Positions 1 to 64,000 of a DNA stretch of 64,000 nt are shown here, one piece after another. Within the stretch, counting starts at the first letter, position 1. Each line of letters starts with the position of its first letter. The position numbers were made by a program, and so were the translations under genes. The DNA comes from Candidatus Magasanikbacteria bacterium RIFOXYD1_FULL_40_23 (lineage in GTDB: Bacteria; Patescibacteriota; Patescibacteriia; Magasanikbacterales; GWA2-37-8), in the NCBI GenBank assembly GCA_001783215.1, contig MFRA01000005.1, forward strand, positions 329,423 to 393,422. The letters are read 5' to 3'. Under the pieces are notes generated by a model that was not told where the DNA came from, ran no database searches, and was given only the letters and a program-made list of their open reading frames with translations.

Positions 1-14
1 CACAATCAAAGTCA

Positions 15-905
15 ATGACTCGAGCCGACGCCGGTTCTCTTTTGGAAGAAAAAATACCGGCCAAAACTTCGGGTGGCTTGGTTAGTTCCAAACGAGAGGG
101 TCAGGTAGAAGAAGTAATTAGAAAAATTGGTTTTGGAGTAGCTCCAGATTTGCAGGGTAGATTAAAAAGTTTAATTTTGGCTAGATTGAAAGATATAAAA
201 AGTGAAGATGAAACACGAGAGGTTCTTTCTAGAGCAACGAAAAACAGCGGCTTAGGTCTTTCTGATACTCAAGCAGATAAAATTATTAAAACTTGTAAAG
301 AAGTTTTGGCAGCCGAAAGTTCTTTGGTAAAAGAAAACAATGTTGATATCCCGGGATTAAAAGGAAAACCAAGTAGTATGTCTCTAATGGTAGAGCCACC
401 GGAATTGCCAATGGTAATTCCTGTAAAGGATAATTTTGCTACAAAAAATTCTACCCCAGTTTCGGCACCAATTAAGCCAGTAGGCAATAGTGTAGTTTCT
501 AAATTGATAAATGAAAGCATGGGTAATGAGCCGGTATTTAAGATTAGTACCAAGCCAGTAGTGAAATCAATGGTTCAAGACGTATCTGCTCCGCCAGATC
601 TAGAAATGGGACCAGTAGAAGAATTTAAATCCCTCACAATTGCAGAGTTTAGAAGACTGTCTAGCAATCCAGAAGAAGCCGCCAAAAGACTGCATCAAAA
701 AATGGTTAATTTACAGGAAGAATCTTTTGTGTGGTATCTGGATGCTGTGGCCGCATATCATAGTTCGCCGTTATATTTAGAGTATATGTTGGCAGTCAGC
801 CAGTCTTTAGCTGACAGAAAATCTTTGGCCAATGTACTTGCTGTGAAAAATGGTATAAAATTAAACGAAGTAATGGCAATAGTAGAAATGGAAAAGACGT
901 TGTAA
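15..905 (+). CDS. hypothetical protein (may be 5'-truncated by the window edge)
   Basis: 296-aa ORF with no recognisable motif; the in-frame sequence upstream of ATG at 15 has no stop, so the gene may start outside the window. Confidence 0.3.
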   Translation: MTRADAGSLLEEKIPAKTSGGLVSSKREGQVEEVIRKIGFGVAPDLQGRLKSLILARLKDIKSEDETREVLSRATKNSGLGLSDTQADKIIKTCKEVLAAESSLVKENNVDIPGLKGKPSSMSLMVEPPELPMVIPVKDNFATKNSTPVSAPIKPVGNSVVSKLINESMGNEPVFKISTKPVVKSMVQDVSAPPDLEMGPVEEFKSLTIAEFRRLSSNPEEAAKRLHQKMVNLQEESFVWYLDAVAAYHSSPLYLEYMLAVSQSLADRKSLANVLAVKNGIKLNEVMAIVEMEKTL

Positions 906-912
906 GGTAGCT

Positions 913-983
913 GTCATTCTGAGCAAAGCGAAGAATCCCTTTTGTTAGACGTAGAGGGATCCTTCACTCCGTTCAGGATGACA
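913..983. repeat. palindromic intergenic element family A, copy 1 (GTCATTCTGAGCAAAGCGAAGAATCCCT ... AGGGATCCTTCACTCCGTTCAGGATGAC)
   Basis: imperfect inverted-repeat arms of about 28 nt flank an 8-16-nt variable centre; five copies at 913, 1445, 6083, 7398, 9583. Confidence 0.8.
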
Positions 984-991
984 AAAACAAT

Positions 992-1417
992 ATGGAACAA
1001 TTTGTAGTGCCACAATTTATAGAAGTGGAAGATAAGATCTTTGGCCCTATTACCACCAGACAGTTTATTATTTTACTGGTAACTGGGTTGGTTTTATTTA
1101 TTATTTTTAAATTAGCCGACGTAACGTTATTTATTTTTCTAGCTGTGTTAATAGGCGGTTCGGCTGTGGTAGTGGCCTTTGTAAAAGTAAATGGCCAGCC
1201 ATTCCATTATTTTTTATTAAATATAGTGCAAACATTGCGCCGTCCAAGCAGAAGAGTGTGGTATAAGAGTTTTAGCAAGACTGAGCTGTCAGAGTCAATT
1301 AAGTCCGGAAAACTGGAGGTAGTCGAAGTAATAAAAGAAGTTCCGCGAATGTCTTATAGCAGAATCCGGGATCTATCACTTATAGTAAATACAGGAGGGT
1401 ATTACAAACCAGAGTAG
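992..1417 (+). CDS. PrgI-family-like small membrane protein (T4SS-associated)
   Basis: N-terminus VPQFIEVEDKIFGPITTRQF followed by two TM helices is the typical PrgI-family pattern; it lies just upstream of a VirB4-like ATPase. Confidence 0.45.
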   Translation: MEQFVVPQFIEVEDKIFGPITTRQFIILLVTGLVLFIIFKLADVTLFIFLAVLIGGSAVVVAFVKVNGQPFHYFLLNIVQTLRRPSRRVWYKSFSKTELSESIKSGKLEVVEVIKEVPRMSYSRIRDLSLIVNTGGYYKPE

Positions 1418-1444
1418 CGTCTTTTTTATAGAGTTTCGTAGTGT

Positions 1445-1514
1445 GTCATTCTGAGCAAAGCGAAGAATCCCTCTCGTTCGGGTGTAAGGGATCCTTCACT
1501 CCGTTCAGGATGAC
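1445..1514. repeat. palindromic intergenic element family A, copy 2
   Basis: near-identical to copy 1; lies between the PrgI-like gene and the next ORF. Confidence 0.8.
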
Positions 1515-1549
1515 AGTTGAAGCGAGTCTCATTTGCAATTATCAAAAAT

Positions 1550-2227
1550 ATGGAAGAAAAACCACAAAAAAAGAAAATATCAGTCCCAAGTGCTCAAAGC
1601 CATCTGCCTTTTGCCGAAATCAAATTTGATACGGCAATCATGAAAGATGGTACTTTGCGTGCTGTTCTTATGGTTTCTAGCATTAACTTTGCTTTGAAAA
1701 ATGAAGACGAGCAAAACGCCATTATTTCTTCCTATGTTTCTTTTTTAAACGGCATTGATTTTCCTTTGCAGATTGTGATTCAGTCTCGTCAGTTATATAT
1801 CAAACCGTACTTAGAAAAATTATTAAAAAAAGAGCGTGAACAAACCAACGAATTATTGCGAGTACAAATAGCGGACTATAGATCTTTCGTATCCGAGCTT
1901 GTTAGTCTGGGCAACATTATGAGTAAACAATTCTTTGTGGTTGTGCCTTTTGATCCGCTATCCAACAAAAAAAGAGGTTTTTGGTCCAGAATAAAAGAAG
2001 TTATAAACCCGGCGATAACTATTAAGCTTAAAGATGAGAGATTCCAGCAGCGGAAGCGTGATTTGGATATGAGAGTGCGACAGATACAATCTGGACTTGC
2101 AAGTATGAACTTGGAAGTAGTAAGACTAGATACACAATCGCTAATTGAGTTATTTTATTCTACATATAATCCTGATATTGCCTTTAGCGAACACTTGCCA
2201 TCGGTAAGTGAGTTAAGAGTGGAGTAA
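1550..2227 (+). CDS. hypothetical protein (T4SS-module associated)
   Basis: ORF in the same orientation between the PrgI-like and VirB4-like genes; the start was moved to ATG 1550 because the 1517 start overlaps repeat copy 2. Confidence 0.35.
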   Translation: MEEKPQKKKISVPSAQSHLPFAEIKFDTAIMKDGTLRAVLMVSSINFALKNEDEQNAIISSYVSFLNGIDFPLQIVIQSRQLYIKPYLEKLLKKEREQTNELLRVQIADYRSFVSELVSLGNIMSKQFFVVVPFDPLSNKKRGFWSRIKEVINPAITIKLKDERFQQRKRDLDMRVRQIQSGLASMNLEVVRLDTQSLIELFYSTYNPDIAFSEHLPSVSELRVE

Positions 2228-2251
2228 GCAAAGTTAACTTATATTTCGAAT

Positions 2252-4120
2252 ATGGCTTTTCAACCAAAATTTGCCGTTCCATCTTTCAAGAAAAAAGGGC
2301 CTTTATCCAGTAAGGAGATTGAGATTGCCAAAAAAGCAGGCGAGGAATTGATTACTCTGGAAGAAGAGAGGGTCTATCGCGAAGGCACGGTTTCCATAAA
2401 AGATCTGTTGGCGCCTTCGGCTTTTAATGTTGAATCTAATTTTATAAAGTTGGGCGACATATTTTGTCGTACTATATTTGTGGTAACTTATCCTAGATAT
2501 ATTTCTATTGGCTGGAGCTCTCCTGTGCTTAATCTTTCTATTACCATGGATGTGGGTATGTTTTTTTACCCTGTGCAAGCTCCTGTGATTTTGAAACAAT
2601 TAAGAAACAAAGTAGGTGCTTTGGAAGCCCAGTTAAATGCAGATTCAGAAAAGGGTGCGCCTCGCGATCCGGTGCGTGAAACCGCTTTGCGCGACATAGA
2701 GCAGCTGCGCGATGATCTTACCCAAGGCATTGAGCATTTTTTCCAGTTTTCTTTTTACGTAACTCTTTATGCCAAAACAAAAGAAGAGCTTGATCAAACT
2801 TCCGAAGATGTAGAAAACATTTTTGGTTCCAAACTTATTACCAGTCGTAAAGTTTTGTATCAAGCGGAACAAGGGTTTAATTCTACTCTGCCTTTGGCAA
2901 ATGATGAGCTGATGATATCTTTTAACCTGAACTCTTCGCCAATTGCTGCGTCTTTTCCATTTACTTCCGCAGAGCTTACTTCAGACGATGGTATTCTCTA
3001 TGGTGTAAACCGTCACAACAACAGCCTTATTTTATTTGATAGATTCTCTTTGCAAAACGCCAACATGGCAGTGTTTGCCACTTCTGGTGCTGGTAAAAGT
3101 TACGCTATCAAGTTAGAAATTTTGCGCAGTATGATGATGGGCGCAGATATTATTGTTATTGACCCGGAAATGGAATATAAACATTTGGCAGATGCTGTGG
3201 GTGGTACCTATATAAACATTTCTCTTTCTTCCGAAAGTAAAGTAAATCCTTTTGACTTGCCAAGACCAACTGGCGGACAAGATTTTTCTACAGAAGATAT
3301 AATTCGTGGCGCTGTTATAACTGTAAAAGGCTTGCTCCGTATCATGCTCGGCACGCTTACCACTGAGCAGGATTCTGTAATAGACCGCGCGCTGATAGAA
3401 ACCTATGCCAAAAAAGATATTACCCCTGAAGCAGATTTGGCTGTAGTGCAGCCACCGATAGTTCAAGATTTGCAAGAAATTCTAGAAGGCATGGAAGGTG
3501 CGGGTGATTTGGTTCTTCGATTAAAAAAATATACTGAAGGTACTTTTAGTGGTTTGTTTAACGCGCCTACCAATGTAAATATGAAAAATCAGTTGGTAGT
3601 ATTTAGTGTGCGCGATTTGGAAGACGAGCTGCGCCCTATGGCCATATATGCTATAGTTAACTATATATGGAATGTAGTAAGATCCGAACATAAGAAAAGA
3701 ATACTAGTCATCGATGAAGCCTGGTGGCTTATGCAACACGAAGACAGTGCCAGATTTATCTTTGCTTTGGTAAAACGCGCTCGTAAATATTATTTGGGTG
3801 TTACAACTATTACCCAAGATGTAAATGACTTTTTGAAATCTCAGTACGGACAGGCAATCGTGACCAACTCTGCTTTGCAAATGTTGTTGCGCCAATCACC
3901 GGCATCCATAGATTTGGTGCAGAAAATTTTCTTGCTTACCGAAGGCGAAAAATATTTACTCCTAGAGAGTGGAGTAGGGGAAGGGATATTTTTCGCCGGC
4001 AATAAGCATGCAGCCATTAAAGTGGTGGCTTCATATACCGAAGATCAGTTGGTAACCACCAATCCGGAGCAGATTTTGGAGATAGAAAAATCTAAGAAAG
4101 AGTTCGAAAAACAAGCATAA
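2252..4120 (+). CDS. virB4: VirB4/TrsE/PrgJ-type conjugative-transfer ATPase
   Basis: Walker A (VFATSGAGKSYAIK) and Walker B (ILVIDEAWWLM); N-terminal LAPSAFNVESNFIKLGDIFCRTIFVVTYPRYI is a VirB4-like block. Confidence 0.7.
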   Translation: MAFQPKFAVPSFKKKGPLSSKEIEIAKKAGEELITLEEERVYREGTVSIKDLLAPSAFNVESNFIKLGDIFCRTIFVVTYPRYISIGWSSPVLNLSITMDVGMFFYPVQAPVILKQLRNKVGALEAQLNADSEKGAPRDPVRETALRDIEQLRDDLTQGIEHFFQFSFYVTLYAKTKEELDQTSEDVENIFGSKLITSRKVLYQAEQGFNSTLPLANDELMISFNLNSSPIAASFPFTSAELTSDDGILYGVNRHNNSLILFDRFSLQNANMAVFATSGAGKSYAIKLEILRSMMMGADIIVIDPEMEYKHLADAVGGTYINISLSSESKVNPFDLPRPTGGQDFSTEDIIRGAVITVKGLLRIMLGTLTTEQDSVIDRALIETYAKKDITPEADLAVVQPPIVQDLQEILEGMEGAGDLVLRLKKYTEGTFSGLFNAPTNVNMKNQLVVFSVRDLEDELRPMAIYAIVNYIWNVVRSEHKKRILVIDEAWWLMQHEDSARFIFALVKRARKYYLGVTTITQDVNDFLKSQYGQAIVTNSALQMLLRQSPASIDLVQKIFLLTEGEKYLLLESGVGEGIFFAGNKHAAIKVVASYTEDQLVTTNPEQILEIEKSKKEFEKQA

Positions 4121-4143
4121 GTATATAATCTAACATTAATTGT

Positions 4144-4725
4144 ATGTCACTTCGCGTTCGCATTTTTATCATCGTCAGTGTTGTGGTGCTTTTGGTTTTA
4201 TCTGTAAGTATATTTTTGATAGTTAAAAATAAAAATAAAACTACAGACACTACTACAACCCCAGGCACAGACACAACTTTGCCTAGCACAAGTGGCGGTA
4301 CTCAGTCCGATGTCCAAGTATTAATCGACAAAGGTCTTCCGGCCAAAACACCTACCCCTTTGGAAGTTGAACAAAATGCAGTGGAGCAGTTAGCCAAGAT
4401 TTTTGTAGAGCGCTACGGTACTTATTCCACAGATAACGAATTTCAAAACATAAAAGAATCCCAGACTTTGGTTACCAAATCTTTATGGTCTAGAATTAGT
4501 GTGGGTATAAATGCAAAATCAACCAGTCAAGATTTTTTGGGTCTTACTACCAAAGTAATGAGTACCAGATTGGCTATTTGGGAAGATGCTCGCGCTACTG
4601 TAGAGATAAAAACTATGAGAACAGAAGATAAGGGCGGAGTTGTATCAACTCGTTATCAGAATGCCGCTGTAGGTATGGTAAAAGAAGACGGTGTATGGTT
4701 GGCCAATACATTGGTTTGGAATTAA
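4144..4725 (+). CDS. membrane-anchored protein with Thr-rich linker
   Basis: N-terminal TM helix followed by a TTDTTTTPGTDTT low-complexity linker and a globular C-terminus. Confidence 0.35.
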   Translation: MSLRVRIFIIVSVVVLLVLSVSIFLIVKNKNKTTDTTTTPGTDTTLPSTSGGTQSDVQVLIDKGLPAKTPTPLEVEQNAVEQLAKIFVERYGTYSTDNEFQNIKESQTLVTKSLWSRISVGINAKSTSQDFLGLTTKVMSTRLAIWEDARATVEIKTMRTEDKGGVVSTRYQNAAVGMVKEDGVWLANTLVWN

Positions 4726-4726
4726 C

Positions 4727-5374
4727 ATGTCTGGCAATGTGGTAGGTTGGTTGAAAGATTTATTGTTTCCCAAATTTTGTGTAAGTTGCAAGCAAGAAAG
4801 TGATTGGTTGTGCGAAACGTGTCTGCAAGCAATTTTAAATTTAAAAGACTATTCTTCTATAGATAACCAAGCCGTTTCTAATCTGGATAAGATAACGGCT
4901 TTGTTTGATTATGGAGAAAATACAGTATCAAAATTAATTCAGATGTTTAAGTACAACTATTTAATTGAGCTAGAAGATGTTTTTAGAAAGATGATATTTG
5001 CAAGCCGGCTAGATTTTATTATAAAAGATTTTGTTGTTATGCCTGTACCGCTTCATCCGCGCCGAGAGCGAGAAAGGGGCTTCAATCAATCAGAAATTTT
5101 AGCAAACCTATTTGCAGAAAAACTTGGGCTAGAAATAAATAAAGATTTGCACCGTGCCGTATATACCAAACAGCAAGCCAAGCTTTCTGGTGTTGCTAGG
5201 CGAGATAATTTAAAAGATGTTTTTGTGTTTCGCCAAATAGATAAAATAGTACCAGAAAAAGTTCTACTTATAGATGATGTATATACTACTGGTGCAACTA
5301 TGGAGGAGTGTGCCAAAGCGCTAAAAAGCGTTGGGGTAAAAGTTGTTTGGGGGTTGGTAATGGCCAGAGGATAG
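4727..5374 (+). CDS. comFC: ComF-family competence protein (phosphoribosyltransferase-like)
   Basis: N-terminal Cys cluster (CVSC...CETC) and C-terminal PRTase motif (LLIDDVYTTGATM); the start was set to ATG 4727, just after the previous stop. Confidence 0.65.
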   Translation: MSGNVVGWLKDLLFPKFCVSCKQESDWLCETCLQAILNLKDYSSIDNQAVSNLDKITALFDYGENTVSKLIQMFKYNYLIELEDVFRKMIFASRLDFIIKDFVVMPVPLHPRRERERGFNQSEILANLFAEKLGLEINKDLHRAVYTKQQAKLSGVARRDNLKDVFVFRQIDKIVPEKVLLIDDVYTTGATMEECAKALKSVGVKVVWGLVMARG

Positions 5375-5380
5375 GCCTTC

Positions 5381-5707
5381 CTATATAGGAAGCATGGCTC
5401 GGGCGTCTGGGTCCATCATATCTATTGTCCACATTGGGTTCCAGACCAAGTCTACTGTAACTTTTTTTATTTTAGGAAGCTTTGCCATTTCTTCTTTTAC
5501 TTGCTCAATTAGGCTGGCGCCAAACGGGCAGCCCATACTAGTAAAGGTCATGGTCACCATAGCGGTGGTATTTTTGATTTCTATATTATATACAAGTCCT
5601 AAATCTACAATACCCATACCTACTTCTGGATCAAAAATAGTATTGAGAATTTTCCAATATTCTTGGGTGCGTTGTTCGGGTGGGGTAGGGGTTATTTTTT
5701 TGCTCAT
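5381..5707 (-). CDS. DUF59/MIP18-family Fe-S cluster assembly protein (SufT-like)
   Basis: GMGIVDLGLVY...MTFTSMGCP motif characteristic of DUF59; it lies at the end of the suf operon. Confidence 0.55.
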   Translation of the reverse strand: MSKKITPTPPEQRTQEYWKILNTIFDPEVGMGIVDLGLVYNIEIKNTTAMVTMTFTSMGCPFGASLIEQVKEEMAKLPKIKKVTVDLVWNPMWTIDMMDPDARAMLPI

Positions 5708-5710
5708 ATA

Positions 5711-6067
5711 TTAGTGTAGATTTTTTTGTAATGCGTTGAGTCCTAGTAAAGCGCATTTGGTTCGTCCGGGGCTTATAGTTATTCCCAGTAGATTGTATAT
5801 ATCTTTTGGTTTTAGTTTTTTTAATACAGAGATTTTTTTGCCTTCTACATAATCTGCTAGCATAGACATAGAAGCTTGGCTTATAGCGCAACCATTGCCT
5901 ACAAAACCAATTTCTTCCACTGTGTCTTTATTTATTTTTAAATCAAGACGAATAACATCTCCGCAAAGTGGATTGTGTTCGGTGGTGCTAATTGTAGGTT
6001 TGCCAAGCGCACCCGCATGATGTGGGTGTTGATAGTGATCAAGAATTGTTTCGGTATATATGTCCAT
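5711..6067 (-). CDS. sufU: SufU/IscU-like Fe-S scaffold
   Basis: NifU N-terminal domain motifs LCGD...GNGCAISQAS. Confidence 0.75.
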   Translation of the reverse strand: MDIYTETILDHYQHPHHAGALGKPTISTTEHNPLCGDVIRLDLKINKDTVEEIGFVGNGCAISQASMSMLADYVEGKKISVLKKLKPKDIYNLLGITISPGRTKCALLGLNALQKNLH

Positions 6068-6082
6068 AAGTAATTGGTAGTT

Positions 6083-6150
6083 GTCATCCTGAACGCAGTG
6101 AAGGATCCCTTAAGCCATGAGAGGGATTCATTCGCTCTGCTCAGAATGAC
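6083..6150. repeat. palindromic intergenic element family A, copy 3 (inverted orientation)
   Basis: GTCATCCTGAACGCAGTGAAGGATCCCT ... AGGGATTCATTCGCTCTGCTCAGAATGAC between sufU and sufS. Confidence 0.75.
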
Positions 6151-6165
6151 AACCTGTATTTATAA

Positions 6166-7383
6166 TTATAGTTTAAATATTTTCAATACTTTTTTTAAAG
6201 CTATTTCGACTGTGTCTATATCTTTTTTTGTATTATAAATATAAAAGCTCAATCGCGCGGTGCCATTTGGTGCGCCTAGTTTTTGTAAAAGCGGTTCGGC
6301 GCAATGTAGTCCGGAGCGAATAGCTATGCCGTGGTCGTTAAATATAGTAGCAATGTCGTGCGGGTGTACGCCGTCTATAGCAAAAGATAATACTGCTCCA
6401 GTGTCTTGTGGTTTAGATGGAGAGAAAACTTTTACTTGCGGGTAGCGTGCCAACATCTTTTTTGCGTAAGCGAGCAGTTCTTTGTCGTGATCGGCAATAT
6501 TTTTTAAGCCAATTTTGTTTATATAATCTATGGCTGCACCATATGCAACTACGCCTGCAATGTTTGGCGTACCAGCCTCAAATTTCCAGTGGCCAGTGCG
6601 GTAGGTAGCAGATTTTTCTTGTACAGATTCTATCATTTCGCCACCATACATAAATGGCGTCATTTCGTTCATCAAGTCGCTTCTTATATATAGCACTCCT
6701 ACGCCGGTTGGGCCCATCATTTTGTGGGCAGAAAAAGCAAAGAAATCACAACCAAGACTGGTTAAGTTGGTAGGCGTGTGTCCCACGCTTTGTGCGCCAT
6801 CCACCATTACTTTTGCGCCTACTATATGTGCCATTTCTACTATTTTTTTAACAGGCGTAATTGTGCCAGTTACATTGGATTGAGCGGTAACACAAACCAA
6901 TTTTGTTTTTGCAGAAAGAAGTTTTTGGTAAGCGTCTGTGTCCAAAATATAATTTGCAGTTAGAGGGATAATTTTTAAAATAGCCTTTTTATTTTTGGCC
7001 AATTCTTGCCACGGTACCAAGTTGGCATGATGTTCTAGAGCGCTAACAATTATCTCGTCTCCGGCATTAATATGTTTTTGTCCCCAAGCTACCGCTACGC
7101 AGTTTATAGATTCGGTAGCGCTTTTGGTAAAGATTATTTCTTCTTCTGTGGCGCCAATAAATTTGGCAACTTTTTTTCTTACTTCTTCGTACTTATCAGT
7201 AGCTTCTTCGGATATGGTGTGTATGCCACGATGAATATTGGCGTTAGAGGTAGAATAAAAATCTACCAGTGCCTTTAGTACTGTTTTTGGTTTTTGGGTG
7301 GTGGAGGCGTTATCTAAATAGATTAGCGCTTTGCCATTAATTTTTCTTTTGAGAATAGGGAAGTCTGATTTGATGTTTTGCAT
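6166..7383 (-). CDS. sufS: cysteine desulfurase SufS
   Basis: 405-aa class V aminotransferase; N-terminus LIYLDNASTTQKP; SAHKMMGPTG PLP-lysine region; C-terminal RSGLHCAEP. Confidence 0.85.
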   Translation of the reverse strand: MQNIKSDFPILKRKINGKALIYLDNASTTQKPKTVLKALVDFYSTSNANIHRGIHTISEEATDKYEEVRKKVAKFIGATEEEIIFTKSATESINCVAVAWGQKHINAGDEIIVSALEHHANLVPWQELAKNKKAILKIIPLTANYILDTDAYQKLLSAKTKLVCVTAQSNVTGTITPVKKIVEMAHIVGAKVMVDGAQSVGHTPTNLTSLGCDFFAFSAHKMMGPTGVGVLYIRSDLMNEMTPFMYGGEMIESVQEKSATYRTGHWKFEAGTPNIAGVVAYGAAIDYINKIGLKNIADHDKELLAYAKKMLARYPQVKVFSPSKPQDTGAVLSFAIDGVHPHDIATIFNDHGIAIRSGLHCAEPLLQKLGAPNGTARLSFYIYNTKKDIDTVEIALKKVLKIFKL

Positions 7384-7397
7384 ATGTATTATTGATT

Positions 7398-7476
7398 GTC
7401 ATCCCGAGCGAGGTTTTTGGCCGACGAGGGATCTATACTTTAATGAGTAGATTCCTCACGCAAGGTTCGGAATGAC
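7398..7476. repeat. palindromic intergenic element, divergent subfamily of family A, copy 4
   Basis: arms GTCATCCCGAGCGAGG...GGGATC and GATTCCTCACGC...GGAATGAC between sufS and sufD. Confidence 0.6.
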
Positions 7477-7478
7477 AG

Positions 7479-8150
7479 TTATGAAAGAAAATTTTTAACC
7501 GATGTACGAATTATTTCGGCTATTTTTTCATTTTGTATATTCATTATTTCTGATTCAAAAAATCCTTGTACTAGCAGTGCTCGTGCTTGTGTTTCGTCTA
7601 AGCCGCGAGAAAGTAAATAAAATAAAGCCTCTTCGTCTATTTTTCCTACGCTAGCGCTATGACCGGCTTTTATATCATCTGTTTTTATTTCTAGATTTGG
7701 TGATGTTTTGGCCTTGGCTTCATCGGACAAAAGTAGGGTGTGATGAGAAAAATAGGCATTGGCGCCTTTGGCAGTCTTTTCTATTTTCCAATCGCCTTCA
7801 ATATGGCAGGTTGCCTGATCTGTTAGACCAGCTCTTATTCTGGCTCTGATTTGTGTGTTCGGTGCTCCGTGAATAGCCTCTATTTTTGCTGAGTAAGAAA
7901 AATTATTTTTTCCTAAGATGAAAATTATACAATCGCATTTGGCGCCACGTTCTTTGGCGTTTATAATAAATTTGCGTGAATCTTCCCAGCCTTCGGTAAT
8001 TAAACAAATCAAAGTTAAATCAGCATTTTTTTTCAAAGTTATTTTACCATCGGGAATGGTGTCCAAAAAACAGAGCGCCTTTTTGTTTGCGCCAACCACC
8101 AAAACTTTTTTAAATTTTGTGATAGTTTTTGTTTGTGACATACTATCCAA
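7479..8150 (-). CDS. sufD: SufD-like Fe-S assembly protein (short form)
   Basis: C-terminal SufBD block ...[12 protein letters not shown]; only 223 aa, i.e. lacking most of the N-terminal domain. Confidence 0.6.
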
Positions 8151-9561
8151 CTGAACCAGTCATTTCTAATGCCAAAAGACGGTTTAGTTCTACCGCATAT
8201 TCCATCGGCAGTTGTCGTACAATCGGACTGGCAAAACCATTTACAATAAGCGTGGCTGCCTGCTCTTCGGAAAGTCCACGGCTCATCAGATAAAATAATT
8301 CATCTTCACCAATACTGGCCACAGTAGCTTCGTGAGCAATGGCGACGTCTTTTTCTTTTATATCCATAGTAGGGTAGGTGTCCGAGCGAGAAGCAGGATC
8401 AAGCATTAGAGCATCGCAAACTACGCGAGTTTTTACATTCTTGGCGCCTTTGATTACTTTTACTAAACCGCGATAGGTGGTGCGACCACCGTTTTTGCTA
8501 ATGGATTTAGAAACAATAGTAGAGCTGGTATCTGGGGCTAAGTGAATTACCTTGCCGCCAGCATCTTGGTGTTGTCCTTTGGAGGCAAAAGCTAGAGATT
8601 GAATTTCTCCTTTGGCGCCACGTTCACGCAAAATAATACTAGGGTATTTCATTGTTGCTTTGGAGCCAAGGTTGCAGTCCAGCCAAAACATTTCGGCGTT
8701 CTCAAAGGCAGAAGCACGCTTGGTAACCAGATTATAAACATTGCCAGACCAGTTTTGGATAGTGGTATATTGGACACGTGCGCCTTTTTTTACCACTATT
8801 TCTACTACCGCCGAGTGGAGTGAATCACTGGAGTAGGTGGGTGCGGTACAGCCCTCTACATAGTGCACAGAGCTGCCTTCGTCGGCAATGATAAGTGTGC
8901 GTTCAAATTGACCCATGTTTTCTATGTTTATGCGGAAGTAGGCTTGTAATGGCAATTCTATATGTACGCCTTTTGGTACATAGATAAAACTTCCACCAGA
9001 CCAGACTGCCGAGTTGAGGGCAGAGAATTTATTGTCGTGTGCGGGTACTACAGTACCAAAATATTTTTTAAATAATCCCGGATGGTTTTTTAAGGCGTCA
9101 TCGGTGGATTCAAAAATTACGCCTTTTTTGGCTAGTTCTTTGGCTAGAGAATGATAAACCATTTCGGATTCAAATTGAGCGCCGCTGCCAGATAAAAATT
9201 TTTGTTCCGCTTGTGGTACGCCTAGTTTATCAAAAGTATTTTTAATTTCTGCGGGTACGTCTTCCCATTTGCGTTTGGTTTTATCTTGCGGGCGAACGTA
9301 GTAGTGAATATTATCAAAATCAATGCCGGACAAATCTGCACCCCAATTCGGCATATGCTTTTCCAAAAATACCTCGTAAGCCTTTAAGCGAAAATCAAGC
9401 ATCCATTCTGGTTCGGATTTTTGGCGGGACAGATCGCGGATCACTTCTTCGTTTAAACCTTTTTTGGAAGTAAAGACACTATTTGTTTTGGTACGAAAAT
9501 TAGAGGCGGATTTATTGCCAGTCTTGTTTATTATTTTTTTTGTTTTTGTAGGGATTGCCAT
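8143..9561 (-). CDS. sufB: Fe-S cluster assembly protein SufB
   Basis: 472 aa with SufB conserved blocks ([20 protein letters not shown]...); overlaps sufD by 8 nt. Confidence 0.85.
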
Positions 9562-9582
9562 AAGTTTAAAATTACCTCAATT

Positions 9583-9653
9583 GTCATTCTGAGAGAAACG
9601 AAGAATCCCTTAAGCTTAAAACGAGAGGGATCCTTCATTGTATTCAGGATGAC
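9583..9653. repeat. palindromic intergenic element family A, copy 5
   Basis: GTCATTCTGAGAGAAACGAAGAATCCCT ... AGGGATCCTTCATTGTATTCAGGATGAC between sufB and sufC. Confidence 0.75.
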
Positions 9654-9672
9654 AGTGAAGGTAAGTATTTGT

Positions 9673-10434
9673 TTATTTTTTCTTTATAAATGATCCAAAA
9701 CCATTCTTTTCTATCTTTTTCAAAATTTCTGAACCGCCTTGAGCGACGATTTTACCTTTGGACATAATATGAATTTTGTCTGGCTTGATGAAGTCCAAGA
9801 TGCGAGGGTTGTGACTTACAATTACTAGTCCCATGCCTTGCTTGGCATGGATCTCATTTATTTGTTTGCTCACAATTTTTAGAGCATCTATATCCAATCC
9901 AGAATCAATTTCATCTAAGAAAGCAAAAGCAGGTTGTAAAATCGCCATCTGTAAAACTTCTGATTTTTTCTTTTCTCCACCAGAAAATCCATCGTTTACG
10001 GAGCGAGAAATAAAAGCAGGGTCTATCTTTAATTTTTCCATTTCTTCACGCATAGTGGCAGCAAAAGCAACTGGTGCAATAGCTGGTGTTTTGTCTTTTT
10101 TAGAAGCGGAAATAGTATTTTTGGCTATGCGTAAAAAGTTACCCAATGGTACGCCAACCACCACTTGTGGGTGTTGGAATCCCAAAAATAATCCAGCCTG
10201 CGCGCGTTGGGTAGGAGTTAGCTTTAGGATATCTTTCTTGTCTAACGAAGCCGAACCCATAGTAACGGTATATTTTGGACTACCCATAAGCACAGAAAGT
10301 AGAGTGCTTTTACCAGAGCCGTTTTGACCCATAATTATATGGATTTCACCGGAAGATACGCTTAAAGAAACACCGTTTAATATTTTGGTATTGCCAATAG
10401 TGGCGTGTAAGTTTTTTATGTTTAAAATAGGCAT
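9673..10434 (-). CDS. sufC: Fe-S assembly ATPase SufC
   Basis: ABC ATPase Walker A (GQNGSGKST), signature (FSGGEKK), Walker B (LDEIDSGLD). Confidence 0.85.
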   Translation of the reverse strand: MPILNIKNLHATIGNTKILNGVSLSVSSGEIHIIMGQNGSGKSTLLSVLMGSPKYTVTMGSASLDKKDILKLTPTQRAQAGLFLGFQHPQVVVGVPLGNFLRIAKNTISASKKDKTPAIAPVAFAATMREEMEKLKIDPAFISRSVNDGFSGGEKKKSEVLQMAILQPAFAFLDEIDSGLDIDALKIVSKQINEIHAKQGMGLVIVSHNPRILDFIKPDKIHIMSKGKIVAQGGSEILKKIEKNGFGSFIKKK

Positions 10435-10544
10435 AATTTTGTTTAATCAATAGCTATACTACAGCGAAAAACCCTCTTGGTCAATGCCAGAAGATACAAA
10501 AAATCCCGCCAGAAAGGAGGGATTTTTGTGGTTTGTTATAAGGA

Positions 10545-10958
10545 CTATTCGGTAACTTTGAGGGTGCCCCATTGTCCGCCAGCTCTGTGGCCAGGTTTGG
10601 AGCAGTAATATACGAATTCTCCGGCTTTATCGGCTGTAAATTCGATTGTTACTTCTTCATTTAGAGGCAATTCTTTAGCTACTGCAAATTCGTCTATTAC
10701 GAAGTCGTGCATTCCTAGAGTGTTGGTTACTTTAATTTTTACTTTATCTCCCTTTTTTACATTCATTTCTGGGATAGAGTATATAGGTTTCTTTAGAGCT
10801 GGGTCATAGTAGGCGGTCATGGTGAATTCTTTTACGGCTTGAACGGACGCAGTTTCTGGAGCGGTGTTTGTAGGGGCGCTTGCTTGTTTGGATTTCCACA
10901 TAAACAAACCTCCCACGACTACGACTGCTACTAATGCTGGGACCAATAATTTACGCAT
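10545..10958 (-). CDS. cupredoxin-like (plastocyanin/azurin family) secreted protein
   Basis: signal/TM N-terminus; type-1 copper-site-like motifs MHDF...YYCSKPGHRAGGQWG. Confidence 0.5.
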   Translation of the reverse strand: MRKLLVPALVAVVVVGGLFMWKSKQASAPTNTAPETASVQAVKEFTMTAYYDPALKKPIYSIPEMNVKKGDKVKIKVTNTLGMHDFVIDEFAVAKELPLNEEVTIEFTADKAGEFVYYCSKPGHRAGGQWGTLKVTE

Positions 10959-10988
10959 ACAATTTTTATTATTTAATTAATGTTTATA

Positions 10989-11246
10989 TTATATCATTGA
11001 TTTTTCTTTTTGCAATATTTTCTTTTTTTGTTCTGTTCCGCCGCGGTTGTATCCACCCATTTTGCCATCGGATCGTATTACGCGGTGGCAGGGGATATCT
11101 GGGTTATAGTTTTTCTTTAAAGCCGAGCCCACAGCTCTGGCCGCATCTGGCTTACCAATTTTTGTAGCCACTTGTTTGTAGGTAAGAGTTTTTCCTTTGG
11201 GAATTTTTTTCACAACATTATAAACTTTTTGTTGGAACGTCAGCAT
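10989..11246 (-). CDS. MGMT-family DNA-binding domain protein (stand-alone Ogt C-terminal-like domain)
   Basis: active-site motif IPCHRVIRSDG with a helix-turn-wing preceding it; only 85 aa. Confidence 0.6.
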   Translation of the reverse strand: MLTFQQKVYNVVKKIPKGKTLTYKQVATKIGKPDAARAVGSALKKNYNPDIPCHRVIRSDGKMGGYNRGGTEQKKKILQKEKSMI

Positions 11247-11250
11247 AATT

Positions 11251-11463
11251 TTATTGGTTTATTTCCGGGCAAACAAATTCACAGTTTGGGCCAGTACGGC
11301 CAACGTATGTTCCGTCTGGGCATTGTTTTGCATCCATTGTGCATGCGATAGGTTCTGGCTCGGGAGTTATGGTTTGCGCACCGTTGCTATCTTTTGCAAC
11401 ACAGCCCACACCAGTAAGTAGCAATAGTATAACAATTGCGATAAGTGAATTTTTCGTATGCAT
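11251..11463 (-). CDS. small secreted Cys-rich protein
   Basis: 70 aa, hydrophobic signal-like N-terminus, about six Cys. Confidence 0.3.
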   Translation of the reverse strand: MHTKNSLIAIVILLLLTGVGCVAKDSNGAQTITPEPEPIACTMDAKQCPDGTYVGRTGPNCEFVCPEINQ

Positions 11464-11481
11464 ATAGTAAATTTAAATTAA

Positions 11482-12213
11482 TTATAATCCTTTAGGAGTT
11501 TTGGCTAAGTGGATACACGTATTGTTTGTAGGATTTGTTTCTTTGGATAATAAAAAGATAAATTTCCCTGAAAATAAATTTGGCCACGATTTTAGTAGGA
11601 ATAATCGGAAAAAAGCAGGTGTAAATCTAGTTGGTATAATACCGCACCCCATAAAATTAAATTGAGAAATCTTTGGGTTCCAACCGTTGGCTTGAAAAAC
11701 ACTATATAATTCTGGCAGTGAAAAAAAGCGTATATGCGCATAGTTCCAGGCATTTTCTCCAAATCGTACATGATCCCAATGTATTATACCTTTGCCAAGC
11801 AGGCTGCGAAATCTTTGTCTCAAATCAAAATGATTTGGTACGCCAAAAATTAATTTGCCATCGCTATTTACAACCCTTTTGGCTTCGCGCAAGATATGGG
11901 CTGGGTCATAGACGTGTTCGGGTACGTCTGTAGTTATTACCAAATCAAAGCTACTGTTTTCTATTGGCCAAGGCAAGTTTATATCGCAATTAATAAAGTT
12001 TGGATCATTAGCTGGCAAATCTGGATGAATGTCTAGGCCAACTACTGTATGCCCCAGATTTCGTAGGTAGTTGCTTAAGATACCTGGGCCACAACCTACA
12101 TCTAAAATTTTAAGTTTTTTACCTTGTTCAAAATCCAAAAGCCTTTTTACTTTTTCGTAACTATTAATATCGTGGAAGGTTTTTTTGGATTGATGCCAAG
12201 CGGTTTGGTCCAT
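11482..12213 (-). CDS. class I SAM-dependent methyltransferase
   Basis: motif I ILDVGCGPG; Methyltransf_11-like layout. Confidence 0.6.
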   Translation of the reverse strand: MDQTAWHQSKKTFHDINSYEKVKRLLDFEQGKKLKILDVGCGPGILSNYLRNLGHTVVGLDIHPDLPANDPNFINCDINLPWPIENSSFDLVITTDVPEHVYDPAHILREAKRVVNSDGKLIFGVPNHFDLRQRFRSLLGKGIIHWDHVRFGENAWNYAHIRFFSLPELYSVFQANGWNPKISQFNFMGCGIIPTRFTPAFFRLFLLKSWPNLFSGKFIFLLSKETNPTNNTCIHLAKTPKGL

Positions 12214-12297
12214 AATGGTATGGTTAATTTACTTGATAATCATATAATAAAACAACCCTGTTGCATAGAGTTGTTTTTGTAGTAAATTTGATGGGTT

Positions 12298-12666
12298 TTA
12301 AAGGCACGCGCGAGCGGTGAAATAGTCTGCGGCTGTTGGTTGGAATCCGTTTTTAATTTCGTTGGCGCGTTTGGTGCCTAGTTTTTCGTAGAAACAGGTA
12401 GTCATGGCTGGTGTGATATTGGTTGGAAGAGCGGCGGGGTCAATGCCGATTTTTTCTAGAGCTTGCTCTTGGGTAGGGGATAAAAGAGGATTTTTGTCTG
12501 TAGGAGAGCTGGTTTGTTTTGTGGTCGGCTCTGGTTGTTGGTAGAAACTTTTTATAATTGGTTTTATTCCGTATGGATCAGCGACATAAAAATAAACACC
12601 GCCCAAAATAAGTAAAAAGAAAATCACTCCAAGAGTTGTAAAAAATATTTGTAGAAATTTTTTCAT
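12298..12666 (-). CDS. hypothetical membrane-anchored protein
   Basis: 122 aa with an N-terminal TM helix; no recognisable motif. Confidence 0.3.
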   Translation of the reverse strand: MKKFLQIFFTTLGVIFFLLILGGVYFYVADPYGIKPIIKSFYQQPEPTTKQTSSPTDKNPLLSPTQEQALEKIGIDPAALPTNITPAMTTCFYEKLGTKRANEIKNGFQPTAADYFTARACL

Positions 12667-12765
12667 ATATGAAATGAATGAGATAAAGCCTGTTAGATGT
12701 TTATATTATTATATAATAAAAACACTCCACCGTATAGGATAATTTTAGAGTAGGCGACAAAGACA

Positions 12766-12981
12766 TTAGTTTCTTTTTTTAAGAAACATTGTTTTGAGTA
12801 CGAGAGTGGTTTTTCCGTCGCGGCATTCAACTGTTTCGGTGTCGGAGGGAAGTCGGATATTTTTAAAGACAGTTCCAATTTTATAGGTAACCGAAGAACC
12901 TTTTAATTTTAAATCTTTATTTAGTTGTACGGAATCACCTTCGGCAAGTACGTTGCCGTTACAATCTTTTGTTTCTGACAT
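12766..12981 (-). CDS. PhnA/YjdC-like protein (C-terminal domain only)
   Basis: CNGNVLAEGDSVQLNKDLKLKGSSVTYKIGTVFKNIRL aligns closely with the E. coli PhnA C-terminal domain; the start was set to the internal MSE at 12981. Confidence 0.55.
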   Translation of the reverse strand: MSETKDCNGNVLAEGDSVQLNKDLKLKGSSVTYKIGTVFKNIRLPSDTETVECRDGKTTLVLKTMFLKKRN

Positions 12982-13024
12982 AGTGTATGAATAAATAAAT
13001 AATTTATTTAGCGTTTGGGTTTGC

Positions 13025-13351
13025 TTAATGAAGTCCAAGCACACTTCCTTTTTTAGCTTTTCTACCAAGCATAAATTTCTGCGTAGAACTCAAAGCCTTA
13101 TCCTTTCGGTGAACACAGCCATACCAGCAGCAAGGGCGGCGCATTCCTTCTTTAAGTTCCGAGACGACTCTATCGACATGTTCTTTTCTCTTCTCTGGAG
13201 TTTTAACATATATAGTCCAGCAAATCCATTCATTACGGGAAAGTGGTGTGATATCTTCCCAAACCGCCAATGCTGTTGCGTCAGAAGATAGAGCTTTTCG
13301 CAAGTCTGTCGGCAGCTCATGCGCGACACCGCCGGAAATTTTTTTGCTCAT
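13025..13351 (-). CDS. YdeI/OmpD-associated-family-like protein with a Cys-rich C-terminal extension
   Basis: VPTDLRKAL...WEDITPLSRNEWICWTIYVKTPEKRKEHVDRVV fits the YdeI/OmdA pattern. Confidence 0.4.
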   Translation of the reverse strand: MSKKISGGVAHELPTDLRKALSSDATALAVWEDITPLSRNEWICWTIYVKTPEKRKEHVDRVVSELKEGMRRPCCWYGCVHRKDKALSSTQKFMLGRKAKKGSVLGLH

Positions 13352-13443
13352 AAGTTTTTTATTTGTCTATTAAATAGAATTATACGGCAATCATGCGGTT
13401 TTTACAAGTAAAATCCTATGTATTGTTTATCAACAACAATATA

Positions 13444-13472
13444 TTGACAAACGATAAGGGATAATTTATACT
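13444..13472 (+). promoter_or_regulatory. near-consensus sigma70-type promoter (TTGACA-17-TATACT) for the DUF2975 gene
   Basis: TTGACA at 13444-13449, 17-nt spacer, TATACT at 13467-13472, about 33 nt upstream of ATG 13505. Confidence 0.4.
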
Positions 13473-13504
13473 AAATATATACCTAAACTTAAAAATTAAT
13501 TTAT

Positions 13505-13996
13505 ATGTCCAGCGGTTTAAAAAAATGCTCAACAGTATTTCTTCAAGTAGTAATCGGGCTCATCGGCATCGTGGCGTTGGCTATCCTGATTCGTTTTCCT
13601 TTAACCGAGGGTAGGGCAGTAAACCTGGACTTGTTTAGTATTTACGCTGACCCGTTCATTATATATGGATATCTGGTATCTATCCCATTTTTTGTGGCGC
13701 TGTACTGGGCATTTAAATTACTTGGGTTTATCGGCCAAAATAAAGTATTTTCACTAAACTCTGTGAAGGCTTTGAAGAATATAAAATATTGCGCCATCAT
13801 ATTGGGTATCTTGATTATGTCGACCGTGGTGTACATTACGATATTTCATGCAACAGATGACGATCCAGCGGGCTTTATCGCTATCAGTATTTTGACTACT
13901 TTTATTTCTATCGTAGTTGCTACTGCTGCAGCGGTGTTTGAAAGAACTTTGCAAAGTGCTGTGGAAATAAAATCCGAGAATGATTTAACTGTCTAA
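13505..13996 (+). CDS. DUF2975-like four-TM membrane protein
   Basis: 163-aa polytopic protein immediately upstream of a YozG-like XRE HTH regulator, which is the canonical gene pair. Confidence 0.55.
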   Translation: MSSGLKKCSTVFLQVVIGLIGIVALAILIRFPLTEGRAVNLDLFSIYADPFIIYGYLVSIPFFVALYWAFKLLGFIGQNKVFSLNSVKALKNIKYCAIILGILIMSTVVYITIFHATDDDPAGFIAISILTTFISIVVATAAAVFERTLQSAVEIKSENDLTV

Positions 13997-14001
13997 AATA
14001 T

Positions 14002-14205
14002 ATGTCAATTATAATCAACATAGATGTGATGTTGGCAAAAAGAAAAATGAGCGTCACCGAGCTTGCAGAAAAAGTGGGCATAACCATGGCCAATATTTCT
14101 GTATTAAAAAATGGCAAAGCAAAGGCCATTCGATTCTCGACATTGGAAGCAATTTGCAAAGCTTTGGATTGCCAACCTGGTGATATTTTGGAGTACAAGG
14201 GATAG
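14002..14205 (+). CDS. XRE/Cro-C1 family HTH transcriptional regulator (YozG-like)
   Basis: MLAKRKMSVTELAEKVGITMANISVLKNGKAKAIRFSTLEAICKALDCQPGDILEY is a typical 67-aa HTH_26/XRE protein. Confidence 0.8.
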   Translation: MSIIINIDVMLAKRKMSVTELAEKVGITMANISVLKNGKAKAIRFSTLEAICKALDCQPGDILEYKG

Positions 14206-14230
14206 TGAAAATAATGTATAAAAATAAAAA

Positions 14231-14257
14231 AGAGCGATTTTAAATCGTTCTTTTTTG
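14231..14257. terminator. bidirectional intrinsic terminator between convergent HTH and LigT genes
   Basis: hairpin AGAGCGATTT/TAAATCGTTCT with a T-run on the + side (14251-14256) and an A-run on the other side (14221-14231). Confidence 0.45.
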
Positions 14258-14265
14258 TGTTTAAT

Positions 14266-14303
14266 GCGGAGAGGGAGGGATTCGGCTTCGATTAAAATTT
14301 TGT
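14266..14303 (-). repeat. tRNA-Ser 3'-end-like fragment (att-like direct repeat, copy 2) just after the LigT stop
   Basis: minus-strand reading AATCGAAGCCGAATCCCTCCCTCTCCGC matches the 3' 15-17 nt of the tRNA at 15242-15326. Confidence 0.6.
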
Positions 14304-14858
14304 CTAGTTAGTTCCAAATTTTATATCCATTACTTTATGCCACGATTTAGCCCCATCATTTTTCTGATAAATTCGAATCGAATTAACTTCAAACGCAGGT
14401 AAATTTTTCAGTTCTCGCCTTGCTTTTTCCACCATCTCTAGCGTATCTTCTTTGGTGAGGCCCCACTTTATAGCTCCTAGAGTCAGGTGTGGATGGTATT
14501 CATTATTTTCAAAATATTTTTTTGCTGGATCTTTGTAGTATGGCCCAACTGCACTAAATAAGGTTTTATGAAGATTGATAAGTTCTTGAGAAAAAGCCGG
14601 TTTAAGGAAAATGACATTTTCGTCAAAATTTCCTACTCCTTCAAAAGAGATTTGAAATTTACTAAAACCATTTATTGCTGATTCTATTTTAGGTAGCCAC
14701 AACTTATCTTCTGTTAGTCCTCCCGTGGATTTCACTGTGATATGTGGCTCGACAAGATTAGGTACGTCATTATTAAGGAAGTTTCTTTGGAAAGAAATAA
14801 TTTTTTCACTTATTGTTTCTGGTGGTGTGATTCCTATAAAAAATTGCATAAGTTCCAA
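14304..14858 (-). CDS. 2H phosphoesterase superfamily protein (LigT/ThpR-like RNA 2',3'-cyclic phosphodiesterase)
   Basis: two H-x-T-x motifs (HITV, HLTL) with the appropriate spacing; 184 aa. Confidence 0.6.
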   Translation of the reverse strand: MELMQFFIGITPPETISEKIISFQRNFLNNDVPNLVEPHITVKSTGGLTEDKLWLPKIESAINGFSKFQISFEGVGNFDENVIFLKPAFSQELINLHKTLFSAVGPYYKDPAKKYFENNEYHPHLTLGAIKWGLTKEDTLEMVEKARRELKNLPAFEVNSIRIYQKNDGAKSWHKVMDIKFGTN

Positions 14859-14862
14859 TTTT

Positions 14863-14901
14863 GGCGGAGAGGGAGGGGTTCGGCTTCGACTAAAATTTTT
14901 T
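14863..14901 (-). repeat. tRNA-Ser 3'-end-like fragment (att-like direct repeat, copy 1) just after the GIY-YIG #1 stop
   Basis: minus-strand reading TAGTCGAAGCCGAACCCCTCCCTCTCCGCC, compared with the tRNA 3' end GGTTCGAATCCCTCCCTCTCCGCC. Confidence 0.6.
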
Positions 14902-15132
14902 ATCCAAATGTTTTTTTAAAAAAGCTCTGCCAGAACCAGATTTTAAATATTTTTCAAATTCAAATGCTGTGTATTTATCTTTGAATGCGAAGTAGGCTGT
15001 AAGTTCAACTGGTAAGCGCTTAGCTGTGGCTGGTACTTGGCCTTTTTGATGTCTAGCCATACGTTCTTTTAAATCGGATGTACAGCCAGAATAAAAACCG
15101 TCTTTGCATTTTAATATATAAACATAGTGCAT
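14890..15132 (-). CDS. small GIY-YIG nuclease-family protein (YhbQ/UPF0213-like), copy 1
   Basis: HYVYILKCKDGFYSGCTSDLKERMARHQ contains the GIY-YIG motifs and aligns with E. coli YhbQ; 80 aa. Confidence 0.7.
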   Translation of the reverse strand: MHYVYILKCKDGFYSGCTSDLKERMARHQKGQVPATAKRLPVELTAYFAFKDKYTAFEFEKYLKSGSGRAFLKKHLDKKF

Positions 15133-15241
15133 AAGCGGATTTTATCACGCCGAAGCTTCATCTTTGATAATTCGCATGAACCAAGTATTATGAAAAACTT
15201 AGAACTCGCCTCTGCCCTAAAGGGCTACGGCGAAGCGAAGG

Positions 15242-15326
15242 CGGAGAGGGAGGGATTCGAACCCTCGGTGCCTTGCGGCACACAGCTTTAGCAAAGCTGC
15301 ACAATCGACCACTCTGACACCTCTCC
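15242..15326 (-). tRNA. tRNA-Ser (anticodon GCU by hand fold), type II with long variable arm
   Basis: 7-bp acceptor GGAGAGG/CCTCTCC; anticodon stem CAGCT/AGCTG with loop TTGCTAA; variable arm GTGCC-GCAA-GGCAC; T-arm GAGGG-TTCGAAT-CCCTC; CC but no A encoded. Confidence 0.7.
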
Positions 15327-15362
15327 AGGTGTTGTCGTTTTATAATAAATCTTTTTAATTTT

Positions 15363-15764
15363 TTATTCGTATTGGCTCAGCATTTCTTCTAGTTCACGGG
15401 CCTCCCTCGCTTCTTTTTCTGCTTCAGTTTCGGTGGGTGTTTCAGTTAGCATTTTATTTTTAACTTCTGCAAAGAGTGCATCTACCTCTGTTTCAAGTAT
15501 CACGCCGCCTTGTTTGGCAATACTGCGCACACTATCTAGGCCGTAACCGTCTCTAATTCTTTTTTCCAAATGACCAAGGGCGAATGTCTTTACCTCTGTT
15601 TCCGGCGCGCCTAATTTTAAAAGCTCTCGAACTAAATCACCGCCATGTTCGGTATTTTTGCATGCCTGAGCATATTCTGGTCTTTGGGTAATATTTTTTT
15701 GTTCTGCGGTTTCTGTCGGATTCATTAGTTCCGCTTCTGTTGGGCCAGGTCCTTGCTCGGGCAT
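15363..15764 (-). CDS. hypothetical acidic protein
   Basis: 133-aa ORF with Glu-rich termini and no recognisable motif; sits between the two tRNA/GIY-YIG units. Confidence 0.35.
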   Translation of the reverse strand: MPEQGPGPTEAELMNPTETAEQKNITQRPEYAQACKNTEHGGDLVRELLKLGAPETEVKTFALGHLEKRIRDGYGLDSVRSIAKQGGVILETEVDALFAEVKNKMLTETPTETEAEKEAREARELEEMLSQYE

Positions 15765-15831
15765 ATTGGTATGAACAGTTGTTTAAACTAATTTGAAGTA
15801 TAGCACTGGTGGGTGAGCGGTGACAATTTGT

Positions 15832-15856
15832 CTGGAGAGATATGATTCGGCTTCGA
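15832..15856 (-). repeat. degenerate tRNA 3'-end-like fragment (att-like, copy 3), matching the 3' end of the second tRNA
   Basis: minus-strand reading TCGAAGCCGAATCATATCTCTCCAG, compared with the tRNA at 16209-16295 3' end TCGAATCTCTATCTCTCCGCC. Confidence 0.5.
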
Positions 15857-16099
15857 CTAAAATTTTTTATCCAAATGTTTTTTTAAAAAAGCTCTACCAG
15901 AACCAGATTTTAAATATTTTTCAAATTCAAATGCAACGTATTTATCTTTGAATGCGAAATAGGCTGTAAGTTCTAGTGGTCGGCGATTGATTGTGGCGGG
16001 AACCTGGCCTTTCTGATGTCTTGATATGCGTTCTTTTAGGTCTGAGGTGCAACCAGAATAAAAACCGTCTTTGCATTTTAATATATAAACATAGTGCAT
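15857..16099 (-). CDS. small GIY-YIG nuclease-family protein (YhbQ-like), copy 2
   Basis: 80 aa, identical to copy 1 at both ends but diverged in the centre (ERISRHQKGQVPATINRRPLEL vs ERMARHQKGQVPATAKRLPVEL). Confidence 0.7.
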   Translation of the reverse strand: MHYVYILKCKDGFYSGCTSDLKERISRHQKGQVPATINRRPLELTAYFAFKDKYVAFEFEKYLKSGSGRAFLKKHLDKKF

Positions 16100-16208
16100 A
16101 AGCGGATTTTATCACGCCGAAGCTTCATCTTTGATAATTCGCATGAACCAAGTATTATGAAAAACTTAGAACTCGCCTCTGCCCTAAAGGGCTACGGCGA
16201 AGCGAAGG

Positions 16209-16295
16209 CGGAGAGATAGAGATTCGAACTCTAGAGGCCCTTTCGAGCCCGGCAGTTTAGTAAACTGCTGCCTTAAACCACTCGGCCATCTCTCC
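16209..16295 (-). tRNA. type II tRNA (Ser-like); anticodon reads ACU in my hand fold, which is atypical
   Basis: acceptor GGAGAGA/TCTCTCC; D-arm GCC-GAGTGGTTTAA-GGC; anticodon stem GCAGT/ACTGC with loop TTACTAA; long variable arm; T-arm TAGAG-TTCGAAT-CTCTA. Confidence 0.6.
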
Positions 16296-16406
16296 TGATT
16301 ATGGAATTTTTGTAGCGATAGTGTATCAAAAAACCAGATAAAGTCAACCCTAAAGTTGCTGTAATTTTGCCCGGTTTTATTATATAATATCTTCTCTAGC
16401 AAACGT

Positions 16407-17348
16407 ATGAAAAAATTTCTCGTATTTCTACTTAAATTTATCATAAATATCGCCATTATTGGCGGGTTAGTTTTTGTGTTCCGTGAACCTTTGTGGAACT
16501 TGTGGAGCGTGGTTCAGACCCAATATTTTCCTTGTGCCCAACCTATTGCATATAGCCTGGGTTCTTTTGATAAAAAATTTGGTTTGTCCGAAAAAGAATT
16601 TCTTAGCGCTATAGCGGATGCCGAAGCTGTTTGGGAAAAGCCGGTTGGAAAAAATTTGTTTGAGTACAAAGAAAATGGAAAATTAAAAGTTAATTTGATT
16701 TATGATATTCGCCAAGAGGCAACTGTAAAATTACAAAAATTAGATATAGACGTAAGAGACGATCAGAGTTCGTATAATTCTGTAAAAGCAAAATACGATT
16801 CTTTGAAAGCGGAATATATAAAAGAAAAAGCTGCGCTAGCCGCCAAAGTAGCCGAGCTGGAAGCTGCCAAAAGTAAATATGAAGCGGAAGTAGAATATTG
16901 GAATAGTCACGGAGGTGCAAACAAAGAAACACGTGCACAATTAGAAAAAGAAAGATTGGCGCTCAACGTTATGATAGATCAGATAAACGGAATGCAGGAC
17001 AGGCTAAATGCCAAAGTAGAAAATATAAATGCATTGGTAGTGGTGCTAAACAGATTGGCGCAAACTTTAAATATTACCGTAGATAAATATAATCAAGTGG
17101 GTGACCAGCTGTCAGGAGAATTTGAAGAGGGTTCTTATCAGAGCGGTCCGGAAGGGCAAAAAATAGATATTTATCAATTTGATAATCGTGCAAAATTAAT
17201 ACGCGTGTTAGCGCACGAGCTGGGGCATGCTTTGGGGCTAGACCATATAGAAGAACCTAAAGCGATAATGTATCGGTTGAATAATGGTATAAACGAAAAG
17301 CTGACAGAAGGGGATCTGTCAGTTGTAAAGATGTACTGTAAAATTTAG
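16407..17348 (+). CDS. matrixin-like (M10 family) zinc metalloprotease with N-terminal TM helix and coiled-coil
   Basis: HELGHALGLDH zinc-binding motif plus a Met-turn (IMY) downstream; N-terminal hydrophobic helix. Confidence 0.6.
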   Translation: MKKFLVFLLKFIINIAIIGGLVFVFREPLWNLWSVVQTQYFPCAQPIAYSLGSFDKKFGLSEKEFLSAIADAEAVWEKPVGKNLFEYKENGKLKVNLIYDIRQEATVKLQKLDIDVRDDQSSYNSVKAKYDSLKAEYIKEKAALAAKVAELEAAKSKYEAEVEYWNSHGGANKETRAQLEKERLALNVMIDQINGMQDRLNAKVENINALVVVLNRLAQTLNITVDKYNQVGDQLSGEFEEGSYQSGPEGQKIDIYQFDNRAKLIRVLAHELGHALGLDHIEEPKAIMYRLNNGINEKLTEGDLSVVKMYCKI

Positions 17349-18814
17349 AGAGTTTCCAAATCCAAAACTTGGTCAATTTTTATTTGATCTACAAATTCTG
17401 GTACGTGGCTAACGAGAATAATCGCGCCTTCAAACTCGTCTAGAGCTTTGGCGATAATAGGTAAGTGGCGGAAGTTAATGTGGTTGGTAGGCTCGTCCAT
17501 AATAAGAAGCCCTGGTTTTTGCAAAACAAATCTAGCGTAGCAGAGTAAACCTTTTTGCCCTTCGGATAATGAGCCGACCTTGTTCTTTAATATTTGAGAA
17601 GAGAGTAAAAATTGGGCGCCAGTGGCGTAGATTTCTTGGTTCCATGGGTTGTGCATCATTTCTTCTAGTGCTTGGTATCCTGTTTTATCAAAATCTAAAC
17701 CAGAAAAATCTTGGCGATAATAGCCCACACGCACGTCTGGGGTAATAATTGCACCCTCTTCGGTGCCAGAAGCCAAAGCTTGCAGTAGAGTGCTTTTGCC
17801 AATACCATTTGGTCCTTTGATTAGTAAACGTTGTTTTTTGCGTACCGTAATAGCTGGAGAAATTGTTTTGTGCACTGGTTCGTTGTTTATCATTACACCA
17901 ACAGATTTTATTTCTACCATTGGTCCGATAATTTCTGGTTGAGAGGGGATAGTGAAATCATTTATAGTTTTGTCTTCTTGGCGTTCCTCTACCATATTGT
18001 CTTCGGCTTCTTCTATTTGGTCGCGAAGTTTACTGGCAAGCGCACGCATCTTACCACCTTTGTTGGCAAAAAAGTTTACTTTGTCTTTTCTGTCTTGAAT
18101 ACTTTTTCGTAGCTGAGCGTTTTTGGCGCGTTCACGTTCTATGCGAGCTTCTATTTCTCCGAGTACATTGTAGTAGTCGCCTACGTAGTATTCTACTTTT
18201 TGAGTGAAAGAATCTAGGTACAGCACACCATCGGTAAATGCGTTTAAGAAATTTGCATCGTGAGAAATAACCAGAACAGTTTTTTGGTAGGACATTAGAA
18301 ACGCTGTGAGGTGGTCTATGCCCTGAGTGTCCAAATTGTTGGTTGGTTCGTCTAGAAGTAAAATATCTGGTTTTTGGATAAGTGCATAAGCCAAAAGAAG
18401 TCTGGCTTGTTGGCCGCCGGAGAATTGTTTTACTTTTTTATCTAGCGGAGCGGTTAGGTGCACAATCTCCAAAACTTCAGCGATACGTTTTGGTAAATCG
18501 TAAATTTTTTTATCTTGATCAAAAACTTGTCCAAAAAATTCTTCAATGGTTTTTTCCAAGTTTTCTGGCTTCATTACTTGGGTAGCGATAGCAATTGTGG
18601 CGCCAAGGCTTACATTGGCTTGGCCACTCTCTGGTTTAATTTCTTTGGTGATTAGTTTAAAAATAGTGCTTTTGCCGGCACCGTTTTGGCCCATGATAGT
18701 GATTTTGGAATTTTGGCGAATAGAAAAACTAGCCTCTTCCAAAATAGGCTTGTTTGGGTTGTAGGCGAATTTCACCTTATCAAAGCTGATTATAACGTTT
18801 CCGTGGTCGGCCAT
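17345..18814 (-). CDS. ABC-F family ATPase (tandem ABC domains, no TMD)
   Basis: two Walker A motifs (GQNGAGKST, GPNGIGKST), two signature motifs (FSGGQQ, LSEGQKG), and an inter-domain linker. Confidence 0.8.
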   Translation of the reverse strand: MADHGNVIISFDKVKFAYNPNKPILEEASFSIRQNSKITIMGQNGAGKSTIFKLITKEIKPESGQANVSLGATIAIATQVMKPENLEKTIEEFFGQVFDQDKKIYDLPKRIAEVLEIVHLTAPLDKKVKQFSGGQQARLLLAYALIQKPDILLLDEPTNNLDTQGIDHLTAFLMSYQKTVLVISHDANFLNAFTDGVLYLDSFTQKVEYYVGDYYNVLGEIEARIERERAKNAQLRKSIQDRKDKVNFFANKGGKMRALASKLRDQIEEAEDNMVEERQEDKTINDFTIPSQPEIIGPMVEIKSVGVMINNEPVHKTISPAITVRKKQRLLIKGPNGIGKSTLLQALASGTEEGAIITPDVRVGYYRQDFSGLDFDKTGYQALEEMMHNPWNQEIYATGAQFLLSSQILKNKVGSLSEGQKGLLCYARFVLQKPGLLIMDEPTNHINFRHLPIIAKALDEFEGAIILVSHVPEFVDQIKIDQVLDLETL

Positions 18815-18899
18815 ATATAAAATACTTTGTAAATTTCAACTTCAATATACTAGCAGAAAAAAGCGGTTTGGTCAACCCAGTTAAATGTCGCCTTGCGAC

Positions 18900-18926
18900 A
18901 ATTTTGCTTTGTTTGTAAGCAAAATT
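18900..18926. promoter_or_regulatory. perfect 10-bp inverted repeat (AATTTTGCTT-N7-AAGCAAAATT), candidate operator in a divergent intergenic region
   Basis: seen directly; it lies between the ABC-F start and the 19001 gene. Confidence 0.3.
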
Positions 18927-19000
18927 ATTTAACAGGGTCAATCTGATTGTCTTTGTTTTAGGTTTTGTGGTAGTTTTAAAGGCAACAGGAGGAAGTTTTT

Positions 19001-19234
19001 ATGGGCAAGCCACCGCTGGAGTTTACTCCATTCCATGAGCCAATAGAGAAGAAGATAGCCCGTTGGTGGGCTGGAACCAAGCGTTTGGTCGGCACTTCCG
19101 CTGTAGGCGGAGTAGTAGCTGTGCTTGCACCAATTCCCGGTCCGCACACCGTGGTGATGTTGGGCGGTATGGTTGTGGGAGCAGCCGTTGCTGTAGTTAC
19201 GCGTAAGAAAAGAGTCCCTATTGTGAAGAAGTAG
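19001..19234 (+). CDS. small membrane protein
   Basis: 77 aa, two hydrophobic helices, preceded by an AGGAGG Shine-Dalgarno 8 nt upstream. Confidence 0.4.
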   Translation: MGKPPLEFTPFHEPIEKKIARWWAGTKRLVGTSAVGGVVAVLAPIPGPHTVVMLGGMVVGAAVAVVTRKKRVPIVKK

Positions 19235-19263
19235 CAGTTGGCAAAGGAAGGCTGTTTGGTCGC

Positions 19264-19296
19264 CCTGAGTTGCGCGTTGCGGTTCAGGGTTTTTTA
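19264..19296 (+). terminator. intrinsic terminator
   Basis: CCCTGAG-loop-TTCAGGG followed by TTTTTT. Confidence 0.5.
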
Positions 19297-19414
19297 ATTC
19301 ACAACTAAAATATAGGAAAGTATGTTATAATATAAATAGATATAAAGAGGGGAAAACAATCTCGACAAAATCGGGATTGTTTTTATTAAAATAATTAATA
19401 CATTTTTTGTAAAC

Positions 19415-19920
19415 ACTCCTTCATCATCCCATTTTGTCAGCAAAAACCTCTATAGCCGCTTTCTTTAGAAGAAAGTGGCGGAAAGAATCGCTCGCGGTGG
19501 AAAGGATTCAGAAAATTTAGGACTCGTTTTCGTTAATTTTCAAAACTCACCAGCTTTTTGTTCGCAAAAAGCTGTCTCAAACATTAAAAATTTCCTTTAA
19601 GGAACTCTCAAACTCATCTCTAAATTTTAACTTCACCTTTCCAAAGCTCGCCTGGACAATCGACGGACAACCAATTGTCCCCGAGCATATGGATATCGAG
19701 CCGAGCAGTTCGAGATGAGTTTTTCGTGTCTGGCTCTGTGTTTGAACCCCCGAGGGGGTGAGTTCAGAGTCAGAGAAAAATGAGTCCGAACTGGCTGTGA
19801 GATATTCATCCGCGAGGCAGTTTTGGGGTATCACCCCGTTTTGTTGACAAAATGGGGTGATAAAGGTTAGCGAGCGATTCTTGCCCACTTCTACTAAAGA
19901 AGTGGGGAGAAGAAAGGTTT
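19415..19920. other. structured non-coding region / candidate ncRNA or decayed element with long-range inverted repeats
   Basis: a perfect 15-bp hairpin at 19830-19863 with a partial copy at 19417-19445; 19456-19500 is roughly reverse-complementary to 19867-19918; CCCCCGAGGGGG hairpin at 19748-19759. Confidence 0.3.
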
Positions 19921-20034
19921 GTAAAGGCGGAATGTATATTTGACATTAAAGTTAAAAAAATATAAAGTATCGTGGTAATTTTAAGTATATACAGCTGGAA
20001 AATTCCGGCTGTAATTAAATATATCCATATCTCT

Positions 20035-22110
20035 ATGAAGCAAAATATAGTGAAAGCGGTGAAACTTTTAATCTATGCGACATTTTTTGTACCGCTACTG
20101 GTTCTGCCGATGTCATTTATCTTTCCTTTCATCGTTCCAAAGATTTTAGTATTTCGATCTTTGGTAGAACTAATGCTGGCCGGGTATATTTTACTTCTTA
20201 TTATAAACTGGAAAGAGTTTAAGCCTAAATTTACTTTGTTAAATTTGGCTTTGGCTGCTTTTTTTGCCAGTTTTACAGCTTCTACTTTTATTGGTGTAGA
20301 TCCTTATCATAGTTTTTGGGATAATCACGAAAGAATGTTAGGTCTGTTTACTATTTTTCACTACGTTGCATATTATCTTGTTTGTAGTTCTGTATTCAAA
20401 ACTTGGGAAGATTGGAAAAAGGCTCTAAAAATATTTTTGGTAGCTGGCTCGGCCGTAATGTTTATTGGTATTTTGCAACACTTCAAATCCGGTATACTGC
20501 TTAACCAAGATATGGGCAGAGTCGCTAGTACTTTGGGTAACTCTATCTATGTTGGTGGGTACGGTTTGTTCTTAATCTTTGTATCATTTTTACTTTTCAT
20601 CAAAGAAAATAATAAAGTTTGGAAATGGCTAGAAGTGGCTGCTGGTATTTTGGCAGTATTTGGTATGTTCTTCAGTGGTACCCGTGGTTCTATACTTGGT
20701 TTGGTAGCTGGTTTGGGTATAGCTGTGCTTGGTTATATTATCGTGTTGCGAGACTTTCCTAAAGCCAGAAAAATTATGGTTGGTGTAGCAGTAGGTGGTG
20801 TGGCTGTTATTTCTTTATTGTATGCATTTAGACAAACTAGTTTTGTGCAAAGCATTCCAGCAGTTAACCGCACTATCAATACTTCTTTTACCAGCGTAAA
20901 GAATAGTCCGCGCTGGATAGCTTGGGAAGTGGCTGTAGAAAGTTGGAAGAAAAAGCCAGTATTTGGTTGGGGGCCAAACAATTTCTTTTACGCTTTCAAT
21001 GCGCACTATCAACCAAGATCTTTGGAGTATGGTTATGGAGAAACTTGGTTTGATAATGCTCACAATATTATAATGAATACTTTGGCAGTACAGGGAGCTA
21101 TAGGTTTGGTCAGCTACCTATTTATTTTCTTGGCAGCTATTATTATGTTGGCGCTTGCTAGAATCAGAAAAACTTTGGACTTACACGTGGCTGTAATTGG
21201 CGCTTCGTTTTTGGTGGCCCACTTGGTGCAAAATGTAACCGTGTTTGAAAATCCAACTTCTTATTTATATTTTATGTTTTGGTTGGCGATGGTAGGTAGC
21301 TTGTCAGTAAGAGTAGCTGAACCAGTTGTGGCCGCAATAAAAAATAATGTAAAACCAAACAATACTACACCAGATAAAACTATGAAAATGGGTGGTGTAA
21401 CCACTGCTGGTGTATTGGCTTTGCTTGTCGTGTTTATATTTAATATCCAGCCGGCCAGAGCCAATATGAAGACGTTGGAGGCGCTTAAATTTTTAAGTTA
21501 CCAACCGGAAGTAGGAGTAGAAACAATGAAAATGGCGTTGGCTTTTAACTCTCCTCACATAGACGATATTCGCAGTGATATTACCCGTACGCTTATCTCT
21601 GTGCTTAGCGCCGAAAAATCCAAATTAAGCAAGGAAAAAAACTTGGAAGTATTTAATATAGCTTCCGAAGCGATTAAAGCCAATATAGCGCTTCATCCTT
21701 ATGATATAAGAAACTATCTTACATTGGGTCAGTTGAGTCAGGTTGGTTATATGTTAACCGGTGATGCAAAATATATCGGAGAATATGGAACTAATTTAGA
21801 AGTAGCTAGAACTTATTCTCCTAAACGTCAGCAAATTATATACAATATCGCCAATTTTTATTTACAGATTGGTAGAAACGACGAAGCTGTTAAGCTGTTA
21901 GAAGAAACTATAGATGATGATCCAAAAATAGCAGAAGGTTATTGGCGTTTGGCTTATCTATATAAGTTAATTGGAAAATTAGATAAAGCCAAAGAGGTTT
22001 TGGATTGGGCTACGAAGAATAATATAGTATTTAGACCGGAAGAGCAGACATTGGTAGACGAAATCCTAGACGCTATAAAAGCTAGTGGCGTTAAAGCCAA
22101 AGTGAAATAA
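20035..22110 (+). CDS. O-antigen ligase/PglL-like (Wzy_C) polytopic membrane protein with C-terminal TPR repeats
   Basis: about 12 TM helices with an FSGTRGSILG Wzy_C-like loop; C-terminal 200 aa TPR-like (AEGYWRLAYLYKLIGKLDKA); the start was moved to ATG 20035. Confidence 0.5.
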   Translation: MKQNIVKAVKLLIYATFFVPLLVLPMSFIFPFIVPKILVFRSLVELMLAGYILLLIINWKEFKPKFTLLNLALAAFFASFTASTFIGVDPYHSFWDNHERMLGLFTIFHYVAYYLVCSSVFKTWEDWKKALKIFLVAGSAVMFIGILQHFKSGILLNQDMGRVASTLGNSIYVGGYGLFLIFVSFLLFIKENNKVWKWLEVAAGILAVFGMFFSGTRGSILGLVAGLGIAVLGYIIVLRDFPKARKIMVGVAVGGVAVISLLYAFRQTSFVQSIPAVNRTINTSFTSVKNSPRWIAWEVAVESWKKKPVFGWGPNNFFYAFNAHYQPRSLEYGYGETWFDNAHNIIMNTLAVQGAIGLVSYLFIFLAAIIMLALARIRKTLDLHVAVIGASFLVAHLVQNVTVFENPTSYLYFMFWLAMVGSLSVRVAEPVVAAIKNNVKPNNTTPDKTMKMGGVTTAGVLALLVVFIFNIQPARANMKTLEALKFLSYQPEVGVETMKMALAFNSPHIDDIRSDITRTLISVLSAEKSKLSKEKNLEVFNIASEAIKANIALHPYDIRNYLTLGQLSQVGYMLTGDAKYIGEYGTNLEVARTYSPKRQQIIYNIANFYLQIGRNDEAVKLLEETIDDDPKIAEGYWRLAYLYKLIGKLDKAKEVLDWATKNNIVFRPEEQTLVDEILDAIKASGVKAKVK

Positions 22111-22115
22111 AAGTT

Positions 22116-22862
22116 ATGGAAACAAAGGAGTACGAAATAATGGACAGAATTGAACATGATCATTTTTGGTTTGTTGCAAAAAGAAAATACTTATCAGTGG
22201 TACTAGATAAATACTTCTCGCAGGGCGGAAAAATGTTGGATGTTGGTTGCGGTACGGGCGCAGTAATGGAATTTTTGAAGAGCAGAGGCGAAGTAGAGGG
22301 GGTGGATATGAGTGAAACCGCTCTTAACTATTGTCGTCAAAAAAATTTAAAAGTAGAAAAGGGCTTGGCTAACGAAATGCCGTATAGTCAAAATACTTTT
22401 GATGCTGTATTTGCTTTGGATGTGTTGGAGCATTTGGATAATCCAGTCGGAGCAGTAAAAGAGGCTTCTAGGGTGCTAAAAGATGGTGGTTTGTTTTTTG
22501 CCACCGTGCCAGCTCATCAGTGGCTTTGGTCTCCACATGATGTATCTATGCATCACAAAAAAAGATATGCCAAACAAGATTTTGCCCAACTGTTTGCAGG
22601 CGAATTTGATATTTTAGCGTTGTCTTGGATACACGCATTTATACTGTTGCCGGCTATGGCGGTTAGATTGATTAGAAATCTTTTAAATAACAAAAGCAAT
22701 AGTTCGGATGTAAAAGAGTCTTCAGCTGTAATAAATAAAATAATGTCGTTGCTTTATTTTATAGAAATATCTATATTTAAAGTTTTTTACTCTTTACCTT
22801 TTGGGCTTTCTTTGCTGGTTGTTGCCAAGAAAAAATCATCTGGAGAAGTGGCTAAAAGTTAA
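22116..22862 (+). CDS. class I SAM-dependent methyltransferase with C-terminal hydrophobic tail
   Basis: motif I MLDVGCGTG; DVLEHLDNP; Methyltransf_11-like. Confidence 0.6.
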   Translation: METKEYEIMDRIEHDHFWFVAKRKYLSVVLDKYFSQGGKMLDVGCGTGAVMEFLKSRGEVEGVDMSETALNYCRQKNLKVEKGLANEMPYSQNTFDAVFALDVLEHLDNPVGAVKEASRVLKDGGLFFATVPAHQWLWSPHDVSMHHKKRYAKQDFAQLFAGEFDILALSWIHAFILLPAMAVRLIRNLLNNKSNSSDVKESSAVINKIMSLLYFIEISIFKVFYSLPFGLSLLVVAKKKSSGEVAKS

Positions 22863-22980
22863 AGAAGCTAGTACTCAAAACGCTGTTGGTAATATAAGTT
22901 TTTGAGTTGTCAGTTTTTGATAAGTTTGTTAGAATAGGGTTCGTGGAGTTTGTCTTGAACTTTGCGTAAAGTATTTTTAT

Positions 22981-23718
22981 ATGAATGAAAATCCTTCTGT
23001 TAAGCCAGAACTATCCGTGGTAATTTTGTGTTACCGCGCCGAAGATTTTGTGCCGGTTTTTGTAAAAGAAATGAAGGAAGCTTTGGATAAAGAAAATTTT
23101 AATTATGAATTAGTTTTGGTAGCAAACTACCATAAAGACGCCCCAAAACCAGACAAGACACCAGAAATTGTTCGCCAGTTGGCTCAAAACGACCCTCGTA
23201 TAGTCGTAGTTGCAAGAGAAAAAGAGGGGATGATGGGTTGGGATATGAGAACTGGGCTAGACGCCGCTACCGGAGAAAATATTGCCGTAATAGATGGTGA
23301 TGGTCAAATGCCTCCGCAAGATATAATTAAAGTTTATAATTTGCTTAAAGAAGGCAAGTTTGATGTTGCCAAAACATATCGTGACGCACGGTTTGATGGC
23401 TTGGTTAGAGTGGTTATTTCCAGAGTTTATAACTTCTTGTTCAAGGTTTTATTTCCTAAGGCCACTGTTCGTGATGTTAATTCTAAACCAAAAATTTTTA
23501 CTCGTGCTGCGTTTGATCAGCTCAAATTAACATCGGACGATTGGTTTATTGATGCAGAAATTATAATAAGAGCAACCCAGCTAGGGTTTACCATTGGTGA
23601 AGTAGAGACTCAATTTTTCCCAAATAAATACCGAAACTCCTTCGTTCGCTTTACTACTATCTTTGAATTTATCAAAAACTTTTTGCGTTTTCGTTGGGGC
23701 AATATTTTTAAGAAATAA
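22981..23718 (+). CDS. family-2 glycosyltransferase (polyprenyl-phosphate sugar synthase-like)
   Basis: LSVVILCYRAE ... DGDGQMPPQD GT-A fold DxD region. Confidence 0.6.
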   Translation: MNENPSVKPELSVVILCYRAEDFVPVFVKEMKEALDKENFNYELVLVANYHKDAPKPDKTPEIVRQLAQNDPRIVVVAREKEGMMGWDMRTGLDAATGENIAVIDGDGQMPPQDIIKVYNLLKEGKFDVAKTYRDARFDGLVRVVISRVYNFLFKVLFPKATVRDVNSKPKIFTRAAFDQLKLTSDDWFIDAEIIIRATQLGFTIGEVETQFFPNKYRNSFVRFTTIFEFIKNFLRFRWGNIFKK

Positions 23719-23784
23719 GTAATCTCAGTTTGACTAAGAAGTCGGGTGAAGTACCTTGACTTTTGATAATTTTTATTGTAAGGT

Positions 23785-24672
23785 GTGCAAATGAAAACCA
23801 ATCGGACAATTTCTGGTGATTTGCTCATACTCATCGCCATGGCGATGTTTGGATCACTGTCACTGTTTTTGCGAATTTTGCCGCACGTTTCACCTCTTGC
23901 GTTTCTAGGTGCGTTTCAGGTAGTTGGCATGGTAAGTTTTTTCATTCTTGCCCGTGCTCAGGGAATGCCACGCCTTACAAAACGTGACTACCTTCTTCTG
24001 GTTGCTCTTGCCGTTACGGCAACCTTGAACGATTTGTGCTACTTCTTTGCATTTACCATGACTTCAGTGGCCAATGCGGCCGTAGCGCACCAGTCGGTTT
24101 CAATATTCCTGCTTATCCTTGCTCCGCTTTTGTTGCGTGAGCGTACGCGCAAGGAAGAGTGGGTTGCACTAATCATTTCTCTTGTCGGTATCGTTGTACT
24201 TTATAGCGATCAATTCGGAATGAGCGGCGATAACAGGTCGAGTCTTATCGGCATTTCGCTCGCAGTGATTTCCGGGCTCTTCTATGCGCTCATCATAGTG
24301 CTCTATCGAATTATCCCCAATCCAGATCGGGGCATCACCATTAGCGTAGTAAACTTTTGGCGACATTTGATAAGCGCTGTGCTTCTTCTGCCATTTCTGC
24401 CACTAATGAATCTTGGTAATTTGCATGTGCAAGATGCATTGCCAATTGTCGGCTTCGGTCTAGCCTTCGCATTTGTCGCCTCTGGAATTCACAATTACGG
24501 GATTAGCAAGACGCGTTCGCTTCATGTCTCCATCCTAGGGAAAAGTGAACCAGTATTTGCAATTGCCTATGCGGCGATGATTTTGCATGAAATGCCAACC
24601 ATACGAGTCTTAATTGGCGGAGCTCTTATCGTAGGGTCAAGCCTGTGGCTCGCCTTGAAGAAAGAAAAATAG
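23785..24672 (+). CDS. EamA/DMT-family transporter
   Basis: 10-TM protein with duplicated EamA halves; raised GC compared with flanking DNA. Confidence 0.65.
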   Translation: MQMKTNRTISGDLLILIAMAMFGSLSLFLRILPHVSPLAFLGAFQVVGMVSFFILARAQGMPRLTKRDYLLLVALAVTATLNDLCYFFAFTMTSVANAAVAHQSVSIFLLILAPLLLRERTRKEEWVALIISLVGIVVLYSDQFGMSGDNRSSLIGISLAVISGLFYALIIVLYRIIPNPDRGITISVVNFWRHLISAVLLLPFLPLMNLGNLHVQDALPIVGFGLAFAFVASGIHNYGISKTRSLHVSILGKSEPVFAIAYAAMILHEMPTIRVLIGGALIVGSSLWLALKKEK

Positions 24673-24711
24673 CACGTATCAATTTATAAATTATCTTCGG
24701 TTCACCGGTCG

Positions 24712-24756
24712 GCACTTTGGAAAAATTCGTAACAACGAACCCCAAAGTGCTTTTTT
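24712..24756 (+). terminator. candidate intrinsic terminator after the EamA gene
   Basis: GCACTTTGG ... CCAAAGTGC stem followed by TTTTTT. Confidence 0.35.
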
Positions 24757-24911
24757 AATAAAATTAAGCGAAAAATCTGGATATATCTTATATTGACAAA
24801 TAGAGTTTTATATGGTATTTATTAATATTCTTTTTAGTATGGTTGGGTAAAAATTATAGTCTAATTGATTATAGTTTTAACCCAATCATACAACTTGGAT
24901 AGGAGGTATCT

Positions 24912-25364
24912 GTGGAGAAGCGCAATCTGGATGTAGAGGAAGCTGCTCGCAATGGTATTTCGACTATCTATGAGCAGATGCCGAACGGAGAGTTCCGTTA
25001 CAAGCTCATGCATAGTGGTTTCGGCAATGTTGGTATCGGTATTGCTGGTATGCATGGTGTTTGGCAGAATAGCCACTACCACAAGGGTGTGCAAGAGTTC
25101 ATGGCAGTTCAAGAGGGTTGGATAGCTTTTGTTGAAATGACACCCGGCGGTCTTGGCTGGATCATTTTGCGCAAGGGCGATACAGTTATCAGCAAGCCAA
25201 ACATTGCGCACAATGTGTATGTGTCGGCTGGCACGGTGTTCTACGGCGTAAAGTTCGGCGATATTGATCCGGAAAAAGGGGATTGGTATCCCAGTCCGGA
25301 ACTCGACGTTCTTGTCAAAGGCATGAGCGAGAGTGAGATTCTTCTGGTTGGTGGAAAGAAGTAG
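24912..25364 (+). CDS. cupin-domain protein
   Basis: HYHKGVQEFMAVQEG ... two-His cupin motifs; GTG start 6 nt after an AGGAGG Shine-Dalgarno. Confidence 0.45.
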   Translation: MEKRNLDVEEAARNGISTIYEQMPNGEFRYKLMHSGFGNVGIGIAGMHGVWQNSHYHKGVQEFMAVQEGWIAFVEMTPGGLGWIILRKGDTVISKPNIAHNVYVSAGTVFYGVKFGDIDPEKGDWYPSPELDVLVKGMSESEILLVGGKK

Positions 25365-25606
25365 GTTTGGTCGGATTGCATTCGTCCAACCTCAGATTAT
25401 CCGAAGTCGGTCGCGTTAGCTACCGGCTTTTATATTTATTTAATATATTTGTCATCTTTATGGATAAAACCATATTGTAGCGTTAGGTGGTTCCAGTAGT
25501 TTAGGCTATTTCATAGGTGTGCATTCCCTTGACTTTTGTGTTTATTTATTATAGATTAATCTGTCCTCTCGATTTACAGTGAGTCGGAGACAAAAAGGGG
25601 AAAGTC

Positions 25607-26299
25607 ATGAAAATCCAGGGATTCGCGTTTGATCTTGAAGGTACGGTAGTGAATGTGGAGCCTGCACATCACAACGCCCATTTCGCCACTGCGGCGGAGG
25701 TTGGCTTGGAGATCAACTCCGATAATGCGTTTCAGCTCTTGCCACACTTCATCGGTGGGCCGGATATCAAGGTGATGGAGGACATTTGGGCACTTAGCCA
25801 GAAGAAGGTCTCGCCCGGTGAGCTATTGAAGCGCAAGCAGTTCCACTACGAGCAGCTGCTCGCAACGATGGACGTGGCTCCGCGCAGAGGCTTTCGGCAC
25901 TTCTTCAACACGGTTGTCGATCTTGGTCTGTCTGTTTCGATCGGTTCGCTTACTCCGATGGTTCAGGCCAGGGTGCTTCTGGATCGCTCAGGTGTGGGCA
26001 AGGTGATTGGGGAGGCGAACATTGTCTTGGCCGAGCATGTGCAGAATCACAAGCCGGCGCCCGATGTGTTCTTGGAGACCGCACGACGGATGGGAATCAA
26101 TCCCACGCGCCAGCTGGTTTTCGAGGATTCACCTCGAGGAGTTCAAGCGGCAATCTCTGCTGGCTCCCGAGCTGTTGGCATGCCGGTCTACAACCGGCCC
26201 GAGGCCACCGTGCCGCTCATCCAGGCGGGCGTTTGCCGGCTGTTCATGGAATGGGACGAGATTAGCGTCTTGCCGTTCCTTCAGAACCTGGCGATGTAG
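25607..26299 (+). CDS. HAD-superfamily hydrolase (beta-phosphoglucomutase-like subfamily)
   Basis: motif I FDLEGTV and a C-terminal FEDSPRGVQAA motif III/IV region; high GC; Shine-Dalgarno AAGGGGAAAG. Confidence 0.6.
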   Translation: MKIQGFAFDLEGTVVNVEPAHHNAHFATAAEVGLEINSDNAFQLLPHFIGGPDIKVMEDIWALSQKKVSPGELLKRKQFHYEQLLATMDVAPRRGFRHFFNTVVDLGLSVSIGSLTPMVQARVLLDRSGVGKVIGEANIVLAEHVQNHKPAPDVFLETARRMGINPTRQLVFEDSPRGVQAAISAGSRAVGMPVYNRPEATVPLIQAGVCRLFMEWDEISVLPFLQNLAM

Positions 26300-26318
26300 A
26301 CACGGTATTAGTAACAAC

Positions 26319-26366
26319 GGCCATCCGACACACGTCGGATTCAAATGAGGGCTTGGCCACCCTCAT
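26319..26366. repeat. island-specific double-hairpin repeat, copy 1 (GGCCATCCGACacacGTCGGAT + GAGGGcttggccaCCCTC)
   Basis: two adjacent perfect hairpins; a near-identical copy at 27203-27250. Confidence 0.6.
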
Positions 26367-26456
26367 CTAATGGCATTCCGAAGTGGTTTCGGGGTGGCTT
26401 GGATCCACCACGGGAATAATCGTGATGGAAAAACAATGAGTACAGGAAGGTGAGCC

Positions 26457-27185
26457 GTGGACATTCTCCTCATTCTCGGGCGTGGTATTCAGATGCTTCA
26501 GGCAACGGATCCGGTCTCGGAAGTTCGTTCATGGCAGTTGACCGAAGATCTTGAGATGTGTACTGAGTTGGGTGCGCACCCGCAAGTGCGTGTGCCCGTC
26601 GACGACAACGACCCCAATTGTCTGGTGGGGGGTGCTCAGTTGAACTTGGAAGCAGGCAAGGTGCTGATTCGGCAACATTCGCCACAGGTTGTCGTTTGTG
26701 CATACGGAGACCGTTCCAAGTATTTGAAAGATATTGGCGGGCCTTCAGAGAGCCAGGTGATGACCGGAGTTCTCCAGAAGGATCTTGTCGATGCAGATTT
26801 GGCCAGAAAGCCAGAATTGGTTATCTGGGATCCGGCGCGTTCAAAGGGCGCCCATTCGAACACTCGGCAGGAAATCCTCAACGTCTTCGATCTGGCTATC
26901 GAGCTTGGGTTGGAGCGAATCGGATTCGTGACTGTCGGAGTCCATGTTCCGCGGACAGCGACTTTCATTGCGAAGCACATTTCCACTTTCTCCAAGTACC
27001 AACATCTCTCGCCGGTCATGTTCGAGAGCGAAGAGGTGTTGCTCGGATCTTCCGACCAGTGGAAGTCTCGGGTTGATACTCTCCGCAATTCTCAGGCTTT
27101 CTCTCGCAACCTGACCAATGAGTTCAGAGGCACCTTGGCAGCGCTTACTGGGAAGTATAATGCCGTGAAGGAGCAGACGAAGTAA
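26457..27185 (+). CDS. hypothetical protein (weakly DUF218/YdcF-like)
   Basis: GTG start 6 nt after an AGGAAGG Shine-Dalgarno; ILLILGRG ... VVCAYGDRS blocks; high GC. Confidence 0.3.
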   Translation: MDILLILGRGIQMLQATDPVSEVRSWQLTEDLEMCTELGAHPQVRVPVDDNDPNCLVGGAQLNLEAGKVLIRQHSPQVVVCAYGDRSKYLKDIGGPSESQVMTGVLQKDLVDADLARKPELVIWDPARSKGAHSNTRQEILNVFDLAIELGLERIGFVTVGVHVPRTATFIAKHISTFSKYQHLSPVMFESEEVLLGSSDQWKSRVDTLRNSQAFSRNLTNEFRGTLAALTGKYNAVKEQTK

Positions 27186-27202
27186 GCCCTTCGTAGTTAC
27201 GT

Positions 27203-27250
27203 GGCCATCCGACGCATATCGGATTTTAAATGAGGGTTTGGCCACCCTCA
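27203..27250. repeat. island-specific double-hairpin repeat, copy 2
   Basis: GGCCATCCGACgcatatcGGAT + GAGGGtttggccaCCCTC, matching copy 1. Confidence 0.6.
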
Positions 27251-27423
27251 ATTATCAGTAATCTGATTTTTATAAATGAGATTAGTGATAAGCAAAAATA
27301 CAAAAATATTTTTGTAAAAAGTTCTTTTCAATTTATTTTTTGCACAACACGTTTATTATTTTAAAATTTTTGAACTAATAAGTGTGTTGTGCAATGGGTG
27401 CACATGCGAACCAGGAGAACGAC

Positions 27424-28431
27424 ATGGATACTGATTTTTTCACGTGTGATTCGCAGTTTGTTATGGAATTGTCTGCCCCTGTTCGGGCGGCTGTATTCGC
27501 CGTTCTGGCAGCCGGTGATGTGGCCCAATGGGAAGATCGCGTGCCGAGAGTAAAGGCCGGCGAAGGACAACGTTCCGTTGTTACCGATGGAGATACAAGC
27601 GCAGAGGCGGTCATGGTGAGGAGACTGTTCTATTATGCTGGCTACAACGCACTTATTCTCTCCGAAGAGGACGCCAAGGGTGTCAATATTCTGTCAAAAG
27701 ATAACCCTGTGGGTATCTTGGAAGCAGAGGTTGCTTTCGTGATTGATCCCATCGACGGTACCGCACCCTATTCCGGCTATTTGGGCACATGGTGTGTGTC
27801 GGTTGGGGTGCTGAGTAAGGGCGAAATTATCGGCGGAGCTGTCTATGCTCCGGATCTCAACGGCGGGATGCTGGTCTTTTCGGAGAGGGGGTTGGGAACG
27901 ACTCTGATGAAGTACTGTTCGTTGCCCGCTCGTACACAGATTAGTAAGATTCCATTCCTTACGGCTTCAACCAAGGTGAAGAAGGCTAGGATTGGGCGTG
28001 GTGTAGATACGGATCTCTATCGTCTGATCGGTGAGCTGGTGAGCGCAGAAATCGCTCCCAGCGTGAACATGACCGCGGTGTGCAATTCTGGCATCCTGGG
28101 CCTAACGCAGGTCGCTTGTGGCCAGCTTACGGCTATCATTCAGATGCCGCAGAAGTCATGGGATTGGGCAGGTGCATTTCGCGCCGTGCTAGAAACCGGA
28201 CGGACTGTGTCGTTCTTCCGTCTACTGCCAGATCCAAGCGCTCAGAAATCGGATATGCTGGTGGAAGTGGACGGTTATGACTTCGATGCGTTTAGGTATG
28301 CCAAGCAGCATCGGCTTGGTTTCGTGGCTGGTGAGCCGGACATGGTTCGGCGCATCATGGAGCAGATGCCTCGTACGGGCTACAACCGCACCAACCCGGA
28401 GACGGTTGCCGGAGTTTGGAAGGACAAGTAG
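27424..28431 (+). CDS. inositol-monophosphatase/CysQ-family phosphatase
   Basis: metal-binding motif VAFVIDPIDGT; the start was set to ATG 27424, 6 nt after an AGGAGA Shine-Dalgarno; high GC. Confidence 0.6.
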   Translation: MDTDFFTCDSQFVMELSAPVRAAVFAVLAAGDVAQWEDRVPRVKAGEGQRSVVTDGDTSAEAVMVRRLFYYAGYNALILSEEDAKGVNILSKDNPVGILEAEVAFVIDPIDGTAPYSGYLGTWCVSVGVLSKGEIIGGAVYAPDLNGGMLVFSERGLGTTLMKYCSLPARTQISKIPFLTASTKVKKARIGRGVDTDLYRLIGELVSAEIAPSVNMTAVCNSGILGLTQVACGQLTAIIQMPQKSWDWAGAFRAVLETGRTVSFFRLLPDPSAQKSDMLVEVDGYDFDAFRYAKQHRLGFVAGEPDMVRRIMEQMPRTGYNRTNPETVAGVWKDK

Positions 28432-28565
28432 ATAAGGAGTAAGCAATGACGCTCTGTCATCAAGTCCAAAGCGGACAAGATGGCAGGGCGTGTTTTTATA
28501 TTGCATTCTTAGGCAAAAATTGGTAAAGTATAGGGCATATAATCGTAGATAAATCTACTAAACCT

Positions 28566-30086
28566 ATGTCGAAAAAGTATCTGTACATTGGCTATATTTT
28601 AAGCTGGCTAGTATTTTTTGGTTTTTCTTTGTATCGCTACGCCCAAATTTTGGCGGGAGAGTGTAGGTTTTTCACAAATGGATGGTTGGCGTGTGCGCCT
28701 CAATCAGAATTAAGCAGTCTAGGAAAGTTCGGTATTATTTTTTTAATCGTGGCGGTGTTTGGTTATTTTTTATATACCACTTGGTTGCTTTGGCAAAGTA
28801 ATGATCAAACGATTGGTATTTCCAATAAATTAAAGTGGATGTTATTTGGTCTTGGGGTTTTGGCAGTGTTTGTGGTGCCACTCGGTACAACCGATATGCC
28901 TTTTGATTTTTCGGCTGGAAAAGCAATTAGTAATAATTTAAATCCATACGTTGATAAATGGGTATTAGAAGTAGATTTTTCGGATAGAGGTAATTTTGCG
29001 CCAACTGCTGGATTTCCTTATGGCCCAATTATGGCCAGTGCTTTTTATTGGGTTTATAGTATAAGTTTCAACAATGTGTTGGTCTTTATGTTATTTTGGA
29101 AGATTTTGATGCTACTATTTTTTGTTGGTTGTGGTTTTCTAACAATGAAATTGGGCGGTTTATTATCGAATGGTAAAAATAATACAACTTGGTATGTGCT
29201 TTGGTTTGCACAGCCTATATTTTTGTTTGAATGGATGGTGAATGGGCATTTTGACGGCGTGTGGTTATTTTTTGTACTTCTTGCTTTTTATGCGGCCCAC
29301 ACCAAACGTTGGTGGCTTATGGCGCCAGCTTTTGCAATAGGTGTGTGGACTAAATTTATACCTATTTTTATCGCCCCATTTTTTGCCCTATGGTGGTGGC
29401 AAGATATAAGCAAAGAAACATGGAAAAAAAGTGTGTCAAAGATGGCGGTTGGTTTGGCGCTGGCTATTTTAATTACATTTTTAAGCTGGAAACCATTTTG
29501 GACTGGCCCAGCTGTATTTGCTTCGCTAATCAGTCAATCCAAATTTGCTTCAATGAGTATCTTTGCAACTGCATATTATTCTTTAAAGCCTTTGTTTGTT
29601 TGGTTGTTGGCAGATCAAGCCCACTGGTATCTTACTCGTTTGTTGCAAGGAAGTTTGTTGCTAATAGTTATCTATTTATTATATCCAATAATCAAAAAAT
29701 GTTTGGCTGTGTTGTTTAGAAAAGTAAAATTAGAAAGCGGGGATTATATACAGACCATGTTGATTTTTTTGCTAGTTTATCTTATAGTATGGCAAAAATC
29801 ATTTTGGCCGTGGTATGGCGTATGGTTTATACCTTTAGCTTTAATTTCTTACAAAGCCTATCAGCATCCATATGTGCTAAAAATTGCTGCCTGGTTTAGT
29901 CTGGCATCTCCTATTTACCACATAATTGCTTGGGCAACATTAAAAAATGACGCTGTATCAAAAGATGAATTATGGTTTTATTATTTAATAGTTTGTAGCG
30001 CTTTGCTGTATCCTCTGTATTTAATTTTCCTTTGGCGAAAAAAAGATTTTGCTAATACAAATGAACTACCGGTTAATAATACATAA
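28566..30086 (+). CDS. polytopic membrane protein, putative GT-C-fold glycosyltransferase (DUF2029-like)
   Basis: 506 aa with about 13 TM helices and a Trp-rich first loop; it opens the glycan gene cluster. Confidence 0.4.
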   Translation: MSKKYLYIGYILSWLVFFGFSLYRYAQILAGECRFFTNGWLACAPQSELSSLGKFGIIFLIVAVFGYFLYTTWLLWQSNDQTIGISNKLKWMLFGLGVLAVFVVPLGTTDMPFDFSAGKAISNNLNPYVDKWVLEVDFSDRGNFAPTAGFPYGPIMASAFYWVYSISFNNVLVFMLFWKILMLLFFVGCGFLTMKLGGLLSNGKNNTTWYVLWFAQPIFLFEWMVNGHFDGVWLFFVLLAFYAAHTKRWWLMAPAFAIGVWTKFIPIFIAPFFALWWWQDISKETWKKSVSKMAVGLALAILITFLSWKPFWTGPAVFASLISQSKFASMSIFATAYYSLKPLFVWLLADQAHWYLTRLLQGSLLLIVIYLLYPIIKKCLAVLFRKVKLESGDYIQTMLIFLLVYLIVWQKSFWPWYGVWFIPLALISYKAYQHPYVLKIAAWFSLASPIYHIIAWATLKNDAVSKDELWFYYLIVCSALLYPLYLIFLWRKKDFANTNELPVNNT

Positions 30087-30095
30087 AATATATCT

Positions 30096-31148
30096 ATGTC
30101 TCATACAAAAAGTCCAGCTAAAAAAGCTCTTATTACCGGCATAACAGGACAGGACGGCTCTTACCTGGCAGAATTTTTGTTAGACAAGGGCTATGAAGTT
30201 CATGGAATCATGCGTCGATCTAGTAGTTTTAACACTAGTAGGATCGAACATATTTATCAGGATCCGCACGAAAAGGGCATAAGACTAAAAATGCACTACG
30301 GAGACCTAACAGACGGTAGTAATTTAAATAGAATTATTGAAGAAATTAAACCGGATGAAATATATAATTTGGGTGCACAGAGCCACGTGCGAGTTAGTTT
30401 TGAATTGCCGGAATATACTTGCGATAGTGTAGGTTTGGGCACCTTACGTCTTCTAGATGCTGTACGAGATACTGGTTTGAAGGTTAAATTTTATCAGGCC
30501 GGATCTTCCGAAATGTTTGGTAAAGTAAGAGAAACACCTCAAAAAGAAACTACGCCATTTTATCCTCGCAGCCCATATGGTTGCGCCAAAGTTTTTGCGC
30601 ACAATTTGGCTGTAAATTATAGAGAATCGTACGGCATGTTTATTTGTAACGGTATATTATTCAATCATGAGTCTCCTCGTCGTGGTGGAACATTTGTAAC
30701 CAAAAAAATAGTAGATGGCTTTGCGCAAATTAAAAGCGGCAAACGCGACAAAATTTATTTGGGCAATTTAGAAGCCAAGCGCGACTGGGGTTATGCCAAA
30801 GATTATGTGGAAGCAATGTGGCTTATGTTGCAACAGCCCCAGCCGGATGATTTTGTAATTGCTACGGGTGAAGCGCATAGCGTTCGAGAATTTGCTGAAG
30901 AAGCAGCTTTGTATTTTGGTTACGAATTAAAATGGGAAGGTGAAGGCTTGCAAGAAAAAGGAATAGATAAAAAATCCGGACAAGTTTTGGTTGAAATAGA
31001 CCCCGAATATTTCCGTCCGGCCGAGGTAGAATTTTTGCTTGGAGATGCTAGTAAGGCCAAGAATGTTTTGGGCTGGGAAGCAAAAGTAAGGTTTAAAGAG
31101 TTGGTAAAGATAATGTGTGAGGCAGAAATAGATAAAAAAGATAACTAA
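30096..31148 (+). CDS. gmd: GDP-mannose 4,6-dehydratase
   Basis: [48 protein letters not shown] is near-identical to the E. coli Gmd N-terminus. Confidence 0.9.
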
Positions 31149-31178
31149 CCCATATTGCTACTAACCTGTTTATTTTGT

Positions 31179-32123
31179 ATGGATAAAAATTCAAAAATCT
31201 ATGTAAGCGGTCATAACGGTCTTGTTGGAACAGCGCTTGTTAACGAACTCAAAAGACAAGGTTATGAAAACATTGTTACCAGATCCCACAAAGATTTGGA
31301 GCTGCTAGATCAAGTGTCAGTAAATAAATTTTTTGAAGAAGAAAGACCAGAGTATGTTTTTCATCTAGCTGCGAAAGTGGGAGGAATTATTGGTAATAAA
31401 ACCTATCCAGCTGATTTCACTTATGAAAATACAATAATTAATTTTAATGTCATTCACGCAGCGCATCAAGTGGGTGTTAAGAAGTTGTTGAATTTTGGGA
31501 GTATTTGTATTTATCCGCTGAAAGCAGAAGTTCCAGTGAAGGAAAGTTCTTTGCTAACAGGACCGTTAGAATCTTCCAATGAAGGTTATGCGATTTCCAA
31601 GATTGCTAGTCTTATGCTTTGTAAGAAATATAAAGAGCAGTATGGCAGTAATTTTATTTCTGTTATGCCAGCTAATCTATATGGTCCACATGATAACTTT
31701 CATCCTCAAAATGCCCATGTAATTCCCATGCTTATGGATCGGTTTCATAAGGCCAAGGTAAATGGCGATCAAGAGGTTGTAGTTTGGGGAACAGGAAAAC
31801 CAACCAGAGATTTTCTCTACTCCGAAGATTTAGCTGAAGGTTTGGTATTGTTAATGAATAAGTATGATGAGCTAGAGCATATAAATATTGGTCCCGGAGC
31901 GGAAACTTCAATTCGGGAGTTGGCAGAAACAATGAAAGAAGTAGTAGGCTTTAACGGAGGGCTTGTATTTGATATTTCCAAACCGGACGGGACTCCGAGA
32001 AGGTATTTAGATATTGAAAAGATGAATGGTTTAGGATGGAATGCGAAGACTTCGTTAAAGAATGGATTGTCGAGTATGTATGCTTGGTATCTTGATAATG
32101 CAGACCATCTTAATAGTAAATAA
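31179..32123 (+). CDS. fcl: GDP-L-fucose synthase (GDP-4-keto-6-deoxymannose 3,5-epimerase/4-reductase)
   Basis: IYVSGHNGLVG ... AAKVGGI ... YPADF ... PANLYGPHDNFHP ... KPDGTPR aligns with E. coli Fcl along its whole length. Confidence 0.85.
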   Translation: MDKNSKIYVSGHNGLVGTALVNELKRQGYENIVTRSHKDLELLDQVSVNKFFEEERPEYVFHLAAKVGGIIGNKTYPADFTYENTIINFNVIHAAHQVGVKKLLNFGSICIYPLKAEVPVKESSLLTGPLESSNEGYAISKIASLMLCKKYKEQYGSNFISVMPANLYGPHDNFHPQNAHVIPMLMDRFHKAKVNGDQEVVVWGTGKPTRDFLYSEDLAEGLVLLMNKYDELEHINIGPGAETSIRELAETMKEVVGFNGGLVFDISKPDGTPRRYLDIEKMNGLGWNAKTSLKNGLSSMYAWYLDNADHLNSK

Positions 32124-32180
32124 TTTTGTAGAAGCATAAAATTGATTTGGAAAAAGGCATTAAACTAACCTGCAAATGGT

Positions 32181-32975
32181 ATGAGTCTGCACAAAAATAA
32201 TTTTCTTAGTAATCCGGTATTGTTTCTATTGCGTCAAATCTATAGAGTATTTTTTATATGGCCATTTCAGTTTGTAGTGATAGTGTTTAGTTTTTTTGCC
32301 AAGAGCAATCAATTTGCAGACAAAGAAAAGTCGCCATATTGTTTTATTATAACTTCGGTAATTTATCCGAAACCAGGTAAGCAGATTCAGTACAACGCGC
32401 CCCGTTCCGTTTTTAGTCCAGAAGATAGGGCCAAACAAACTCAACAAACCATAGATTCTATACGCAGTCGGGTGCCGGGAGCCAAAATAATTTTGGTAGA
32501 AAGCGGTCTGCAAAAGGCGCTGCCGTTTGATGTAGATAAAAAAGCCGATCAATATATTTATGTTGGAGATAATAAATTAGTGCGTTGGTCTTGTGATAGT
32601 AAACAGAAAAGCTTGGGTGAAATAATGATGTTATATTTTGCGATGAAAAAGTTTGAGTTTTCGGCCGATTTTTATTTTAAAATAAGCGGACGGTATTTTT
32701 TAAACGAGGAGTTCGATTTGAACGCTTGGAAGCAGGGGGATTTTGTTTTGCAATACATTAAAGAAGACTATATTTGTACACGGCTATATGGTTTTCGCAG
32801 TTCAGTGTTTTCTGTATGGAAATATGCGCTGTTAAAAGGAATTCCATTAACTATGGTTGCTTACCCAATAGAAAACACATTGGCAAAGTATATACCAAGA
32901 AATCGGGTGCATAGATTGGTGCGGCTTGGAGTATCTGGGGTAGGGGCATCATCTAGTGAAATTATTAGGGATTAA
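32181..32975 (+). CDS. hypothetical protein (possibly a nucleotide-sugar transferase-like fold)
   Basis: 264-aa ORF in an operon-like position with no confident motif. Confidence 0.3.
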   Translation: MSLHKNNFLSNPVLFLLRQIYRVFFIWPFQFVVIVFSFFAKSNQFADKEKSPYCFIITSVIYPKPGKQIQYNAPRSVFSPEDRAKQTQQTIDSIRSRVPGAKIILVESGLQKALPFDVDKKADQYIYVGDNKLVRWSCDSKQKSLGEIMMLYFAMKKFEFSADFYFKISGRYFLNEEFDLNAWKQGDFVLQYIKEDYICTRLYGFRSSVFSVWKYALLKGIPLTMVAYPIENTLAKYIPRNRVHRLVRLGVSGVGASSSEIIRD

Positions 32976-33018
32976 CTAAAATTAAATTTATTCTATAATT
33001 CATTAATTCATCTTACGT

Positions 33019-33807
33019 ATGAATCCAAAACTTAAACAATTTTTAAAGAAAACTTTTCCACTGGGATTATTGGTGGCTGCAGATAGAATAAAAAATAAAA
33101 TACTTAATAAGTTTAGATATTTAGAGTTTTTAAAAGAGTGGAAGCAATTTAAAGAGATGTCAGGCCAACTTGGAGACAATAGATTTGTTCTATCTTCCAA
33201 AAATTTTTATCCTATTCTACACGAAAAGGCTAGTACGCATGATTACGATCATCATTATATTTATCATCCAGCTTGGGCTGCCAGAAAATTGGCCGAAATT
33301 AAACCAGAATTTCATGTAGATATTAGCTCAACACTCCATTTTAGTACTATTGTTTCAGCTTTTATTCCTGTAAAATTTTATGATTATCGACCCGCTGTAG
33401 TAGATTTAAATAATTTTACTTCAGGGTCCGCTGATTTGTTAAAGCTGCCGTTTGAGGACAATAGTATAAAATCTCTTTCTTGCATGCATACGCTTGAACA
33501 TATTGGTTTGGGTAGATATGGCGACCCGATTGATCCGATTGGTGATGTTAAGTCTATGAAAGAGTTAGGGCGAGTTTTGGCTGTGGGTGGAAGTTTGTTA
33601 ATTGTAGTACCGGTAGGGAAGCCGAATGTAATGTTTAATGCCCATAGAGTTTTTGCTTATGAACAAGTGATAAATGCTTGTGCTGGTCTTCAAGTGCGAG
33701 AGTTTACTTTGCTTACTGACGATGGAAGGTTTATTACCAATGCCGACAAATCTTTGGTAGAGCAACAAATTTACGGTATGGGATGTTTTTGGTTTGTTAA
33801 GCCGTAA
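33019..33807 (+). CDS. putative SAM-dependent methyltransferase (DUF268-like)
   Basis: LKLPFEDNSIKSLSCMHTLEHIG ... LAVGGSLLIVVPVG is a Methyltransf_11-like core. Confidence 0.45.
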   Translation: MNPKLKQFLKKTFPLGLLVAADRIKNKILNKFRYLEFLKEWKQFKEMSGQLGDNRFVLSSKNFYPILHEKASTHDYDHHYIYHPAWAARKLAEIKPEFHVDISSTLHFSTIVSAFIPVKFYDYRPAVVDLNNFTSGSADLLKLPFEDNSIKSLSCMHTLEHIGLGRYGDPIDPIGDVKSMKELGRVLAVGGSLLIVVPVGKPNVMFNAHRVFAYEQVINACAGLQVREFTLLTDDGRFITNADKSLVEQQIYGMGCFWFVKP

Positions 33808-33827
33808 ATTTATCTGAGCGTTAAATT

Positions 33828-35129
33828 ATGCAAATGATAGAGTGGGTACAATCTATTTTTAAAAAAAAAGCATTGCACCAAACGGCTTTTGTTACGGTTG
33901 GGTCGTTAATAAACGGCGTATCATTGCTTGTACTTAATATAGTTTTGGCCAGAGCTTTGAGCAGAGAAGTCTTTGGAATCTTTTCATTGTCTGTTTTAGC
34001 ACTGAGCACAGCGGCGGAATTGTCTGACTTTGGTTTGAATTTAGGCCTTCTTAGGTTCGCCCCCTATTACATCGCTACCAATCAAACAGAAAAGTTAAAA
34101 CAGTTAATCAAAACAATCTGGCGTTGGAGAGTTATACTTACTTGGGTGCTCACAGTAGGCGGCATAGTTTTGTCCTATCCTTTGGCCAAGTATATGTTTG
34201 GCCAAGCCAAGGTGGCCCCGTACCTAGCTTATTCCTTTTTAGGCATCGGTGGTGTTATACTGCTTGGTTTTTTGGCTACTTTTTTGCAAGCAAAGCAAAG
34301 ATTTTTTTATCAAGCTTCCGTCCAATCGCTAAAAGGTTTTTTACGTTTGGCTATAGTTGTGATTTTGGCTATATTCGGTGTAGAAAATTTGTTTGCATAT
34401 TTATCTGTATATATTTTTGTTCCTTGGATTTTGTTTATAGTAAACTATGGGGTTTTCCCGGAAAAGTTTAGGACAGTCGAAGTGGACGGAGAGGTTAAGA
34501 AAAATTTACATTCCCAGTTAGCCAAATTTAGTTTTTGGCTTACGATTTCTTCGTTACTAGGGATTATCGGTGGCAAAATAGACCAAGTAATTATTAGTCA
34601 TTACCTTGGATTAGAATACGTTGCAGTTTTTACTGTTGCTTGGCAATTTTTGCAGATTTTTATGGTGCTTAATGGTTCTATTAGTTCTGTTTTAATGCCG
34701 AAGATAAGTAGTTTGAAGAATAAAGCGGAATTAGTTATTTTTGTTAAACGAGTCTTTAAATGGGTGCTTGTCGGAACAATTGGTATCGCGTTTTTAATCT
34801 ATCCATCTCAATATTTAATTAATTTCATTTTTGGCCAGAAGTACGTAGAAGCGATGCCAGTTTATTTAATCTTAGCCTATAGTATGTTATTAAATATTTT
34901 GGCTATCCCGCTGTCTATGACCATTACTGTTTTCAACAAAACCCACATAATGGCTGTGGCTGCGTTTTTTCAGACCGTTATCTTTATTATTTCTAATTTA
35001 GTATTTATTCCTCGATATGGTATTATGGGGGCAGCCTATGCGTATGTGGTTGTGCAGGTAGCCACATTTATGTGGAATCTCATATGGTCTCTGTATTTAA
35101 TAAAAAAGAAAGATTTTAATATAGTATAA
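33828..35129 (+). CDS. wzx: Wzx-type oligosaccharide flippase (MOP superfamily polysaccharide biosynthesis protein)
   Basis: 433 aa with about 12 TM helices; the N-terminal TVGSLINGVSLLVLNIVLAR is a typical Wzx start. Confidence 0.6.
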   Translation: MQMIEWVQSIFKKKALHQTAFVTVGSLINGVSLLVLNIVLARALSREVFGIFSLSVLALSTAAELSDFGLNLGLLRFAPYYIATNQTEKLKQLIKTIWRWRVILTWVLTVGGIVLSYPLAKYMFGQAKVAPYLAYSFLGIGGVILLGFLATFLQAKQRFFYQASVQSLKGFLRLAIVVILAIFGVENLFAYLSVYIFVPWILFIVNYGVFPEKFRTVEVDGEVKKNLHSQLAKFSFWLTISSLLGIIGGKIDQVIISHYLGLEYVAVFTVAWQFLQIFMVLNGSISSVLMPKISSLKNKAELVIFVKRVFKWVLVGTIGIAFLIYPSQYLINFIFGQKYVEAMPVYLILAYSMLLNILAIPLSMTITVFNKTHIMAVAAFFQTVIFIISNLVFIPRYGIMGAAYAYVVVQVATFMWNLIWSLYLIKKKDFNIV

Positions 35130-35133
35130 AAGT

Positions 35134-36123
35134 ATGCAAGAAATTACTGGGTCAACTCAAGATAAGACTTTTTCTACTAATCGGCTCCTAAAAAGATCGG
35201 ACACTCCTTTTGTAGGTAATTTTAAAAGTTACGGTGGGTTGCGAACTGAAGGTTGGAAGAAAGAATCGTTAGATGGCAAACCTTTAGTCAGTGTGGTTAC
35301 GGTTGTAAGAAATGACGTTGCTAATATAGAGAAAACAATCTTAAGTGTCTTAAACCAAACTTATAGCAACGTGGAATATGTTGTGATTGATGGTAATTCA
35401 ACCGACGGTACTTTGGAAGTTATAAAAAAGTATGCCAAATATATTGACCTTTGGGTTAGCGAGCCGGATGAAGGTTTGTTTTATGCATTTAATAAGGGTG
35501 TAGATTTGGTAACTGGAGAATGGGTGCAAATTTTAAATTGCGGTGATTTCTTGTATAATAATACGGTTTTTGCTGATATTTTTGAAGGAAAGAAAATAGA
35601 CGTTGACGGACTCTATGGCAGCGCAGCATGTTACGTTAATGGGCGTATGGCCATTGTTGAAGCCCACGAAGATTTGTATGAAAAAGCGTGGCAGGGGATG
35701 AGGCTCATTCACGAGACGCTTTTTGTAAAAGCAGAGATAATAAAAAAATTTAAATTTGATACGAAGTATAAAGTCTCTGGCGACGGTGACTTTGTGTTAA
35801 AATGTGTGAGTAAAGGGTATAAGTTTCGTAAAGTGAATGTGGTTGTATTTGAGACTGGCCCCCAAGGTTATTCGGCCAAACATTGGCGTTTAGCTAGAAA
35901 AGAAAATTGGTTAATTGCCCGTAGTTATTATCCAGGCTTAAAAACCGATCTCTTTAATTTGCAAGGGTGGGTATACGACGAAGTTTTTAGAGTTTTTAAA
36001 AGAATCATGTCCGCCGTAGGTGTTTATGATTTTTTAAAGAAATACTATAGGCGTTATTGGGGAGATAAAATTATGCGAGAAAAATATCATTATATGGTAG
36101 TTGATGAAAAGAATAAGAACTAG
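35134..36123 (+). CDS. family-2 glycosyltransferase
   Basis: VSVVTVVRNDVANIEKTILSVLNQTYSNVEYVVIDGNSTDGT. Confidence 0.65.
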   Translation: MQEITGSTQDKTFSTNRLLKRSDTPFVGNFKSYGGLRTEGWKKESLDGKPLVSVVTVVRNDVANIEKTILSVLNQTYSNVEYVVIDGNSTDGTLEVIKKYAKYIDLWVSEPDEGLFYAFNKGVDLVTGEWVQILNCGDFLYNNTVFADIFEGKKIDVDGLYGSAACYVNGRMAIVEAHEDLYEKAWQGMRLIHETLFVKAEIIKKFKFDTKYKVSGDGDFVLKCVSKGYKFRKVNVVVFETGPQGYSAKHWRLARKENWLIARSYYPGLKTDLFNLQGWVYDEVFRVFKRIMSAVGVYDFLKKYYRRYWGDKIMREKYHYMVVDEKNKN

Positions 36124-36128
36124 AGTTT

Positions 36129-36914
36129 ATGGCTTCTATTACAGCCCACTGTTTGGTAAAAAATGAAGAAAATTTTGTTTATTACACTATAAAATCCGTA
36201 GTTAATTTTGTTGATACCATAATGGTTTTTGATACTGGCTCTACCGATAAAACTGTAGAAATTATAAAAGACCTAGTAAAAGAATATCCAAACAAAATAA
36301 TTTTTGAAGAAAAGGGCGTTGCAGACGGTAAAAGACATACGGAGTTGCGACAAGAAATGCTAGATAGAACAAAGACTGAATGGTTTATGGTGCTTGATGG
36401 CGATGAAGTTTGGACCAAACGAGTAATGGAAGAAGCGCTGGGTGTTATAAAAAGTAAATCTACAGTAGAGGCAATTTTAGCCCCATTTTACTTGTGTGTT
36501 GGCGATATTTATCACCGCACATTTAGAAAAGGTCCAATGAAGATGTTGGGCAGGCAAGATTTTTTTTATCCGAGGTTTATAAAAATTGTAAATGGCGTAC
36601 ATTGGAGCGGGGATTATAATCAAGACACCCTGCTAACAGGCGATAAAAAAGTTTTTTGTGCAGATAACAATTCTGTAATTTTGCAGGAAAAGTATTGGCA
36701 TATGACCCACCTAAAAAGATCTTCGCAAGATGATAACGACTACAGTTCTGGCGGTAATCGTCGCATAAAGAGAAGATTGAGTTATTTTATTATCGGCAGA
36801 AAAATTAACGAACCTGCCCCAGAAGTTTTTGCAGGCAAGGAAGCAGAGCTTAAAATGCCATACCCAATTTCATTTATTAATTTTTTTAAATTATTATTTA
36901 AAATAAGTATTTAG
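36129..36914 (+). CDS. family-2-like glycosyltransferase
   Basis: ITAHCLVKNEENFV ... FDTGSTDKT ... VLDGDE. Confidence 0.5.
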   Translation: MASITAHCLVKNEENFVYYTIKSVVNFVDTIMVFDTGSTDKTVEIIKDLVKEYPNKIIFEEKGVADGKRHTELRQEMLDRTKTEWFMVLDGDEVWTKRVMEEALGVIKSKSTVEAILAPFYLCVGDIYHRTFRKGPMKMLGRQDFFYPRFIKIVNGVHWSGDYNQDTLLTGDKKVFCADNNSVILQEKYWHMTHLKRSSQDDNDYSSGGNRRIKRRLSYFIIGRKINEPAPEVFAGKEAELKMPYPISFINFFKLLFKISI

Positions 36915-36915
36915 T

Positions 36916-37692
36916 ATGACGGAAGAAAATAAATTTGGAGGAGAAAGGTTGGATTCAAAAAGTAGTTTATCCAGAAACGGACTAATGGAACATTTAGCTC
37001 GTTATAATTTTGTGACTGGCGATCAGGGGAGTGAAGTTTTAGATATTGGTTGTGGTTCCGGACATGGTAGTAATAAATTGGCAGCCAAATTTAAAAAAGT
37101 ATATGCGGTAGATGTGTCCGAAGATGCATTGGCTTATGCCAAAGAAAACTGGTCAGCACCAAATATAGAATTTATTGTCGGTTCAGGCACCAGCATTCCG
37201 TTTCCTGATAACTCTTTCGATATCGTGGCTTCGTTTGAAGTGTTTGAACATATAGAAGATTGGAAAAAATTCTTGTCAGAAATAAAAAGAGTATTAAAAA
37301 ATAATGGACGGCTTTTCATGTCTACGCCAAACAGAGATGTGTATTCTCCAGGTAAAAAATTAACTGATAAGCCTAGAAACCCGTTTCATTTTTTTGAAAT
37401 GTCAGTGCCAGAATTCAAGAATGCGCTGGGTGAGTTTTTTACAATTGAAAAGTTTTATGGACAAAGAACTCCTATATATAATGATCGTTGGTTTTGGCCC
37501 GTTTTAAACCCCGTTTTATTTTTATTACAACGTCTGCACATTGTAAGTTATAAGGCTGCTAATACATTTAAATTAAGTATAGTAAATTGGATAAAGCCAG
37601 AATTGGAGTTAAGTGACATTAAATTTTTTGAAGATGAAGCTAATATAAATAAATCAAGGAATATGTTGGCAGTATGTAAAGTAAGTAAGTAA
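36916..37692 (+). CDS. class I SAM-dependent methyltransferase
   Basis: VLDIGCGSGHGS ... FEVFEHIED ... LKNNGRLFMSTPN. Confidence 0.65.
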   Translation: MTEENKFGGERLDSKSSLSRNGLMEHLARYNFVTGDQGSEVLDIGCGSGHGSNKLAAKFKKVYAVDVSEDALAYAKENWSAPNIEFIVGSGTSIPFPDNSFDIVASFEVFEHIEDWKKFLSEIKRVLKNNGRLFMSTPNRDVYSPGKKLTDKPRNPFHFFEMSVPEFKNALGEFFTIEKFYGQRTPIYNDRWFWPVLNPVLFLLQRLHIVSYKAANTFKLSIVNWIKPELELSDIKFFEDEANINKSRNMLAVCKVSK

Positions 37693-37707
37693 TCCTAACC
37701 ACACTAA

Positions 37708-39048
37708 ATGTTAGAAAAAATTCGTGTTGCCTCTCTTGCCAACGATATGGGAATAGGAGGCACCGCCAGACAAGCTGTGTCGATTGATAAGCACCTGAAC
37801 AAGGAATTTTTTGAGCATTTTATAATTTCTTTAAGTTCCCAAGGGGATACAAGGTCTAAATTTGTAGATAGTAAAAAAGTATTTTTTATCTCTGACCCAA
37901 AAGAAATTGCCGATGTGTTGGAAAAAAATAAGGTGAATATTTTGTATGTGCACAGGCATGGCCGAAATGATCCAAGGCACGACGCGATTGCTAAAGAGGT
38001 AAGTAGTGATGTAGAAATTGCAGAGATGAACACCTTTAGTGTAGAAGACAAAGGTTATTTTGGGCAAAGATGTAATAAACATATATTTGTTAGCCAAACC
38101 AATGTTGTAAAGTATTGTGCGCAAAACAATATAAACTTTGATTTCAAAAAACACAAAGTTTTGTATGGGTTAGTTGATTCGGAAAATTTTATCTCTAAAT
38201 CACCCACAGAATCGGAAATAAAAGAATATAAAAATAAGTTCGGTATAAGTGGGCATCCGGTAATGGGTAGGCTGGCCAGGCCAGTTATGGAGAAGTGGGA
38301 CGACCAGATGTTAGTGATGTGGAAAAAACTATCTCAAATAAATCCGCAGACCAAGTTTGTAATTTATGGTGTACCGGAAGAAAAAAAGAAGTTATTACAA
38401 TCTGCCGGCAATTTAGAAAATTTAATAATGCTCGATCCAACTGATTCTGACAAAGAGCTGGCGTTGTTTTATTCAGCCATTGATGTGTTTGTCCACGATA
38501 GCCAAATTGGCGAATGTAATTGCGGAGCGATCGCAGAGGCAATGTTGTTTAAAAAACCTTGCGTTATAATGTCTACACCATTTCCTAAATATATATATGG
38601 GAGAAACCATACCAATGATAATGGTCAGATAGAACAGATTAAAAATGGGGAAAATGGCTATGTAGTTACAAGTGGAACTGCTATGGCTTACGCAGTTGAT
38701 AGTTTGTTTAAAAATCCAGATTTGGCTAAGAAAATGGGAGAGAGGAACGGTAAAGAGTTGTTAGATAGGTATGATGTTTCGGTCGGTATAAAGACTTTGG
38801 AGAAGATTTTTATGGAAATTATGTTAGATAGGGGTATTTCTTTGCCAGAATCTGCGTTAAATTACTATAATTCATTCAAGTTTTATCCAGATGAAAATGA
38901 GGTGAAAAACTGGTTTAAAGAGTACTATTTTAGACTTGACGATGTTTATGGGAAGGAGTATTCTAATTCTGCGCTTGATAAAGCGATTTTGTTTTATTTA
39001 AAATACCATAGAAAATTTAAAACTGTATTAAAAAAGCTAGGAATTTAA
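37708..39048 (+). CDS. family-4-like (GT-B) glycosyltransferase
   Basis: C-terminal GECNCGAIAEAMLFKKPCVIMS ... NGENGYVV resembles the GT1/GT4 EX7E region. Confidence 0.55.
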   Translation: MLEKIRVASLANDMGIGGTARQAVSIDKHLNKEFFEHFIISLSSQGDTRSKFVDSKKVFFISDPKEIADVLEKNKVNILYVHRHGRNDPRHDAIAKEVSSDVEIAEMNTFSVEDKGYFGQRCNKHIFVSQTNVVKYCAQNNINFDFKKHKVLYGLVDSENFISKSPTESEIKEYKNKFGISGHPVMGRLARPVMEKWDDQMLVMWKKLSQINPQTKFVIYGVPEEKKKLLQSAGNLENLIMLDPTDSDKELALFYSAIDVFVHDSQIGECNCGAIAEAMLFKKPCVIMSTPFPKYIYGRNHTNDNGQIEQIKNGENGYVVTSGTAMAYAVDSLFKNPDLAKKMGERNGKELLDRYDVSVGIKTLEKIFMEIMLDRGISLPESALNYYNSFKFYPDENEVKNWFKEYYFRLDDVYGKEYSNSALDKAILFYLKYHRKFKTVLKKLGI

Positions 39049-39084
39049 TAATATTTAAGCATTAATTATTAACTTAATTCATAT

Positions 39085-40005
39085 ATGTCCAAGATTCTTA
39101 TCACAGGTATTGCTGGTTTTATCGGAAGTAACTTAGCAGTTCGTTTATTAGAAGAAGGTCATCAAGTTGTTGGTATAGATGATCTTTCTCACGGTCTTCA
39201 AGAACAAGTTCCGGAAGGTGCTACTTTTATTAAGCAAGATATTAGATCAAGAGATATATATTCCTTATTTGAAGGTGTAGATTATGTTTTTCATCTAGCC
39301 GCTCTTAGCTCTATCCCAGATTGCCAGCGCGATCCAGTAAGTGCTTGTGACGTAAATACAACTGGTACAGTAAATGTATTTGAAGCTAGTGCGAGAGCTG
39401 GTGTGAAAAAAGTTATTTTTGCAGAAACCTCCGCAGTATACGAAGGTATTCAACAATGGCCAACTCCAGAAGCAAATGTCGATCCACACAGTGTTTATGC
39501 TGTAGGCAAAATGGCTGCTCGTCTTTTTGCAAAACCTTATAAAGAATTCCGCAATTTAGATAGTGTTGGTGTACGCTACTTTAATGTTTATGGTCCAAGA
39601 CAAGATTATAGACGCAGTATTCCACCTCTAATGTCTGCATTTATTCTTGCTTTGTTGCGCGGCGAAAAACCAGTTATCTATGGTGATGGAGAAAAGAGAC
39701 GTGATTTTATTTATGTAGACGATGTAAATGACGCTCACCTGTTGCTTATGAAAGACGACAGAGCTAATAATAATATTTATAATATTGGCTCCGGTACAAA
39801 CAACTCTATCAATGAAATTTATAAAATGACCAAGGAGTTGTTGGGAACAGATATTGAGCCAGTTCACAAAGATAATTTAGAGGCCGAAGCTCAAATAACA
39901 TTGGCCGATTGCAGTGCCTTAAAGAATTTGGGATGGCAGCCAAAAATGAGTCTTGAAGAAGGGATTAAAATTCAGCTTGAATATATCAAGAAGCATGTTT
40001 TATAG
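39085..40005 (+). CDS. NAD-dependent nucleotide-sugar epimerase/dehydratase (UDP-hexose 4-epimerase family)
   Basis: ILITGIAGFIGSNL Rossmann motif; YAVGK catalytic YxxxK. Confidence 0.65.
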   Translation: MSKILITGIAGFIGSNLAVRLLEEGHQVVGIDDLSHGLQEQVPEGATFIKQDIRSRDIYSLFEGVDYVFHLAALSSIPDCQRDPVSACDVNTTGTVNVFEASARAGVKKVIFAETSAVYEGIQQWPTPEANVDPHSVYAVGKMAARLFAKPYKEFRNLDSVGVRYFNVYGPRQDYRRSIPPLMSAFILALLRGEKPVIYGDGEKRRDFIYVDDVNDAHLLLMKDDRANNNIYNIGSGTNNSINEIYKMTKELLGTDIEPVHKDNLEAEAQITLADCSALKNLGWQPKMSLEEGIKIQLEYIKKHVL

Positions 40006-40035
40006 AGTTTTAATACTATCTAAAATCAGTTTATA

Positions 40036-40106
40036 GGAGCTAAAGCCCATATATTCTCATTCGTTCGGAAATAATTAAGCAAGTTTAATTATCTCACTCA
40101 CTTATT
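40036..40106 (+). promoter_or_regulatory. conserved hairpin+leader cassette (family B), copy A, ending at the ATG of the GHMP-kinase gene
   Basis: GGAGCTAAAGCCC hairpin + ATATATTCTCATTCGTTC ... CTCACTCACTTATTTTGATTATG. Confidence 0.6.
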
Positions 40107-41099
40107 TTGATTATGATTTTGACAAGAACCCCATTTAGAATTCCTCTTGGTGGAGGAGGTACTGATTTACCATCTTTTTATCAGCAGCATGGTGGTTTTT
40201 TGTTTAGCGCCGCCATAGATAAATACATGTATATTGCCATCAATCGTCCGATTGTGGATCCGCTTGTATACATCAGATATTCACGCACCGAAATTGTAGA
40301 ACATGTATCTCAAATCCAAAATCAATTGGCTCGGGCTGCTCTAGAACAGTATGGCATACAAGATCGCATAGAAATTTCTTCTATGTCTGATGTGCCAGCT
40401 GGTACAGGAATGGGTTCATCCGGTTCTTATTTAGTTGGAATACTAAAAGGTTTGCAAGCTTTAACTCGTAGGGGTTCCAGTGTGCAGGATCTTGCGGAAG
40501 AGGCTTGTCATATTGAGATTGATTTATTGAAGAAACCGGTAGGTAAACAGGATCAGTATCTAGCAGCTTTTGGGGGCTTTACTATAATGGATATAGATAA
40601 AGATGGAAAAGTAAAAGTTTCTAATGCTAATGTAAGCTATGAAACTATAGAAGAGCTTCAGAGTAAGTTAATTTTATTTTATACCGGTATTTCACGAGAT
40701 GCGATGAGTATTTTGGGAGAACAAAGTGCAGCAGCCAAAAAAGAAGAAAGCGATGTTTCCAAATCATTATTGCAAATCAAAGACATTGGCATGGAAATTA
40801 AAAATTCAATTGAACAAGGTAATTTGGATAATTTTGGTAGATTGATGGATGAGCATTGGAGAGTAAAGAAAATGATGTCTAATAAAATGTCTGATCCAAA
40901 GATTGATCGTCTTTATGCGTTAGCCAAAGAAAAAGGCGCTTTGGGTGGAAAAATTATGGGTGCAGGAGGCGGAGGTTTCTTTGTGTTCTATTGCCCTAAT
41001 GATAAAAAAGGAGTGCGCGAAGCAATGAGAGCAGAAGGTTTGAAAGAAATGCCTTTTAGGTTTGAAAACGAAGGCGCAAAAACAATGGTTGATTTTTGA
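40107..41099 (+). CDS. hddA: GHMP-family sugar kinase (D-glycero-D-manno-heptose 7-phosphate kinase-like)
   Basis: GHMP motif PAGTGMGSSGSYLVG; it lies in a cluster with a SIS isomerase, GmhB and a nucleotidyltransferase; TGA stop. Confidence 0.65.
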   Translation: MIMILTRTPFRIPLGGGGTDLPSFYQQHGGFLFSAAIDKYMYIAINRPIVDPLVYIRYSRTEIVEHVSQIQNQLARAALEQYGIQDRIEISSMSDVPAGTGMGSSGSYLVGILKGLQALTRRGSSVQDLAEEACHIEIDLLKKPVGKQDQYLAAFGGFTIMDIDKDGKVKVSNANVSYETIEELQSKLILFYTGISRDAMSILGEQSAAAKKEESDVSKSLLQIKDIGMEIKNSIEQGNLDNFGRLMDEHWRVKKMMSNKMSDPKIDRLYALAKEKGALGGKIMGAGGGGFFVFYCPNDKKGVREAMRAEGLKEMPFRFENEGAKTMVDF

Positions 41100-41158
41100 T
41101 TTAACGAAACCATGTCGGGTAACGACCATTGAAACCTGACGAGAACTCTTCATATTAT

Positions 41159-42472
41159 ATGGGTAAGGATTCAGCAAAAGTAGCCGTAATCGGCTTATGG
41201 CATTTAGGGTGTACTGCTTCTGCCGGTTTGGCCGAAGCGGGTTATGTTGTTACTGGAGTTGATTTTGATAAAAAAATAGTTAATGATTTAGCAGAGCAAA
41301 GTGCGCCACCTCTATTTGAGCCTGGTTTGGTAGATTTGATTAAAAAAAATAAAGATGCTGGTAGGTTAAATTTTACCGCTGATTTTAAAAGCGCCTTACA
41401 GGGAAAGAAGTTCGTAGTTATTGGTTTTGATACCCCAGTAAATGATAATGATTATCCTGATCCAAAGGTGATATATAAAGCGTGCGAAGAAATTGCCAAG
41501 TTTGCCGACGATAATTGTTTTGTTATAATTATGAGTCAGGTGCCAGTTGGCAGTTGCCGCGAGATGAAGAAATTAATTTTAAAACGTAGACCAGGGATGA
41601 AATGTAATATAGTTTATAACCCGGAAAATTTGCAGTTGGGCCAGTCTATAAAAAGATTTTTAGAACCGGACAGAGTAATAATCGGCTTGGAGAATGAATC
41701 CGCGCGTCAGTCAGTAGAAGGTTTTTTTCAAGCAATTGGTGGGCAGAAATTATACATGGATTTAGAAAGCGCAGAGATGGTAAAACATGCTACCAACACT
41801 TTTCTGGCCATGTCTATAAGTTTTATAAATGAAATTGCTGATTTTTGTGAAATTACTGGTGCGGATATACGCAGGGTGGTAGAGGGTCTAAAGGCAGATG
41901 CTAGAATAGGAGCTAGGGCATTTTTAAGTCCGGGAATTGGTTATGCCGGCGGTACTTTAGGTCGTGATATTGCGGTGTTAAGAGATTTGGCAAAATCCAA
42001 AAAATTAAAAACGCACATTATCGGCGCGGTTAGAGAAGTCAACCGCAGTCGTCAAAAAAAGATTATAGAAAAAATAAAAGGCATTATCGGTTCGTTGCGG
42101 AATAAAAAAGTTGCTATTTTGGGACTAACCTATAAACCGGGCACAAGCACTCTGCGTCGTTCCATGTCACTCGAGATAGCGCAAAAATTATTGGCAGTAG
42201 GCGTAAAAATTAAAGCCTATGATCCAAAGATTATTACTCCGATCAAAGGTTTGTCAAAAATGAAAGTGTGCTTGGACCCGTATCAAGCCATTCTTGGCGC
42301 CGATGTAATTTTGTTGGCCACCGATTGGCCGGAATTTAAAGAATTAGATTTTGTCAAAATTAAAAAAATAGCCAATCGGGCTATAGTAGTAGACTGTAAG
42401 AATTTTTTATCGCCCGAAGTTATTAAAAATCATGGCTTTTCGTATTATGGCATAGGCTTTAATTTGGAGTAA
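41159..42472 (+). CDS. UDP-glucose/GDP-mannose dehydrogenase-family nucleotide-sugar dehydrogenase
   Basis: N-terminal VAVIGLWHLGCTASAGLAEAGYVV Rossmann motif; the central helix and C-terminal UDP-binding domain match the family. Confidence 0.7.
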   Translation: MGKDSAKVAVIGLWHLGCTASAGLAEAGYVVTGVDFDKKIVNDLAEQSAPPLFEPGLVDLIKKNKDAGRLNFTADFKSALQGKKFVVIGFDTPVNDNDYPDPKVIYKACEEIAKFADDNCFVIIMSQVPVGSCREMKKLILKRRPGMKCNIVYNPENLQLGQSIKRFLEPDRVIIGLENESARQSVEGFFQAIGGQKLYMDLESAEMVKHATNTFLAMSISFINEIADFCEITGADIRRVVEGLKADARIGARAFLSPGIGYAGGTLGRDIAVLRDLAKSKKLKTHIIGAVREVNRSRQKKIIEKIKGIIGSLRNKKVAILGLTYKPGTSTLRRSMSLEIAQKLLAVGVKIKAYDPKIITPIKGLSKMKVCLDPYQAILGADVILLATDWPEFKELDFVKIKKIANRAIVVDCKNFLSPEVIKNHGFSYYGIGFNLE

Positions 42473-42481
42473 ATTATTTAT

Positions 42482-43339
42482 ATGATTTTAAAAAATAAAG
42501 TAGCTATAGTTACGGGTGGCAGTCGAGGGATTGGCAAAGCCGTAGTAATATCTCTTGCTAAATCTGGCTGCAAAGTTGTGGTTGCTTCTATAATTTCTGA
42601 AGATTTAAAAAATTTGCAAAAAGAGCTTTTGCGCGAAAGTTTTCGTATAGAAATAAAAAAAGTGGATGTTTCTGATTACAGCCAAGTACAAAGAGTAGTA
42701 AAGGCTGTGGTGAAGAAATTCGGTACTGTAGATATTTTGGTAAACGCTGCCGGAATATATGGACCAATTGGATTGTTTAAAGATAACGATATTCAAAAGT
42801 GGGCGCAAACATTGCAAGTAAATTTACTTGGCACTGTTAATTGTGTGCATGCTGTTTTGCCTATAATGATGAAGAAAAAATCTGGTAAAATTATTGATTT
42901 TTCTGGTGGGGGCGCCGTAAATAGTTTCCCTAATTTTTCTGGCTATGCCACCTCCAAAGCTGCAGTAGTTCGTTTTACCGAAACAATTGCTGAAGAGTTA
43001 AAGCCATACAATGTGCAGATTAATGCGATTGCGCCGGGAGCGGTAAACACCAAATTGCTAGATGAATCTTTGGAAGCAGGTAAAAAAGCTGTAGGCGACA
43101 AATTTTATACAAAGATTGTGCAGCAGAAAAAAGAAGGCGGAGACTCGCCTCAGTTGGCGGTGGATTTAATTTTATTCCTTATCTCCGATAAGTCCTTTAA
43201 TCTAACCGGCAAATTGATAAGTGCAAAGTGGGATAATTGGAAAAATTGGAAAAAAGAAGATATTGAGAAATTAAAAAATAATTCGGAATATAATTTGAGA
43301 CGAATTGATAATAAAGATTTCCGAGAAGTAAAAAAGTAA
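42482..43339 (+). CDS. short-chain dehydrogenase/reductase (SDR)
   Basis: VAIVTGGSRGIGKAV; NAAG; YATSKAA catalytic YxxxK. Confidence 0.7.
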   Translation: MILKNKVAIVTGGSRGIGKAVVISLAKSGCKVVVASIISEDLKNLQKELLRESFRIEIKKVDVSDYSQVQRVVKAVVKKFGTVDILVNAAGIYGPIGLFKDNDIQKWAQTLQVNLLGTVNCVHAVLPIMMKKKSGKIIDFSGGGAVNSFPNFSGYATSKAAVVRFTETIAEELKPYNVQINAIAPGAVNTKLLDESLEAGKKAVGDKFYTKIVQQKKEGGDSPQLAVDLILFLISDKSFNLTGKLISAKWDNWKNWKKEDIEKLKNNSEYNLRRIDNKDFREVKK

Positions 43340-43354
43340 TTATCATACTTTATA

Positions 43355-43465
43355 GGGGCTAAAGCCCATATATTCTCATTCACTCAGAAATATCCAGATT
43401 CGGTATTTATAATTCGCAAGCAATTATAAATACCTCACCGGCTATTTCACTCACTCATTTCGAAT
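43355..43465 (+). promoter_or_regulatory. conserved hairpin+leader cassette (family B), copy B
   Basis: GGGGCTAAAGCCC + ATATATTCTCATTCACTC ... TTTCACTCACTCATTTCGAATATG. Confidence 0.65.
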
Positions 43466-44467
43466 ATGAAAGTTGGAATTATTGGCGCGGGGCTTATTGG
43501 GACAAAAAGAGCGGAAGTTATATATAATTTAAAAAAAGACAAACTAGTCTCTGTTTTTGATATTGATTTTAGTAAGAGTGAGCAGCTAACTGCAAAATTC
43601 GGAGGAAAGGCTGTAAAAAGTAAAGACGATATTTTTAAAGATAAAAGCATAGATACAGTAATTATCGCTACCTGGAATAATGTTTTGGCAAAGTTATGTT
43701 TGGAAGCTATAAAAAACAACAAAAATGTTTTGTGCGAAAAACCCCTTGGCATAAATTACGAGGAGGCAAAGAAAATTTATTCGGCGGCAAAAAAGAAAGG
43801 CGTAACACTTAAAGCTGGATTTAATCATCGTTTTCACGGTTCGGTATGGAAAGCGCATCAGCTTGTAAAAAGTGGAGCCATCGGCGATCTTATGTATATG
43901 CGCGCAGTATATGGGCATGGAGGAAGAAAGGGCTATGATTTAGAATGGAGAAGAAATAAAAAAATCTCTGGTGGGGGAGAGCTATTGGAAAAAGGTGTAC
44001 ACTTGCTAGACTTATTCCGCTGGTTTATGGGTGAGTTCAAAGAAGGGGTGGCCTTTTGTGAGAACATGTTTTGGGATAGGACAAAACTAGAGGATAATGC
44101 CTTTTGTACCCTGCGTACACGCGATGGTAAGGTAGCTCAAATGCAGGTAAGTATTACTCAGTGGAAGAACAAGTTTAATATTGACATCTTTGGCAAGAAA
44201 GGCTATGTTAGCGTAGAGGGAAAAGGAGGCAGTTATGGTCCGGAAAAGCTAGTAATCGGCAGAAGAAAAGAGTTGGGAGTTAAGCCAATTGAAGAAGAAT
44301 TTTTGTTTGACAAAGATACTTCTTGGGAAGAGGAATGGAAAAATTTTAGCACAGCTGTGGCAAAAAAGATTGAGCCAATCGGTAGTGGCTATGACGGCAT
44401 GATGACAAATAAATTGGTAGCAGGTTTATACGCTTCGTCTAAAAATAGAAAAATTATTAATTTTTAA
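43466..44467 (+). CDS. Gfo/Idh/MocA-family NAD(P)-dependent oxidoreductase
   Basis: MKVGIIGAGLIG ... EKP ... family layout. Confidence 0.7.
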   Translation: MKVGIIGAGLIGTKRAEVIYNLKKDKLVSVFDIDFSKSEQLTAKFGGKAVKSKDDIFKDKSIDTVIIATWNNVLAKLCLEAIKNNKNVLCEKPLGINYEEAKKIYSAAKKKGVTLKAGFNHRFHGSVWKAHQLVKSGAIGDLMYMRAVYGHGGRKGYDLEWRRNKKISGGGELLEKGVHLLDLFRWFMGEFKEGVAFCENMFWDRTKLEDNAFCTLRTRDGKVAQMQVSITQWKNKFNIDIFGKKGYVSVEGKGGSYGPEKLVIGRRKELGVKPIEEEFLFDKDTSWEEEWKNFSTAVAKKIEPIGSGYDGMMTNKLVAGLYASSKNRKIINF

Positions 44468-44474
44468 TTATATA

Positions 44475-44546
44475 GGCTGCGGCATATATTCTCGTTCGCT
44501 CTGATAAAATTAAAACATTTAATTCTTTCACTCATTCATTTCATAT
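44475..44546 (+). promoter_or_regulatory. conserved hairpin+leader cassette (family B), copy C
   Basis: GGCTGCGGC + ATATATTCTCGTTCGCTC ... TTTCACTCATTCATTTCATATATG. Confidence 0.6.
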
Positions 44547-45116
44547 ATGGACAAACACAGCTATATTGATCAGTATCTAAAAAGAACAGCCCAGATCGCC
44601 AACGAATGTAGTCGCGAAAGTTTGGAAAAGATGGCCAATATTTTAGCTATTACCCGAGAAGTAAAGGGTAGGGTATTTTTTTTGGGCATAGGTGGAGGGG
44701 GAGCATCTACTTCTCACGCTACCAACGATTTTAATAAGATTGCCAAAATTTCTACATTTTGTCTTTCTGATAACGCTGGACTTCTTACTGCTTTAGCAAA
44801 TGATGAGGGTTGGGATTCTATTTTTCAACGACAATTGGAAATGCACCATCTAACCGCCAAAGATTGTTTATTTATTTTTTCAGTAAATGGGGGAACTCTA
44901 AATATTTCTAGCAATTTAGTTAAGGCTATGGAATATGGCAAAGTGATTGGGTCCAGGATTCTGGCTGTAGTGGGCCGATCAACTGGCGTAGCCGCTCAGC
45001 TTGCCGATGCCTGTTTGGTTGTGCCGACTGTGGACGAGTCTATGGTAACTGCACACACCGAAGATTTTCAATTACTTGTTAACCACTTGTTAGTAAATTT
45101 GCTCAAACAGGTATAA
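44547..45116 (+). CDS. gmhA: SIS-domain sugar-phosphate isomerase (phosphoheptose isomerase-like)
   Basis: SIS-domain layout with GIGGGGASTSHATNDF; it lies in the heptose-pathway cluster. Confidence 0.6.
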   Translation: MDKHSYIDQYLKRTAQIANECSRESLEKMANILAITREVKGRVFFLGIGGGGASTSHATNDFNKIAKISTFCLSDNAGLLTALANDEGWDSIFQRQLEMHHLTAKDCLFIFSVNGGTLNISSNLVKAMEYGKVIGSRILAVVGRSTGVAAQLADACLVVPTVDESMVTAHTEDFQLLVNHLLVNLLKQV

Positions 45117-45142
45117 GGGCTAAAGCCCCACTCATTTCGTAT
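45117..45142 (+). promoter_or_regulatory. conserved hairpin+leader cassette (family B), minimal copy D
   Basis: GGGCTAAAGCCCC + ACTCATTTCGTATATG. Confidence 0.5.
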
Positions 45143-45751
45143 ATGTTAAAAAGTCAGTCCGCTAAGACCAAAAAAAATTCTAAGTCCGGCCGCAAGGCCG
45201 TTTTTTTGGATAGAGATGGAACTATTATAAAACAGGTAGAGCTTATGCATTCTGTAGAAGAGTTGCATTTACTGCCTGGTGCAGCCCGTGCAATAAACGC
45301 TTTAAATAAATTAGGTTTTTTGGTAGTTATTGTTACTAATCAGCCAGTAGTGGCACGAGGTATTATAGGGCCAAAAGAAGTGGACCAAATACATGCGGTT
45401 TTAATCGAGCGATTAAATGGCAAGGGGGCTAAAATAGACGGTGTGTATTTTTGCCCACATCACCCGGAAGCTACTATGCCGGAATACCGTTTGCGCTGCC
45501 GCTGCCGCAAGCCGGAGCCGGGAATGATTTTAAAAGGCTTAAAGAAATTAAATATAAATCCGAAAAAAAGTTTCATGATTGGCGATGCCTTGATAGATGT
45601 GGTTTCTGGTAAAAAAGCAGGTGTAAAAACAATTTTGGTAAAAACCGGTCCGGGGCATGCTCGTTTGGATGAAAAATATAAAGATATTAAACCAGATTTT
45701 ACAGTTAAAAATTTGATGCAGGCAGTTAAAGAAATAACAAATAGTATTTAA
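45143..45751 (+). CDS. gmhB: D,D-heptose 1,7-bisphosphate phosphatase (HAD IIIA)
   Basis: HAD motif I FLDRDGT; GmhB-specific zinc loop CPHHPEATMPEYRLRCRCRKPEPGM. Confidence 0.75.
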   Translation: MLKSQSAKTKKNSKSGRKAVFLDRDGTIIKQVELMHSVEELHLLPGAARAINALNKLGFLVVIVTNQPVVARGIIGPKEVDQIHAVLIERLNGKGAKIDGVYFCPHHPEATMPEYRLRCRCRKPEPGMILKGLKKLNINPKKSFMIGDALIDVVSGKKAGVKTILVKTGPGHARLDEKYKDIKPDFTVKNLMQAVKEITNSI

Positions 45752-45755
45752 TATT

Positions 45756-46490
45756 ATGTCTAATATAAAACAAGCGGTTATTCTATGTGCTGGTTTGGGT
45801 ACTCGTTTGCGCCCCCTTACAGATACAATGCCCAAACCAATGATACCAATTTTAGGTAAGCCACTTTTGGAGTGGAATATAGAACAGTTTAAAAAACACG
45901 GAGTTACGGAATTTTTTATAAATCTTTATTATTTGCCGGATGTTATTCGTGATTATTTTGGCGATGGTGCCAAATGGGGAGTGAAGATTAATTATTTTCA
46001 GGAGAAAGATATTTTGGGTACTGCCGGCGGGGTGAAAAATTTCGCCAGTATGTTGGATGATAAGTTTTTTCTAATATACGGAGACATGATTAGTTTGATG
46101 GATTATTCCAAGATGGCCGAAGAGTTTGCCTCTCACCCAGATGCTATCGGTATGCAAAGAATGCAAAAAACCGATAATTATGCAGATGCAGATGTGGCTG
46201 AACTGGGGCCAGACGGCAGTTATCTTAAGATACATGCTAAGCCGCACACAGAGAGTTACCCAAATGCCTATCGTATGAAGGGTATATTTATTTTGCGAAA
46301 AGATATTTTGGAGTATGTTCCAGCTAGTACTTTTTATGAGCTTGGCAAGCAGCTTTTGCCAGACGCGGTAAAGGATGGTAAGAAGTTTTATAGCTATGAA
46401 TGCAAAGAGTATACAAAAGGCATAGATACAATGGAAAAATACCAGGAAGTAGAAGAATATTTGAAAAATAACGAAATTACAGTTTCATAG
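45756..46490 (+). CDS. hddC: sugar-1-phosphate nucleotidylyltransferase (heptose 1-phosphate guanylyltransferase-like)
   Basis: ILCAGLGTRLRPLTDTMPKPMIPILGKPLLEW NTP-transferase signature. Confidence 0.65.
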   Translation: MSNIKQAVILCAGLGTRLRPLTDTMPKPMIPILGKPLLEWNIEQFKKHGVTEFFINLYYLPDVIRDYFGDGAKWGVKINYFQEKDILGTAGGVKNFASMLDDKFFLIYGDMISLMDYSKMAEEFASHPDAIGMQRMQKTDNYADADVAELGPDGSYLKIHAKPHTESYPNAYRMKGIFILRKDILEYVPASTFYELGKQLLPDAVKDGKKFYSYECKEYTKGIDTMEKYQEVEEYLKNNEITVS

Positions 46491-46564
46491 GCCAATTCTT
46501 GACAGTTTTGATTATACAGGTTAGTTTAACCATAATAATTTCAATTTATTATATATAATATACT

Positions 46565-47287
46565 ATGAAAATATTTATAGATAGTGCTGATCTTAAGGAG
46601 ATTGAAAAGTATGTCAGTTGGGGAATTTGTGATGGTGTTACCACCAATCCTAGCATTTGTTTAAAATCCGGAGTAACGGGCGGTGAAGAAGGAATGAAGC
46701 AAAGATCAATTGAAATTGCTAATCTTATTGCGCCTCAACCACTAAGTGTAGAGGTAACTTCCGATGATATAGACCAGGTCTTTGCTCAGGCTAGAAAGTT
46801 TAATACTTGGGCAGACAATATTTCCGTAAAAGTTACTATTACCGATAGAAACGGTGCTTCACTTTTGCCTGCAGTATATAGACTCGTTAGCGAAGGTATT
46901 TCGGTAAATGTTACTGCTATGATGACCTTTAACCAAGCTATTATGGCTGCCAAGGCTATAAATGCCGGTTTAGAAAAAACCAATATTAAGAAAACTCATT
47001 TTATTAGTATTTTTGCCGGCAGAATTTCAGAAGAGCATGGGGTAGAGCATTCGCAAAAAGTTCTTGAAGATGTAAGGCAGTGGCTTGATTTTCATAACTA
47101 TAAAAATATTGAAATTATTGTTGGCTCAGTACGTAGTCCGGAAAATGTAAAATTGTGGGGCAAGAGTGGTGCCCATATTCTTACTATACCTCCAGAAGTA
47201 ATTGGTAAATGTTTGATGAATGCTCGTACCAAAGAAACAGTTGTGCAGTTCTTAAATGATGCCAATAAGGCCATGCAATCTCTCTAG
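46565..47287 (+). CDS. transaldolase / fructose-6-phosphate aldolase (TalC/FSA subfamily)
   Basis: FIDSADLKEI ... GVTTNPS and overall alignment to E. coli FSA; about 220-240 aa. Confidence 0.75.
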   Translation: MKIFIDSADLKEIEKYVSWGICDGVTTNPSICLKSGVTGGEEGMKQRSIEIANLIAPQPLSVEVTSDDIDQVFAQARKFNTWADNISVKVTITDRNGASLLPAVYRLVSEGISVNVTAMMTFNQAIMAAKAINAGLEKTNIKKTHFISIFAGRISEEHGVEHSQKVLEDVRQWLDFHNYKNIEIIVGSVRSPENVKLWGKSGAHILTIPPEVIGKCLMNARTKETVVQFLNDANKAMQSL

Positions 47288-47323
47288 TCTCAGGTAGTTC
47301 AGCCATGGTATACTAATTCTACT

Positions 47324-48418
47324 ATGTCAAAGAATGGCGCCCAAACAATATCCGCTTGTCTTGTTATTTATAATGAAGAAAAAGTAATCAAGCAGTGTTT
47401 AGAAAGTATTAAAGATTTAGTTGATGAAATTATAGTTGTTCATGACGGGCAGTGTACGGACAGAACTTTAGAAATAGTTAAGCAATATACAGATAAAATA
47501 TTTGTTAGAGACCATCTAGTTCTCAACGAACCGCACTTAGTATTTGCTTTTGATCAAGCTAAATGTGAGTGGTTATTGCGCATGGATGCGGATGAGTTTT
47601 TTGATACTGCCGATCATGACAAGCTTCGCAAAATGCTAGCTTCTTCTGTTGCTGTAGACGGCTATACTTTAAATTGGGAGTTGTGGGACGGCGAAAAAAT
47701 AGTAACCTTTAAAGGCTTGCAGAAGTCTTGTTTTTTTAGGCGAAAGAATTTTCATTATATTGGTGTTTCACAAGAGGTTGGGTGGGTAGATGGCGAAATG
47801 AAAAAAGAAGAAATAGTTTTACATCACCGTCCTAATTATAATAATGTGGTGGGCGAGGCAGTAATGAAAAAAGCAAGCAAGTGGGTGCCTATCTACGCAA
47901 AATCTTTTTTTCCGGAGCTTTCTACATATGCCTGTTATAATACAACCCCAGACAAGTGGGTTAATTATGCCAAAAAAGTTCGCAAACACCCTGTTTTATA
48001 TTTACTTTTTTATCCGCTTAAAACATTCTTGGCTCAATTAAAAAACGGTCTATTATTTAGTTGGGTAGGGTGCAAGGTTGCTTTTCAGCATTATATTATT
48101 TATACATGGCTCTACTTACAGATATGGCAATTGCAAAGAAAAGTTGAGCCAGAAAAAACTGTTATTGGTGTTTTAAAAAAAATAGGAAAAGTATTGTATA
48201 AATACTGGATGAAGTTCGCTCATGTTTTGGGAACTATAAACGGTTTTATTATCCTCTTCGTTTTTTATTTTGTGATTATTGGCTTGTATGCGCTGGTGCA
48301 AAAAAGCATAATGTTGATTTCTAGATTAGTAACAAGAGAAAAAAAGAACGAGCCTACTTTTTGGAAACAAAAAATGGAGAAGGGTGATGGCTTGGATCAT
48401 TTAAAGTATCAATTTTAA
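47324..48418 (+). CDS. family-2 glycosyltransferase with C-terminal TM region (paralog of the 54992 gene)
   Basis: ISACLVIYNEEKVIKQCLESIKDLVDEIIVVHDGQCTDRTLEI; two C-terminal TM helices. Confidence 0.6.
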   Translation: MSKNGAQTISACLVIYNEEKVIKQCLESIKDLVDEIIVVHDGQCTDRTLEIVKQYTDKIFVRDHLVLNEPHLVFAFDQAKCEWLLRMDADEFFDTADHDKLRKMLASSVAVDGYTLNWELWDGEKIVTFKGLQKSCFFRRKNFHYIGVSQEVGWVDGEMKKEEIVLHHRPNYNNVVGEAVMKKASKWVPIYAKSFFPELSTYACYNTTPDKWVNYAKKVRKHPVLYLLFYPLKTFLAQLKNGLLFSWVGCKVAFQHYIIYTWLYLQIWQLQRKVEPEKTVIGVLKKIGKVLYKYWMKFAHVLGTINGFIILFVFYFVIIGLYALVQKSIMLISRLVTREKKNEPTFWKQKMEKGDGLDHLKYQF

Positions 48419-48420
48419 GT

Positions 48421-50220
48421 ATGTCCAAAGAAAATATTTACATCTTAGGACTGTCATTTGACTATCACGACTCTGCTGCCGCTTTAATAAAAGATGGCAA
48501 GGTTGTGGCAGCTGCTCAAGAAGAAAGATTTACACGAGAAAAACAAGATTCATCTTTGCCAGAAAATGCAATTAAATATTGTTTGGATTTTGCCGGTATT
48601 TCTGCCGACCGTTTGGACTACGTGGTATTTTACGAGAAGCCATTTATAAAATTTGAGCGTTTGATAAAAAATTATATTAACACATGGCCAAGAGGATTTA
48701 TATCTTTTGTTAAAGCCATGCTTGTTTTTCTTAAAACAAAACTTTGGGTAGAGAGTAGAGTTCGCAAAGCGTTGGGCGGGTATAAAGGCCAAGTATTGTT
48801 TACCGAGCATCACTATTCGCATGCTGCCAGCGCTTATTATTGTTCTAATTTTGAAGATGCGGTGGTAGTTACTATGGACGGAGTGGGTGAATTTGATACG
48901 AGTACCTTTGGTTATGGCAAAGGGAGCGACTTAAAGCTAACTCATACTATAGAATTTCCACATTCTTTGGGTCTGTTTTATTCCGCACTTACTTATTATT
49001 TGGGTTTCAAAGTAAACAGCGCTGAATATAAAGTTATGGGGCTTGCGCCTTATGGAGATCCGGATAAATATTACGATAAGTTTAAAGAGTTAATGGAAGT
49101 AAAAGAAGATGGGGGAATAAAACTAAACATGAAATATTTTTCATACGAGTATGGTTTGCGTATGACAAATAAAAATTTTGATAAGTTGTTTGGTGGTCCA
49201 GCCAGAAAACCAGAATCACCGCTAACTCAAAAAGAAAAAGATATTGCAGCTGCTTTGCAAAAAGTAACCAACGAAGTAGTGTTGAAAATTGTTGATTATG
49301 CCAGGTCTGTGCACCCTTCAAAAAACCTTTGCTTGGCTGGTGGTGTGGCCCTAAATTGTGTGGCAAATGGCAAGATTTTGGAGAAGAACTGGTTTGAGCA
49401 TATCTATATCCAACCAGCCGCAGGAGATGCTGGAGGGGCTGCTGGAGCGGCCTTGTTTGCCTATTTTAGCGGCTTGGGCAACACCTATCCGCTTGTCGAG
49501 GGTAAGGTAATGGATACGATATATCTTGGTCCAGAATATAGCGAAGCAGAGATAGAGAAGTTTTTAAATGATGAGGTAAAAAGTATTATTGGAGAAAATA
49601 ATAAAGTTATTTATACAAAATTATCCGGAGAAGAGGTTGTAAAACAAGTCTCTGATTTAATTACCGGCAATAATGTAATTGGTCTTTTTGGTGGGCGTAT
49701 GGAATATGGTCCGCGCTCTTTGGGCAATCGTTCTATTATTGCAGATGCACGCAACAAAGAAAATTGGCAAAAAGTAAATTTAAAAATAAAATTTAGAGAA
49801 AGCTTTAGGCCTTTTGCGCCTACTGTTTTAGAAGACAAATTATCCGAATGTTTTGATATTCCAGTACCAAGTCCCTATATGCTACTAGTGGCGCCAGTAA
49901 AAAGAACAGATGTACCAGCCATTACTCATGTAGATAATTCGGCCCGCATTCAATCTGTAAGCAGAGAGCAGAATCCAAGATATTACGATATTATAAAATC
50001 GTTTTACGACAAAACAGGTTGCCCAATAATAATAAATACATCATTTAATGTGCGTGGAGAGCCTATCGTGATGTCGCCTCGCGACGCTTTCAATACGTTC
50101 TTAAATACATTCATGGACTATCTTATTTTGGGAGATTTTATAATTTCCAAAAAAGATAATGAGCATTTGGTGGACAGCGAAAAAATGAAGACCTATTTGG
50201 GTAAGTTTAAATTGGATTAG
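48421..50220 (+). CDS. carbamoyltransferase (NodU/CmcH family)
   Basis: N-terminal ILGLSFDYHDSAAALIKDGKVVAAAQEERFTREK, HHYSHAASAYY, and a C-terminal YrdC/Kae1-like domain. Confidence 0.8.
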   Translation: MSKENIYILGLSFDYHDSAAALIKDGKVVAAAQEERFTREKQDSSLPENAIKYCLDFAGISADRLDYVVFYEKPFIKFERLIKNYINTWPRGFISFVKAMLVFLKTKLWVESRVRKALGGYKGQVLFTEHHYSHAASAYYCSNFEDAVVVTMDGVGEFDTSTFGYGKGSDLKLTHTIEFPHSLGLFYSALTYYLGFKVNSAEYKVMGLAPYGDPDKYYDKFKELMEVKEDGGIKLNMKYFSYEYGLRMTNKNFDKLFGGPARKPESPLTQKEKDIAAALQKVTNEVVLKIVDYARSVHPSKNLCLAGGVALNCVANGKILEKNWFEHIYIQPAAGDAGGAAGAALFAYFSGLGNTYPLVEGKVMDTIYLGPEYSEAEIEKFLNDEVKSIIGENNKVIYTKLSGEEVVKQVSDLITGNNVIGLFGGRMEYGPRSLGNRSIIADARNKENWQKVNLKIKFRESFRPFAPTVLEDKLSECFDIPVPSPYMLLVAPVKRTDVPAITHVDNSARIQSVSREQNPRYYDIIKSFYDKTGCPIIINTSFNVRGEPIVMSPRDAFNTFLNTFMDYLILGDFIISKKDNEHLVDSEKMKTYLGKFKLD

Positions 50221-50831
50221 AGTTCTACCGGTTTTATCCGAGCCGAAAGAAGTTTCTTGTAAAATTGATTGGTCCAGCCAATAAAGTTTTTGCCGCCGGC
50301 AATGCGTTTGGCTGTAGGCGTGCGTAACCAATAAAAATCATCATATATTAAACGAATATCATTTTGTATTTTTTTCCAATCAGCACTTGGGTTTTGTTTT
50401 TCTCGTGTCCAAAGTATTGGTCCAAACAGATCTAGTTTATCGGCGTCGCGTAGTATTACTGCCTCCCAGTATTTATCAGCAAAGTTATTCCAGTGGTTGC
50501 GTATGGAGTAAAGTATGATGGTTTTTTCTTGACGAGACAGGGAAGAATACATAGGGTCTGCACGAAACCATTGGCGGCATAATTCGTATGAAATTTCGTG
50601 GTGGGTAATACCCGGGAATTTTTGTTCGTCGGCCCGGCCTATATCGTGCAGCAGCCCGCTTAGAGCTGATAAAAAAATATTGCCACCGTGAGCCTTTGCT
50701 AAACGTATGGCGAAAAGTCGAACTCTGTCAGCGTGGCCGTAGTCGTGGCTTGGAGCAGGGTTACTTTTCAAAAAATCACGGACTTTACTCTCTGTGTGTT
50801 TAATAATAGATTTTTGTTCTTTTGTGTACAT
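50217..50831 (-). CDS. HD-domain phosphohydrolase
   Basis: H...HD...D motifs (SHDYGHADRV, LLHDIGR, LRDADKLD). Confidence 0.6.
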   Translation of the reverse strand: MYTKEQKSIIKHTESKVRDFLKSNPAPSHDYGHADRVRLFAIRLAKAHGGNIFLSALSGLLHDIGRADEQKFPGITHHEISYELCRQWFRADPMYSSLSRQEKTIILYSIRNHWNNFADKYWEAVILRDADKLDLFGPILWTREKQNPSADWKKIQNDIRLIYDDFYWLRTPTAKRIAGGKNFIGWTNQFYKKLLSARIKPVEL

Positions 50832-50934
50832 AGTCTATTTAGTAGATAAATTAGAGCATCTTCTAAGGCTTAATTTTATCATAAATAGACGCCTGGTCAA
50901 CTAAAATTAAGTGTTTTTTGCTAGGCAATGTTAG

Positions 50935-50964
50935 TTGACTGTAATTTAAGCGGCATGCTACAAT
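50935..50964 (+). promoter_or_regulatory. candidate sigma70-type promoter (TTGACT-18-TACAAT) in a divergent intergenic region
   Basis: hexamers seen directly; flanked by direct repeats AACTAAAATTA(A)G at 50899-50912 and 50981-51004. Confidence 0.35.
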
Positions 50965-51009
50965 AATAGCGTATTTTTAACTAAAATTAGAAGTAAAATT
51001 AAGTAAAGT

Positions 51010-52191
51010 ATGTCCGAGGGGAAGAAAAATATAATAACACTCGCAGTTGCGGTAGTCTTTTCTCTTTTGGTTATAGAGGGGATGCTTCGTCTTTTTGAAA
51101 CTCAAACCTATGTGGCTCTTTGGCAGGTAAACAAAGACAATATGGTGGTTTTAAAACCAAATTTAGATAAAAATATTTTTGATAATGAAGATTTAAAGTA
51201 CCATCATGTAAAAATTAATAGTTTAGGTTTTTTGGGAGAAGACGTAAACCAAGAAAAACCAATCGACACTTTGCGTATTGCAGTTATGGGGGATTCATAT
51301 GTGGCGGCCACTGGCGTTGATTTTGATAAAACTTTTCCGTACTTATTAACAAAAAAGGTGCAAGATTTGCTTGCCACTGCCACAAGTTCAGCATACAAAA
51401 AAGTAGAAGTCTTAAATTTTGGTATGGGTGGTACCGGCACGGTAGACGAGATGAAGTATTATGAAAAGTATGCGCAAAAGTATAATCCAGATGTAGTAGT
51501 TTTAAGTTTCTATCTTCAAAACGATACAGTTGATAATAGTTTGAATTATGAGCATCGAGATGCAATGCTATCTTCCAAGGAACAATGGAGTACTTTTCCT
51601 CAGTATGGATCAACACAAGTAAAAAGTTTTGTATCTATTAAAGATAAAGTATATAGAAAATCAGCTATTGTAAGGTTTGTAGATAGGGTGGTGAGAAGTA
51701 GTCCTAAATTAAGCGGTCTAGCTGTAAAGCTTGGACTGCATCGTCCGCCAGTTAAAGGTGAGTCTGGATTAGATATTCCATTTGATGATTATTATTACAT
51801 AGAGCCGTTAGATAGCCAGCGCGCAGAATACCTAAAGTTTAGTTCTGATCTATTGAATAATTTTAAAAAGCAGTTAGACACAGACGGTGTTAAATTTGCA
51901 ATCATGTTTATTCCAGAAGGAAAGACTATAAACGACGATTTGATAAATGCGTTCAAAAATACCTACCCTAAACTAAAAGATTTTAATTTTAATCCTAAGG
52001 GGATGGAAAATAAGCTAATTTCTGCAGTAGATCCTTCAGTAAAAGTTTTGAATTTACGCGAAACAATGACAAAACAAGTATCAGAAAATAAAGAAATGTA
52101 TAAAAATGGTACGGGTCATTTTGCCGAAGGCGGGCACGAGGTAGCTTCGGATGCTTTGGCTAATTTTATCTTTGATTCATTTTTTAAGTAA
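51010..52191 (+). CDS. SGNH/GDSL-family hydrolase or O-acyltransferase-like protein, membrane-anchored
   Basis: N-terminal TM helix; GDS block IAVMGDSYVAATG; C-terminal GHF...GGH. Confidence 0.5.
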   Translation: MSEGKKNIITLAVAVVFSLLVIEGMLRLFETQTYVALWQVNKDNMVVLKPNLDKNIFDNEDLKYHHVKINSLGFLGEDVNQEKPIDTLRIAVMGDSYVAATGVDFDKTFPYLLTKKVQDLLATATSSAYKKVEVLNFGMGGTGTVDEMKYYEKYAQKYNPDVVVLSFYLQNDTVDNSLNYEHRDAMLSSKEQWSTFPQYGSTQVKSFVSIKDKVYRKSAIVRFVDRVVRSSPKLSGLAVKLGLHRPPVKGESGLDIPFDDYYYIEPLDSQRAEYLKFSSDLLNNFKKQLDTDGVKFAIMFIPEGKTINDDLINAFKNTYPKLKDFNFNPKGMENKLISAVDPSVKVLNLRETMTKQVSENKEMYKNGTGHFAEGGHEVASDALANFIFDSFFK

Positions 52192-52222
52192 ATCGATTTA
52201 ATAAATAATCAATAGTAATTAT

Positions 52223-52384
52223 ATGAATGATACGATAGGAATATTAAAACAACTTTGGAGCTTTTTAAAGATGAGAAAGAAGTGGTGGTTGGCGCCGATT
52301 TTAGTAATCTTATTTTTGTTTGCGGGGCTTTTGGTCTTTGCACAGACATCTCCACTTGCGCCGTTTATTTATACATTGTTCTAA
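52223..52384 (+). CDS. small hydrophobic ORF (53 aa) immediately upstream of, and overlapping, the GT2 gene start
   Basis: MNDTIGILKQLWSFLKMRKKWWLAPILVILFLFAGLLVFAQTSPLAPFIYTLF contains a single TM helix; its stop overlaps the GTG start at 52387. Confidence 0.25.
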   Translation: MNDTIGILKQLWSFLKMRKKWWLAPILVILFLFAGLLVFAQTSPLAPFIYTLF

Positions 52385-52386
52385 AT

Positions 52387-53079
52387 GTGAAGCTTTCTAT
52401 AATAGTTCCGGTATATAATGAGAAAAATACTATACAAGAAATCTTGAAAAGATTAGATGTTTTAGATTTGGGTGTGGTAGAAAAAGAATTAGTTATTATC
52501 GACGATTATTCCACCGACGGCACCCGCCAAATTATTGAGGGCTTGCCTGCAAAATATAAAAAGATTTTTCATAATCAAAATCAGGGCAAGGGCGCCGCCA
52601 TTCGCAGCGGCCTAAAGGAAGCAAGTGGTGATTATATCGTGATACAGGATGCGGATATGGAATATGACCCGAACGATTTGAAAGTTATGGTCGACAAGAT
52701 GATTGCGGAAAAGCTTCAGGTATTGTATGGTTCGCGCCGGCTTAAAAAAGAGAATGTTCAGTATTCTGGTTTATTGTATTACTTTGGAGGTTGGTTGCTT
52801 ACGGTAATAGCCAATATTTTGTACGGACAAAAAATAACAGATGAGCCTACTTGCTATAAAATGTTTCAAGCAAATTTTATTAAAAGTTTACCGCTGCAAT
52901 GCAGTCGTTTTGAGTTTTGTCCAGAGGTAACAGCGCTGTCGGCTTTGCGAGGTGTAAAAATAACCGAAGTGCCAATTTCGTATTTTCCTCGCCACAGAAA
53001 CGAAGGTAAAAAAATTCGTTGGCAAGATGAGTTTGTGGCTATCTGGGTGTTATTAAAGTATAGGTTCAAAAAGATATGA
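52387..53079 (+). CDS. polyprenyl-phosphate sugar synthase-type GT2 (DPM1/ArnC/GtrB-like)
   Basis: from the GTG start: KLSIIVPVYNEKNTIQEIL ... IIDDYSTDGT ... IVIQDADMEYDP. Confidence 0.7.
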   Translation: MKLSIIVPVYNEKNTIQEILKRLDVLDLGVVEKELVIIDDYSTDGTRQIIEGLPAKYKKIFHNQNQGKGAAIRSGLKEASGDYIVIQDADMEYDPNDLKVMVDKMIAEKLQVLYGSRRLKKENVQYSGLLYYFGGWLLTVIANILYGQKITDEPTCYKMFQANFIKSLPLQCSRFEFCPEVTALSALRGVKITEVPISYFPRHRNEGKKIRWQDEFVAIWVLLKYRFKKI

Positions 53080-53684
53080 GGGAACTAGCATTTGGTGAAA
53101 ACAAAATATCTGTTTTAGATAAAGTAATATTTTTTTTCCGAGCAAGGCGCATAAAAAAATATTTGCAAGATTGTGATGTAGTTGTAGATGCTGGCTGCGG
53201 CCATTCTGCTACTCTTCTGAAATGGATTTTGAAAACCTTTTCTGTCAAAAAGGGGATTGGCCTAGATGTTTCTTTTGAAGGTGGTCTAACAGACGAAAAA
53301 TTGAATTTAATAAAAAGTGATTTTTCTAATCCGTTACCGCTTGGCGACAACCTGGCTGATTATGTTATTTCTACGGCGGTTGTAGAACATTTATCAGATC
53401 CTTTGTTTCATGCAAAAGAAATAGAGAGGGTATTAAAGCCCGGTGGTAAGTTGTTGCTTACCACGCCCTCAAAGTTGGCAAAACCAATTTTGGAGTTTTT
53501 GGCTTTTAAATTGGGTGTTATAGACAGAGACGAAATAGCCGATCATAAACAATATTTTAATGTTGCAGAGCTAAAGGAGCTGCTGGTTAAATGTGGGTTC
53601 CGCCCTGAAGATATTTCTGCCCACACTTTTTTATTTGGACTAAATAATTTTATTTTAGCAAAAAAGTATGTCAAATCTAATTGA
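53076..53684 (+). CDS. class I SAM-dependent methyltransferase
   Basis: VVDAGCGHSAT ... VEHLSDP ... LKPGGKLLLTTP; ATGA overlap with the upstream gene. Confidence 0.6.
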   Translation: MRELAFGENKISVLDKVIFFFRARRIKKYLQDCDVVVDAGCGHSATLLKWILKTFSVKKGIGLDVSFEGGLTDEKLNLIKSDFSNPLPLGDNLADYVISTAVVEHLSDPLFHAKEIERVLKPGGKLLLTTPSKLAKPILEFLAFKLGVIDRDEIADHKQYFNVAELKELLVKCGFRPEDISAHTFLFGLNNFILAKKYVKSN

Positions 53685-54873
53685 AAAGTTAAAAAAACAT
53701 AAAATAATATTAGCCCTCTTTTTGTTGGCGACCCTAAACCTCCTTGTTTTTTGGAGATTGTATGGTTTTCATCCAAACAACGATACGGGCGGATTTATTG
53801 ATCTGATTAATTTTTTTAGAGGCCAAGACATTGCCTTTTTTGTGCCAGCTAGATATTTGAACCCGTTCTATGCGATAGTTGGTTCTAAGATATTGTTTTT
53901 CATGTCTGCGGAGCATAGTTTGATTACCACTAACATATTTTTTTATTACGGTCTTGTTTTCCTTACTTATGGTTTGATTAGGCGCGTATTTAAAAATAAT
54001 TTTATTGGTTTTACATCGGCTATTATCGTGATGACTGGCTATGCTATGGTGCGATATGCCCTTACTCAAGTTCAGGATATTGGTGGTTATTTCTGGTTTC
54101 TTTTAACTTTGTATGCCGGATGGAGATGGTGGGAGGAAAAAGACAAAAAGTGGCTTTATTTAGGCGGTGTAGCCGTAGCTTTTGGGCTTTTAACAAAGGA
54201 GAGTGGCGCTATGGGGGCCTTGTTTGTGGGTATTTTGTTTTTACTTGATAAAGTTTCTTGGAAAGAAAGAATATTTAATTTTATTAGGTTCTCTATTCTT
54301 CCATTTGCGACTATTGTTATCAATGCGTTTAGAGGAATGGATGTAGATTATAATTCCGCTCGTTGGTTTGTCTTTGCTTGGAAAGAATATGCCAAAGATA
54401 ATTTTACTCTGTTTAAATGGTTTGGTGTTCACACCACCACGTATAATATTCTGTGGTTTTTTATTTTGGTTGGTTTATACTTCTTAATCAAAAATTGGAA
54501 AGATTTGGATAGAAATATAAAAATTTATTTATTGGCAGTCATACCTTCAAGCCTCTCTTATTACATGTGGTCGTTATTTATAGCCAGAACTGTATTTATT
54601 TCCGCTTGGCTTTTCGTGCCGATTGCTAGCTATGGTATATATAGCGTATATGCCAAAGGGCGTATGTATAAGCACGTAGCCGTAGGAATGATTATTTTGG
54701 CTATGGTTACCCCGTACGTTCTGCAAAGTACCCTTCGTTACGCTACTATTTTTACAATAATGAATATTTGTAAGAATAATATCCCTTGTACTTGGAACTA
54801 TTTTTGGAAAAATAGACAGCAGTTTAGCACGACTGGGGACGTGCTTTACTTTCAGTATAAATTGGACCAATAG
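53668..54873 (+). CDS. polytopic membrane protein, putative GT-C-fold glycosyltransferase
   Basis: 401 aa with about 11 TM helices, directly downstream of a polyprenyl-phosphate sugar synthase. Confidence 0.4.
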   Translation: MSNLIEKLKKHKIILALFLLATLNLLVFWRLYGFHPNNDTGGFIDLINFFRGQDIAFFVPARYLNPFYAIVGSKILFFMSAEHSLITTNIFFYYGLVFLTYGLIRRVFKNNFIGFTSAIIVMTGYAMVRYALTQVQDIGGYFWFLLTLYAGWRWWEEKDKKWLYLGGVAVAFGLLTKESGAMGALFVGILFLLDKVSWKERIFNFIRFSILPFATIVINAFRGMDVDYNSARWFVFAWKEYAKDNFTLFKWFGVHTTTYNILWFFILVGLYFLIKNWKDLDRNIKIYLLAVIPSSLSYYMWSLFIARTVFISAWLFVPIASYGIYSVYAKGRMYKHVAVGMIILAMVTPYVLQSTLRYATIFTIMNICKNNIPCTWNYFWKNRQQFSTTGDVLYFQYKLDQ

Positions 54874-54991
54874 ACCAGGATTATCGCTTAAATGGCTTGC
54901 TTTTGGGGCTAAAACATGCTAGCATTAAGTGTGCTAGAGGTGGTAATTTTTTGTAAAAACGGTTGGTTTGTTAGGTGTAAATGGTTGCCCT

Positions 54992-55801
54992 ATGCCAAGT
55001 AAAAAAGACACAATTTCTGCTTGTTTGGTAGTTTATAACGAAGAAGCTGTTATTGAGCGTTGCTTGCAAAGTATAAAAGGTCAGGTGGATGAAATAATAA
55101 TAGTCCATGATGGCCCTTGCGCAGACAAGACTTTAGAAATAGCAAAACGCTATACTGACAAAATTTTTGTAAGAGATCATGCCGGGGTAATGGAGGCGCA
55201 TTTGGTATTTGCGTTCCAGCAAGCCCAAAGCGAATGGTTGTTGCGCATAGATGCAGATGAGTTTTTGGATGCAGATAGTTTTTTAAAAATTAAAGAAGCG
55301 ATACAGCCAGAAACTGTAGATGCACTGATTTTGAACTGGGAAATGTGGAATGGTCAAGAAACAATCAGTTTGCCGGGGTTGCAAAAAATGTGTCTGATGA
55401 GAAAAAACAGATTTCATTATTGTGGTGTGCCCCATGAAAATGGCGAGGTAGATGGTCAAGTAAAAAAGATTGACGCATTTTTACATCATCGTCCAGCGTA
55501 CAACAATGTGGCCTGGTCATCCTTTCTGCGAAAGAGTAAAAAATGGGTTCCAATACACGCCAACTATTTTTTTCCAGAAAACATTTCTTTTACATGTTTT
55601 AATAGTAGTTCAGACAAATGGATAGAACACGCAAAGTATGTGCGTACACATATTTGGCGATATTTATTTTTTAAACCAATTAAAATGTCTCTAGGCCAGC
55701 TCAAAAATGGTCTATGGAAAAGTTTTATTGGTATACAGGTTTCCGTTCAAGTTTATGTCTATTACACCATGCTTTATTGGCAAATAATAAAAAAACTATA
55801 A
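54992..55801 (+). CDS. family-2 glycosyltransferase (paralog of the 47324 gene)
   Basis: ISACLVVYNEEAVIERCLQSIKGQVDEIIIVHDGPCADKTLEI, about 60% identical to the N-terminal half of the 47324 product. Confidence 0.6.
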   Translation: MPSKKDTISACLVVYNEEAVIERCLQSIKGQVDEIIIVHDGPCADKTLEIAKRYTDKIFVRDHAGVMEAHLVFAFQQAQSEWLLRIDADEFLDADSFLKIKEAIQPETVDALILNWEMWNGQETISLPGLQKMCLMRKNRFHYCGVPHENGEVDGQVKKIDAFLHHRPAYNNVAWSSFLRKSKKWVPIHANYFFPENISFTCFNSSSDKWIEHAKYVRTHIWRYLFFKPIKMSLGQLKNGLWKSFIGIQVSVQVYVYYTMLYWQIIKKL

Positions 55802-55824
55802 TATAAAAACTTATTTCGAATATA

Positions 55825-55900
55825 GGGGCTAAAGCCCATATATTCTCATTCACTCGCATAAAGTTAAATACATTTAACTTTATGCTCATTCATTTCGAAT
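55825..55900 (+). promoter_or_regulatory. conserved hairpin+leader cassette (family B), copy E
   Basis: GGGGCTAAAGCCC + ATATATTCTCATTCACTC ... CTCATTCATTTCGAATATG, preceded by a partial tail copy CTTATTTCGAATAT at 55810-55823. Confidence 0.65.
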
Positions 55901-57013
55901 ATGCAAAAGAATTTTTGGTATGGTAAAAGAGTGCTAGTAACCGGAGGAGAAGGTTTTCTTGCGTCCCATTTAGTTAAACAGCTTATCGATGTGGGTGCAT
56001 GTGTAACCACTACCGTTCGTCATGCTCGTCCGCTTAACACTTTAAATCTTATTCAAAAAGGTCCTAAGAAATCTGCTAGCCCAGATGTAGAGCACTCCGA
56101 TTTGTTGGATTTTTTTGCTTTGCGCCGAATTTGTGACCGTCACCAGATAGATACTATATTTCATCTAGCCGCCTCTGCTATTGTAAGTGATGCTGCCAAT
56201 TCTCCAATGTCTACAATAGAAAATAACGTGGTAGGAACTTTAAATATTTTAGAAGTAGCTCGCATCAACCATATTCCGCGCGTGGTAATTGCTTCGACAG
56301 ACAAATCCTACGGAGATCATGCCAACGATAATTTGGAGAAATTACCTTATAGAGAAAATTATGCTTTGCGCGGACTGGATGTATATAGCGCCTCCAAAGT
56401 TTGTGCAGATGTTTTGAGCCAGACATATTCCTACCAGTTTAAATTACCGGTTGTTGTTTTGCGACCTTGCAATATGTATGGTCCTGCAGATCTAAATTTT
56501 TCTCGTCTTATTCCGCGCACTATTATGTGTTTGTTGTCTGGCAGAGCGCCGCATATCAATGCAGGCAACGCAGATGTATTGCGAGAGTATATGTATATAG
56601 AAGATGTAGTGCAGGGCTATTTGTTGGCAGCCGAAAAGGTGTCAGATATTTATGGAGAAAACAATCAAAATATGCCAAAGCATGGCAAAGAAACCTATGG
56701 CTGGGCTGCGTTTAATTTGGGATCATACACAGAAAAAGATTTACAAAATATTTCCAAATGCGACAAGATCCGCAGCGTTACCACAGTTATTGATATGTTA
56801 AGAAAAAAGATTAAAAATATTGAGCCGGTTGTAAAAGCAAAAGCAGCTAATTTTATAGAAATCCCAGATCAGTATTTAGATGGTGGTAAATTAGGCAAGT
56901 TAGGATTTAAACCCAAAGTTAATTTTGAACAAGGCATAGACAAAACTATTAGCTGGTACAAAGAACACTTTGACGATTTGTCCGGCTTAGCAGAGAGATA
57001 CATAGCCAATTAA
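55901..57013 (+). CDS. NAD-dependent nucleotide-sugar epimerase/dehydratase (4,6-dehydratase-like)
   Basis: VLVTGGEGFLASHL Rossmann motif; YSASK catalytic YxxxK. Confidence 0.6.
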   Translation: MQKNFWYGKRVLVTGGEGFLASHLVKQLIDVGACVTTTVRHARPLNTLNLIQKGPKKSASPDVEHSDLLDFFALRRICDRHQIDTIFHLAASAIVSDAANSPMSTIENNVVGTLNILEVARINHIPRVVIASTDKSYGDHANDNLEKLPYRENYALRGLDVYSASKVCADVLSQTYSYQFKLPVVVLRPCNMYGPADLNFSRLIPRTIMCLLSGRAPHINAGNADVLREYMYIEDVVQGYLLAAEKVSDIYGENNQNMPKHGKETYGWAAFNLGSYTEKDLQNISKCDKIRSVTTVIDMLRKKIKNIEPVVKAKAANFIEIPDQYLDGGKLGKLGFKPKVNFEQGIDKTISWYKEHFDDLSGLAERYIAN

Positions 57014-57066
57014 ATTACGCGCCGCGTTTCAAATGACGTTACGCGGCATGATTTCGCTAAATCAAT

Positions 57067-58236
57067 ATGTCTACCAGAAAAATAACCGTAGCTCAGATCC
57101 GTGGAGATGGGTTAAGTGATCGCGAAACCAAAACCTGGGAATATTTTTCTGACGATATTGTGCAGACAGTTTTTGCATCTCGAAAAAACGTTTATTCTCA
57201 ATCCGCTTTGCCTTTTCCAATCATAACATTGCCAGCTAGTAGTGATAATTTTTTATTCAAAAATTACTATAAATATTTTTTTGGTCAATACAAAAGAATG
57301 TTTGGTTTAGAAAAACATTTAGCCGGGTTTGACGTGGCGCATGCGGGTGAGCTTTATAATTATTATACGTACCAAGCTGTCTCGGCAAAAAAGATAAATA
57401 AGAATTTAAAAGTAGTAGCTACAGTTTGGGAAAATAGTTTTGGCAGATTTGAATATAATTACTGGCCGGGATTTAAAATCCCACCAGCTTATTGGCGTCG
57501 TCAGCTCAAAGCGGTTATGGATCGCAACAAAGATGGAGTAGATAAGTTTTTACCAGTCTCTCAAGATGCGGCTGGTTTGTTGTCAGATTACGGCGTTGCA
57601 GATAGTCAAATTCAAGTAGTTGTTCCTGGCATCATCCCAACTCCTGAAGGCAAAATAGTTGTACCTACGCAATTCGCTGGTAAGCAAATTTACTTAATGG
57701 TTAATCGTCTGGTAAAGGAAAAAGGGGTCTATGATGTTTTGTATGGCTGGAGAATATATCTTTCCAAAGCATCAGACGCCAGTCGCAAATTACTTGTTAT
57801 CGTAGGAGAAGGTCCGGAGCTAGGTAATATGCGCCGACTCGTTAAAGAGTGGCAAATGGAGAATAAAATTGCTTTTGTTAATCAGATGCCGTATAGCGAA
57901 GTTTTGGGTCTTTATAAGGGTGCGCAGTGCTTAATTTTGGGCAGTATTCCACGACCAACCTGGCAAGAACAGTTTGGCTATGTGCTCGCCGAAGCTATCT
58001 GTGCCGGTGTGCCTATTGTAGCCACCTATAGTGGTGCAATCCCAGAAGTGGTGGGTGAGGCTGGTTTGCTTGTGCCGCCCGCTCATCCTATTGCGCTGGC
58101 AAATGCCTTGCTTTCAACAGATGACGCCTCTGTTTATAATCGTCTAAAAACAGGTTGTCAAAAAGAAGCAAAGAAGTTTGCGGCTGAAAGCTACGCTCGT
58201 CAAGTCAGTGATATTTACAGATCTTTAGTTGGTTAA
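57067..58236 (+). CDS. family-4 (GT-B) glycosyltransferase
   Basis: C-terminal EQFGYVLAEAICAGVPIVATYSGAIPEVV EX7E region. Confidence 0.55.
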   Translation: MSTRKITVAQIRGDGLSDRETKTWEYFSDDIVQTVFASRKNVYSQSALPFPIITLPASSDNFLFKNYYKYFFGQYKRMFGLEKHLAGFDVAHAGELYNYYTYQAVSAKKINKNLKVVATVWENSFGRFEYNYWPGFKIPPAYWRRQLKAVMDRNKDGVDKFLPVSQDAAGLLSDYGVADSQIQVVVPGIIPTPEGKIVVPTQFAGKQIYLMVNRLVKEKGVYDVLYGWRIYLSKASDASRKLLVIVGEGPELGNMRRLVKEWQMENKIAFVNQMPYSEVLGLYKGAQCLILGSIPRPTWQEQFGYVLAEAICAGVPIVATYSGAIPEVVGEAGLLVPPAHPIALANALLSTDDASVYNRLKTGCQKEAKKFAAESYARQVSDIYRSLVG

Positions 58237-58256
58237 AATAGTAATTAGACTGAAGT

Positions 58257-58955
58257 GTGGTTATGCTAAGGGTTTCAATTGTTATTCCTACTTATAACGA
58301 AGCAAAAAACCTTCCGCTTTTGGCCGAAGAAATTTTTGGCGTAGTTGATCGAAATCAATTTGATGTGGAGTTAATTATTGTAGATGATAATTCTCCAGAC
58401 GGAACTGGAGCGGTGGCAGATGATTTAGCCAAAAAATATCCAATACAAGTTATTCATCGCGCAGGCAAGCTAGGTTTGGGTAGTGCAGTTCGTGAAGGGT
58501 TTGCCAAATCCAATCGTGAAGTATTGGGGGTAATGGATGCCGATCTAAGCCACGATCCGCAGCATCTTAATCAAATGCTTTCACTTTTAAGTGAGTATGA
58601 TTTGGTGGTAGGCAGTAGATTTGAGCAGGGAAGTACTGTAGAGCAATGGAAATGGTGGCGACGTATTATTTCGCAAGTAGGCGTGTTTGTTACGTATATG
58701 CTTACAGGCGTAAAAGATCCGCTTAGCGGCTTTTTCTTCTTCCGCCGTTTTATTTTAGCCAATGTCGAACTTAGCACCACTGGTTATAAAATATTATTAG
58801 AAATTTTAGTTAAAGGTAATCACAAAAAAGTAAAAGAAATCCCGTTTCGTTTTCGTATCAGGAAATTTAGCACCTCTAAACTGGACAAGAAAGAATATTG
58901 GTTATTTTTAAAACAAATTATTTCCTATAGCTTGTATAAAATTTTTAAGAAATAG
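58257..58955 (+). CDS. polyprenyl-phosphate sugar synthase-type GT2 (DPM1/ArnC-like)
   Basis: VSIVIPTYNEAKNLPLL ... IIVDDNSPDGT ... GVMDADLSHDP. Confidence 0.75.
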   Translation: MVMLRVSIVIPTYNEAKNLPLLAEEIFGVVDRNQFDVELIIVDDNSPDGTGAVADDLAKKYPIQVIHRAGKLGLGSAVREGFAKSNREVLGVMDADLSHDPQHLNQMLSLLSEYDLVVGSRFEQGSTVEQWKWWRRIISQVGVFVTYMLTGVKDPLSGFFFFRRFILANVELSTTGYKILLEILVKGNHKKVKEIPFRFRIRKFSTSKLDKKEYWLFLKQIISYSLYKIFKK

Positions 58956-58959
58956 AGTT

Positions 58960-60504
58960 ATGTGGTTGAGAATTAAAAATTGGTGCAGTCTAAATAAGTT
59001 TTTGGTTGCCCTATTAATTTTATCTGCGTTTCTGCTTTTTTATCGTATTTCTTATAGAACTTTTTGGGGAGACGAAATGGCAGTTCTAGATTACCTCAAA
59101 GAAAGTCCGCGAGAATTTTTAGTTAATTATTGGAATAAACCGGATAATCATCCGCCTCTGTATTATTTTTTGGTTGTTTTGGTTAGTAAGATCTTGCCAT
59201 GGAATGAATTTATGGTGCGTTTTGTGTCTGCAGTATCTGGGTTAGCTACTGTGTATTTGGTATATATATTTTCGTTTCGTGTTAGTGGTCAAAAAAAGTT
59301 GGCACTGCTCGCAGGGCTATTTACCGCCGTTTCATCTTATTTTGTCCTTATTTCACAGATGGCTAGGTATCATAGTTTGGCGGCGTTGTTTTCGCTTCTA
59401 ACCTTTTATTTTTTCTACCAGCTTTTCGTAGAGGGGTATTCTAAGCGGGCGTGGTATTTGTTTTTAGTTTCGTTAGTAGCTACTGGTTATACAGACTACC
59501 CGCATTGTTTTTATGTGGTTGTGATTGTAAATACCTTTTATTTATACAGCCTAATAAAGCGTAAAGCCAGCGTGTCGTTCTTGAAATGGGTGGGGGGACA
59601 ATTGGCGGCAGTTGTTTTGCTTAGCCCTTTGGCGTGGATGATTTATAACAGAATTGCGGTGCAAGGCGATGGTGGTTGGGATAAAATAAACTTGCTAGCG
59701 AATTCTTGGGTGCATATTGTAATGGCTATATTTTTCCATATTTACAGTTTTTTATTTGGAGAAAATGTTTTTCCTTGGAATTATTTTTTCTTTTTATCTG
59801 GGGTGGCTGTGTTGTTGGGGGTGTTGTTTGGGTTTATATATGGACTCCGCAAAAAGTCGTGGACCTCTAGCCAGTTGTTTGTGGTAGCTTTAAGTGTATT
59901 TACAGTGGTCTTAAATACATTCTTCATGAACATGGCTAACCCTCGTTATAATTTTATAGTGTATCCAAAGTTTGGTTTTGTGGCTTTTCCTTTGTGGGTT
60001 ATGGTATTTGTCTTATGTTTAAGCAAACTGCCAGATAAAATTAGGATAGCTTTATTTTCTTTATGGGCAGTGGTGGCTATTTTTGGCTTATATAATTTTT
60101 ATCAGGCAACAAATTATTTAAACCCTAGTTATTTTCGCACCTTTGAATCTTTTGAATATATTCGTGATCATGCCAAAGAGGGTGAGTATTTTGCAATTTC
60201 TCCACATGCTGGACCTGGTTTTTTTGAGTTTTATAAAGGCAAATATTTTAATAGCTTAAAAACAGCTGATTGGAAGCAGATTCCGATTCTAGAAAAACAG
60301 GCAAGGCTTTGGTATTTCTCGGCTGGTTCAGAAGGTGCCGAAACTACCTTTGATCCATCTATGGTAGTTCCGGAAGGTTACAAAATTCTAGAACAGTTTG
60401 ATAGCGTGCCGCTTGATCCAACATTTAAAAAAGTAAAAGAAAAAGTATTGGGTCGTCCTGGCTATACTTATAAATATAGTCTATTTTTATTAGAAAAAAT
60501 TTAA
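58960..60504 (+). CDS. GT-C-fold membrane glycosyltransferase (ArnT/PMT, GT39/83-like)
   Basis: 514 aa with about 12 TM helices and a first-loop acidic motif FWGDEMAV; directly downstream of an ArnC-like gene. Confidence 0.55.
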   Translation: MWLRIKNWCSLNKFLVALLILSAFLLFYRISYRTFWGDEMAVLDYLKESPREFLVNYWNKPDNHPPLYYFLVVLVSKILPWNEFMVRFVSAVSGLATVYLVYIFSFRVSGQKKLALLAGLFTAVSSYFVLISQMARYHSLAALFSLLTFYFFYQLFVEGYSKRAWYLFLVSLVATGYTDYPHCFYVVVIVNTFYLYSLIKRKASVSFLKWVGGQLAAVVLLSPLAWMIYNRIAVQGDGGWDKINLLANSWVHIVMAIFFHIYSFLFGENVFPWNYFFFLSGVAVLLGVLFGFIYGLRKKSWTSSQLFVVALSVFTVVLNTFFMNMANPRYNFIVYPKFGFVAFPLWVMVFVLCLSKLPDKIRIALFSLWAVVAIFGLYNFYQATNYLNPSYFRTFESFEYIRDHAKEGEYFAISPHAGPGFFEFYKGKYFNSLKTADWKQIPILEKQARLWYFSAGSEGAETTFDPSMVVPEGYKILEQFDSVPLDPTFKKVKEKVLGRPGYTYKYSLFLLEKI

Positions 60505-60522
60505 TCTTTGTTGTTTTGTTCT

Positions 60523-61380
60523 ATGTTGTGTATTAATTGTGGTACAAAAATGGATGCATATTTTGTAAAAAAGAGTTTCAGTATTGTGCGTTGTTTTACC
60601 TGTAAACTTATGGCCGTAGAAAATGTACCCGCTGACCTAAGCCCATATTATAGGGAAGGGTACTTTACCGGTGATGTGACCTTAGACGGTTATATGGATT
60701 ATGATTCAGACAAAGAAGTTAGTAAGAAAACCTATGTGGATTTTCTTGGAGTAATGAAAAAATTTGTTAAAAACCAACATAGTCCTAGTATGTTAGAAGT
60801 TGGTTGTGCTACTGGATTTTTTATGAATTTGGGCAAGCAGCAGGGGTGGCAAGTAGAGGGGATAGATATATCGGAATATGCAGTCCAAAAAACCAAAGAA
60901 AAGGGAATGGTAGCGTCGGTTGGTACATTAGAAACATATGTAACAGATAAAAAATTTGACGCCATCGTAGCCCAAGATGTAATTGAGCATGTAAAAGACC
61001 CTATTAACGATATTAAAAAATCCGCTGATTTACTCGCAGACAATGGCTTGTTGGTGCTCACCACTCCAGACGCCGGTAGTCTGTGGGCCAGGGTATGGGG
61101 TAAGCGTTGGCATGCTTTTGTGCCGCCTCAGCACTTATTTTATTTTTCAGTCAAAAACCTCTCTTCTGTTTTAGAGAAAAATGGCTTCAAGGTAGAGTAT
61201 TGCGCCCATCACGGTAAGTGGTTTGCAGTTCCATATATTATCAGGCTCTTGTATAGCTGGACTGGTCTTGGAATTTTTTCCAAACTAGCGAGCTGGTCTA
61301 GCAATTCTTTTTTAAAAAAAATATCCCTGCCTATAAATGTCAGAGATACTATTTTTTTGATTGCTCGAAAGATTAACTAA
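60523..61380 (+). CDS. class I SAM-dependent methyltransferase with N-terminal Zn-ribbon
   Basis: CINCGTKM...CFTCKL four-Cys ribbon, then LEVGCATGFF motif I and DVIEHVKDP. Confidence 0.6.
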   Translation: MLCINCGTKMDAYFVKKSFSIVRCFTCKLMAVENVPADLSPYYREGYFTGDVTLDGYMDYDSDKEVSKKTYVDFLGVMKKFVKNQHSPSMLEVGCATGFFMNLGKQQGWQVEGIDISEYAVQKTKEKGMVASVGTLETYVTDKKFDAIVAQDVIEHVKDPINDIKKSADLLADNGLLVLTTPDAGSLWARVWGKRWHAFVPPQHLFYFSVKNLSSVLEKNGFKVEYCAHHGKWFAVPYIIRLLYSWTGLGIFSKLASWSSNSFLKKISLPINVRDTIFLIARKIN

Positions 61381-61381
61381 T

Positions 61382-62509
61382 TTATTCCGCTAGAGTTTTT
61401 TCTATAGACTTCCAAAGATCTGCCGCTGATTTATCCCAAGAGAATTTTTGACATTGGATTTTTCCTTTTTCAATCAGCATATGGCGCAGGCTTTCGTCGG
61501 CAGTTATCCTTACCATAGCATCTCTGACTTCTTGGATTTGAAACGGATTAACAAATACGGCTGCGCCGCCCGCTATTTCTGGCATAGAAGTAAGACTAGA
61601 AGAGATAATAGGTACGTGTGCCCGCATGGCCTCTACTAGAGGTACGCCAAAACCTTCAAAATATGGGATGTAGGTTAAGCAGAAAGCTGAACCCAAAAGT
61701 AGTCTCATTTCATTGTCGTCTACTCGGCCAGTAAAAATAATATCGTTTTTAAATTCTAGTTTGTTCAAAGTTTCGTTGAGTTTGTCTTGTCCCCAAAAGT
61801 TTGCGCCAGCTATGATTAGTTTAAGGTTATTCTTATTTTCTTTTTTAAATAAATCAAAGGCTTCCATTAGCCGCCCTATATTTTTGCGAGGCGATACAGA
61901 TCCGATAAAAACGAAATAGTCTTCTCCTTTAGAATATTTTTGGCGCGTTTCTCTTTTTTCCTCTGCTGTTATTGGTGCGAAGATTTCATCCGCCGCATTG
62001 TATACAACGTCTATTTTATCTGAGCTTGTGCGGTATTCCTGCATTAGATCTTTTTTTGTGTATTCTGAAACAGTAACAATTCTATTGGCTGCGAAAGCGT
62101 ATTTAGGGAAGTAGTAATTAAAAAATTTACCGGTCCAGAACTTAAGATCTTCGGGGTAGTGTTTAAAGTTGATGTCGTGGATAACTGCCAACTGCTTACA
62201 CTGGGCACCCAAAGGTAGAAGTCCGTCCGGAGACAAAAACAGGTCTGGTTTAATTTTTTTTAGGGCTAGTTTTACTGATATTTGAAACCATAAGTAATAT
62301 AAAAAAGGATGCCTGGTTGGGGGTGGAATAACCATCGGGGTTACGTTTTTGGAAAAAATAAATTCATCGCTAAATTTTCTGTCGAATAAAAATACAAACT
62401 CAACTTCGGGATGAGCCTTGGTGATCCTGCTTAATGTGTGATAGGCAAATCGACCGATACCGTCTAGGCGGTCTTTTAGGAGCATGCGTGTATTTACTGC
62501 AATTTTCAT
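61382..62509 (-). CDS. family-4 (GT-B) glycosyltransferase
   Basis: EGFGVPLVEAMRAHVPIISSSLTSMPEIAG EX7E motif; N-terminal MKIAVNTRML. Confidence 0.7.
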   Translation of the reverse strand: MKIAVNTRMLLKDRLDGIGRFAYHTLSRITKAHPEVEFVFLFDRKFSDEFIFSKNVTPMVIPPPTRHPFLYYLWFQISVKLALKKIKPDLFLSPDGLLPLGAQCKQLAVIHDINFKHYPEDLKFWTGKFFNYYFPKYAFAANRIVTVSEYTKKDLMQEYRTSSDKIDVVYNAADEIFAPITAEEKRETRQKYSKGEDYFVFIGSVSPRKNIGRLMEAFDLFKKENKNNLKLIIAGANFWGQDKLNETLNKLEFKNDIIFTGRVDDNEMRLLLGSAFCLTYIPYFEGFGVPLVEAMRAHVPIISSSLTSMPEIAGGAAVFVNPFQIQEVRDAMVRITADESLRHMLIEKGKIQCQKFSWDKSAADLWKSIEKTLAE

Positions 62510-62636
62510 ATTCGAAATGAGTGAGTGAAATAGCTAGTGAGATATTTATAATCGCTTGCGAGTTATAAATATTGAATCTGGATATTTTTGAGCGAATGAG
62601 TATATATGCGGCGCAGCCCATATAATAAAATGGGCG
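62510..62636 (-). promoter_or_regulatory. conserved hairpin+leader cassette (family B), copy F on the minus strand
   Basis: the reverse complement reads GGGCTGCGCCGC + ATATATACTCATTCGCTC ... TTTCACTCACTCATTTCGAATATG, about 85% identical to copy B. Confidence 0.65.
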
Positions 62637-62797
62637 TATAAACTAGGTTTTAGTATAGCATATAAGTCAAATTTACCTCAATTAGCCAGCTTGCCAAGGG
62701 GGCGTATTTTATTATATACTATCGTATATTAGTAACTTGCTCGGAAAAGTTTGCAAGCGACCTTTTCTCTCGTTTCATTACTAATATAATCAACCAT

Positions 62798-63349
62798 ATG
62801 GAATCAACTAAATTAAACATTGGCTGCGGAAATCATATTTTGCCTGGATGGGTCAATTTAGACATATCCGCCTTACCGGGCGTAGATGTCGTGCACAATA
62901 TAGAAAGTTCCCCCTTTCCTTTTCCAGACGGCAAATTTGAAGAAGTCCTCTGCCAAGATGTATTGGAACACGTTGACTATATACCTGTTTTACGGGAAAT
63001 TTTGCGTATCATGAAAAAAGATGGGTCTTTAACTATTCGCGTTCCTCATTTTACATCCAAGCATAATTTTATGGATCCAACCCATAAAAAAATGTTTTCT
63101 ATCAACACCTTTGATTTTTTTGTAAAAGGTTCGTCCGAACAAGATAGCAGGGGTTATTATTTTGATTTTAGCTTTTCCTCTTGCCGCGAAGCCAAAATAG
63201 TTTTTGAACGCGACTCAATAGTGTTTTTGTTAAACCCCCTAATTGAAAGTTTGGTAAACTCCAGTCCCAGAATGCAAAGAATATACGAATCCACCTTTCT
63301 TTCCAGACTTTTTCCGGCTGGTAATATTCTTGTAACTCTTATTAAATAG
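62798..63349 (+). CDS. class I SAM-dependent methyltransferase
   Basis: LNIGCGNHILPGWVNLD ... VLCQDVLEHVD ... MKKDGSL. Confidence 0.6.
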   Translation: MESTKLNIGCGNHILPGWVNLDISALPGVDVVHNIESSPFPFPDGKFEEVLCQDVLEHVDYIPVLREILRIMKKDGSLTIRVPHFTSKHNFMDPTHKKMFSINTFDFFVKGSSEQDSRGYYFDFSFSSCREAKIVFERDSIVFLLNPLIESLVNSSPRMQRIYESTFLSRLFPAGNILVTLIK

Positions 63350-63359
63350 TTCCAAAATT

Positions 63360-64000
63360 ATGGTTTCATTAATTGCAACTGTTTTAAATGAGGGTAACAA
63401 TATATCCGATTGGTTGAATGGAATCCTGTCTCAGACTGTTTTGCCAGATGAAATAATTATTGTAGACGGAGGATCAAAAGACGGTACATGGGAAATTTTA
63501 ACAAAAAAAAGCCAAGAAAATAATCGTATTAAAATTTTTCAACACGCAGGCAATATATCCTCTGGCAGAAATTTCGCTATAAGTAAAGCCGGTGGAGAAA
63601 ATATAGTAGTAACTGATGCTGGCTGCACATACGATAAAAATTGGTTTAAAAAAATTTCAGATCCGATTATTTCCGGTGCGCAAGTTTTTGTAGCCACAGG
63701 TTTTGGTCCTTGGTTCAAGCCAAGCGACAATTTATTAGCGTATTTAGTAGCCGCCGCCACCACTCCTGCTCCGGCTGAATTTAGCAGAAATTGGCTTCCC
63801 TCAAGCCGCTCAGTTGCTTTCAAGAAAGATGTTTGGGCAAAAGCTGGCGGTTATCCGGAATGGATTCCTCTCTGTGAAGATGTAGTCTTTGATTTCAAGA
63901 TTTTTAAAACAGGAATAAAGCCGAATTATATCCGTGAGGCGTTGGTTTTTTGGCGTCCGCGCACGACACTTTCTTCATTCTTCAAGCAATTGTTTGGTTA
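63360..64000 (+). CDS. family-2 glycosyltransferase (3'-truncated by the window end)
   Basis: MVSLIATVLNEGNNISDWLNGILSQTVLPDEIIIVDGGSKDGT; the ORF runs off the window end. Confidence 0.55.
   Translation, partial: MVSLIATVLNEGNNISDWLNGILSQTVLPDEIIIVDGGSKDGTWEILTKKSQENNRIKIFQHAGNISSGRNFAISKAGGENIVVTDAGCTYDKNWFKKISDPIISGAQVFVATGFGPWFKPSDNLLAYLVAAATTPAPAEFSRNWLPSSRSVAFKKDVWAKAGGYPEWIPLCEDVVFDFKIFKTGIKPNYIREALVFWRPRTTLSSFFKQLFG

Follow-up and report, generated by a model that had tools for sequence, protein, structure and literature searches.

A Patescibacteria surface-glycan locus with a conserved cassette for a putative higher sugar

The region 28566-64000 of the window (the whole stretch of DNA analysed, 64,000 nucleotides) is a native surface-glycan locus of non-LPS Patescibacteria (Parcubacteria/Paceibacteria-type, candidate phyla radiation), in line with the dedicated surface-glycan system of a non-LPS organism proposed in a preliminary description. 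The origin follows from the GC content of the cluster (0.370), which is near that of the left flank (0.39), and from the closest homologues and common gene order, found in MAGs of Parcubacteria, Magasanikbacteria and Patescibacteria. Within it, 39085-47287 is one conserved cassette, widespread and unstudied, whose product would be a nucleotide-activated C7 or C8 higher sugar, not necessarily a heptose. Taken as a whole, the data are probably best explained by a native, modular Patescibacteria glycan locus that includes this higher-sugar cassette.

Layout and conserved core

Proteins of the window were assigned to families by Pfam and NCBIfam profile searches with their cut-offs, which placed nearly all genes of 28566-64000 among sugar-nucleotide, glycosyltransferase, methyltransferase or flippase genes. 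As first described (about 35 tightly packed genes, nearly all on the + strand), 35 ORF-genes were counted, 33 on the + strand and 2 on the - strand (50217-50831 and 61382-62509; two-sided binomial P ~4e-8 by our own arithmetic), with a coding share of 95.8% and a median intergenic gap of 20 nt; that they often overlap was overstated, with only 3 overlaps present. Some 10 intergenic gaps of >50 nt, repeated promoter-like elements and the two minus-strand genes argue for several transcription units. The ORF list and Pfam gave no initiating phosphoglycosyltransferase, clear Wzy or chain-length regulator in the 64-kb window; the locus extends beyond position 64000, where its last gene is cut. The first genes are:

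28566-30086, +, GT-C membrane glycosyltransferase, MptA/MptB family (PF26314 on homologues)
30096-31148, +, GDP-mannose 4,6-dehydratase, Gmd (TIGR01472 572 bits, cut-off 415)
31155-32123, +, GDP-L-fucose synthase-like, Fcl (NF047922 434.5 bits, cut-off 500)
32181-32975, +, orphan GT-A-fold protein with N-terminal helix (AF2 model, Foldseek)
33019-33807, +, DUF268 protein, methyltransferase-like (PF03269 59.4 bits, cut-off 25; 80% identity in L001)
33828-35129, +, Wzx-type flippase (PF01943 75.9, PF13440 58.6 bits; 10 hydrophobic segments; 82% identity in L001)
35134-36123, +, GT2 glycosyltransferase (PF00535 65.7 bits)
36129-36914, +, GT2 glycosyltransferase (PF00535 49.8 bits)
36916-37692, +, class I SAM methyltransferase (PF08241 103.7 bits)
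37708-39048, +, GT4 glycosyltransferase (PF00534 62 bits)

Judged by sequence, Gmd and Fcl are the canonical GDP-fucose genes they had been taken for: Gmd scored 431-489 bits with most solved GMDs (one 324) and 122 bits with the C. jejuni GDP-heptose 4,6-dehydratase 7us5, and the best solved relative of Fcl was the E. coli GDP-fucose synthetase (351 bits). The preceding GT-C protein, with at least seven hydrophobic segments, had no match in local copies of Pfam and NCBIfam. Of its 44 homologues, 43 carried a precomputed PF26314 match, among them a fragment of 100% identity and proteins of 75% identity; by analogy, the GT-C protein would depend on a polyprenyl-phosphate sugar.

The orphan protein opens the conserved Patescibacteria core, which closes with the GT4 at 37708-39048. 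It had no Pfam or NCBIfam match, and a search of 5.8 billion proteins yielded just 188 homologues, none of them named. Its AF2 model (pLDDT 90.8) matched GT6/GT8 retaining transferases best in Foldseek (TM 0.45-0.5), so that it is probably a glycosyltransferase of an undescribed family. It was syntenic and 78%, 50% and 53% identical in the related loci L001, L003 and L005, respectively, where the closing GT4 shared 64-72% identity; the GT2 pair had syntenic homologues in L001 and L005. Loci L001 and L010 belong to Parcubacteria Gr01-1014_13, L011 to Magasanikbacteria and L012 to Patescibacteria, and L008 has a GC content of 0.386.

The cassette at 39085-47287

Nine genes follow in contiguous order:

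39085-40005, +, extended-SDR NDP-sugar 4-epimerase-like (PF01370 191 bits)
40113-41099, +, GHMP sugar-phosphate anomeric kinase, HddA/LmbP-like (PDB and NCBIfam; NF049969 HddA 167.6 bits, cut-off 600)
41159-42472, +, UDP-Glc/GDP-Man dehydrogenase family (three Pfam domains)
42482-43339, +, classical SDR, ketoreductase-type (PF00106 195 bits)
43466-44467, +, Gfo/Idh/MocA oxidoreductase (PF01408 94.5, PF22725 86.1 bits)
44547-45116, +, divergent SIS-domain ketose-phosphate/aldose-phosphate isomerase, GmhA/LmbN-like (TIGR00441 49.8 bits, cut-off 209)
45143-45751, +, HAD-IIIA sugar-bisphosphate phosphatase, GmhB/LmbK-like (NF006506 158.5 bits, cut-off 178)
45756-46490, +, sugar-1-phosphate nucleotidyltransferase, HddC/LmbO-like (PF00483 103 bits)
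46565-47287, +, small transaldolase/FSA-family aldolase (PF00923 134 bits; TIGR00875 120.7, cut-off 246)

That these form one cassette rests on their linkage across 44 kinase-homologue loci with complete 10-kb flanks, from many phyla: within 10 kb of the kinase homologue, the transaldolase was present in 38/44, the SIS protein in 38/44, the HAD phosphatase in 41/44 and the nucleotidyltransferase in 30/44. An epimerase homologue occurred in 36 of these loci and Gfo in 17, the latter in nearly every case accompanied by the SDR, the Thr-type dehydrogenase-like gene or both. Specifically, L008 had the identical order from epimerase, kinase, dehydrogenase-like, SDR and Gfo to SIS, HAD, nucleotidyltransferase and transaldolase, and L011 a near variant with the nucleotidyltransferase ahead of the kinase. 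The nine-gene set was also found in Gammaproteobacteria, Beijerinckiaceae, Eisenbacteria and Kiritimatiellia, and, lacking the dehydrogenase-like gene, in Methanospirillum and Methanoregula. In closer relatives, the epimerase-like gene adjoined the kinase at 92-94% identity (L005 and L006), and the transaldolase was syntenic at 79-88% identity (L001, L003, L008, L011 and L012).

The preliminary description had read four of these enzymes as a full GDP-D-glycero-alpha-D-manno-heptose route. Their families were confirmed, including the DRDGT (DxDxT) motif and CPH...CRC Zn loop (CxH...CxC) of the HAD protein; their identity as equivalogs was not, as all four scored below the NCBIfam cut-offs for HddA, GmhA, GmhB and HddC (168/600, 50/209, 158/178 and 97/300 bits), so that by profile score they would be HddA-, GmhA-, GmhB- and HddC-like at family level only. 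The four top PDB matches of the kinase were heptose-7-phosphate kinases (139-150 bits), and all 13 PDB matches of the SIS protein were phosphoheptose isomerases, weakly (E 8e-11), its aligned metal ligands being H, E>D, Q>E and H. The nucleotidyltransferase was ambiguous in NCBIfam (archaeal GlmU N-terminus 124, MurU 122, Man-1-P guanylyltransferase 114 bits) and matched HddC structures at E 4.5e-18. To our knowledge, canonical GDP-heptose clusters contain no dedicated transaldolase, unlike this cassette, in which the gene had been overlooked.

The functions of the lincomycin lmb genes and the operon lmbVTQRSOPZNML plus lmbK are described elsewhere (PMC4351081, PMC12945683). At the level of enzyme families, the cassette matches the GDP-octose genes LmbR/N/P/K/O and LmbM/L/Z: the epimerase pairs with LmbM, the kinase with LmbP, the dehydrogenase-like protein with LmbL, Gfo with LmbZ/CcbZ, SIS with LmbN, HAD with LmbK, the nucleotidyltransferase with LmbO and the transaldolase with LmbR, whereas the ketoreductase-type SDR holds the place of the aminotransferase LmbS. 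Since this family set matches and none of the four enzymes reached its equivalog cut-off, we infer a C7 or C8 higher sugar; all enzyme specificities, including carbon number and nucleotide, are read from family membership.

A dehydrogenase, an SDR and a Gfo protein had been listed apart from the heptose route. The families held, and the three are not a separate uronic-acid branch, because they sit within the cassette, recur with it elsewhere and include a dehydrogenase-like protein without the catalytic Cys. At this position it carries Thr, its GGTLGRD aligning with GGSCFPKD of solved UGDHs; GG/GA-T-L-x-RD was common to all cassette-linked homologues (15 loci), whereas other paralogues retained Cys, and 108 of the 150 top-ranking representatives of 50% clusters had Thr. 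The SDR lay between the dehydrogenase-like gene and Gfo also in L008, L011, L047, L064, L071, L073 and L084. The best solved relatives of the epimerase-like protein were UDP-hexose 4-epimerases and WbpP/WbgU.

An intergenic element (43340-43465, +) comprises a short GC hairpin, an AT-rich palindrome and a leader ...CACTCATTTCGAAT-ATG. Other copies (repeat families D3, D9 and I1) end at the start codons 40113, 44547, 45143, 55901, 62509(-) and 12666(-), the 126-nt inverted copy (I1) preceding the minus-strand GT4, and a 17-mer gave 8 matches (0.31 expected). The element also precedes cassette genes in L003, L005, L008 and L012. As homologues have 328 aa and the leader motif ends at that ATG, the true kinase start is placed at 40113; the dehydrogenase-like gene probably starts at 41159.

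Variable modules downstream

47324-48418, +, GT2 glycosyltransferase (PF00535 56.7 bits), also after the cassette in relatives
48421-50220, +, NodU/CmcH-type O-carbamoyltransferase (PF02543 304, PF16861 222 bits)
50217-50831, -, HD-domain phosphohydrolase (PF01966 38.1 bits)
51010-52191, +, 393-aa protein, weakly SGNH/AlgX-like (E ~8e-4)
52255-53079, +, module 1, polyprenyl-phosphate-sugar synthase-like GT2 (PF00535 109 bits)
53076-53684, +, module 1, methyltransferase (PF08241 48 bits)
53668-54873, +, module 1, PMT_2 GT-C (33.3 bits, cut-off 26.1)
54968-55801, +, GT2
55901-57013, +, 4,6-dehydratase-like extended SDR (CDP-/dTDP-glucose 4,6-dehydratase models 154/139 bits, below cut-offs)
57067-58236, +, GT4
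58257-58955, +, module 2, polyprenyl-phosphate-sugar synthase-like GT2 (104 bits)
58960-60504, +, module 2, PMT_2 GT-C (46 bits, cut-off 26.1)
60508-61380, +, module 2, methyltransferase (Methyltransf_23 101 bits)
61382-62509, -, GT4 glycosyltransferase (PF00534 94.9 bits)
62798-63349, +, small class I methyltransferase (PF08241 31.8 bits; 72% identity in L088)
63360-64000, +, GT2 glycosyltransferase (PF00535 73.9 bits), cut by the window end

Conservation in relatives was limited to the core (32181-39048) and the cassette, the remaining modules differing. The locus of at least 35 genes was quite likely assembled from exchangeable modules, and because of the variation we infer, rather than observe, that all modules form one system. 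The GT2 at 47324 shared 51-54% identity with the gene next after the transaldolase in L001 and L008 and has a paralogue at 54968-55801 (261-nt repeat D2, 72% with 55010-55270). A 75%-identical HD-domain homologue adjoins the cassette in L005 in the same orientation. In the predicted extracytoplasmic decoration module 1 (52255-54873), neighbouring genes share 4 and 17 nt, and the first gene is a GT2 with best NCBIfam neighbours AglJ, ArnC, PpgS and a Dol-P-hexose transferase. The trio 54968-58236 and decoration module 2 (58257-61380) were syntenic in L089 at 76-87% and 67-80% identity, respectively. In L088, the homologue of the 63360 GT2 is followed by a GT2, an SDR, a UDPG-DH-family gene, an SDR and FtsW/RodA.

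The Wzx flippase, the carbamoyltransferase and two epimerase/dehydratases (the extended SDRs 39085 and 55901) had been recognised correctly, and the claim of at least nine GT2 or GT4 enzymes was borne out by at least ten, seven GT2 (35134, 36129, 47324, 52255, 54968, 58257 and 63360) and three GT4 (37708, 57067 and 61382(-)). Five methyltransferase-type enzymes were confirmed in place of six class I SAM methyltransferases (33019 (DUF268), 36916, 53076, 60508 and 62798). The HD hydrolase stood, and the SGNH assignment was weak (E ~1e-3, below Pfam cut-offs). The three GT-C proteins (28566, 53668 and 58960), and with them an extracytoplasmic arm using polyprenyl-phosphate sugars, had been missed, as had the orphan GT-A-fold protein.

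Proposed route and the upstream module

From the families, order and conservation observed, the following route may be proposed. Gmd and Fcl would supply GDP-L-fucose in the cytoplasm. The transaldolase/FSA would form a ketose phosphate, either sedoheptulose-7-P (C7) from erythrose-4-P or octulose-8-P (C8) from ribose-5-P, which the SIS isomerase would convert to the aldose phosphate; the kinase would then place a phosphate on C1, the HAD phosphatase remove the terminal phosphate and the nucleotidyltransferase activate the sugar. Later remodelling by the 4-epimerase-like SDR, the Cys-to-Thr dehydrogenase-like protein, Gfo and the classical SDR would likely involve side-chain oxidation, dehydration and reduction rather than uronic-acid formation, and the 4,6-dehydratase-like SDR (55901) may yield another deoxy sugar. 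The seven GT2, three GT4 and the orphan GT-A-fold enzyme could build up a polyprenyl-linked oligosaccharide, to be decorated by the five methyltransferase-type enzymes and the NodU-type carbamoyltransferase and transferred to the outer face by Wzx. On the outside, residues would be attached by the three GT-C enzymes, one of them MptA/B-like and two of the PMT_2 type, with polyprenyl-phosphate sugars produced by the two DPM1/ArnC-like GT2s as donors. The acceptor could be a pilin, an S-layer protein, a lipid or peptidoglycan.

An upstream Wzy_C-TPR protein may polymerise or ligate the product:

19972-22110, +, Wzy_C (O-antigen ligase/polymerase family) membrane protein with C-terminal TPR (PF04932 73.6 bits, cut-off 31.7; TPR matches)
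22116-22862, +, class I SAM methyltransferase (PF08241 81.6 bits)
22981-23718, +, GT2 glycosyltransferase (PF00535 67.5 bits)
27382-28431, +, IMPase-family phosphatase (PF00459 74 bits), final gene of the GC-rich islet

The first three genes, already described as probable members of the same system, are indeed present, and their linkage to it found no synteny support: relatives had no homologue of the Wzy_C-TPR gene at a distance of up to 10 kb from the core cluster. A 4.6-kb GC-rich islet separates module and cluster. Membership is plausible but uncertain. The Wzy_C-TPR protein has 11 hydrophobic segments, its TPR part alone matched in a PDB sequence search, and it is possibly a ligase, polymerase or O-oligosaccharyltransferase. 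The IMPase-family gene has a GC content of 0.54 (cluster 0.37), and its homologues in two related loci, L005:13297-14217 (40% identity) and L008:14506-15420 (29%), are located within the cassette.

A recurrent nine-gene cassette, probably for a nucleotide-activated sugar

Within the glycan locus (28566-64000), nine genes follow one another in an uninterrupted block spanning 39085-47287. A scan for kinase homologues, taking one genome per species, returned 80 loci with kinases 43-84% identical to that of the window, and linkage was counted in the 44 of these that had full 10-kb flanks.

Genes of the cassette, with the number of flanked loci (out of 44) having a homologue near the kinase gene
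from 39085, 4-epimerase-like SDR: 36
40113-41099, GHMP kinase (the query)
from 41159, dehydrogenase-like protein without the catalytic cysteine: 15
from 42482, classical SDR: 16
from 43466, Gfo-family oxidoreductase: 17
from 44547, SIS protein: 38
from 45143, HAD protein: 41
from 45756, nucleotidyltransferase: 30
46565-47287, transaldolase/FSA, missing from the preliminary description: 38

The gene order was identical in L008, a contig labelled Candidatus Udaeobacter, and a near variant in the Magasanikbacteria locus L011 had the nucleotidyltransferase ahead of the kinase, while L001 (Parcubacteria Gr01-1014_13) and L003 carried a five-gene core in the order nucleotidyltransferase, kinase, SIS, HAD and transaldolase. 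The complete nine-gene set was also found in Gammaproteobacteria, Beijerinckiaceae, Eisenbacteria and Kiritimatiellia MAGs, and Methanospirillum and Methanoregula had the set minus the dehydrogenase-like gene. From this linkage and its recurrence across loci, the transaldolase and the oxidoreductases are integral parts of the cassette and not chance neighbors. In other phyla the cassette sits amid glycosyltransferases. The literature searched for heptose or octose cassettes linked with a transaldolase in surface glycans gave nothing relevant and no description of the cassette. While the glycan locus as a whole belongs to a known type, what appears new in it is the cassette, characterized by a dedicated transaldolase, a Thr-type dehydrogenase-like protein and a spread across phyla. 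In the related Parcubacteria clusters L001 (13840-18202) and L003 (13883-18244), three genes come after the cassette: one for a B12-binding radical-SAM protein, in the opposite orientation, one for a cupin and one for a 763-aa protein in which a C-methyltransferase (Methyltransf_13/14) is fused to an SDR. This arrangement suggests C-methylated or otherwise branched sugars in these sister lineages.

Four of the nine genes had been described as a full GDP-D-glycero-alpha-D-manno-heptose route. Their likeness to HddA, GmhA, GmhB and HddC stands at family level, but none of the four reached its NCBIfam equivalog cut-off, three falling short by wide margins. Specifically, the four best solved relatives of the kinase were all D-glycero-D-manno-heptose-7-P kinases of the HddA/WcbL type (139-150 bits), with a score of 167.6 bits against the HddA equivalog NF049969 (cut-off 600). 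The solved-structure matches of the SIS protein were phosphoheptose isomerases (GmhA) only (E 8e-11), with 49.8 bits against TIGR00441 (cut-off 209). The HAD protein, which contains the motif DRDGT and the Zn loop CPH...CRC (CxH...CxC), scored 158.5 bits against the GmhB model NF006506 (cut-off 178) and 134.3 bits against TIGR00213 (cut-off 149.6). The nucleotidyltransferase gave 97.4 bits against the HddC equivalog NF049965 (cut-off 300) and higher scores against the GlmU-arch, MurU and ManC models, and its predicted specificity is ambiguous between several.

The gene listed as an NDP-sugar dehydrogenase does not encode the canonical enzyme. In an alignment with solved UDP-glucose dehydrogenases (UGDHs), GGSCFPKD is changed to GGTLGRD in the 41159 protein, the catalytic Cys being replaced by Thr and the Lys by Arg, and the catalytic-cysteine motif GG(S/P)C(F/L)PKD is thereby absent. 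The same change was present in all cassette-linked homologues (15 loci); other UGDH paralogues in those loci retain the Cys. Thr occupied this position in 108 of the 150 best cluster representatives from a library of 1.84 billion proteins. The UGDH mechanism needs this thiol for its standard four-electron oxidation, by which a uronic acid is formed, so that such a reaction is not to be expected here and a uronic-acid branch in the window appears unlikely.

The cassette shares with the GDP-heptose pathway of S-layer, capsule and O-antigen clusters (Aneurinibacillus, Campylobacter, Burkholderia and Yersinia) the four-step logic of isomerase, anomeric kinase, phosphatase and nucleotidyltransferase, as well as the best solved relatives of kinase and isomerase (HddA/WcbL and GmhA). 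It differs in scores far below the equivalog cut-offs, in having a transaldolase as an integral part and in its tailoring genes (Thr-type dehydrogenase-like, Gfo and SDR), in contrast to the SDR dehydratases, cupin epimerases and reductases of Campylobacter. It could be argued that the pathway is nevertheless the canonical one, with the transaldolase only boosting sedoheptulose-7-P, its normal (textbook) product, and with the dehydrogenase-like protein, SDR, Gfo and epimerase acting on separate UDP-sugars, for example toward a uronic acid. The best family matches (HddA, GmhA, GmhB and, among others, HddC) point in this direction, as does the name “D-glycero-alpha-D-manno-heptose-7-phosphate kinase” given by JGI/NCBI to the nearest kinase homologues, and a survey of freshwater CPR bacteria found heptose biosynthesis genes in Paceibacteria only (PMC9166423). 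We nonetheless consider a canonical route rather unlikely, given the equivalog shortfalls, the missing Cys, the linkage of transaldolase to kinase in 38 of the 44 loci, some of them from phyla with large genomes in which housekeeping enzymes of the pentose-phosphate pathway can be presumed, and the position of the dehydrogenase-like, SDR and Gfo genes between kinase and SIS, from where they travel with the cassette across phyla. To our knowledge, the GDP-heptose clusters of Campylobacter, Burkholderia, Yersinia and Aneurinibacillus contain no transaldolase gene.

Likeness to the lincosamide octose pathway

The families of the cassette recur in the biosynthesis of the lincomycin and celesticetin sugar, where LmbR is a transaldolase, LmbN, LmbP and LmbK are the isomerase, kinase and phosphatase of the C8 sugar, LmbO is a guanylyltransferase, LmbM an epimerase, LmbL a member of the dehydrogenase family, LmbZ/CcbZ an NAD(P) oxidoreductase and LmbS an aminotransferase; GDP-octose is converted to GDP-lincosamide by LmbM, LmbL, CcbZ and CcbS, and the lincomycin operon comprises lmbVTQRSOPZNML plus lmbK (PMC4351081, PMC12945683). 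When compared at the level of family alone, the cassette maps one-to-one onto the Lmb sugar enzymes, except for a ketoreductase-type SDR at the place of the aminotransferase, and protein sizes are similar (222 aa for CcbR, 323 for CcbP, 232 for CcbO, 185 for CcbK, 202 for CcbN and 436 for CcbL). The lincosamide-type core set of transaldolase, SIS, GHMP kinase, HAD and nucleotidyltransferase is co-located in one block (40113-41099 and 44547-47287), and the tailoring trio, again assigned at family level only to LmbM, LmbL and LmbZ (39085, 41159 and 43466, respectively), lies in the same block and co-occurs in other phyla. Both systems have a dedicated small transaldolase and a dehydrogenase-family protein paired with a Gfo-family protein. 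The window differs in having a classical SDR and no LmbS-type aminotransferase, condensation or thiol-chemistry genes, and in its context of a Wzx/glycosyltransferase surface-glycan locus in a CPR bacterium; DegT aminotransferase genes occur near the cassette in three related loci (L003, L005 and the Patescibacteria locus L012). The best matches of Ccb proteins outside the lincosamides have been described from Acidobacteria, Sorangium and Methanosarcina, and the cassette-bearing loci include Terriglobia/Acidobacteriota, Polyangiaceae and Methanomicrobia, related to those lineages.

In work of the Liu laboratory, LmbR reportedly joins a C3 unit to ribose-5-P to give octulose-8-P, and LmbL/CcbZ are said to perform a 6,8-dehydration for which a three-carbon side chain is needed. 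If the dehydrogenase-like/Gfo pair acted like LmbL/CcbZ and the SDR reduced the 6-keto group, an 8-deoxy-octose would result. Judged by family composition and context, a C8 cassette sugar is a hypothesis to be held tentatively, and a C7 sugar has an even chance. It is conceivable, if somewhat doubtful, that the cassette, with or without the 4-epimerase-like, dehydrogenase-like, SDR and Gfo genes, corresponds in primary metabolism to the lincomycin sugar pathway, supplying a nucleotide-activated linear octose for surface glycans of Patescibacteria and of many further phyla of bacteria and archaea (Dehalococcoidia, Acidimicrobiia, Myxococcota, Gammaproteobacteria and Methanomicrobiales among them), with the dehydrogenase-like/Gfo/SDR trio producing an 8-deoxy-octose by 6,8-dehydration and subsequent ketoreduction. 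Annotation currently lumps this conserved multi-phylum cassette with GDP-heptose synthesis, despite its dedicated transaldolase and Cys-less dehydrogenase-like protein, and the lincosamide sugar pathway may have evolved from such a cassette. If the octose reading were true, aldoses with eight carbons would form a class of surface monosaccharides that is widespread but has been overlooked, and the annotations “heptose kinase” and “galactokinase” would be wrong for thousands of these genes.

Composition, unity and origin of the glycan locus

Based on ORF listing, start-codon inspection and domain scans, the locus contains 35 genes, 33 of them on the + strand, and is 95.8% coding with a median gap between genes of 20 nt. 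The dense, nearly all + strand packing was as described, but genes do not often overlap, with 3 overlapping pairs only. The final gene, a GT2 from 63360, is interrupted by the window end. The cluster probably extends about 5 kb further, because the 72-78% identical relative L088 continues with genes for GT2, SDR, UDPG-DH-family and SDR proteins and a small unassigned ORF before FtsW/RodA.

Much of the preliminary gene list was recovered, including the Wzx flippase (PF01943 and PF13440), the HD protein (on the - strand), two extended SDRs, the classical SDR, the Gfo protein and the carbamoyltransferase, which has Carbam_trans_N and Carbam_trans_C domains (304 and 222 bits) while remaining below the NodU equivalog (137 vs 1000). 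Seven GT2 and three GT4 glycosyltransferases were present where at least nine had been claimed. Methyltransferases were found, although as five methyltransferase-type genes in the range rather than six, and the SGNH assignment of 51010-52191 is weak, its match (E ~1e-3) being below cut-off in Pfam and NCBIfam scans. Of the GDP-fucose genes, Gmd held up with 572 bits against TIGR01472, above the equivalog cut-off of 415, and the Fcl-like protein, with 434.5 bits against NF047922 (cut-off 500), had E. coli GDP-fucose synthetase (GFS) as its best solved relative (351 bits, compared with 251 bits for C. jejuni heptose reductases). Action of the two enzymes on GDP-heptose, as for the Campylobacter/Yersinia 6-deoxyheptose enzymes, was rejected on the closeness to E. 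coli GFS and on the Gmd scores against solved GMDs (431-489 bits for most, one at 324) vs 122 bits for the C. jejuni GDP-heptose dehydratase. The GT2 genes at 47324-48418 and 54968-55801 form a paralogous pair; over 261 nt (47345-47605 vs 55010-55270) their nucleotide identity is 72%, and both match the single GT2 placed after the transaldolase in relatives. Besides the transaldolase, the following genes had been missed.

Further genes added to the locus
from 28566, 506-aa membrane protein, homologues all with an MptA/B-family Pfam match
from 32181, 264-aa protein without family assignment, GT-A fold in the model
from 53668, PMT_2 GT-C protein
from 58960, PMT_2 GT-C protein

The 32181 protein had only 188 relatives among 5.8 billion proteins, and its confident model (pLDDT 90.8) showed a fold of the GT-A type, for which retaining transferases of GT6/GT8 were the nearest matches. 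Each PMT_2 gene is preceded by a GT2 gene (52255 with 53668 and 58257 with 58960) with AglJ, ArnC, PpgS and a Dol-P-hexose transferase, i.e. polyprenyl-phosphate-sugar synthases, as nearest curated relatives. Two DPM1/ArnC-like GT2 genes directly upstream of PMT_2 GT-C genes, plus one MptA/B-family protein, recall GtrB/GtrC, ArnC/ArnT, Ppm1/Pmt and the mycobacterial MptA/MptB; no GtrA-type flippase was seen. With its Wzx, its many GT2/GT4 enzymes and a Wzy_C-domain membrane protein nearby, the locus also resembles loci for Wzx/Wzy-dependent heteropolysaccharides or PglL-type O-glycosylation, differing in that the Wzy_C protein has TPR repeats, that the window contains neither a chain-length regulator nor an unambiguous Wzy, and that no Bac_transf or Glycos_transf_4 match to an initiating phosphoglycosyltransferase (WbaP/WecA type) was found in the scanned ORFs of 19972-64000; such a gene may be outside the window.

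In the proposed scheme, GDP-fucose and the higher sugar would be produced in the cytoplasm together with a further deoxy sugar, made via the 4,6-dehydratase-like SDR at 55901, 11 GT-A/GT-B enzymes would build an oligosaccharide on a polyprenyl carrier for subsequent methylation and carbamoylation, Wzx would flip it, and three GT-C enzymes would extend or decorate it outside from polyprenyl-phosphate sugars. CPR bacteria live attached to other microbes, and very little is known of the chemistry of their surfaces. With genomes this small, they invest heavily in a locus of more than 35 kb, and the surface probably displays a deoxyhexose and a higher-carbon sugar, along with methyl and carbamoyl groups.

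The label of a supercluster is fair, whereas that of a single system is an inference. What L001, L003, L005 and L008 have in common with the locus is limited to the core (32181-39048) and the cassette, and the right end is matched by other contigs, L088 and L089. Compared with L001, the HAD and nucleotidyltransferase share 29-35% identity, whereas the kinase, SIS and transaldolase share 80-88%, which indicates module replacement by non-orthologous genes; such a mosaic is typical of variable surface-glycan loci. The 35 kb might on these grounds be split into several adjacent, independent loci in a variable region, namely one for a Wzx-dependent oligosaccharide, two for decoration by polyprenyl-phosphate-sugar/GT-C systems and, upstream, a ligase module of its own, a view also favored by promoter-like intergenic repeats, about 10 gaps of >50 nt and the duplicated GT2 genes. 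Its probability is rather low in our estimation, in view of the dense, co-oriented coding with the HD protein as the only unrelated interspersed gene, the presence of one Wzx only and the fact that pairs of GT-C and polyprenyl-phosphate-sugar synthase generally decorate the glycan of another pathway, as established for GtrB/GtrC and ArnC/ArnT. A promoter/terminator scan gave counts near the shuffled expectation in this AT-rich DNA and did not define operons. The upstream Wzy_C-TPR protein (19972-22110), which may act as ligase, polymerase or O-oligosaccharyltransferase, is separated from the cluster by a GC-rich islet, is not syntenic with it in relatives and is absent from the flanks of related clusters. 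In PDB sequence searches, neither this protein nor Gfo had a match that would resolve its function.

Despite sharing its cassette families with the lmb/ccb sugar genes, the block is very improbable as a lincosamide-like or other secondary-metabolite cluster, since the window lacks a C6 aminotransferase, a resistance methyltransferase and any gene for condensation, for adenylation, for a carrier protein or for thiol handling of the LmbT/V/E/F type, but has Wzx, 10 GT2/GT4 and 3 GT-C enzymes instead, and since the cassette sits among glycosyltransferases in other phyla too.

The left 20 kb of the window encodes VirB4-like, ComF-like and SufSBCD proteins and a small cupredoxin, content typical of CPR bacteria, and the GC content of the cluster (0.370) equals that of this flank (0.39). 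The closest homologues of the cluster proteins were named Parcubacteria group bacterium Gr01-1014_13, Candidatus Magasanikbacteria, Portnoybacteria, Wildermuthbacteria and “Patescibacteria group bacterium”, with a gene order common to the window and these relatives. Two of the public MAG contigs holding the closest relatives of the cluster have Gram-negative labels, L008 (DATION010000004.1, Candidatus Udaeobacter) and L009 (CAZQLV010000120.1, Gammaproteobacteria); because of their GC of 0.386-0.397 and the same, Patescibacteria-like gene order, both are probably mis-binned Patescibacteria contigs. The remaining close relatives carry the labels Parcubacteria, Magasanikbacteria and Patescibacteria. 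The possibility raised as a check, that the cluster is the O-antigen locus of a contaminating Gram-negative contig, was not borne out and is hardly credible.

Intergenic elements, GC-rich islet and repeats

An intergenic element of 85-126 nt is repeated directly before start codons in the window and in related loci.

Copies of the intergenic element
40032-40115, window
43340-43468, window
44483-44549, window
45129-45145, window
55821-55903, window
62507-62625, window, - strand
12664-12709, window, - strand
9263 in L003
16634 in L005
12441 and 15661 in L008
9987 in L012

Its parts are a short GC hairpin (TATAGGGGCTAAAGCCCATATA), a palindrome of 9-13 bp that is rich in AT and has arms varying together between copies, and the leader ...TCACTCATTTCGAAT-ATG. 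The 17-mer occurs 8 times vs 0.31 expected, one copy folds with z = -4.2, and the element is kept before cassette genes in four other Patescibacteria loci. The genes behind it have no Shine-Dalgarno-like sequence. A promoter/operator cassette and a 5'-UTR element are both conceivable roles; RNAalifold did not recover the hairpins from the alignment of the copies, which are offset in it.

The 4.6-kb islet between the upstream module and the cluster has a GC of 0.47-0.57 and a GC3 of up to 0.69, against a genome GC of 0.385. Its genes have GGAGG/AAGGTG-type ribosome-binding sites, unlike those of the cluster, and the islet was probably acquired horizontally.

Genes of the islet (23785-28431), in the order noted
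EamA transporter
weak cupin
beta-phosphoglucomutase-family HAD
weak DUF218
IMPase-family protein

A cassette-linked IMPase-family gene is GC-rich (0.52-0.55) in three AT-rich Patescibacteria loci (27382-28431 in the window, 13297-14220 in L005 and 14506-15420 in L008), the three proteins being only 29-40% identical.

A palindromic intergenic repeat of about 72 nt (TGTCATTCTGAGCAAAGCGAAGAATCCCTT...AAGGGATCCTTCACTCCGTTCAGGATGACA) is present in four copies (912-983, 1444-1515, 6082-6151 and 9582-9654) between housekeeping genes, and looks like a REP-/MITE-like element or a shared terminator. Two tRNA-Ser-like genes are associated with a direct repeat of 300 nt (14879-15178 and 15846-16145; 91% identity), the copies of which lie 967 nt apart. 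An Rfam scan at gathering threshold gave two tRNAs and no other hit.

tRNA-Ser-like genes (mean column identity 83% in the alignment of the two)
15240-15326, - strand
16207-16295, - strand

One of the two has the anticodon GCT, and the other was read by ARAGORN as ACT, which is unusual for bacteria.

Follow-up and report, generated by a model that had tools for sequence, protein, structure and literature searches.

Six hairpin-leader copies in a Magasanikbacteria glycan region belong to a lineage-wide module family adjoining start codons

Described upstream repeats and the module

The REP2 repeats of Neisseria and the IR-A and IR-B repeats of Borrelia appear, by analogy, to be the closest known counterparts of the module family described here. 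REP2 is present in 26 copies per genome (Delihas 2011, PMC3184786); it contains a promoter and a Shine-Dalgarno site, and co-regulation is known for 14 REP2-associated genes (PMC3184786). A broader class, the putative mobile promoters, comprises upstream families of 50-100 nt with at least 80% identity, located before non-homologous genes within and between genomes (PMC3488235). Family sizes of up to 93 were reported in the 2012 survey of 1362 genomes, from which candidate phyla were left out (Matus-Garcia, Nijveen, van Passel, PMC3488235).

The window analyzed here is a 64,000-nt stretch of Candidatus Magasanikbacteria bacterium RIFOXYD1_FULL_40_23. Its modules are intergenic, 35-125 nt long, and consist, from 5' to 3', of a GC-cored palindromic hairpin (HP1), a G-poor 5' box, a second hairpin (P2), a G-poor 3' box and an ATG. 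Each has the orientation of the downstream gene and usually ends exactly at its start codon. Modules are found in two settings: between co-directional ORFs, with HP1 right behind the upstream stop, or in the order promoter-like site, module, ATG. Short, long and minimal length classes exist, along with tandem and truncated copies. The six copies first described are members of a lineage-wide leader-module family in Magasanikbacteria-type (groundwater) Patescibacteria. This family is absent from Rfam: over the whole window only two tRNAs reached the gathering threshold, and a search over copies B, C and D at E<=10 returned chance-level matches only.

Like the modules, REP2 and the Borrelia repeats are multi-copy intergenic sequences of ~100-150 nt that directly precede ORFs and include the ATG, and they present two internal stem-loops, apparent 5'-UTR sequence and no long terminal inverted repeats. 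In the modules, terminal complementarity amounts to a single helix of 6-11 bp (P1). In contrast to REP2, the modules have neither a fixed-position promoter consensus (sigma-70-type promoters were searched) nor a Shine-Dalgarno site, many copies are intercistronic, and members of the family are found in at least 25 species of a candidate phylum instead of within a single genus. The module helices also have covariation support, and the helix between the 5' box and the AUG competes with the first hairpin. The two families were compared by description and, given the phylogenetic distance, sequence kinship is not expected. The operational definition of putative mobile promoters fits the module family as well, although that class is set by similarity only, while the modules show covarying RNA-type structure ending at the ATG and no promoter signal.

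The ERIC/IRU elements of enterobacteria and the Correia elements of Neisseria are likewise dispersed, ~100-150 nt long and present or absent according to strain. They are transcribed with flanking genes, fold in the mRNA and can alter its stability or processing, in which they may be likened to the modules, and Correia copies are often 5' of genes. However, these elements carry long terminal inverted repeats and TA target duplications and occur in both orientations, whereas the modules have one orientation, an exact start-codon junction and a terminal helix of only 6-11 bp, which changes by compensation. A MITE with fixed-sequence terminal inverted repeats was rejected, given that the module ends are short and have changed by compensation to unrelated sequences. 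MITE-like presence/absence between close relatives is seen at one gene start, that of a transaldolase-like (TAL) gene. The flanks are AT-rich (TATATG ... ATATG), a 9-nt direct repeat exists in one copy, and the one clean filled/empty comparison has inexact boundaries. Integron attC sites have R''/R' core sites of the form RYYYAAC / GTTRRRY and form ORF-attC arrays next to an integrase. This identity was also rejected, as the terminal helix reads ATATATTC / GAATATG and modules are scattered before housekeeping genes with irregular spacing.

Riboswitches, attenuators and RNA thermometers share with the modules mutually exclusive helices, one of them over the initiation codon, and conserved unpaired nucleotides between covarying helices. 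The modules differ from riboswitches in having no Rfam match, no coherent host-gene function and no evident ligand, and in occurring in far more copies per genome than any riboswitch class. JUMPstart/ops, a short conserved 5'-UTR element of glycan gene clusters, resembles the modules as they were initially framed, yet the module family is not confined to glycan genes. The ops motif GGCGGTAG occurs in no module, and its one match in the window, at 8805, is at chance level.

Copies in the window and their structure

Eight copies were found in the window, six of which are within a 22-kb glycan region. Copies G and H are additional to the six first described, all of which were recovered where they had been placed. 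The features are as follows.

2243..2254, + strand: remnant of 12 nt, ATTTCGAATATG, where a TraG/HerA-like ATPase ORF, ORF 2252 (Pfam), begins; no covariance-model match
12658..12739, - strand: copy G, with CTCATTCATTTCATATATG as 3' box (12664-12682) and degenerate parts upstream of it; model match E=0.025
40032..40115, + strand: module A, short form, before a GHMP kinase gene; covariance-model match 40027-40121, 77.2 bits, E=3.9e-14
Parts of module A, + strand: HP1 40032-40053; 5' box 40049-40066; P2 ~40067-40095; 3' box and ATG 40093-40115
43351..43468, + strand: module B, long form (101 nt from 5' box to ATG), before a GFO/IDH/MocA oxidoreductase gene; model match 53 bits
44468..44549, + strand: module C, short form with decayed P2, before a SIS isomerase gene; model match 78.2 bits
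45112..45145, + strand: module D, minimal form (HP1 core GGGCTAAAGCCC and 3' box CACTCATTTCGTATATG), before a HAD/GmhB-like gene
55810..55903, + strand: module E, short form and best exemplar, before an epimerase/dehydratase gene; model match 89.3 bits, E=9e-17
Parts of module E, + strand: HP1 55820-55843; 5' box 55838-55855; P2 55856-55885; 3' box and ATG 55886-55903
62507..62626, - strand: module F, long form, before a GT4 glycosyltransferase gene; model match 46.2 bits
62706..62800, + strand: module H, divergent copy, before a methyltransferase-domain ORF with ATG at 62798 (Pfam); model match 31.3 bits, E=4e-4

With up to three mismatches allowed, the window has six occurrences of the 3' box CTCATTCATTTCGAATATG, where shuffles give an expectation of 0.03, and the 5' box CATATATTCTCATTC is present at 0-1 mismatch in copies A, B, C, E and F. 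Copies B and F share 85.1% identity in an alignment of 121 columns. A long ORF opens at the terminal ATG of each of the six copies, in agreement with the earlier claim that the module ends exactly at the ATG, except that the start of copy A had been put at 40107. The in-frame TTG at that position was rejected, since module A ends at ATG 40113, where public gene calls also start a 328-aa product. The hairpin was said to follow the upstream stop codon directly, which holds for copy C (TAA at 44465-44467). Over the six copies the stop is 0-26 nt ahead of the hairpin or, in copy D, inside its left flank (SIS stop codon 45114-45116).

Copy D has a weak model match (E=1.6) with its 3' box matched, and equivalent 26-nt minimal forms exist at loci L014 and L062. 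Module E carries a remnant 3' box (55810-55823) fused to HP1. Module C has a fold z-score of ~0, while P2 is intact in the orthologous copy at L114. The ORF downstream of copy G is unrelated, 122 aa long and without a Pfam match. The remnant at 2243..2254 may be a vestige or chance.

Of the three-part organization previously outlined, the hairpin and the two boxes stand, with two corrections. HP1 is longer than its GC core, the AT flanks pairing too (e.g., TATAGGGGC-TAAA-GCCCATATA), and the supposed variable AT-rich middle is itself a hairpin, P2, in every window copy. The sequence of P2 varies freely and its pairing is kept: 13 of 13 pairs are changed on both sides with 89-92% of cells paired, a covariation reached in none of 500 shuffles, and sliding the partner by 1-3 columns reduces pairing to 28-55%. 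P2 has similar stability on both strands (-10.1 vs -10.8 kcal/mol), so energetics cannot separate RNA from single-stranded DNA.

In P1, the 5' box pairs with the last leader bases and the AUG (96-97% paired). The helix is short and AU-rich, and only two or three of its pairs vary. One of them switches between U-A (43 copies) and A-U (18), with 4 mismatches; its mutual information of 0.59 is on a par with the P2 pairs and is unshared with other variable positions. Divergent copies keep P1 with entirely different sequence, as in module H (11 bp; TATATTAGTAA at 62725-62735 with TTACTAATATA at 62778-62788, P2 at 62743-62768), L014:7355 (8 bp), L099:1015 (9 bp) and L109:908 (7 bp). In the copy upstream of a tRNA-Pro gene, the 5' box is re-tuned to the 5' end of the tRNA.

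Given that HP1 and P1 use the same bases, the two helices are mutually exclusive. Predicted folds of 65 full-length copies form HP1 in 56, and when the RNA begins at the 5' box the AUG is paired with that box in 46 of 65. Weak local pairings leave the AUG fully unpaired in no more than 10 of the 65 full-length folds. Module E, whose P1 strands are 55839-55845 and 55897-55903, is predicted to fold as HP1 and P2 with the left arm present (z=-5.8), and as P1 and P2 for an RNA beginning with the 5' box.

Distribution, host genes and expression signals

Scanning species-representative genomes with the exact 3' box including the ATG yielded at least 109 loci. At least ~80 full modules are present in at least 25 Patescibacteria assemblies, several of which have many copies. 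The covariance model gave 96 matches in 615 kb of retrieved loci, only 15 of them independent of the seed pattern. A same-strand ORF start follows 83 of the 96 matches, and 79 end exactly at an ORF-opening ATG, although this fraction and the conservation of the 3' box are inflated because loci were picked by the exact 3' box with ATG. These values uphold a portable, modular hairpin-leader unit abutting start codons, and not the random orientation and position which the preliminary description would have taken as the mark of a MITE.

Genes behind modules include ssb, recA, ruvC, ligA, rplQ (L17), thioredoxin, H+-PPase, FBPase and glycosyltransferase genes, among others, and 74 downstream proteins fall into 90 Pfam families, none with more than four members. 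Common control specific to the glycan locus, as formerly proposed, is contradicted by this occurrence before unrelated genes in at least 25 assemblies, an outcome that the proposal itself had named as its refutation, and before non-glycan ORFs of the window. Across module loci, HP1 usually contains the upstream stop codon or closely follows it. One copy is located ahead of a tRNA gene (tRNA-Pro), and a purely translational role does not explain it.

Module copies turn over quickly between relatives. The relatives compared at the start of the TAL gene are close (SIS protein of L114 90% identical, TAL protein of L061 86% identical); the site is empty in the window, holds a single module in L114 and carries 2.5 tandem modules in L061. 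Some copies look neutral or decaying, including copy C, orphans without an ORF and copies before very short ORFs. Spread of the family by copying is supported by the length classes, the tandem and truncated forms and the presence/absence between relatives. The degenerate short form at 41159, formerly cited for such spread, is not supported, as that position gives no covariance-model match up to E<=10.

Neither the promoter nor the terminator that the preliminary description had built into the module was recovered. No sigma-70 consensus was found inside modules and promoter scans call no module-internal sites. The only -10-like hexamer is TATATT in the 5' box, and for sigma-70-type signals -35-like hexamers 16-18 nt from the 5'-box TATATW occur at background rate. 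One third of the copies read TATATA, without the final T of the -10 consensus, at a position that covaries with leader position -3. Modules preceded by non-coding DNA have sigma-70-like sites ahead of HP1 (module F, L061, L103 and, in two cases, L114). Such sites lie upstream of 21 of 81 modules, versus 12.8±3.2 in shuffles, at distances varying from 33 to 98 nt. The promoter-like site ahead of module F is TTGAGG-18-TGcTATACT (62681-62652), and TTGCCA-18-TATACT (62691-62720) overlaps the HP1-like palindrome of module H.

As for termination, HP1 is followed by ATATATTCTCATTC with no T-run and is left uncalled in every copy by the terminator scan, which at its loose settings picks up P2 of copy E only. 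The lineage has at least one canonical terminator (L103:2765-2790). The lack of a Shine-Dalgarno, noted earlier for the modules, is real but not specific to them: an SD-like 4-mer precedes only 3 of 48 window genes, a frequency equal to background. The module leader is G-poor, with no GGAG, GAGG or AGGA, and T is at -1 in 46 of 48 window gene starts.

Interpretation of the module family

The best reading, to which we give about even credence, is a dispersed leader, co-transcribed as RNA, that governs how accessible the start codon is. The portable terminator-promoter-5'UTR cassette first proposed, acting in locus-specific transcriptional control of glycan genes, is very improbable. The many unrelated housekeeping genes that carry the module in many genomes argue against it, in spite of the six of eight window copies in the glycan region and the recurrence of glycosyltransferase and epimerase genes among hosts elsewhere. 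The -10-like TATATT would favor it, but this hexamer has -35-like partners at background rate only, loses its final T in a third of the copies at a site tied to leader position -3, and coexists with independent promoter-like sites at variable distance upstream of HP1. HP1 just behind stop codons suits a terminator, yet it has no T-run and is uncalled, and the lineage has a canonical terminator at L103. In favor of the cassette, the closest analogue, REP2, does contain a promoter, and the genes that it marks are co-regulated.

A selfish, MITE-like or hairpin-dependent mobile DNA element is unlikely, if better placed. P1 would then be a terminal inverted repeat, HP1 and P2 would be single-stranded DNA hairpins for a transposase or recombinase acting in trans, and any effect on expression would be incidental. 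This agrees with the presence/absence and copy-number differences at one orthologous site, the tandem, truncated and minimal forms, the decayed and orphan copies, the short complementary ends, the equal stability of P2 on both strands, and another palindromic repeat family in the same genome. It is harder to reconcile with the strict orientation and position (83 of 96 co-oriented beside a gene start, 79 exactly at the ATG), or with loop sequences that are near-invariant across at least 25 species while the P2 stems vary freely. Terminal complementarity is maintained through compensatory changes to unrelated sequences, which fits structural constraint and not a transposase binding a fixed inverted repeat. 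The 9-nt direct repeat GGGCTATAG flanking the tRNA-Pro copy resembles a target-site duplication, but its complement is inside the element, which such duplication does not explain, and an unsystematic look linked no transposase to the family. Quite improbable, too, is a platform on which the two near-invariant G-poor strands between P1 and P2 would be bound by an abundant RNA-binding protein (S1-, CSD- or KH-type), the ribosome or a complementary sRNA, the module-bearing genes forming a genome-wide post-transcriptional regulon. The preliminary description had put forward the CACTCA tract as a possible target of an sRNA or RNA-binding protein. No candidate factor or complementary RNA was identified and the host genes have no common function, whereas conservation of the loops UCUCAUUCRCUC and CUCUCACUCAUUUC far exceeds that of the surrounding helices, even if the 3' box conservation is partly imposed by the search pattern. 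The two boxes are alike (CUCAUUCG, CUCAUUUCG), suggesting that one site is present twice; the 3' box also stands alone before the genes of copy G, copy D and ORF 2252, and the organism probably has no Shine-Dalgarno pairing.

Under the preferred reading of an RNA leader, the module would be transcribed within the mRNA from outside promoters and act at the RNA level. As the host probably lacks Shine-Dalgarno pairing, the module would supply a ready-made initiation region, in which the AUG would border an unstructured pyrimidine-rich tract insulated by P2. Access to the AUG would be gated by HP1 versus P1. Folded HP1 would be the co-transcriptional default and leave the AUG open, and P1 would close over the AUG once HP1 has lost its left arm or been unwound there, possibly by a ribosome terminating at the adjacent upstream stop or by 5' processing. 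The family would spread by duplication or recombination and be retained where useful.

Module copies and their structure

Direct reading of the sequence confirmed the six copies (A to F) of the preliminary description, which precede the ORFs at 40113, 43466, 44547, 45143 and 55901 on the forward strand and at 62509 on the reverse strand. A complete module consists, in order, of a GC-cored hairpin (HP1), a 5' box, a second hairpin (P2) and a 3' box leading into the ATG. The 3' box, CTCATTCATTTCGAATATG, has six matches in 64 kb against 0.03 expected (up to three mismatches), and the 5' box, CATATATTCTCATTC, is matched in five copies with zero or one mismatch. Copies B and F are as alike as had been estimated (85.1% identity over 121 columns), and D is indeed a minimal form, with the hairpin core and the 3' box only. 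Module A, however, ends at the ATG at 40113, in agreement with the 328-aa public gene call, and not at the TTG at 40107 first proposed, while the vestige claimed at 41159 receives no support from the covariance model even at E<=10. The following elements had been missed:

12658-12739, reverse strand: copy G, before an unrelated 122-aa ORF
62706-62794, forward strand: copy H, before a methyltransferase-domain ORF
before ORF 2252: a 12-nt remnant

The 22-kb glycan region holds six of the eight window copies. The oxidoreductase protein is matched on Rifle-aquifer metagenome contigs, and the window's taxonomic placement is based on this source together with the repeat family it shares.

By the distance from 5' box to ATG, the family falls into a short class (63-69 nt, 65 copies), a long class (100-105 nt, 13 copies, with B and F of the window among them) and the minimal form (26 nt). 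The consensus reads TATAKGGGC-loop-GCCNCATATAT(T/A)CTCATTCRYTCGGAAA-[hairpin]-TTTCTCTCACTCATTTCG(A/T)ATATG, in which the hairpin, P2, is what had been described as a variable middle. In a 65-sequence alignment, both partners have changed in 13 of 13 P2 pairs, with 89% of cells paired; this covariation was reached by none of 500 shuffles, and pairing falls to 28-55% when the 3' partner is slid by one to three columns. The same picture is obtained with the 96-match model alignment, which is biased towards the model. RNAalifold on a plain MAFFT alignment returned only a trivial 4-bp hairpin owing to gap misplacement in the variable hairpin, and the structure was instead taken from anchored pair counts, a hand-written structure and the covariance model.

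A further helix, P1, is formed by the 5' box ATATAT(T/A)C and the complementary G(A/T)ATATG, which covers the AUG and leader positions -4 to -1. One P1 pair is U-A in 43 copies and A-U in 18, with four mismatches, and its mutual information of 0.59 ranks with that of the P2 pairs. Given that this signal is absent at other polymorphic positions, simple subfamily linkage does not explain it. P1 is also kept with different sequences in window copy H (TATATTAGTAA / TTACTAATATA) and in three loci fetched from outside the window for comparison, namely L014:7355 (TATAATTG / CAATTATA), L099:1015 (TATAATTAC / GTAATTATA) and L109:908 (GTATAATC / GATTATG). In another comparison locus, L103, a module-like element (2803-2989) has a TTGATT-17-TATAAT site on one side and a tRNA-Pro gene on the other; its 5' box TATATAGCCC is complementary to the 9-nt 5' end of the tRNA-Pro, GGGCTATAG, which is repeated in the left arm of its HP1. 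Hence the architecture runs as follows: downstream 5'-end copy, GC core, complement (5' box), P2, 3' box and downstream 5' end.

Because bases of the HP1 right arm also belong to the 5' strand of P1, the two helices are mutually exclusive. In line with this, thermodynamic folding with the left arm present yields HP1 and P2 in 56 of 65 copies, and folding from the 5' box onward pairs P1 with the AUG in 46 of 65. In many copies (e.g., L007, L079, L085 and L061:2283-2300) HP1 takes the form TATATGGGCTAAAGCCC, which includes a mini-ORF of two codons (ATG GGC TAA); its ATG stands in an ATATG context like that of real starts and could act as a decoy start.

Distribution and turnover of the family

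Scanning one genome per species (GTDB representatives) with the pattern CTCAYTCATTTCRWATATG yielded at least 109 loci; about 80 of the loci listed, from at least 25 assemblies, hold a complete module, and single assemblies such as JACOYB01 and CAZUFD01 carry many dispersed copies. Module-bearing assemblies are deposited as Candidatus Magasanikbacteria, Magasanikiibacteriota or 'Patescibacteria group', and several as 'uncultured Gammaproteobacteria'. Four loci under the last label (L015, L035, L061 and L098; assemblies CAZHYJ01, CAZBWU01, CAZQLV01) encode proteins 80-89% identical to window proteins, which places them in the window's own lineage and makes the label doubtful and probably wrong; these assemblies carry many modules. 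Tandem modules also occur in a 'Candidatus Udaeobacter' MAG (DATION01). Matches in Paenibacillus, Bacteroidales and the like were rejected as chance, being bare 19-mers within ORFs. The viral contig scan turned up no module, only three chance matches within ORFs, so that in that collection the element is not phage-borne.

The proteins encoded downstream of modules are mostly unrelated to each other, among them SSB, glycosyltransferases, thioredoxin, L17, response regulators, RecA, RuvC, NAD-dependent ligase, H+-pyrophosphatase, GlpX, TatD, S41 peptidase and FemAB. Hence, by the criterion of refutation given in the preliminary description itself, the module is not specific to a glycan locus, since unrelated host genes are found in many assemblies; glycan genes do recur as hosts outside the window too.

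Turnover is visible at the transaldolase-like (TAL) gene. This gene lacks a module in the window (ATG 46565), is preceded by a single module in L114, a contig on which the SIS isomerase shares 90% identity with that of the window, and by two full modules and a partial one in tandem in L061 (TAL protein 86% identical). In all three cases the upstream stop codon is followed by a TTGACA box. The copies in L114 and L061 have different P2 sequences, suggesting replacement instead of descent with modification. P2 has decayed in window copy C (fold z about 0) and is intact in the L114 orthologue, and tandem and truncated copies are common. Taken together, these observations indicate that the family is evolutionarily mobile and its individual copies dispensable, while the close similarity of non-orthologous copies between species indicates either sequence constraint or continuing spread. 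In L115-L119, where the SIS homologues are more distant (59-63% identity), the junctions are compact and without a module; given their different gene order, these loci have little bearing on insertion boundaries. L035 was rejected as a second filled/empty pair, the gene contexts not being syntenic.

Other repeats and variants were noted. A second, unrelated family is made up of intergenic palindromes roughly 70 nt long (TGTCATYCTGARC...GGGATCC...GTTCAGGATGACA), which lie just upstream of the genes at 992, 1517, 6067 (reverse), 7383 (reverse) and 9561 (reverse):

about 920-985, 1450-1520, 6075-6150, 7395-7480 and 9580-9660: palindrome family

Similar hairpin-plus-ATGACA motifs stand upstream of modules in L088, L096 and L097. 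A conserved non-coding CGTTACGCGGCRTGATTTCGCTAAATCA precedes ORF 57067 (window 57025-57066) and also a module in L030 (about 7860-7900). On contigs of near-identical strains, the SIS gene (window 44547-45116; L001:11082-11650) and the short-chain dehydrogenase gene (window 42482-43339; L003:924-1781) are each called as two split ORFs, which resemble frameshifts or pseudogenes among population variants.

Signals for transcription and translation start

The only -10-like hexamer inside modules is TATATW, and -35-like hexamers at the correct spacing from it occur at background rate only, for which reason an internal sigma-70 promoter was rejected. Consensus scans called neither a promoter nor an intrinsic terminator at HP1, and a terminator there was likewise rejected; the lineage does possess at least one canonical terminator, at L103:2765-2790, and HP1 is unlike it. 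Where non-coding DNA lies upstream, sigma-70-like sites were found upstream of HP1:

Sigma-70-like sites upstream of HP1 in cases with non-coding DNA upstream
before copy F: TTGAGG-18-TGcTATACT
L114: TTGACA-17-TATTTT and TTGACA-18-TATACT
L061: TTGACA-17-TAAGGT
L103: TTGATT-17-TATAAT

Such a site precedes 21 of 81 modules (12.8+-3.2 in shuffled sequence), its distance varying from 33 to 98 nt. Upstream of 58 of 82 copies lies a co-directional ORF, whose stop codon usually falls inside or just before HP1. Judged by consensus matching rather than by mapped transcript ends, the upstream sites, the co-directional ORFs and the unlikeness of HP1 to a terminator make the module look like a transcribed leader or spacer, and not the terminator-promoter unit first proposed.

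The absence of a Shine-Dalgarno (SD) sequence, reported earlier for the modules, holds, but not as a trait of theirs: SD-like 4-mers occur upstream of 3 of 48 window gene starts, which is the background rate. T is found at position -1 in 46 of the 48 start codons, an unusually uniform U-AUG context. Hence, both the lack of SD and the TATG ending are properties of the genome. The 3' end of 16S rRNA, sought for complementarity to the 3' box, was absent from all fetched loci.

Within a GC-rich island at 24000-28000 (GC 0.46-0.52 versus about 0.38 elsewhere), which may be foreign DNA, ORF 25607 differs from the rest of the window in being preceded by a purine-rich, SD-like sequence, AAAAAGGGGAAAGTCATG. 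ARAGORN also called a tRNA-Ser with anticodon ACT at 16207-16295 (reverse strand), near a tRNA-Ser(GCT) at 15240-15326; A at position 34 is unusual in bacterial tRNA-Ser.

Candidate explanations and significance

The reading ranked first, to which we give about even confidence, is a co-transcribed, dispersed RNA leader forming an SD-free initiation region. The module would supply a ready-made initiation region without SD pairing, and access to the start codon would be governed by HP1 versus P1; the direction of this switch is held less firmly than the leader itself. A mobile DNA element, which we consider unlikely, would account for the turnover and is compatible with P2 being equally stable on both strands (-10.1 kcal/mol sense versus -10.8 antisense), yet it leaves unexplained the compensatory change in the terminal helix and the strict orientation: 83 of 96 copies adjoin the start of a gene on their own strand, in 79 cases exactly at the ATG, although loci were found via the exact 3' box including ATG, which inflates both box conservation and the ATG-fusion rate. 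Only 15 model matches are independent of that seed, and about 10 of them still stand before a gene start. Less likely again is that the invariant G-poor loops serve as a binding platform for a factor acting in trans, a reading compatible with the RNA-leader model. The locus-specific terminator-promoter cassette of the preliminary description seems very improbable, given the scattered hosts and the position of the promoter-like sites.

More ambitiously, and only tentatively, the module may represent an undescribed class of cis-acting RNA device for SD-independent translation in candidate-phyla bacteria, combining a plug-in initiation region, a two-state HP1/P1 switch and one shared control point. 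The state of the switch would depend on translation or termination in the upstream cistron or, alternatively, on a global factor bound to the invariant pyrimidine loops.

No Rfam family was found, either for the whole window at the gathering threshold or for B to D at E<=10, nor was any description found in the literature on Magasanikbacteria or the candidate phyla radiation. Among described classes, Neisseria REP2 and Borrelia IR-A/IR-B come closest: these are 120-180-bp repeats directly upstream of ORFs that include promoter, ribosome-binding site and ATG and have two internal stem-loops without terminal inverted repeats (Delihas 2011, PMC3184786). The module family resembles them in position, ATG fusion and two stem-loops, but lacks the promoter and SD features. 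It also falls within the operational definition of 'putative mobile promoters' (PMC3488235). It resembles the ERIC and Correia MITEs in its polymorphism and putative co-transcription, but lacks the long inverted repeats and free orientation of those elements. An integron attC site, considered for its stem/loop/variable-stem layout, was rejected on core sequence, large unpaired boxes and scattered housekeeping hosts, and no ops/JUMPstart motif was found in any module.

The family extends a rare, REP2-type class, with expression signals up to the ATG, to a distant phylum, and provides a well-populated candidate structured-RNA motif absent from Rfam. It also aids start-codon annotation, as in module A. 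To our knowledge, candidate-phyla bacteria are uncultured, and their translation start and operon expression are almost unstudied. A strongly covarying leader of about 95 nt before dozens of unrelated genes in many species offers a testable handle on SD-free initiation, and on translational coupling, in this lineage. If the device reading is true, an evolutionarily mobile leader would place dozens of unrelated genes per genome under a common post-transcriptional control point.

Follow-up and report, generated by a model that had tools for sequence, protein, structure and literature searches.

Candidatus Magasanikbacteria bacterium RIFOXYD1_FULL_40_23, a groundwater member of the Candidate Phyla Radiation that has not been cultured, very probably carries genes for two distinct multi-component transmembrane glycosylation modules, set in a cassette that is conserved in Magasanikbacteria-like Patescibacteria. 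In each module a short GT2, the putative polyprenyl-phosphate sugar synthase (GT2-A or GT2-B), is paired with a membrane protein of GT-C fold, the putative transferase (GT-C-A or GT-C-B). An earlier note on the window (the whole 64,000-nucleotide stretch analyzed) had claimed two such pairs. The four open reading frames (ORFs) are present at the coordinates given there and match Pfam PF00535 (both GT2s) or PMT_2 (both GT-Cs, above its cut-off of 26.1 bits); the observation of two pairs is thereby confirmed, and their reading as polyprenyl-phosphate-sugar synthases with GT-C partners is supported, each refutation test named in the note having turned out in its favor.

Layout of the locus

Coordinates of the two modules, their neighbors and distant genes of the locus
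Feature	Position	Strand	Match
Wzy_C/TPR protein	19972-22110		
Third short ArnC/DPMS-like GT2, 245 aa	22981..23718	+	ArnC 1.2e-8, PfDPMS 9.6e-8, both full length
EamA/DMT transporter	23785-24672		EamA, E 2e-32
Wzx/MOP-family flippase	33828..35129	+	Polysacc_synt, E 4.6e-21
DUF5989 small single-TM protein, 53 aa	52223..52384	+	PF19451, E 1.7e-22
GT2-A, polyprenyl-phosphate sugar synthase-like GT-A enzyme, GTG start, 230 aa	52387..53079	+	PF00535, E 1.9e-31
MT-A, class I SAM methyltransferase	53076..53684	+	Methyltransf_11/23, E ~2e-12
GT-C-A, minimal GT-C fold transferase (putative), 401 aa	53668..54873	+	PMT_2 33.3 bits, PMT 24.7 bits
GT2 with SunS-like N-terminus, paralogue of 47324-48418	54968..55801	+	PF00535, E 8.1e-19
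SDR NDP-sugar 4,6-dehydratase-like enzyme	55901..57013	+	Epimerase/GDP_Man_Dehyd, E ~1e-47
GT4, GT-B fold, retaining type, cytoplasmic glycosyltransferase	57067..58236	+	Glycos_transf_1, E 1.6e-22
GT2-B, predicted DPM1/Ppm1-type polyprenyl-phosphate mannose synthase catalytic domain, 232 aa	58257..58955	+	PF00535, E 8.6e-30
GT-C-B, GT-C fold transferase (putative), 514 aa	58960..60504	+	PMT_2, 46.0 bits
MT-B, Methyltransf_23 with N-terminal CxxC...CxxC segment	60523..61380	+	PF13489, E 8.2e-29

The genes of the two modules overlap their neighbors or lie 4 nt apart. The region had been taken to begin at 52223, which is the start of a separate DUF5989 ORF outside GT2-A; this gene is also found upstream of GT2-A in the related locus L001, and its product is probably part of the upstream carbamoyltransferase/SGNH module, not of the GT2/GT-C pairs. 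MT-A is interposed between GT2-A and GT-C-A, and its ends overlap both. It is missing at this position in loci L001, L006-L008 and most genome loci, is present in L018, and is a variable accessory gene. For GT2-B, the ATG at 58263 is a likelier start than 58257.

Between pairs A and B lie a GT2, the SDR gene and a GT4. Orthologues of this GT2 stand beside the cassette in most loci, often upstream. The SDR matches the NCBIfam CDP-glucose 4,6-dehydratase family at 4.6e-45, under the family cut-off, and is a conserved neighbor in a subset of loci, with orthologues of 77-83% identity in L011, L025, L028 and L037. The best PDB matches of the GT4 are MshA and BshA (E ~1e-12). Beyond the second pair, MT-B adjoins GT-C-B in 14 of 22 orthologous loci, with the same start called in L003. 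GMD and fucose synthase (30096-32123), both users of GDP-mannose, are encoded in the same locus along with many further glycan genes, a context that favors the two-module reading; UDP-glucose dehydrogenase and SDR genes are present as well.

A Wzx flippase and a PglL/WaaL-like protein had also been placed in the locus by the earlier note. Both are present, the latter as the Wzy_C/TPR protein, but they lie 17-32 kb upstream. The Wzx protein is an unproven candidate flippase for the lipid-linked sugars; only one of 29 related loci (L018) has an orthologue no more than 8 kb from the cassette, and neither a Wzx nor an EamA orthologue was found near the cassette in 28 of the 29. No GtrA-type flippase was detected within the window, and both points count against the two-module reading. 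The EamA/DMT transporter gene is next to the third short GT2, which may encode a third polyprenyl-phosphate sugar synthase.

Synthases and transferases

GT2-B, previously described as an ArnC/DPM1-like GT2, proved to align over its full length with Pyrococcus DPMS (PfDPMS, 5mlz) at an E-value of 1.4e-50 with 42.8% identity across 215 columns, and is as near to PfDPMS as is human DPM1 (39% identity; PMC5526996). Its match to ArnC is far weaker (E 1.4e-9). Of 17 functional residues of PfDPMS, 14 are identical in GT2-B (E12, D38, D39, R63, L69, D89, D91, H94, R117, R131, S135, K178, R202 and K208); the donor, metal and Dol-P-phosphate ligands are all retained bar Q93S, F177Y and E206T, and the metal motif is DADLSH rather than DADLQH. 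For both GT2s the full-length alignment with solved polyprenyl-phosphate glycosyltransferases takes in the interface helices as well as the acceptor loop. No TM helix was found in either short GT2, whereas PfDPMS has a TM domain; this is no objection, because a variant of PfDPMS from which that domain was removed stays bound to the membrane and keeps full activity. Judged by its sequence, GT2-B is a DPM1/Ppm1-type polyprenyl-phosphate mannose synthase, and we infer on strong grounds that mannose is the likely sugar of module B.

The assignment of GT2-A to the polyprenyl-phosphate sugar synthases is likewise upheld by full-length PDB alignments, both over residues 1-210, with PfDPMS (8.8e-18) and ArnC (1.5e-12). 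Among NCBIfam families it matches AglJ best (E 3.4e-28). It retains E12, D39/D40, D88xD90, R117, R202 and K208, but equivalents of PfDPMS R131, S135 and K178 are absent from it, which counts against this reading. GT2-A is predicted to be a more divergent member of the AglJ/ArnC/DPMS clade.

For both membrane proteins the GT-C fold claimed earlier is borne out by AF2 models of high confidence (pLDDT 90.8 for GT-C-A and 90.9 for GT-C-B). The top 40 PDB fold matches of each model in Foldseek are all GT-C enzymes (PMT, ArnT, ALG12, STT3/PglB), at moderate TM-scores of 0.46-0.61, with no transporter, polymerase/Wzy or ligase/WaaL among them. GT-C-B has ~11 TM helices and ends in an alpha/beta domain of ~130 aa, for which a position outside the membrane is predicted; its best match by E-value is Pmt4 (5.9e-6), and ALG12, PglB/STT3 and ArnT (5f15, TM 0.57) are matched as well. 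GT-C-A, also with ~11 TM helices, matches STT3/AglB/PglB/ALG12 and ArnT (5f15, TM 0.61); in both cases the ArnT score is the highest or near-highest.

Invariant acidic residues lie just past TM1 in both proteins. The first-loop DE motif noted earlier in GT-C-B is D38-E39, nine residues past TM1 and invariant in 56 homologues, along with W36, P66, R87 and R136; in GT-C-A the first outer loop carries D39, and T40, R62, R129, D137, K177, E178, R307 and two Cys of the C-terminal tail (C368, C374) are also invariant. Four outer-loop patterns have been described as conserved in GT-C enzymes, and all of them are found among the invariant residues of the two proteins. K+R density is higher in the predicted inner loops (0.31-0.35) than in the outer loops (0.08-0.09), fitting the positive-inside rule, and because natural GT2-GT-C fusions fix the topology, the N-terminus would be inside and the conserved acidic loop outside. 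D38/E39 and D39 are putative catalytic residues from position and invariance only, because neither single sequences nor profiles of either GT-C matched solved GT-C chains in the PDB, including PMT and ArnT. Membership of CAZy GT39 or GT83 is not established for either protein.

Pairing, fusion and conservation of the cassette

The pairing of GT2 and GT-C is far beyond chance, since it recurs in loci of other species and as fusions. Among species-representative genomes, 18 of 20 loci have GT2-B either immediately before GT-C-B or joined to it in one protein (9 of the 18 are fusions), and GT2-A is directly upstream of GT-C-A in 13 of 13 (fused in 3/13). Across homologues, 30 of 93 GT-C-B proteins and 15 of 85 GT-C-A proteins are single-protein GT2-GT-C fusions; these are unlikely to be assembly chimeras because they represent 45 independent clusters. 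All members of both orthologue groups stem from metagenomes. The fusions tie each synthase to its own transferase and are the strongest new evidence for the coupling of the two. Modules A and B are not duplicates of each other, and they usually adjoin in Magasanikbacteria-like genomes, in a conserved cassette of GT4, GT2-A, GT-C-A, GT2-B, GT-C-B and methyltransferase.

Proposed function and alternatives

Homology, fold, conserved residues, pairing and fusion together make a synthase-plus-GT-C mechanism highly probable. GT2-B would be held at the cytoplasmic membrane face by amphipathic interface helices and its partner, and would use GDP-mannose to mannosylate a polyprenyl phosphate, presumably undecaprenyl phosphate. 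The lipid-linked mannose would then be flipped across the membrane, where GT-C-B would move the sugar to an acceptor at an active site in the outer loops comprising D38-E39, HPPL, R136, DYPH and R329..P336-K337. Module A would work in the same way with a different sugar, the two modules adding two different residues in a presumed order. The acceptor would most likely be a cell-surface glycoconjugate of the surrounding glycan locus, decorated after export; we tentatively favor a glycan over a protein or a lipid, although this is close to an even call.

Multi-component (three-component) transmembrane glycosylation systems are known from monoderm bacteria (CsbB/GtcA/YfhO, CsdAB/CD/EF with CflA, GacI/J/K/L, GtsABC and YkcC/YkcB; PMC8035078). 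There, too, the gene for a GT-A Und-P-sugar synthase adjoins that for a polytopic GT-C, many of the GT-Cs belong, as both do here, to PMT_2 (the Pfam family of GacL, CsdD/F, GtsC, GtlB and YkcB), and several pairs per genome are common, B. subtilis and L. lactis having three apiece. The GacI-type variant comes close in that its synthase has no TM domain of its own and its flippase is of Wzx type. CsbB and GtrB, by contrast, have TM helices at the C-terminus, and the 230-aa synthases of the present modules are minimal. Unlike those systems, the present modules have no linked GtrA-type flippase or GacJ-like helper, and their relatives often fuse synthase and transferase. Decoration after export, as proposed here, resembles the Csd, Gac, Gtr and Gtl systems.

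Module B could alternatively perform protein O-mannosylation as Ppm1/Pmt do in Actinobacteria and eukaryotes, GT-C-B adding mannose to Ser/Thr residues of proteins that are secreted or surface-exposed, such as pilins or those of an S-layer. The bona fide DPM1-type synthase (43% identity, nearly all PfDPMS functional residues), the PMT-like DE dipeptide, the Pmt4 match, a weak hit to PF02366 and a length (514 aa) similar to that of actinobacterial Pmt all suit this reading, which we nevertheless consider unlikely. The PF02366 score of GT-C-B (20.5 bits) is under the cut-off of 22.7, it shows neither a PMT_4TMC nor a MIR domain, and a search of the PDB with profile A1 returned no PMT chain, even with the threshold relaxed to E = 1; moreover, the cassette is set among polysaccharide genes, always with a GT4, and the characterized PMT_2 enzymes of monoderm bacteria have wall polymers as their targets. 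That GT4, present in all 19 loci with sufficient flank, could instead glycosylate a lipid primer which, once flipped, both GT-Cs would extend with polyprenyl-phosphate sugars to give a membrane-anchored lipoglycan. The mycobacterial PIM/lipomannan pathway likewise combines a Ppm-type synthase with several GT-Cs, and the GT4 weakly matches Mgs (4.7e-11), GlcNAc-PG synthase (1.7e-8) and PimB' (1.4e-5). These matches are generic, however, MshA and BshA being better; both GT-Cs are of PMT_2 type rather than GT87/PimE-like, with PimE ranking low in Foldseek, and no lipid-anchor biosynthesis genes were identified, so we regard a lipoglycan as improbable.

Modification of a membrane lipid head group with an aminopentose or other sugar, altering surface charge as in ArnC/ArnT, is very improbable. 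The Gram-negative ArnC/ArnT and GtrB/GtrA/Gtr* systems do share synthesis of an Und-P-sugar inside and GT-C transfer outside, ArnC and ArnT are among the sequence and structural matches, and the UDP-glucose dehydrogenase and SDR genes of the locus speak for it. Yet the signature of GT2-B is that of DPMS, the GT-Cs have no detectable sequence similarity to ArnT, and ArnE/F, a GtrA flippase and Ara4N pathway genes are lacking here, with no aminotransferase, formyltransferase or deformylase adjoining the cassette. In the source lineage neither lipid A nor O-antigen would be expected as acceptor, and lipid A production is not known from Patescibacteria. Finally, GT2 is a very large family, the GT2s at 35134, 36129, 47324 and 54968 are of the chain-elongating kind, and both short GT2s are devoid of TM helices; they might be ordinary cytoplasmic enzymes elongating an Und-PP-linked repeat unit beside unrelated polymerases, ligases or transporters. 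The full-length polyprenyl-phosphate glycosyltransferase alignments with their Dol-P phosphate ligands in GT2-B, the purely GT-C fold matches, and the recurrent fusions and adjacency contradict such incidental linkage, and this barely credible reading is essentially refuted on present data.

Ppm1 of M. tuberculosis (Rv2051c), in which a membrane domain and a Ppm synthase domain are naturally fused, offers a precedent for the arrangement of the synthases: depending on the species, the TM-less Ppm catalytic domain is fused to, or encoded beside, its membrane partner. The mycobacterial partner is an Lnt-like/anchor domain and not a GT-C that consumes the product, whereas the fusions in relatives of the present genes join producer and consumer. 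Such synthase-transferase fusion is unreported in the review of these systems (PMC8035078) and in our literature searches. Loading of a sugar onto a lipid carrier inside the cell and its transfer outside is a well-known mechanism; the unusual feature here is how often each pair forms a single protein in relatives.

The glycan locus and its two modules

The window has a G+C content of ~38%, and from ~19.9 kb onwards nearly all its plus-strand genes belong to glycan biosynthesis; among their products are a Wzy_C/TPR protein, a Wzx flippase, a GDP-mannose dehydratase, a fucose synthase, a heptose-nucleotide pathway, a carbamoyltransferase, ~10 glycosyltransferases and six methyltransferases. The window sequence is identical in aquifer-metagenome scaffolds and in NCBI contig MFRD01000023.1 (assembly GCA_001783315.1), and homologues with a named source belong to Candidatus Magasanikbacteria or to further Patescibacteria. 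The four open reading frames proposed in the earlier note, namely two lipid-sugar synthases (GT2-A and GT2-B) and two polytopic membrane transferases (GT-C-A and GT-C-B) grouped as modules A and B, were recovered with exactly the boundaries it had given; the position at which it began the whole feature, 52223, falls in a separate DUF5989 gene and is not the start of GT2-A. GT2-A begins at a GTG codon, which matches the N-termini of its homologues, and no transmembrane (TM) segment is predicted in either GT2. The components of module A are parted by a methyltransferase gene, and a GT2, an SDR 4,6-dehydratase-like gene and a GT4 lie between the two modules.

Features of the two modules and of the surrounding locus, in window coordinates
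Feature	Position	Content
Window start	992-4120	622-aa VirB4-like ATPase; small membrane proteins lie 5' of it
Wzy_C region	19972-24672	Wzy_C protein of 712 aa (O-antigen ligase/polymerase-like), TPR repeats at its C-terminus; methyltransferase; 245-aa ArnC/DPMS-like GT2 (DGD motif); EamA/DMT transporter
EamA	23785	Distant flippase candidate
High-G+C region	24000-28431	G+C 0.46-0.52
ORF	24912-25364	150 aa
ORF	25607-26299	230 aa
DUF218	26457-27185	Weak, sub-threshold match
Inositol-monophosphatase-family gene	27382-28431
Polytopic membrane protein	28566-30086	506 aa
Wzx	33828	Distant flippase candidate
Heptose-type genes	40107-47287	GHMP kinase, SIS isomerase, HAD phosphatase, nucleotidyltransferase, transaldolase; interleaved UDP-Glc dehydrogenase, SDR, GFO/IDH/MocA oxidoreductase
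Carbamoyltransferase region	47324-52384	GT2 with SxtJ-like hydrophobic tail; carbamoyltransferase (E 1.9e-90); minus-strand HD-domain gene; SGNH/GDSL-like protein; 53-aa DUF5989 protein
SunS-like GT2	47324-48418
GT2-A	52387-53079	~230 aa; PF00535 (E 1.9e-31)
Methyltransferase	53076-53684	Between GT2-A and GT-C-A
GT-C-A	53668-54873	401 aa
SunS-like GT2	54968-55801
GT4	57067-58236
GT2-B	58257-58955	~230 aa; PF00535 (E 8.6e-30)
GT-C-B	58960-60504	514 aa
MT-B	60523-61380	Methyltransf_23

The synthases and the membrane transferases

GT2-B matches PfDPMS, the dolichyl-phosphate mannose synthase of Pyrococcus furiosus (structure 5mlz), with an E-value of 1.4e-50 and 42.8% identity across 215 aligned positions; residues 4-222 align to PfDPMS 1-222, a span that covers interface helices as well as acceptor loop, and D94-A-D96 forms the DXD metal motif, aligned to D89/D91. 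In PfDPMS the guanine ligand is D39, the mannose contacts are D89, H94, R117 and K178, the metal ligands are D91 and Q93, and the Dol-P phosphate ligands are R117, R131 and S135, with R202 and K208 closing the acceptor loop (PMC5526996). Fourteen of the 17 PfDPMS functional positions checked are identical in GT2-B (the exceptions are Q93S, F177Y and E206T); R202/K208 are kept, and the DPMS/Ppm ligand set (R117, R131, S135, D89, H94, K178, D39) is present as R121, R135, S139, D94, H99, K178 and D44. The C-terminal end of GT2-B coincides with the point where the TM domain of PfDPMS starts, and PfDPMS stripped of that domain (delta230-352) is still membrane-bound and fully active (PMC5526996). 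As the truncated enzyme works at the membrane and relatives of GT2-B fuse the synthase to a GT-C, TM helices of its own are not strictly defining for such a synthase. The PfDPMS match, the ligand identity and the activity of TM-less PfDPMS together lead us to predict that GT2-B is a polyprenyl-phosphate mannose synthase. GDP-heptose, suggested as a donor by the nearby heptose pathway, was considered and set aside, as nothing spoke positively for it and GT2-B retains both O4/O6 ligands, R117 and K178. The splitting of GT2-B into two ORFs in a sister scaffold (L004) reflects a run of N at an assembly gap and not a frameshift or pseudogene; the affected stretch is L004 9341-10000 (equivalent to 58380-58500 of the window), in which the run stands for ~110 bases.

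GT2-A is 30% identical to PfDPMS, and it aligns over its full length, interface helices and acceptor loop included, both to this enzyme (residues 1-210) and to ArnC (residues 2-206). Its best NCBIfam model is AglJ, an archaeal Dol-P-hexose synthase, and D88-A-D90 is its DXD motif, aligned to PfDPMS D89/D91. In PfDPMS numbering it keeps the DXD motif, R117, R202 and K208 and is without R131, S135, K178 and H94. As just R117, D89 and D39 of the Dol-P/mannose/guanine ligand set are retained, we do not file it as a DPMS/Ppm enzyme sensu stricto. Judged by sequence, GT2-A belongs to the same polyprenyl-phosphate glycosyltransferase clade as GT2-B (DPM1/Ppm1, GtrB, ArnC, AglJ) and would use a different sugar.

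Neither GT-C matched any PDB chain, solved PMT and ArnT chains included, by phmmer or by hmmsearch with homologue profiles (A1 and A2, built from 56 and 62 homologues), even at E = 1-10. Alignment-based AlphaFold2 models reached a pLDDT of 90.9 for GT-C-B and 90.8 for GT-C-A (pTM 0.91), and when these were compared with the PDB by Foldseek the first 40 matches per model were all GT-C enzymes at probability 1.0 and TM 0.46-0.61 (Pmt4, Pmt1/2, ArnT, ALG12/9/6/3, STT3/PglB/AglB, Emb/Aft, DPY19, PimE), with transporters ranked below the first 40 at probability <0.3. The GT-C fold that the earlier note had ascribed to both membrane proteins is thus what the models recover, and the first-loop DE motif it had described in GT-C-B is D38-E39; in GT-C-A the acidic residue soon after TM1 is D39. 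In GT-C-B, full or near-full conservation (90% or more) is seen at D38-E39 (nine residues after TM1), N63-H-P-P-L67, R136, D179-Y-P-H182 and R329..P336-K337; in GT-C-A it is seen at D39-T40, R62..P66, R129..D137, K177-E178 and R307, and its C-terminal tail carries two invariant cysteines, C368 and C374. The GT-C superfamily has four conserved luminal-loop patterns, an acidic motif soon after TM1 followed by R/K patterns in the outer loops further on (PMC6801728), and the invariant residues of both proteins correspond to these. The never-varying residues fall in predicted outer loops. From secondary structure and charge we infer an N-in topology with 11 TM helices for both proteins, which gives the inner loops a K+R density of 0.31-0.35 and the outer loops one of 0.08-0.09; the natural GT2-GT-C fusions support this arrangement, since a cytoplasmic, nucleotide-sugar-using domain joined N-terminally to TM1 forces the N-in orientation and so places the acidic loop outside.

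Both proteins exceed the gathering threshold (26.1 bits) of Pfam PMT_2 (PF13231), GT-C-A with 33.3 bits and GT-C-B with 46.0. Neither qualifies for CAZy family GT39 (PMT): PF02366 gave 20.5 bits for GT-C-B, below 22.7, and a marginal 24.7 for GT-C-A, and Pfam searches of the two proteins found no PMT_4TMC/MIR or other PMT domain. The resemblance to GT83 (ArnT) is structural only (TM 0.57-0.61), and since there is no phmmer or profile match in the PDB, neither GT39 nor GT83 is assignable by sequence. With the GT-C-B profile, an E-value limit of 1e-3 yields 67,646 cluster representatives and one of 1e-30 yields 1,137, which places the protein in a vast PMT_2-like radiation, most of it uncharacterised. 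Another polytopic membrane protein of the window, at 28566-30086, was considered as a third GT-C and rejected, as it has no match in the Pfam copy searched and no hhalign relation to the GT-C-B profile; the label PF26314 is precomputed for its homologues, some of which reach 751-760 aa.

Pairing, fusion and the conserved cassette

[quoted passage not shown] Natural fusions are frequent: 30 of 93 close GT-C-B homologues are proteins of 720-750 aa with a GT2-B orthologue in the N-terminal 230 residues, joined directly to TM1, and 15 of 85 GT-C-A homologues are GT2-A/GT-C-A fusions of 618-673 aa. Nothing relevant turned up in the literature searched for patescibacterial GT-C enzymes or for GT2-GT-C fusion proteins. 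A distant member of the GT-C-B family (L009, E 6e-59) has no GT2 beside it, which shows that the wider PMT_2-like superfamily does not always come paired.

In most relatives the two modules are neighbours, arranged as GT4, GT2-A, GT-C-A, GT2-B, GT-C-B, often followed by the methyltransferase MT-B. GT4 is present in 19/19 loci with adequate flank, MT-B adjoins GT-C-B in 14/22, and module A is absent from five; in the window the cassette is rearranged. The methyltransferase gene that splits module A is a local insertion and not an integral third part, being missing from that place in nearly all related loci. Nor are the modules recent duplicates, as the GT2s are 30% identical across just 120 residues and the GT-Cs are unrelated by BLAST, their relationship appearing at profile level only (hhalign probability 91%, E 1.2e-6). 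Many cassette-bearing records (L011, L013-L016, L020-L022, L025, L028-L030, L037) are labelled 'uncultured Gammaproteobacteria bacterium' and one 'Candidatus Udaeobacter', which on a Patescibacteria-type cassette look like placeholders or mis-binned taxonomy.

The heptose-type genes look like a GDP-D-glycero-D-manno-heptose-type pathway, and such a set also lies 5' of the cassette in two related loci (L001, L007); the carbamoyltransferase region looks like a recurrent O-carbamoylation-type module and likewise occurs in L001. Two paralogous GT2s with a SunS-like N-terminus (ISACLV.YNEE...), recognised by eye in translations, sit one among the heptose/carbamoyl genes and the other in the cassette region, and their orthologues flank the cassette in most relatives. 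The high-G+C region (vs ~0.38 elsewhere) may be a horizontally acquired island within the glycan locus, and the genes at the window start, read from translation only, suggest an apparatus of the type IV secretion or conjugation-like kind.

Mechanism, acceptor and significance

Synthase homology, GT-C fold and pairing or fusion all support the mechanism put forward in the earlier note. In this best-supported reading of both modules, polyprenyl phosphate would be loaded with a sugar in the cytoplasm, the lipid-linked sugar would be flipped across the membrane, and the sugar would be transferred at the outer face of the membrane. This mechanism, reviewed under the name 'multi-component transmembrane glycosylation systems' (PMC8035078), is already known in other bacteria, and the window adds members of it. 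The systems of GacL, CsdD/F, GtsC and GtlB, which decorate wall polysaccharides and teichoic acids (PMC8035078), share with the present modules a GT-C of the PMT_2 type, and genomes commonly carry three synthase/GT-C pairs (PMC8035078). The genomic context points to a surface glycan produced by this very locus as the favoured acceptor; protein O-mannosylation of the Ppm1/Pmt kind and a PIM/lipomannan-like lipoglycan built on the product of GT4 are both live rivals to such a glycan.

No GtrA-type flippase is encoded within the window, and the two distant candidates, Wzx and EamA, are near the cassette in neither case in 28 of 29 related loci. Since flippases are often unlinked to their systems (PMC8035078), a missing linked flippase is weak evidence. 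We consider it improbable that a paired or fused GT2-GT-C is a self-contained 'load, flip, transfer' machine, whose GT-C takes and translocates the polyprenyl-P-sugar of its GT2 with no separate flippase. A third lipid-linked sugar module, served by a DMT-type flippase, may lie in the Wzy_C region.

Cassette members are currently annotated merely as 'glycosyltransferase family 39' or 'hypothetical', and a conserved cassette can now be defined as GT4, GT2-A, GT-C-A, GT2-B, GT-C-B and methyltransferase. The frequent fusion of producer and consumer, the minimal parts (a 230-aa synthase, a 401-aa GT-C) and the predicted mannose synthase may be of value to specialists, and single-chain GT2-GT-C fusions would be handy structural and biochemical targets for the handover of lipid-linked sugar from synthase to consumer and for the need for a flippase; a flippase-free machine, if real, would suit the reduced genomes of the CPR as a streamlined arrangement. 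Lipid-carrier-dependent transfer lies behind the decoration of O-antigens, teichoic acids and cell-wall polysaccharides and behind protein O-mannosylation. The modules described here, with a predicted bona fide (DPM1-grade) polyprenyl-phosphate mannose synthase, would extend such extracytoplasmic glycosylation to the Candidate Phyla Radiation, whose envelopes are almost uncharacterised.
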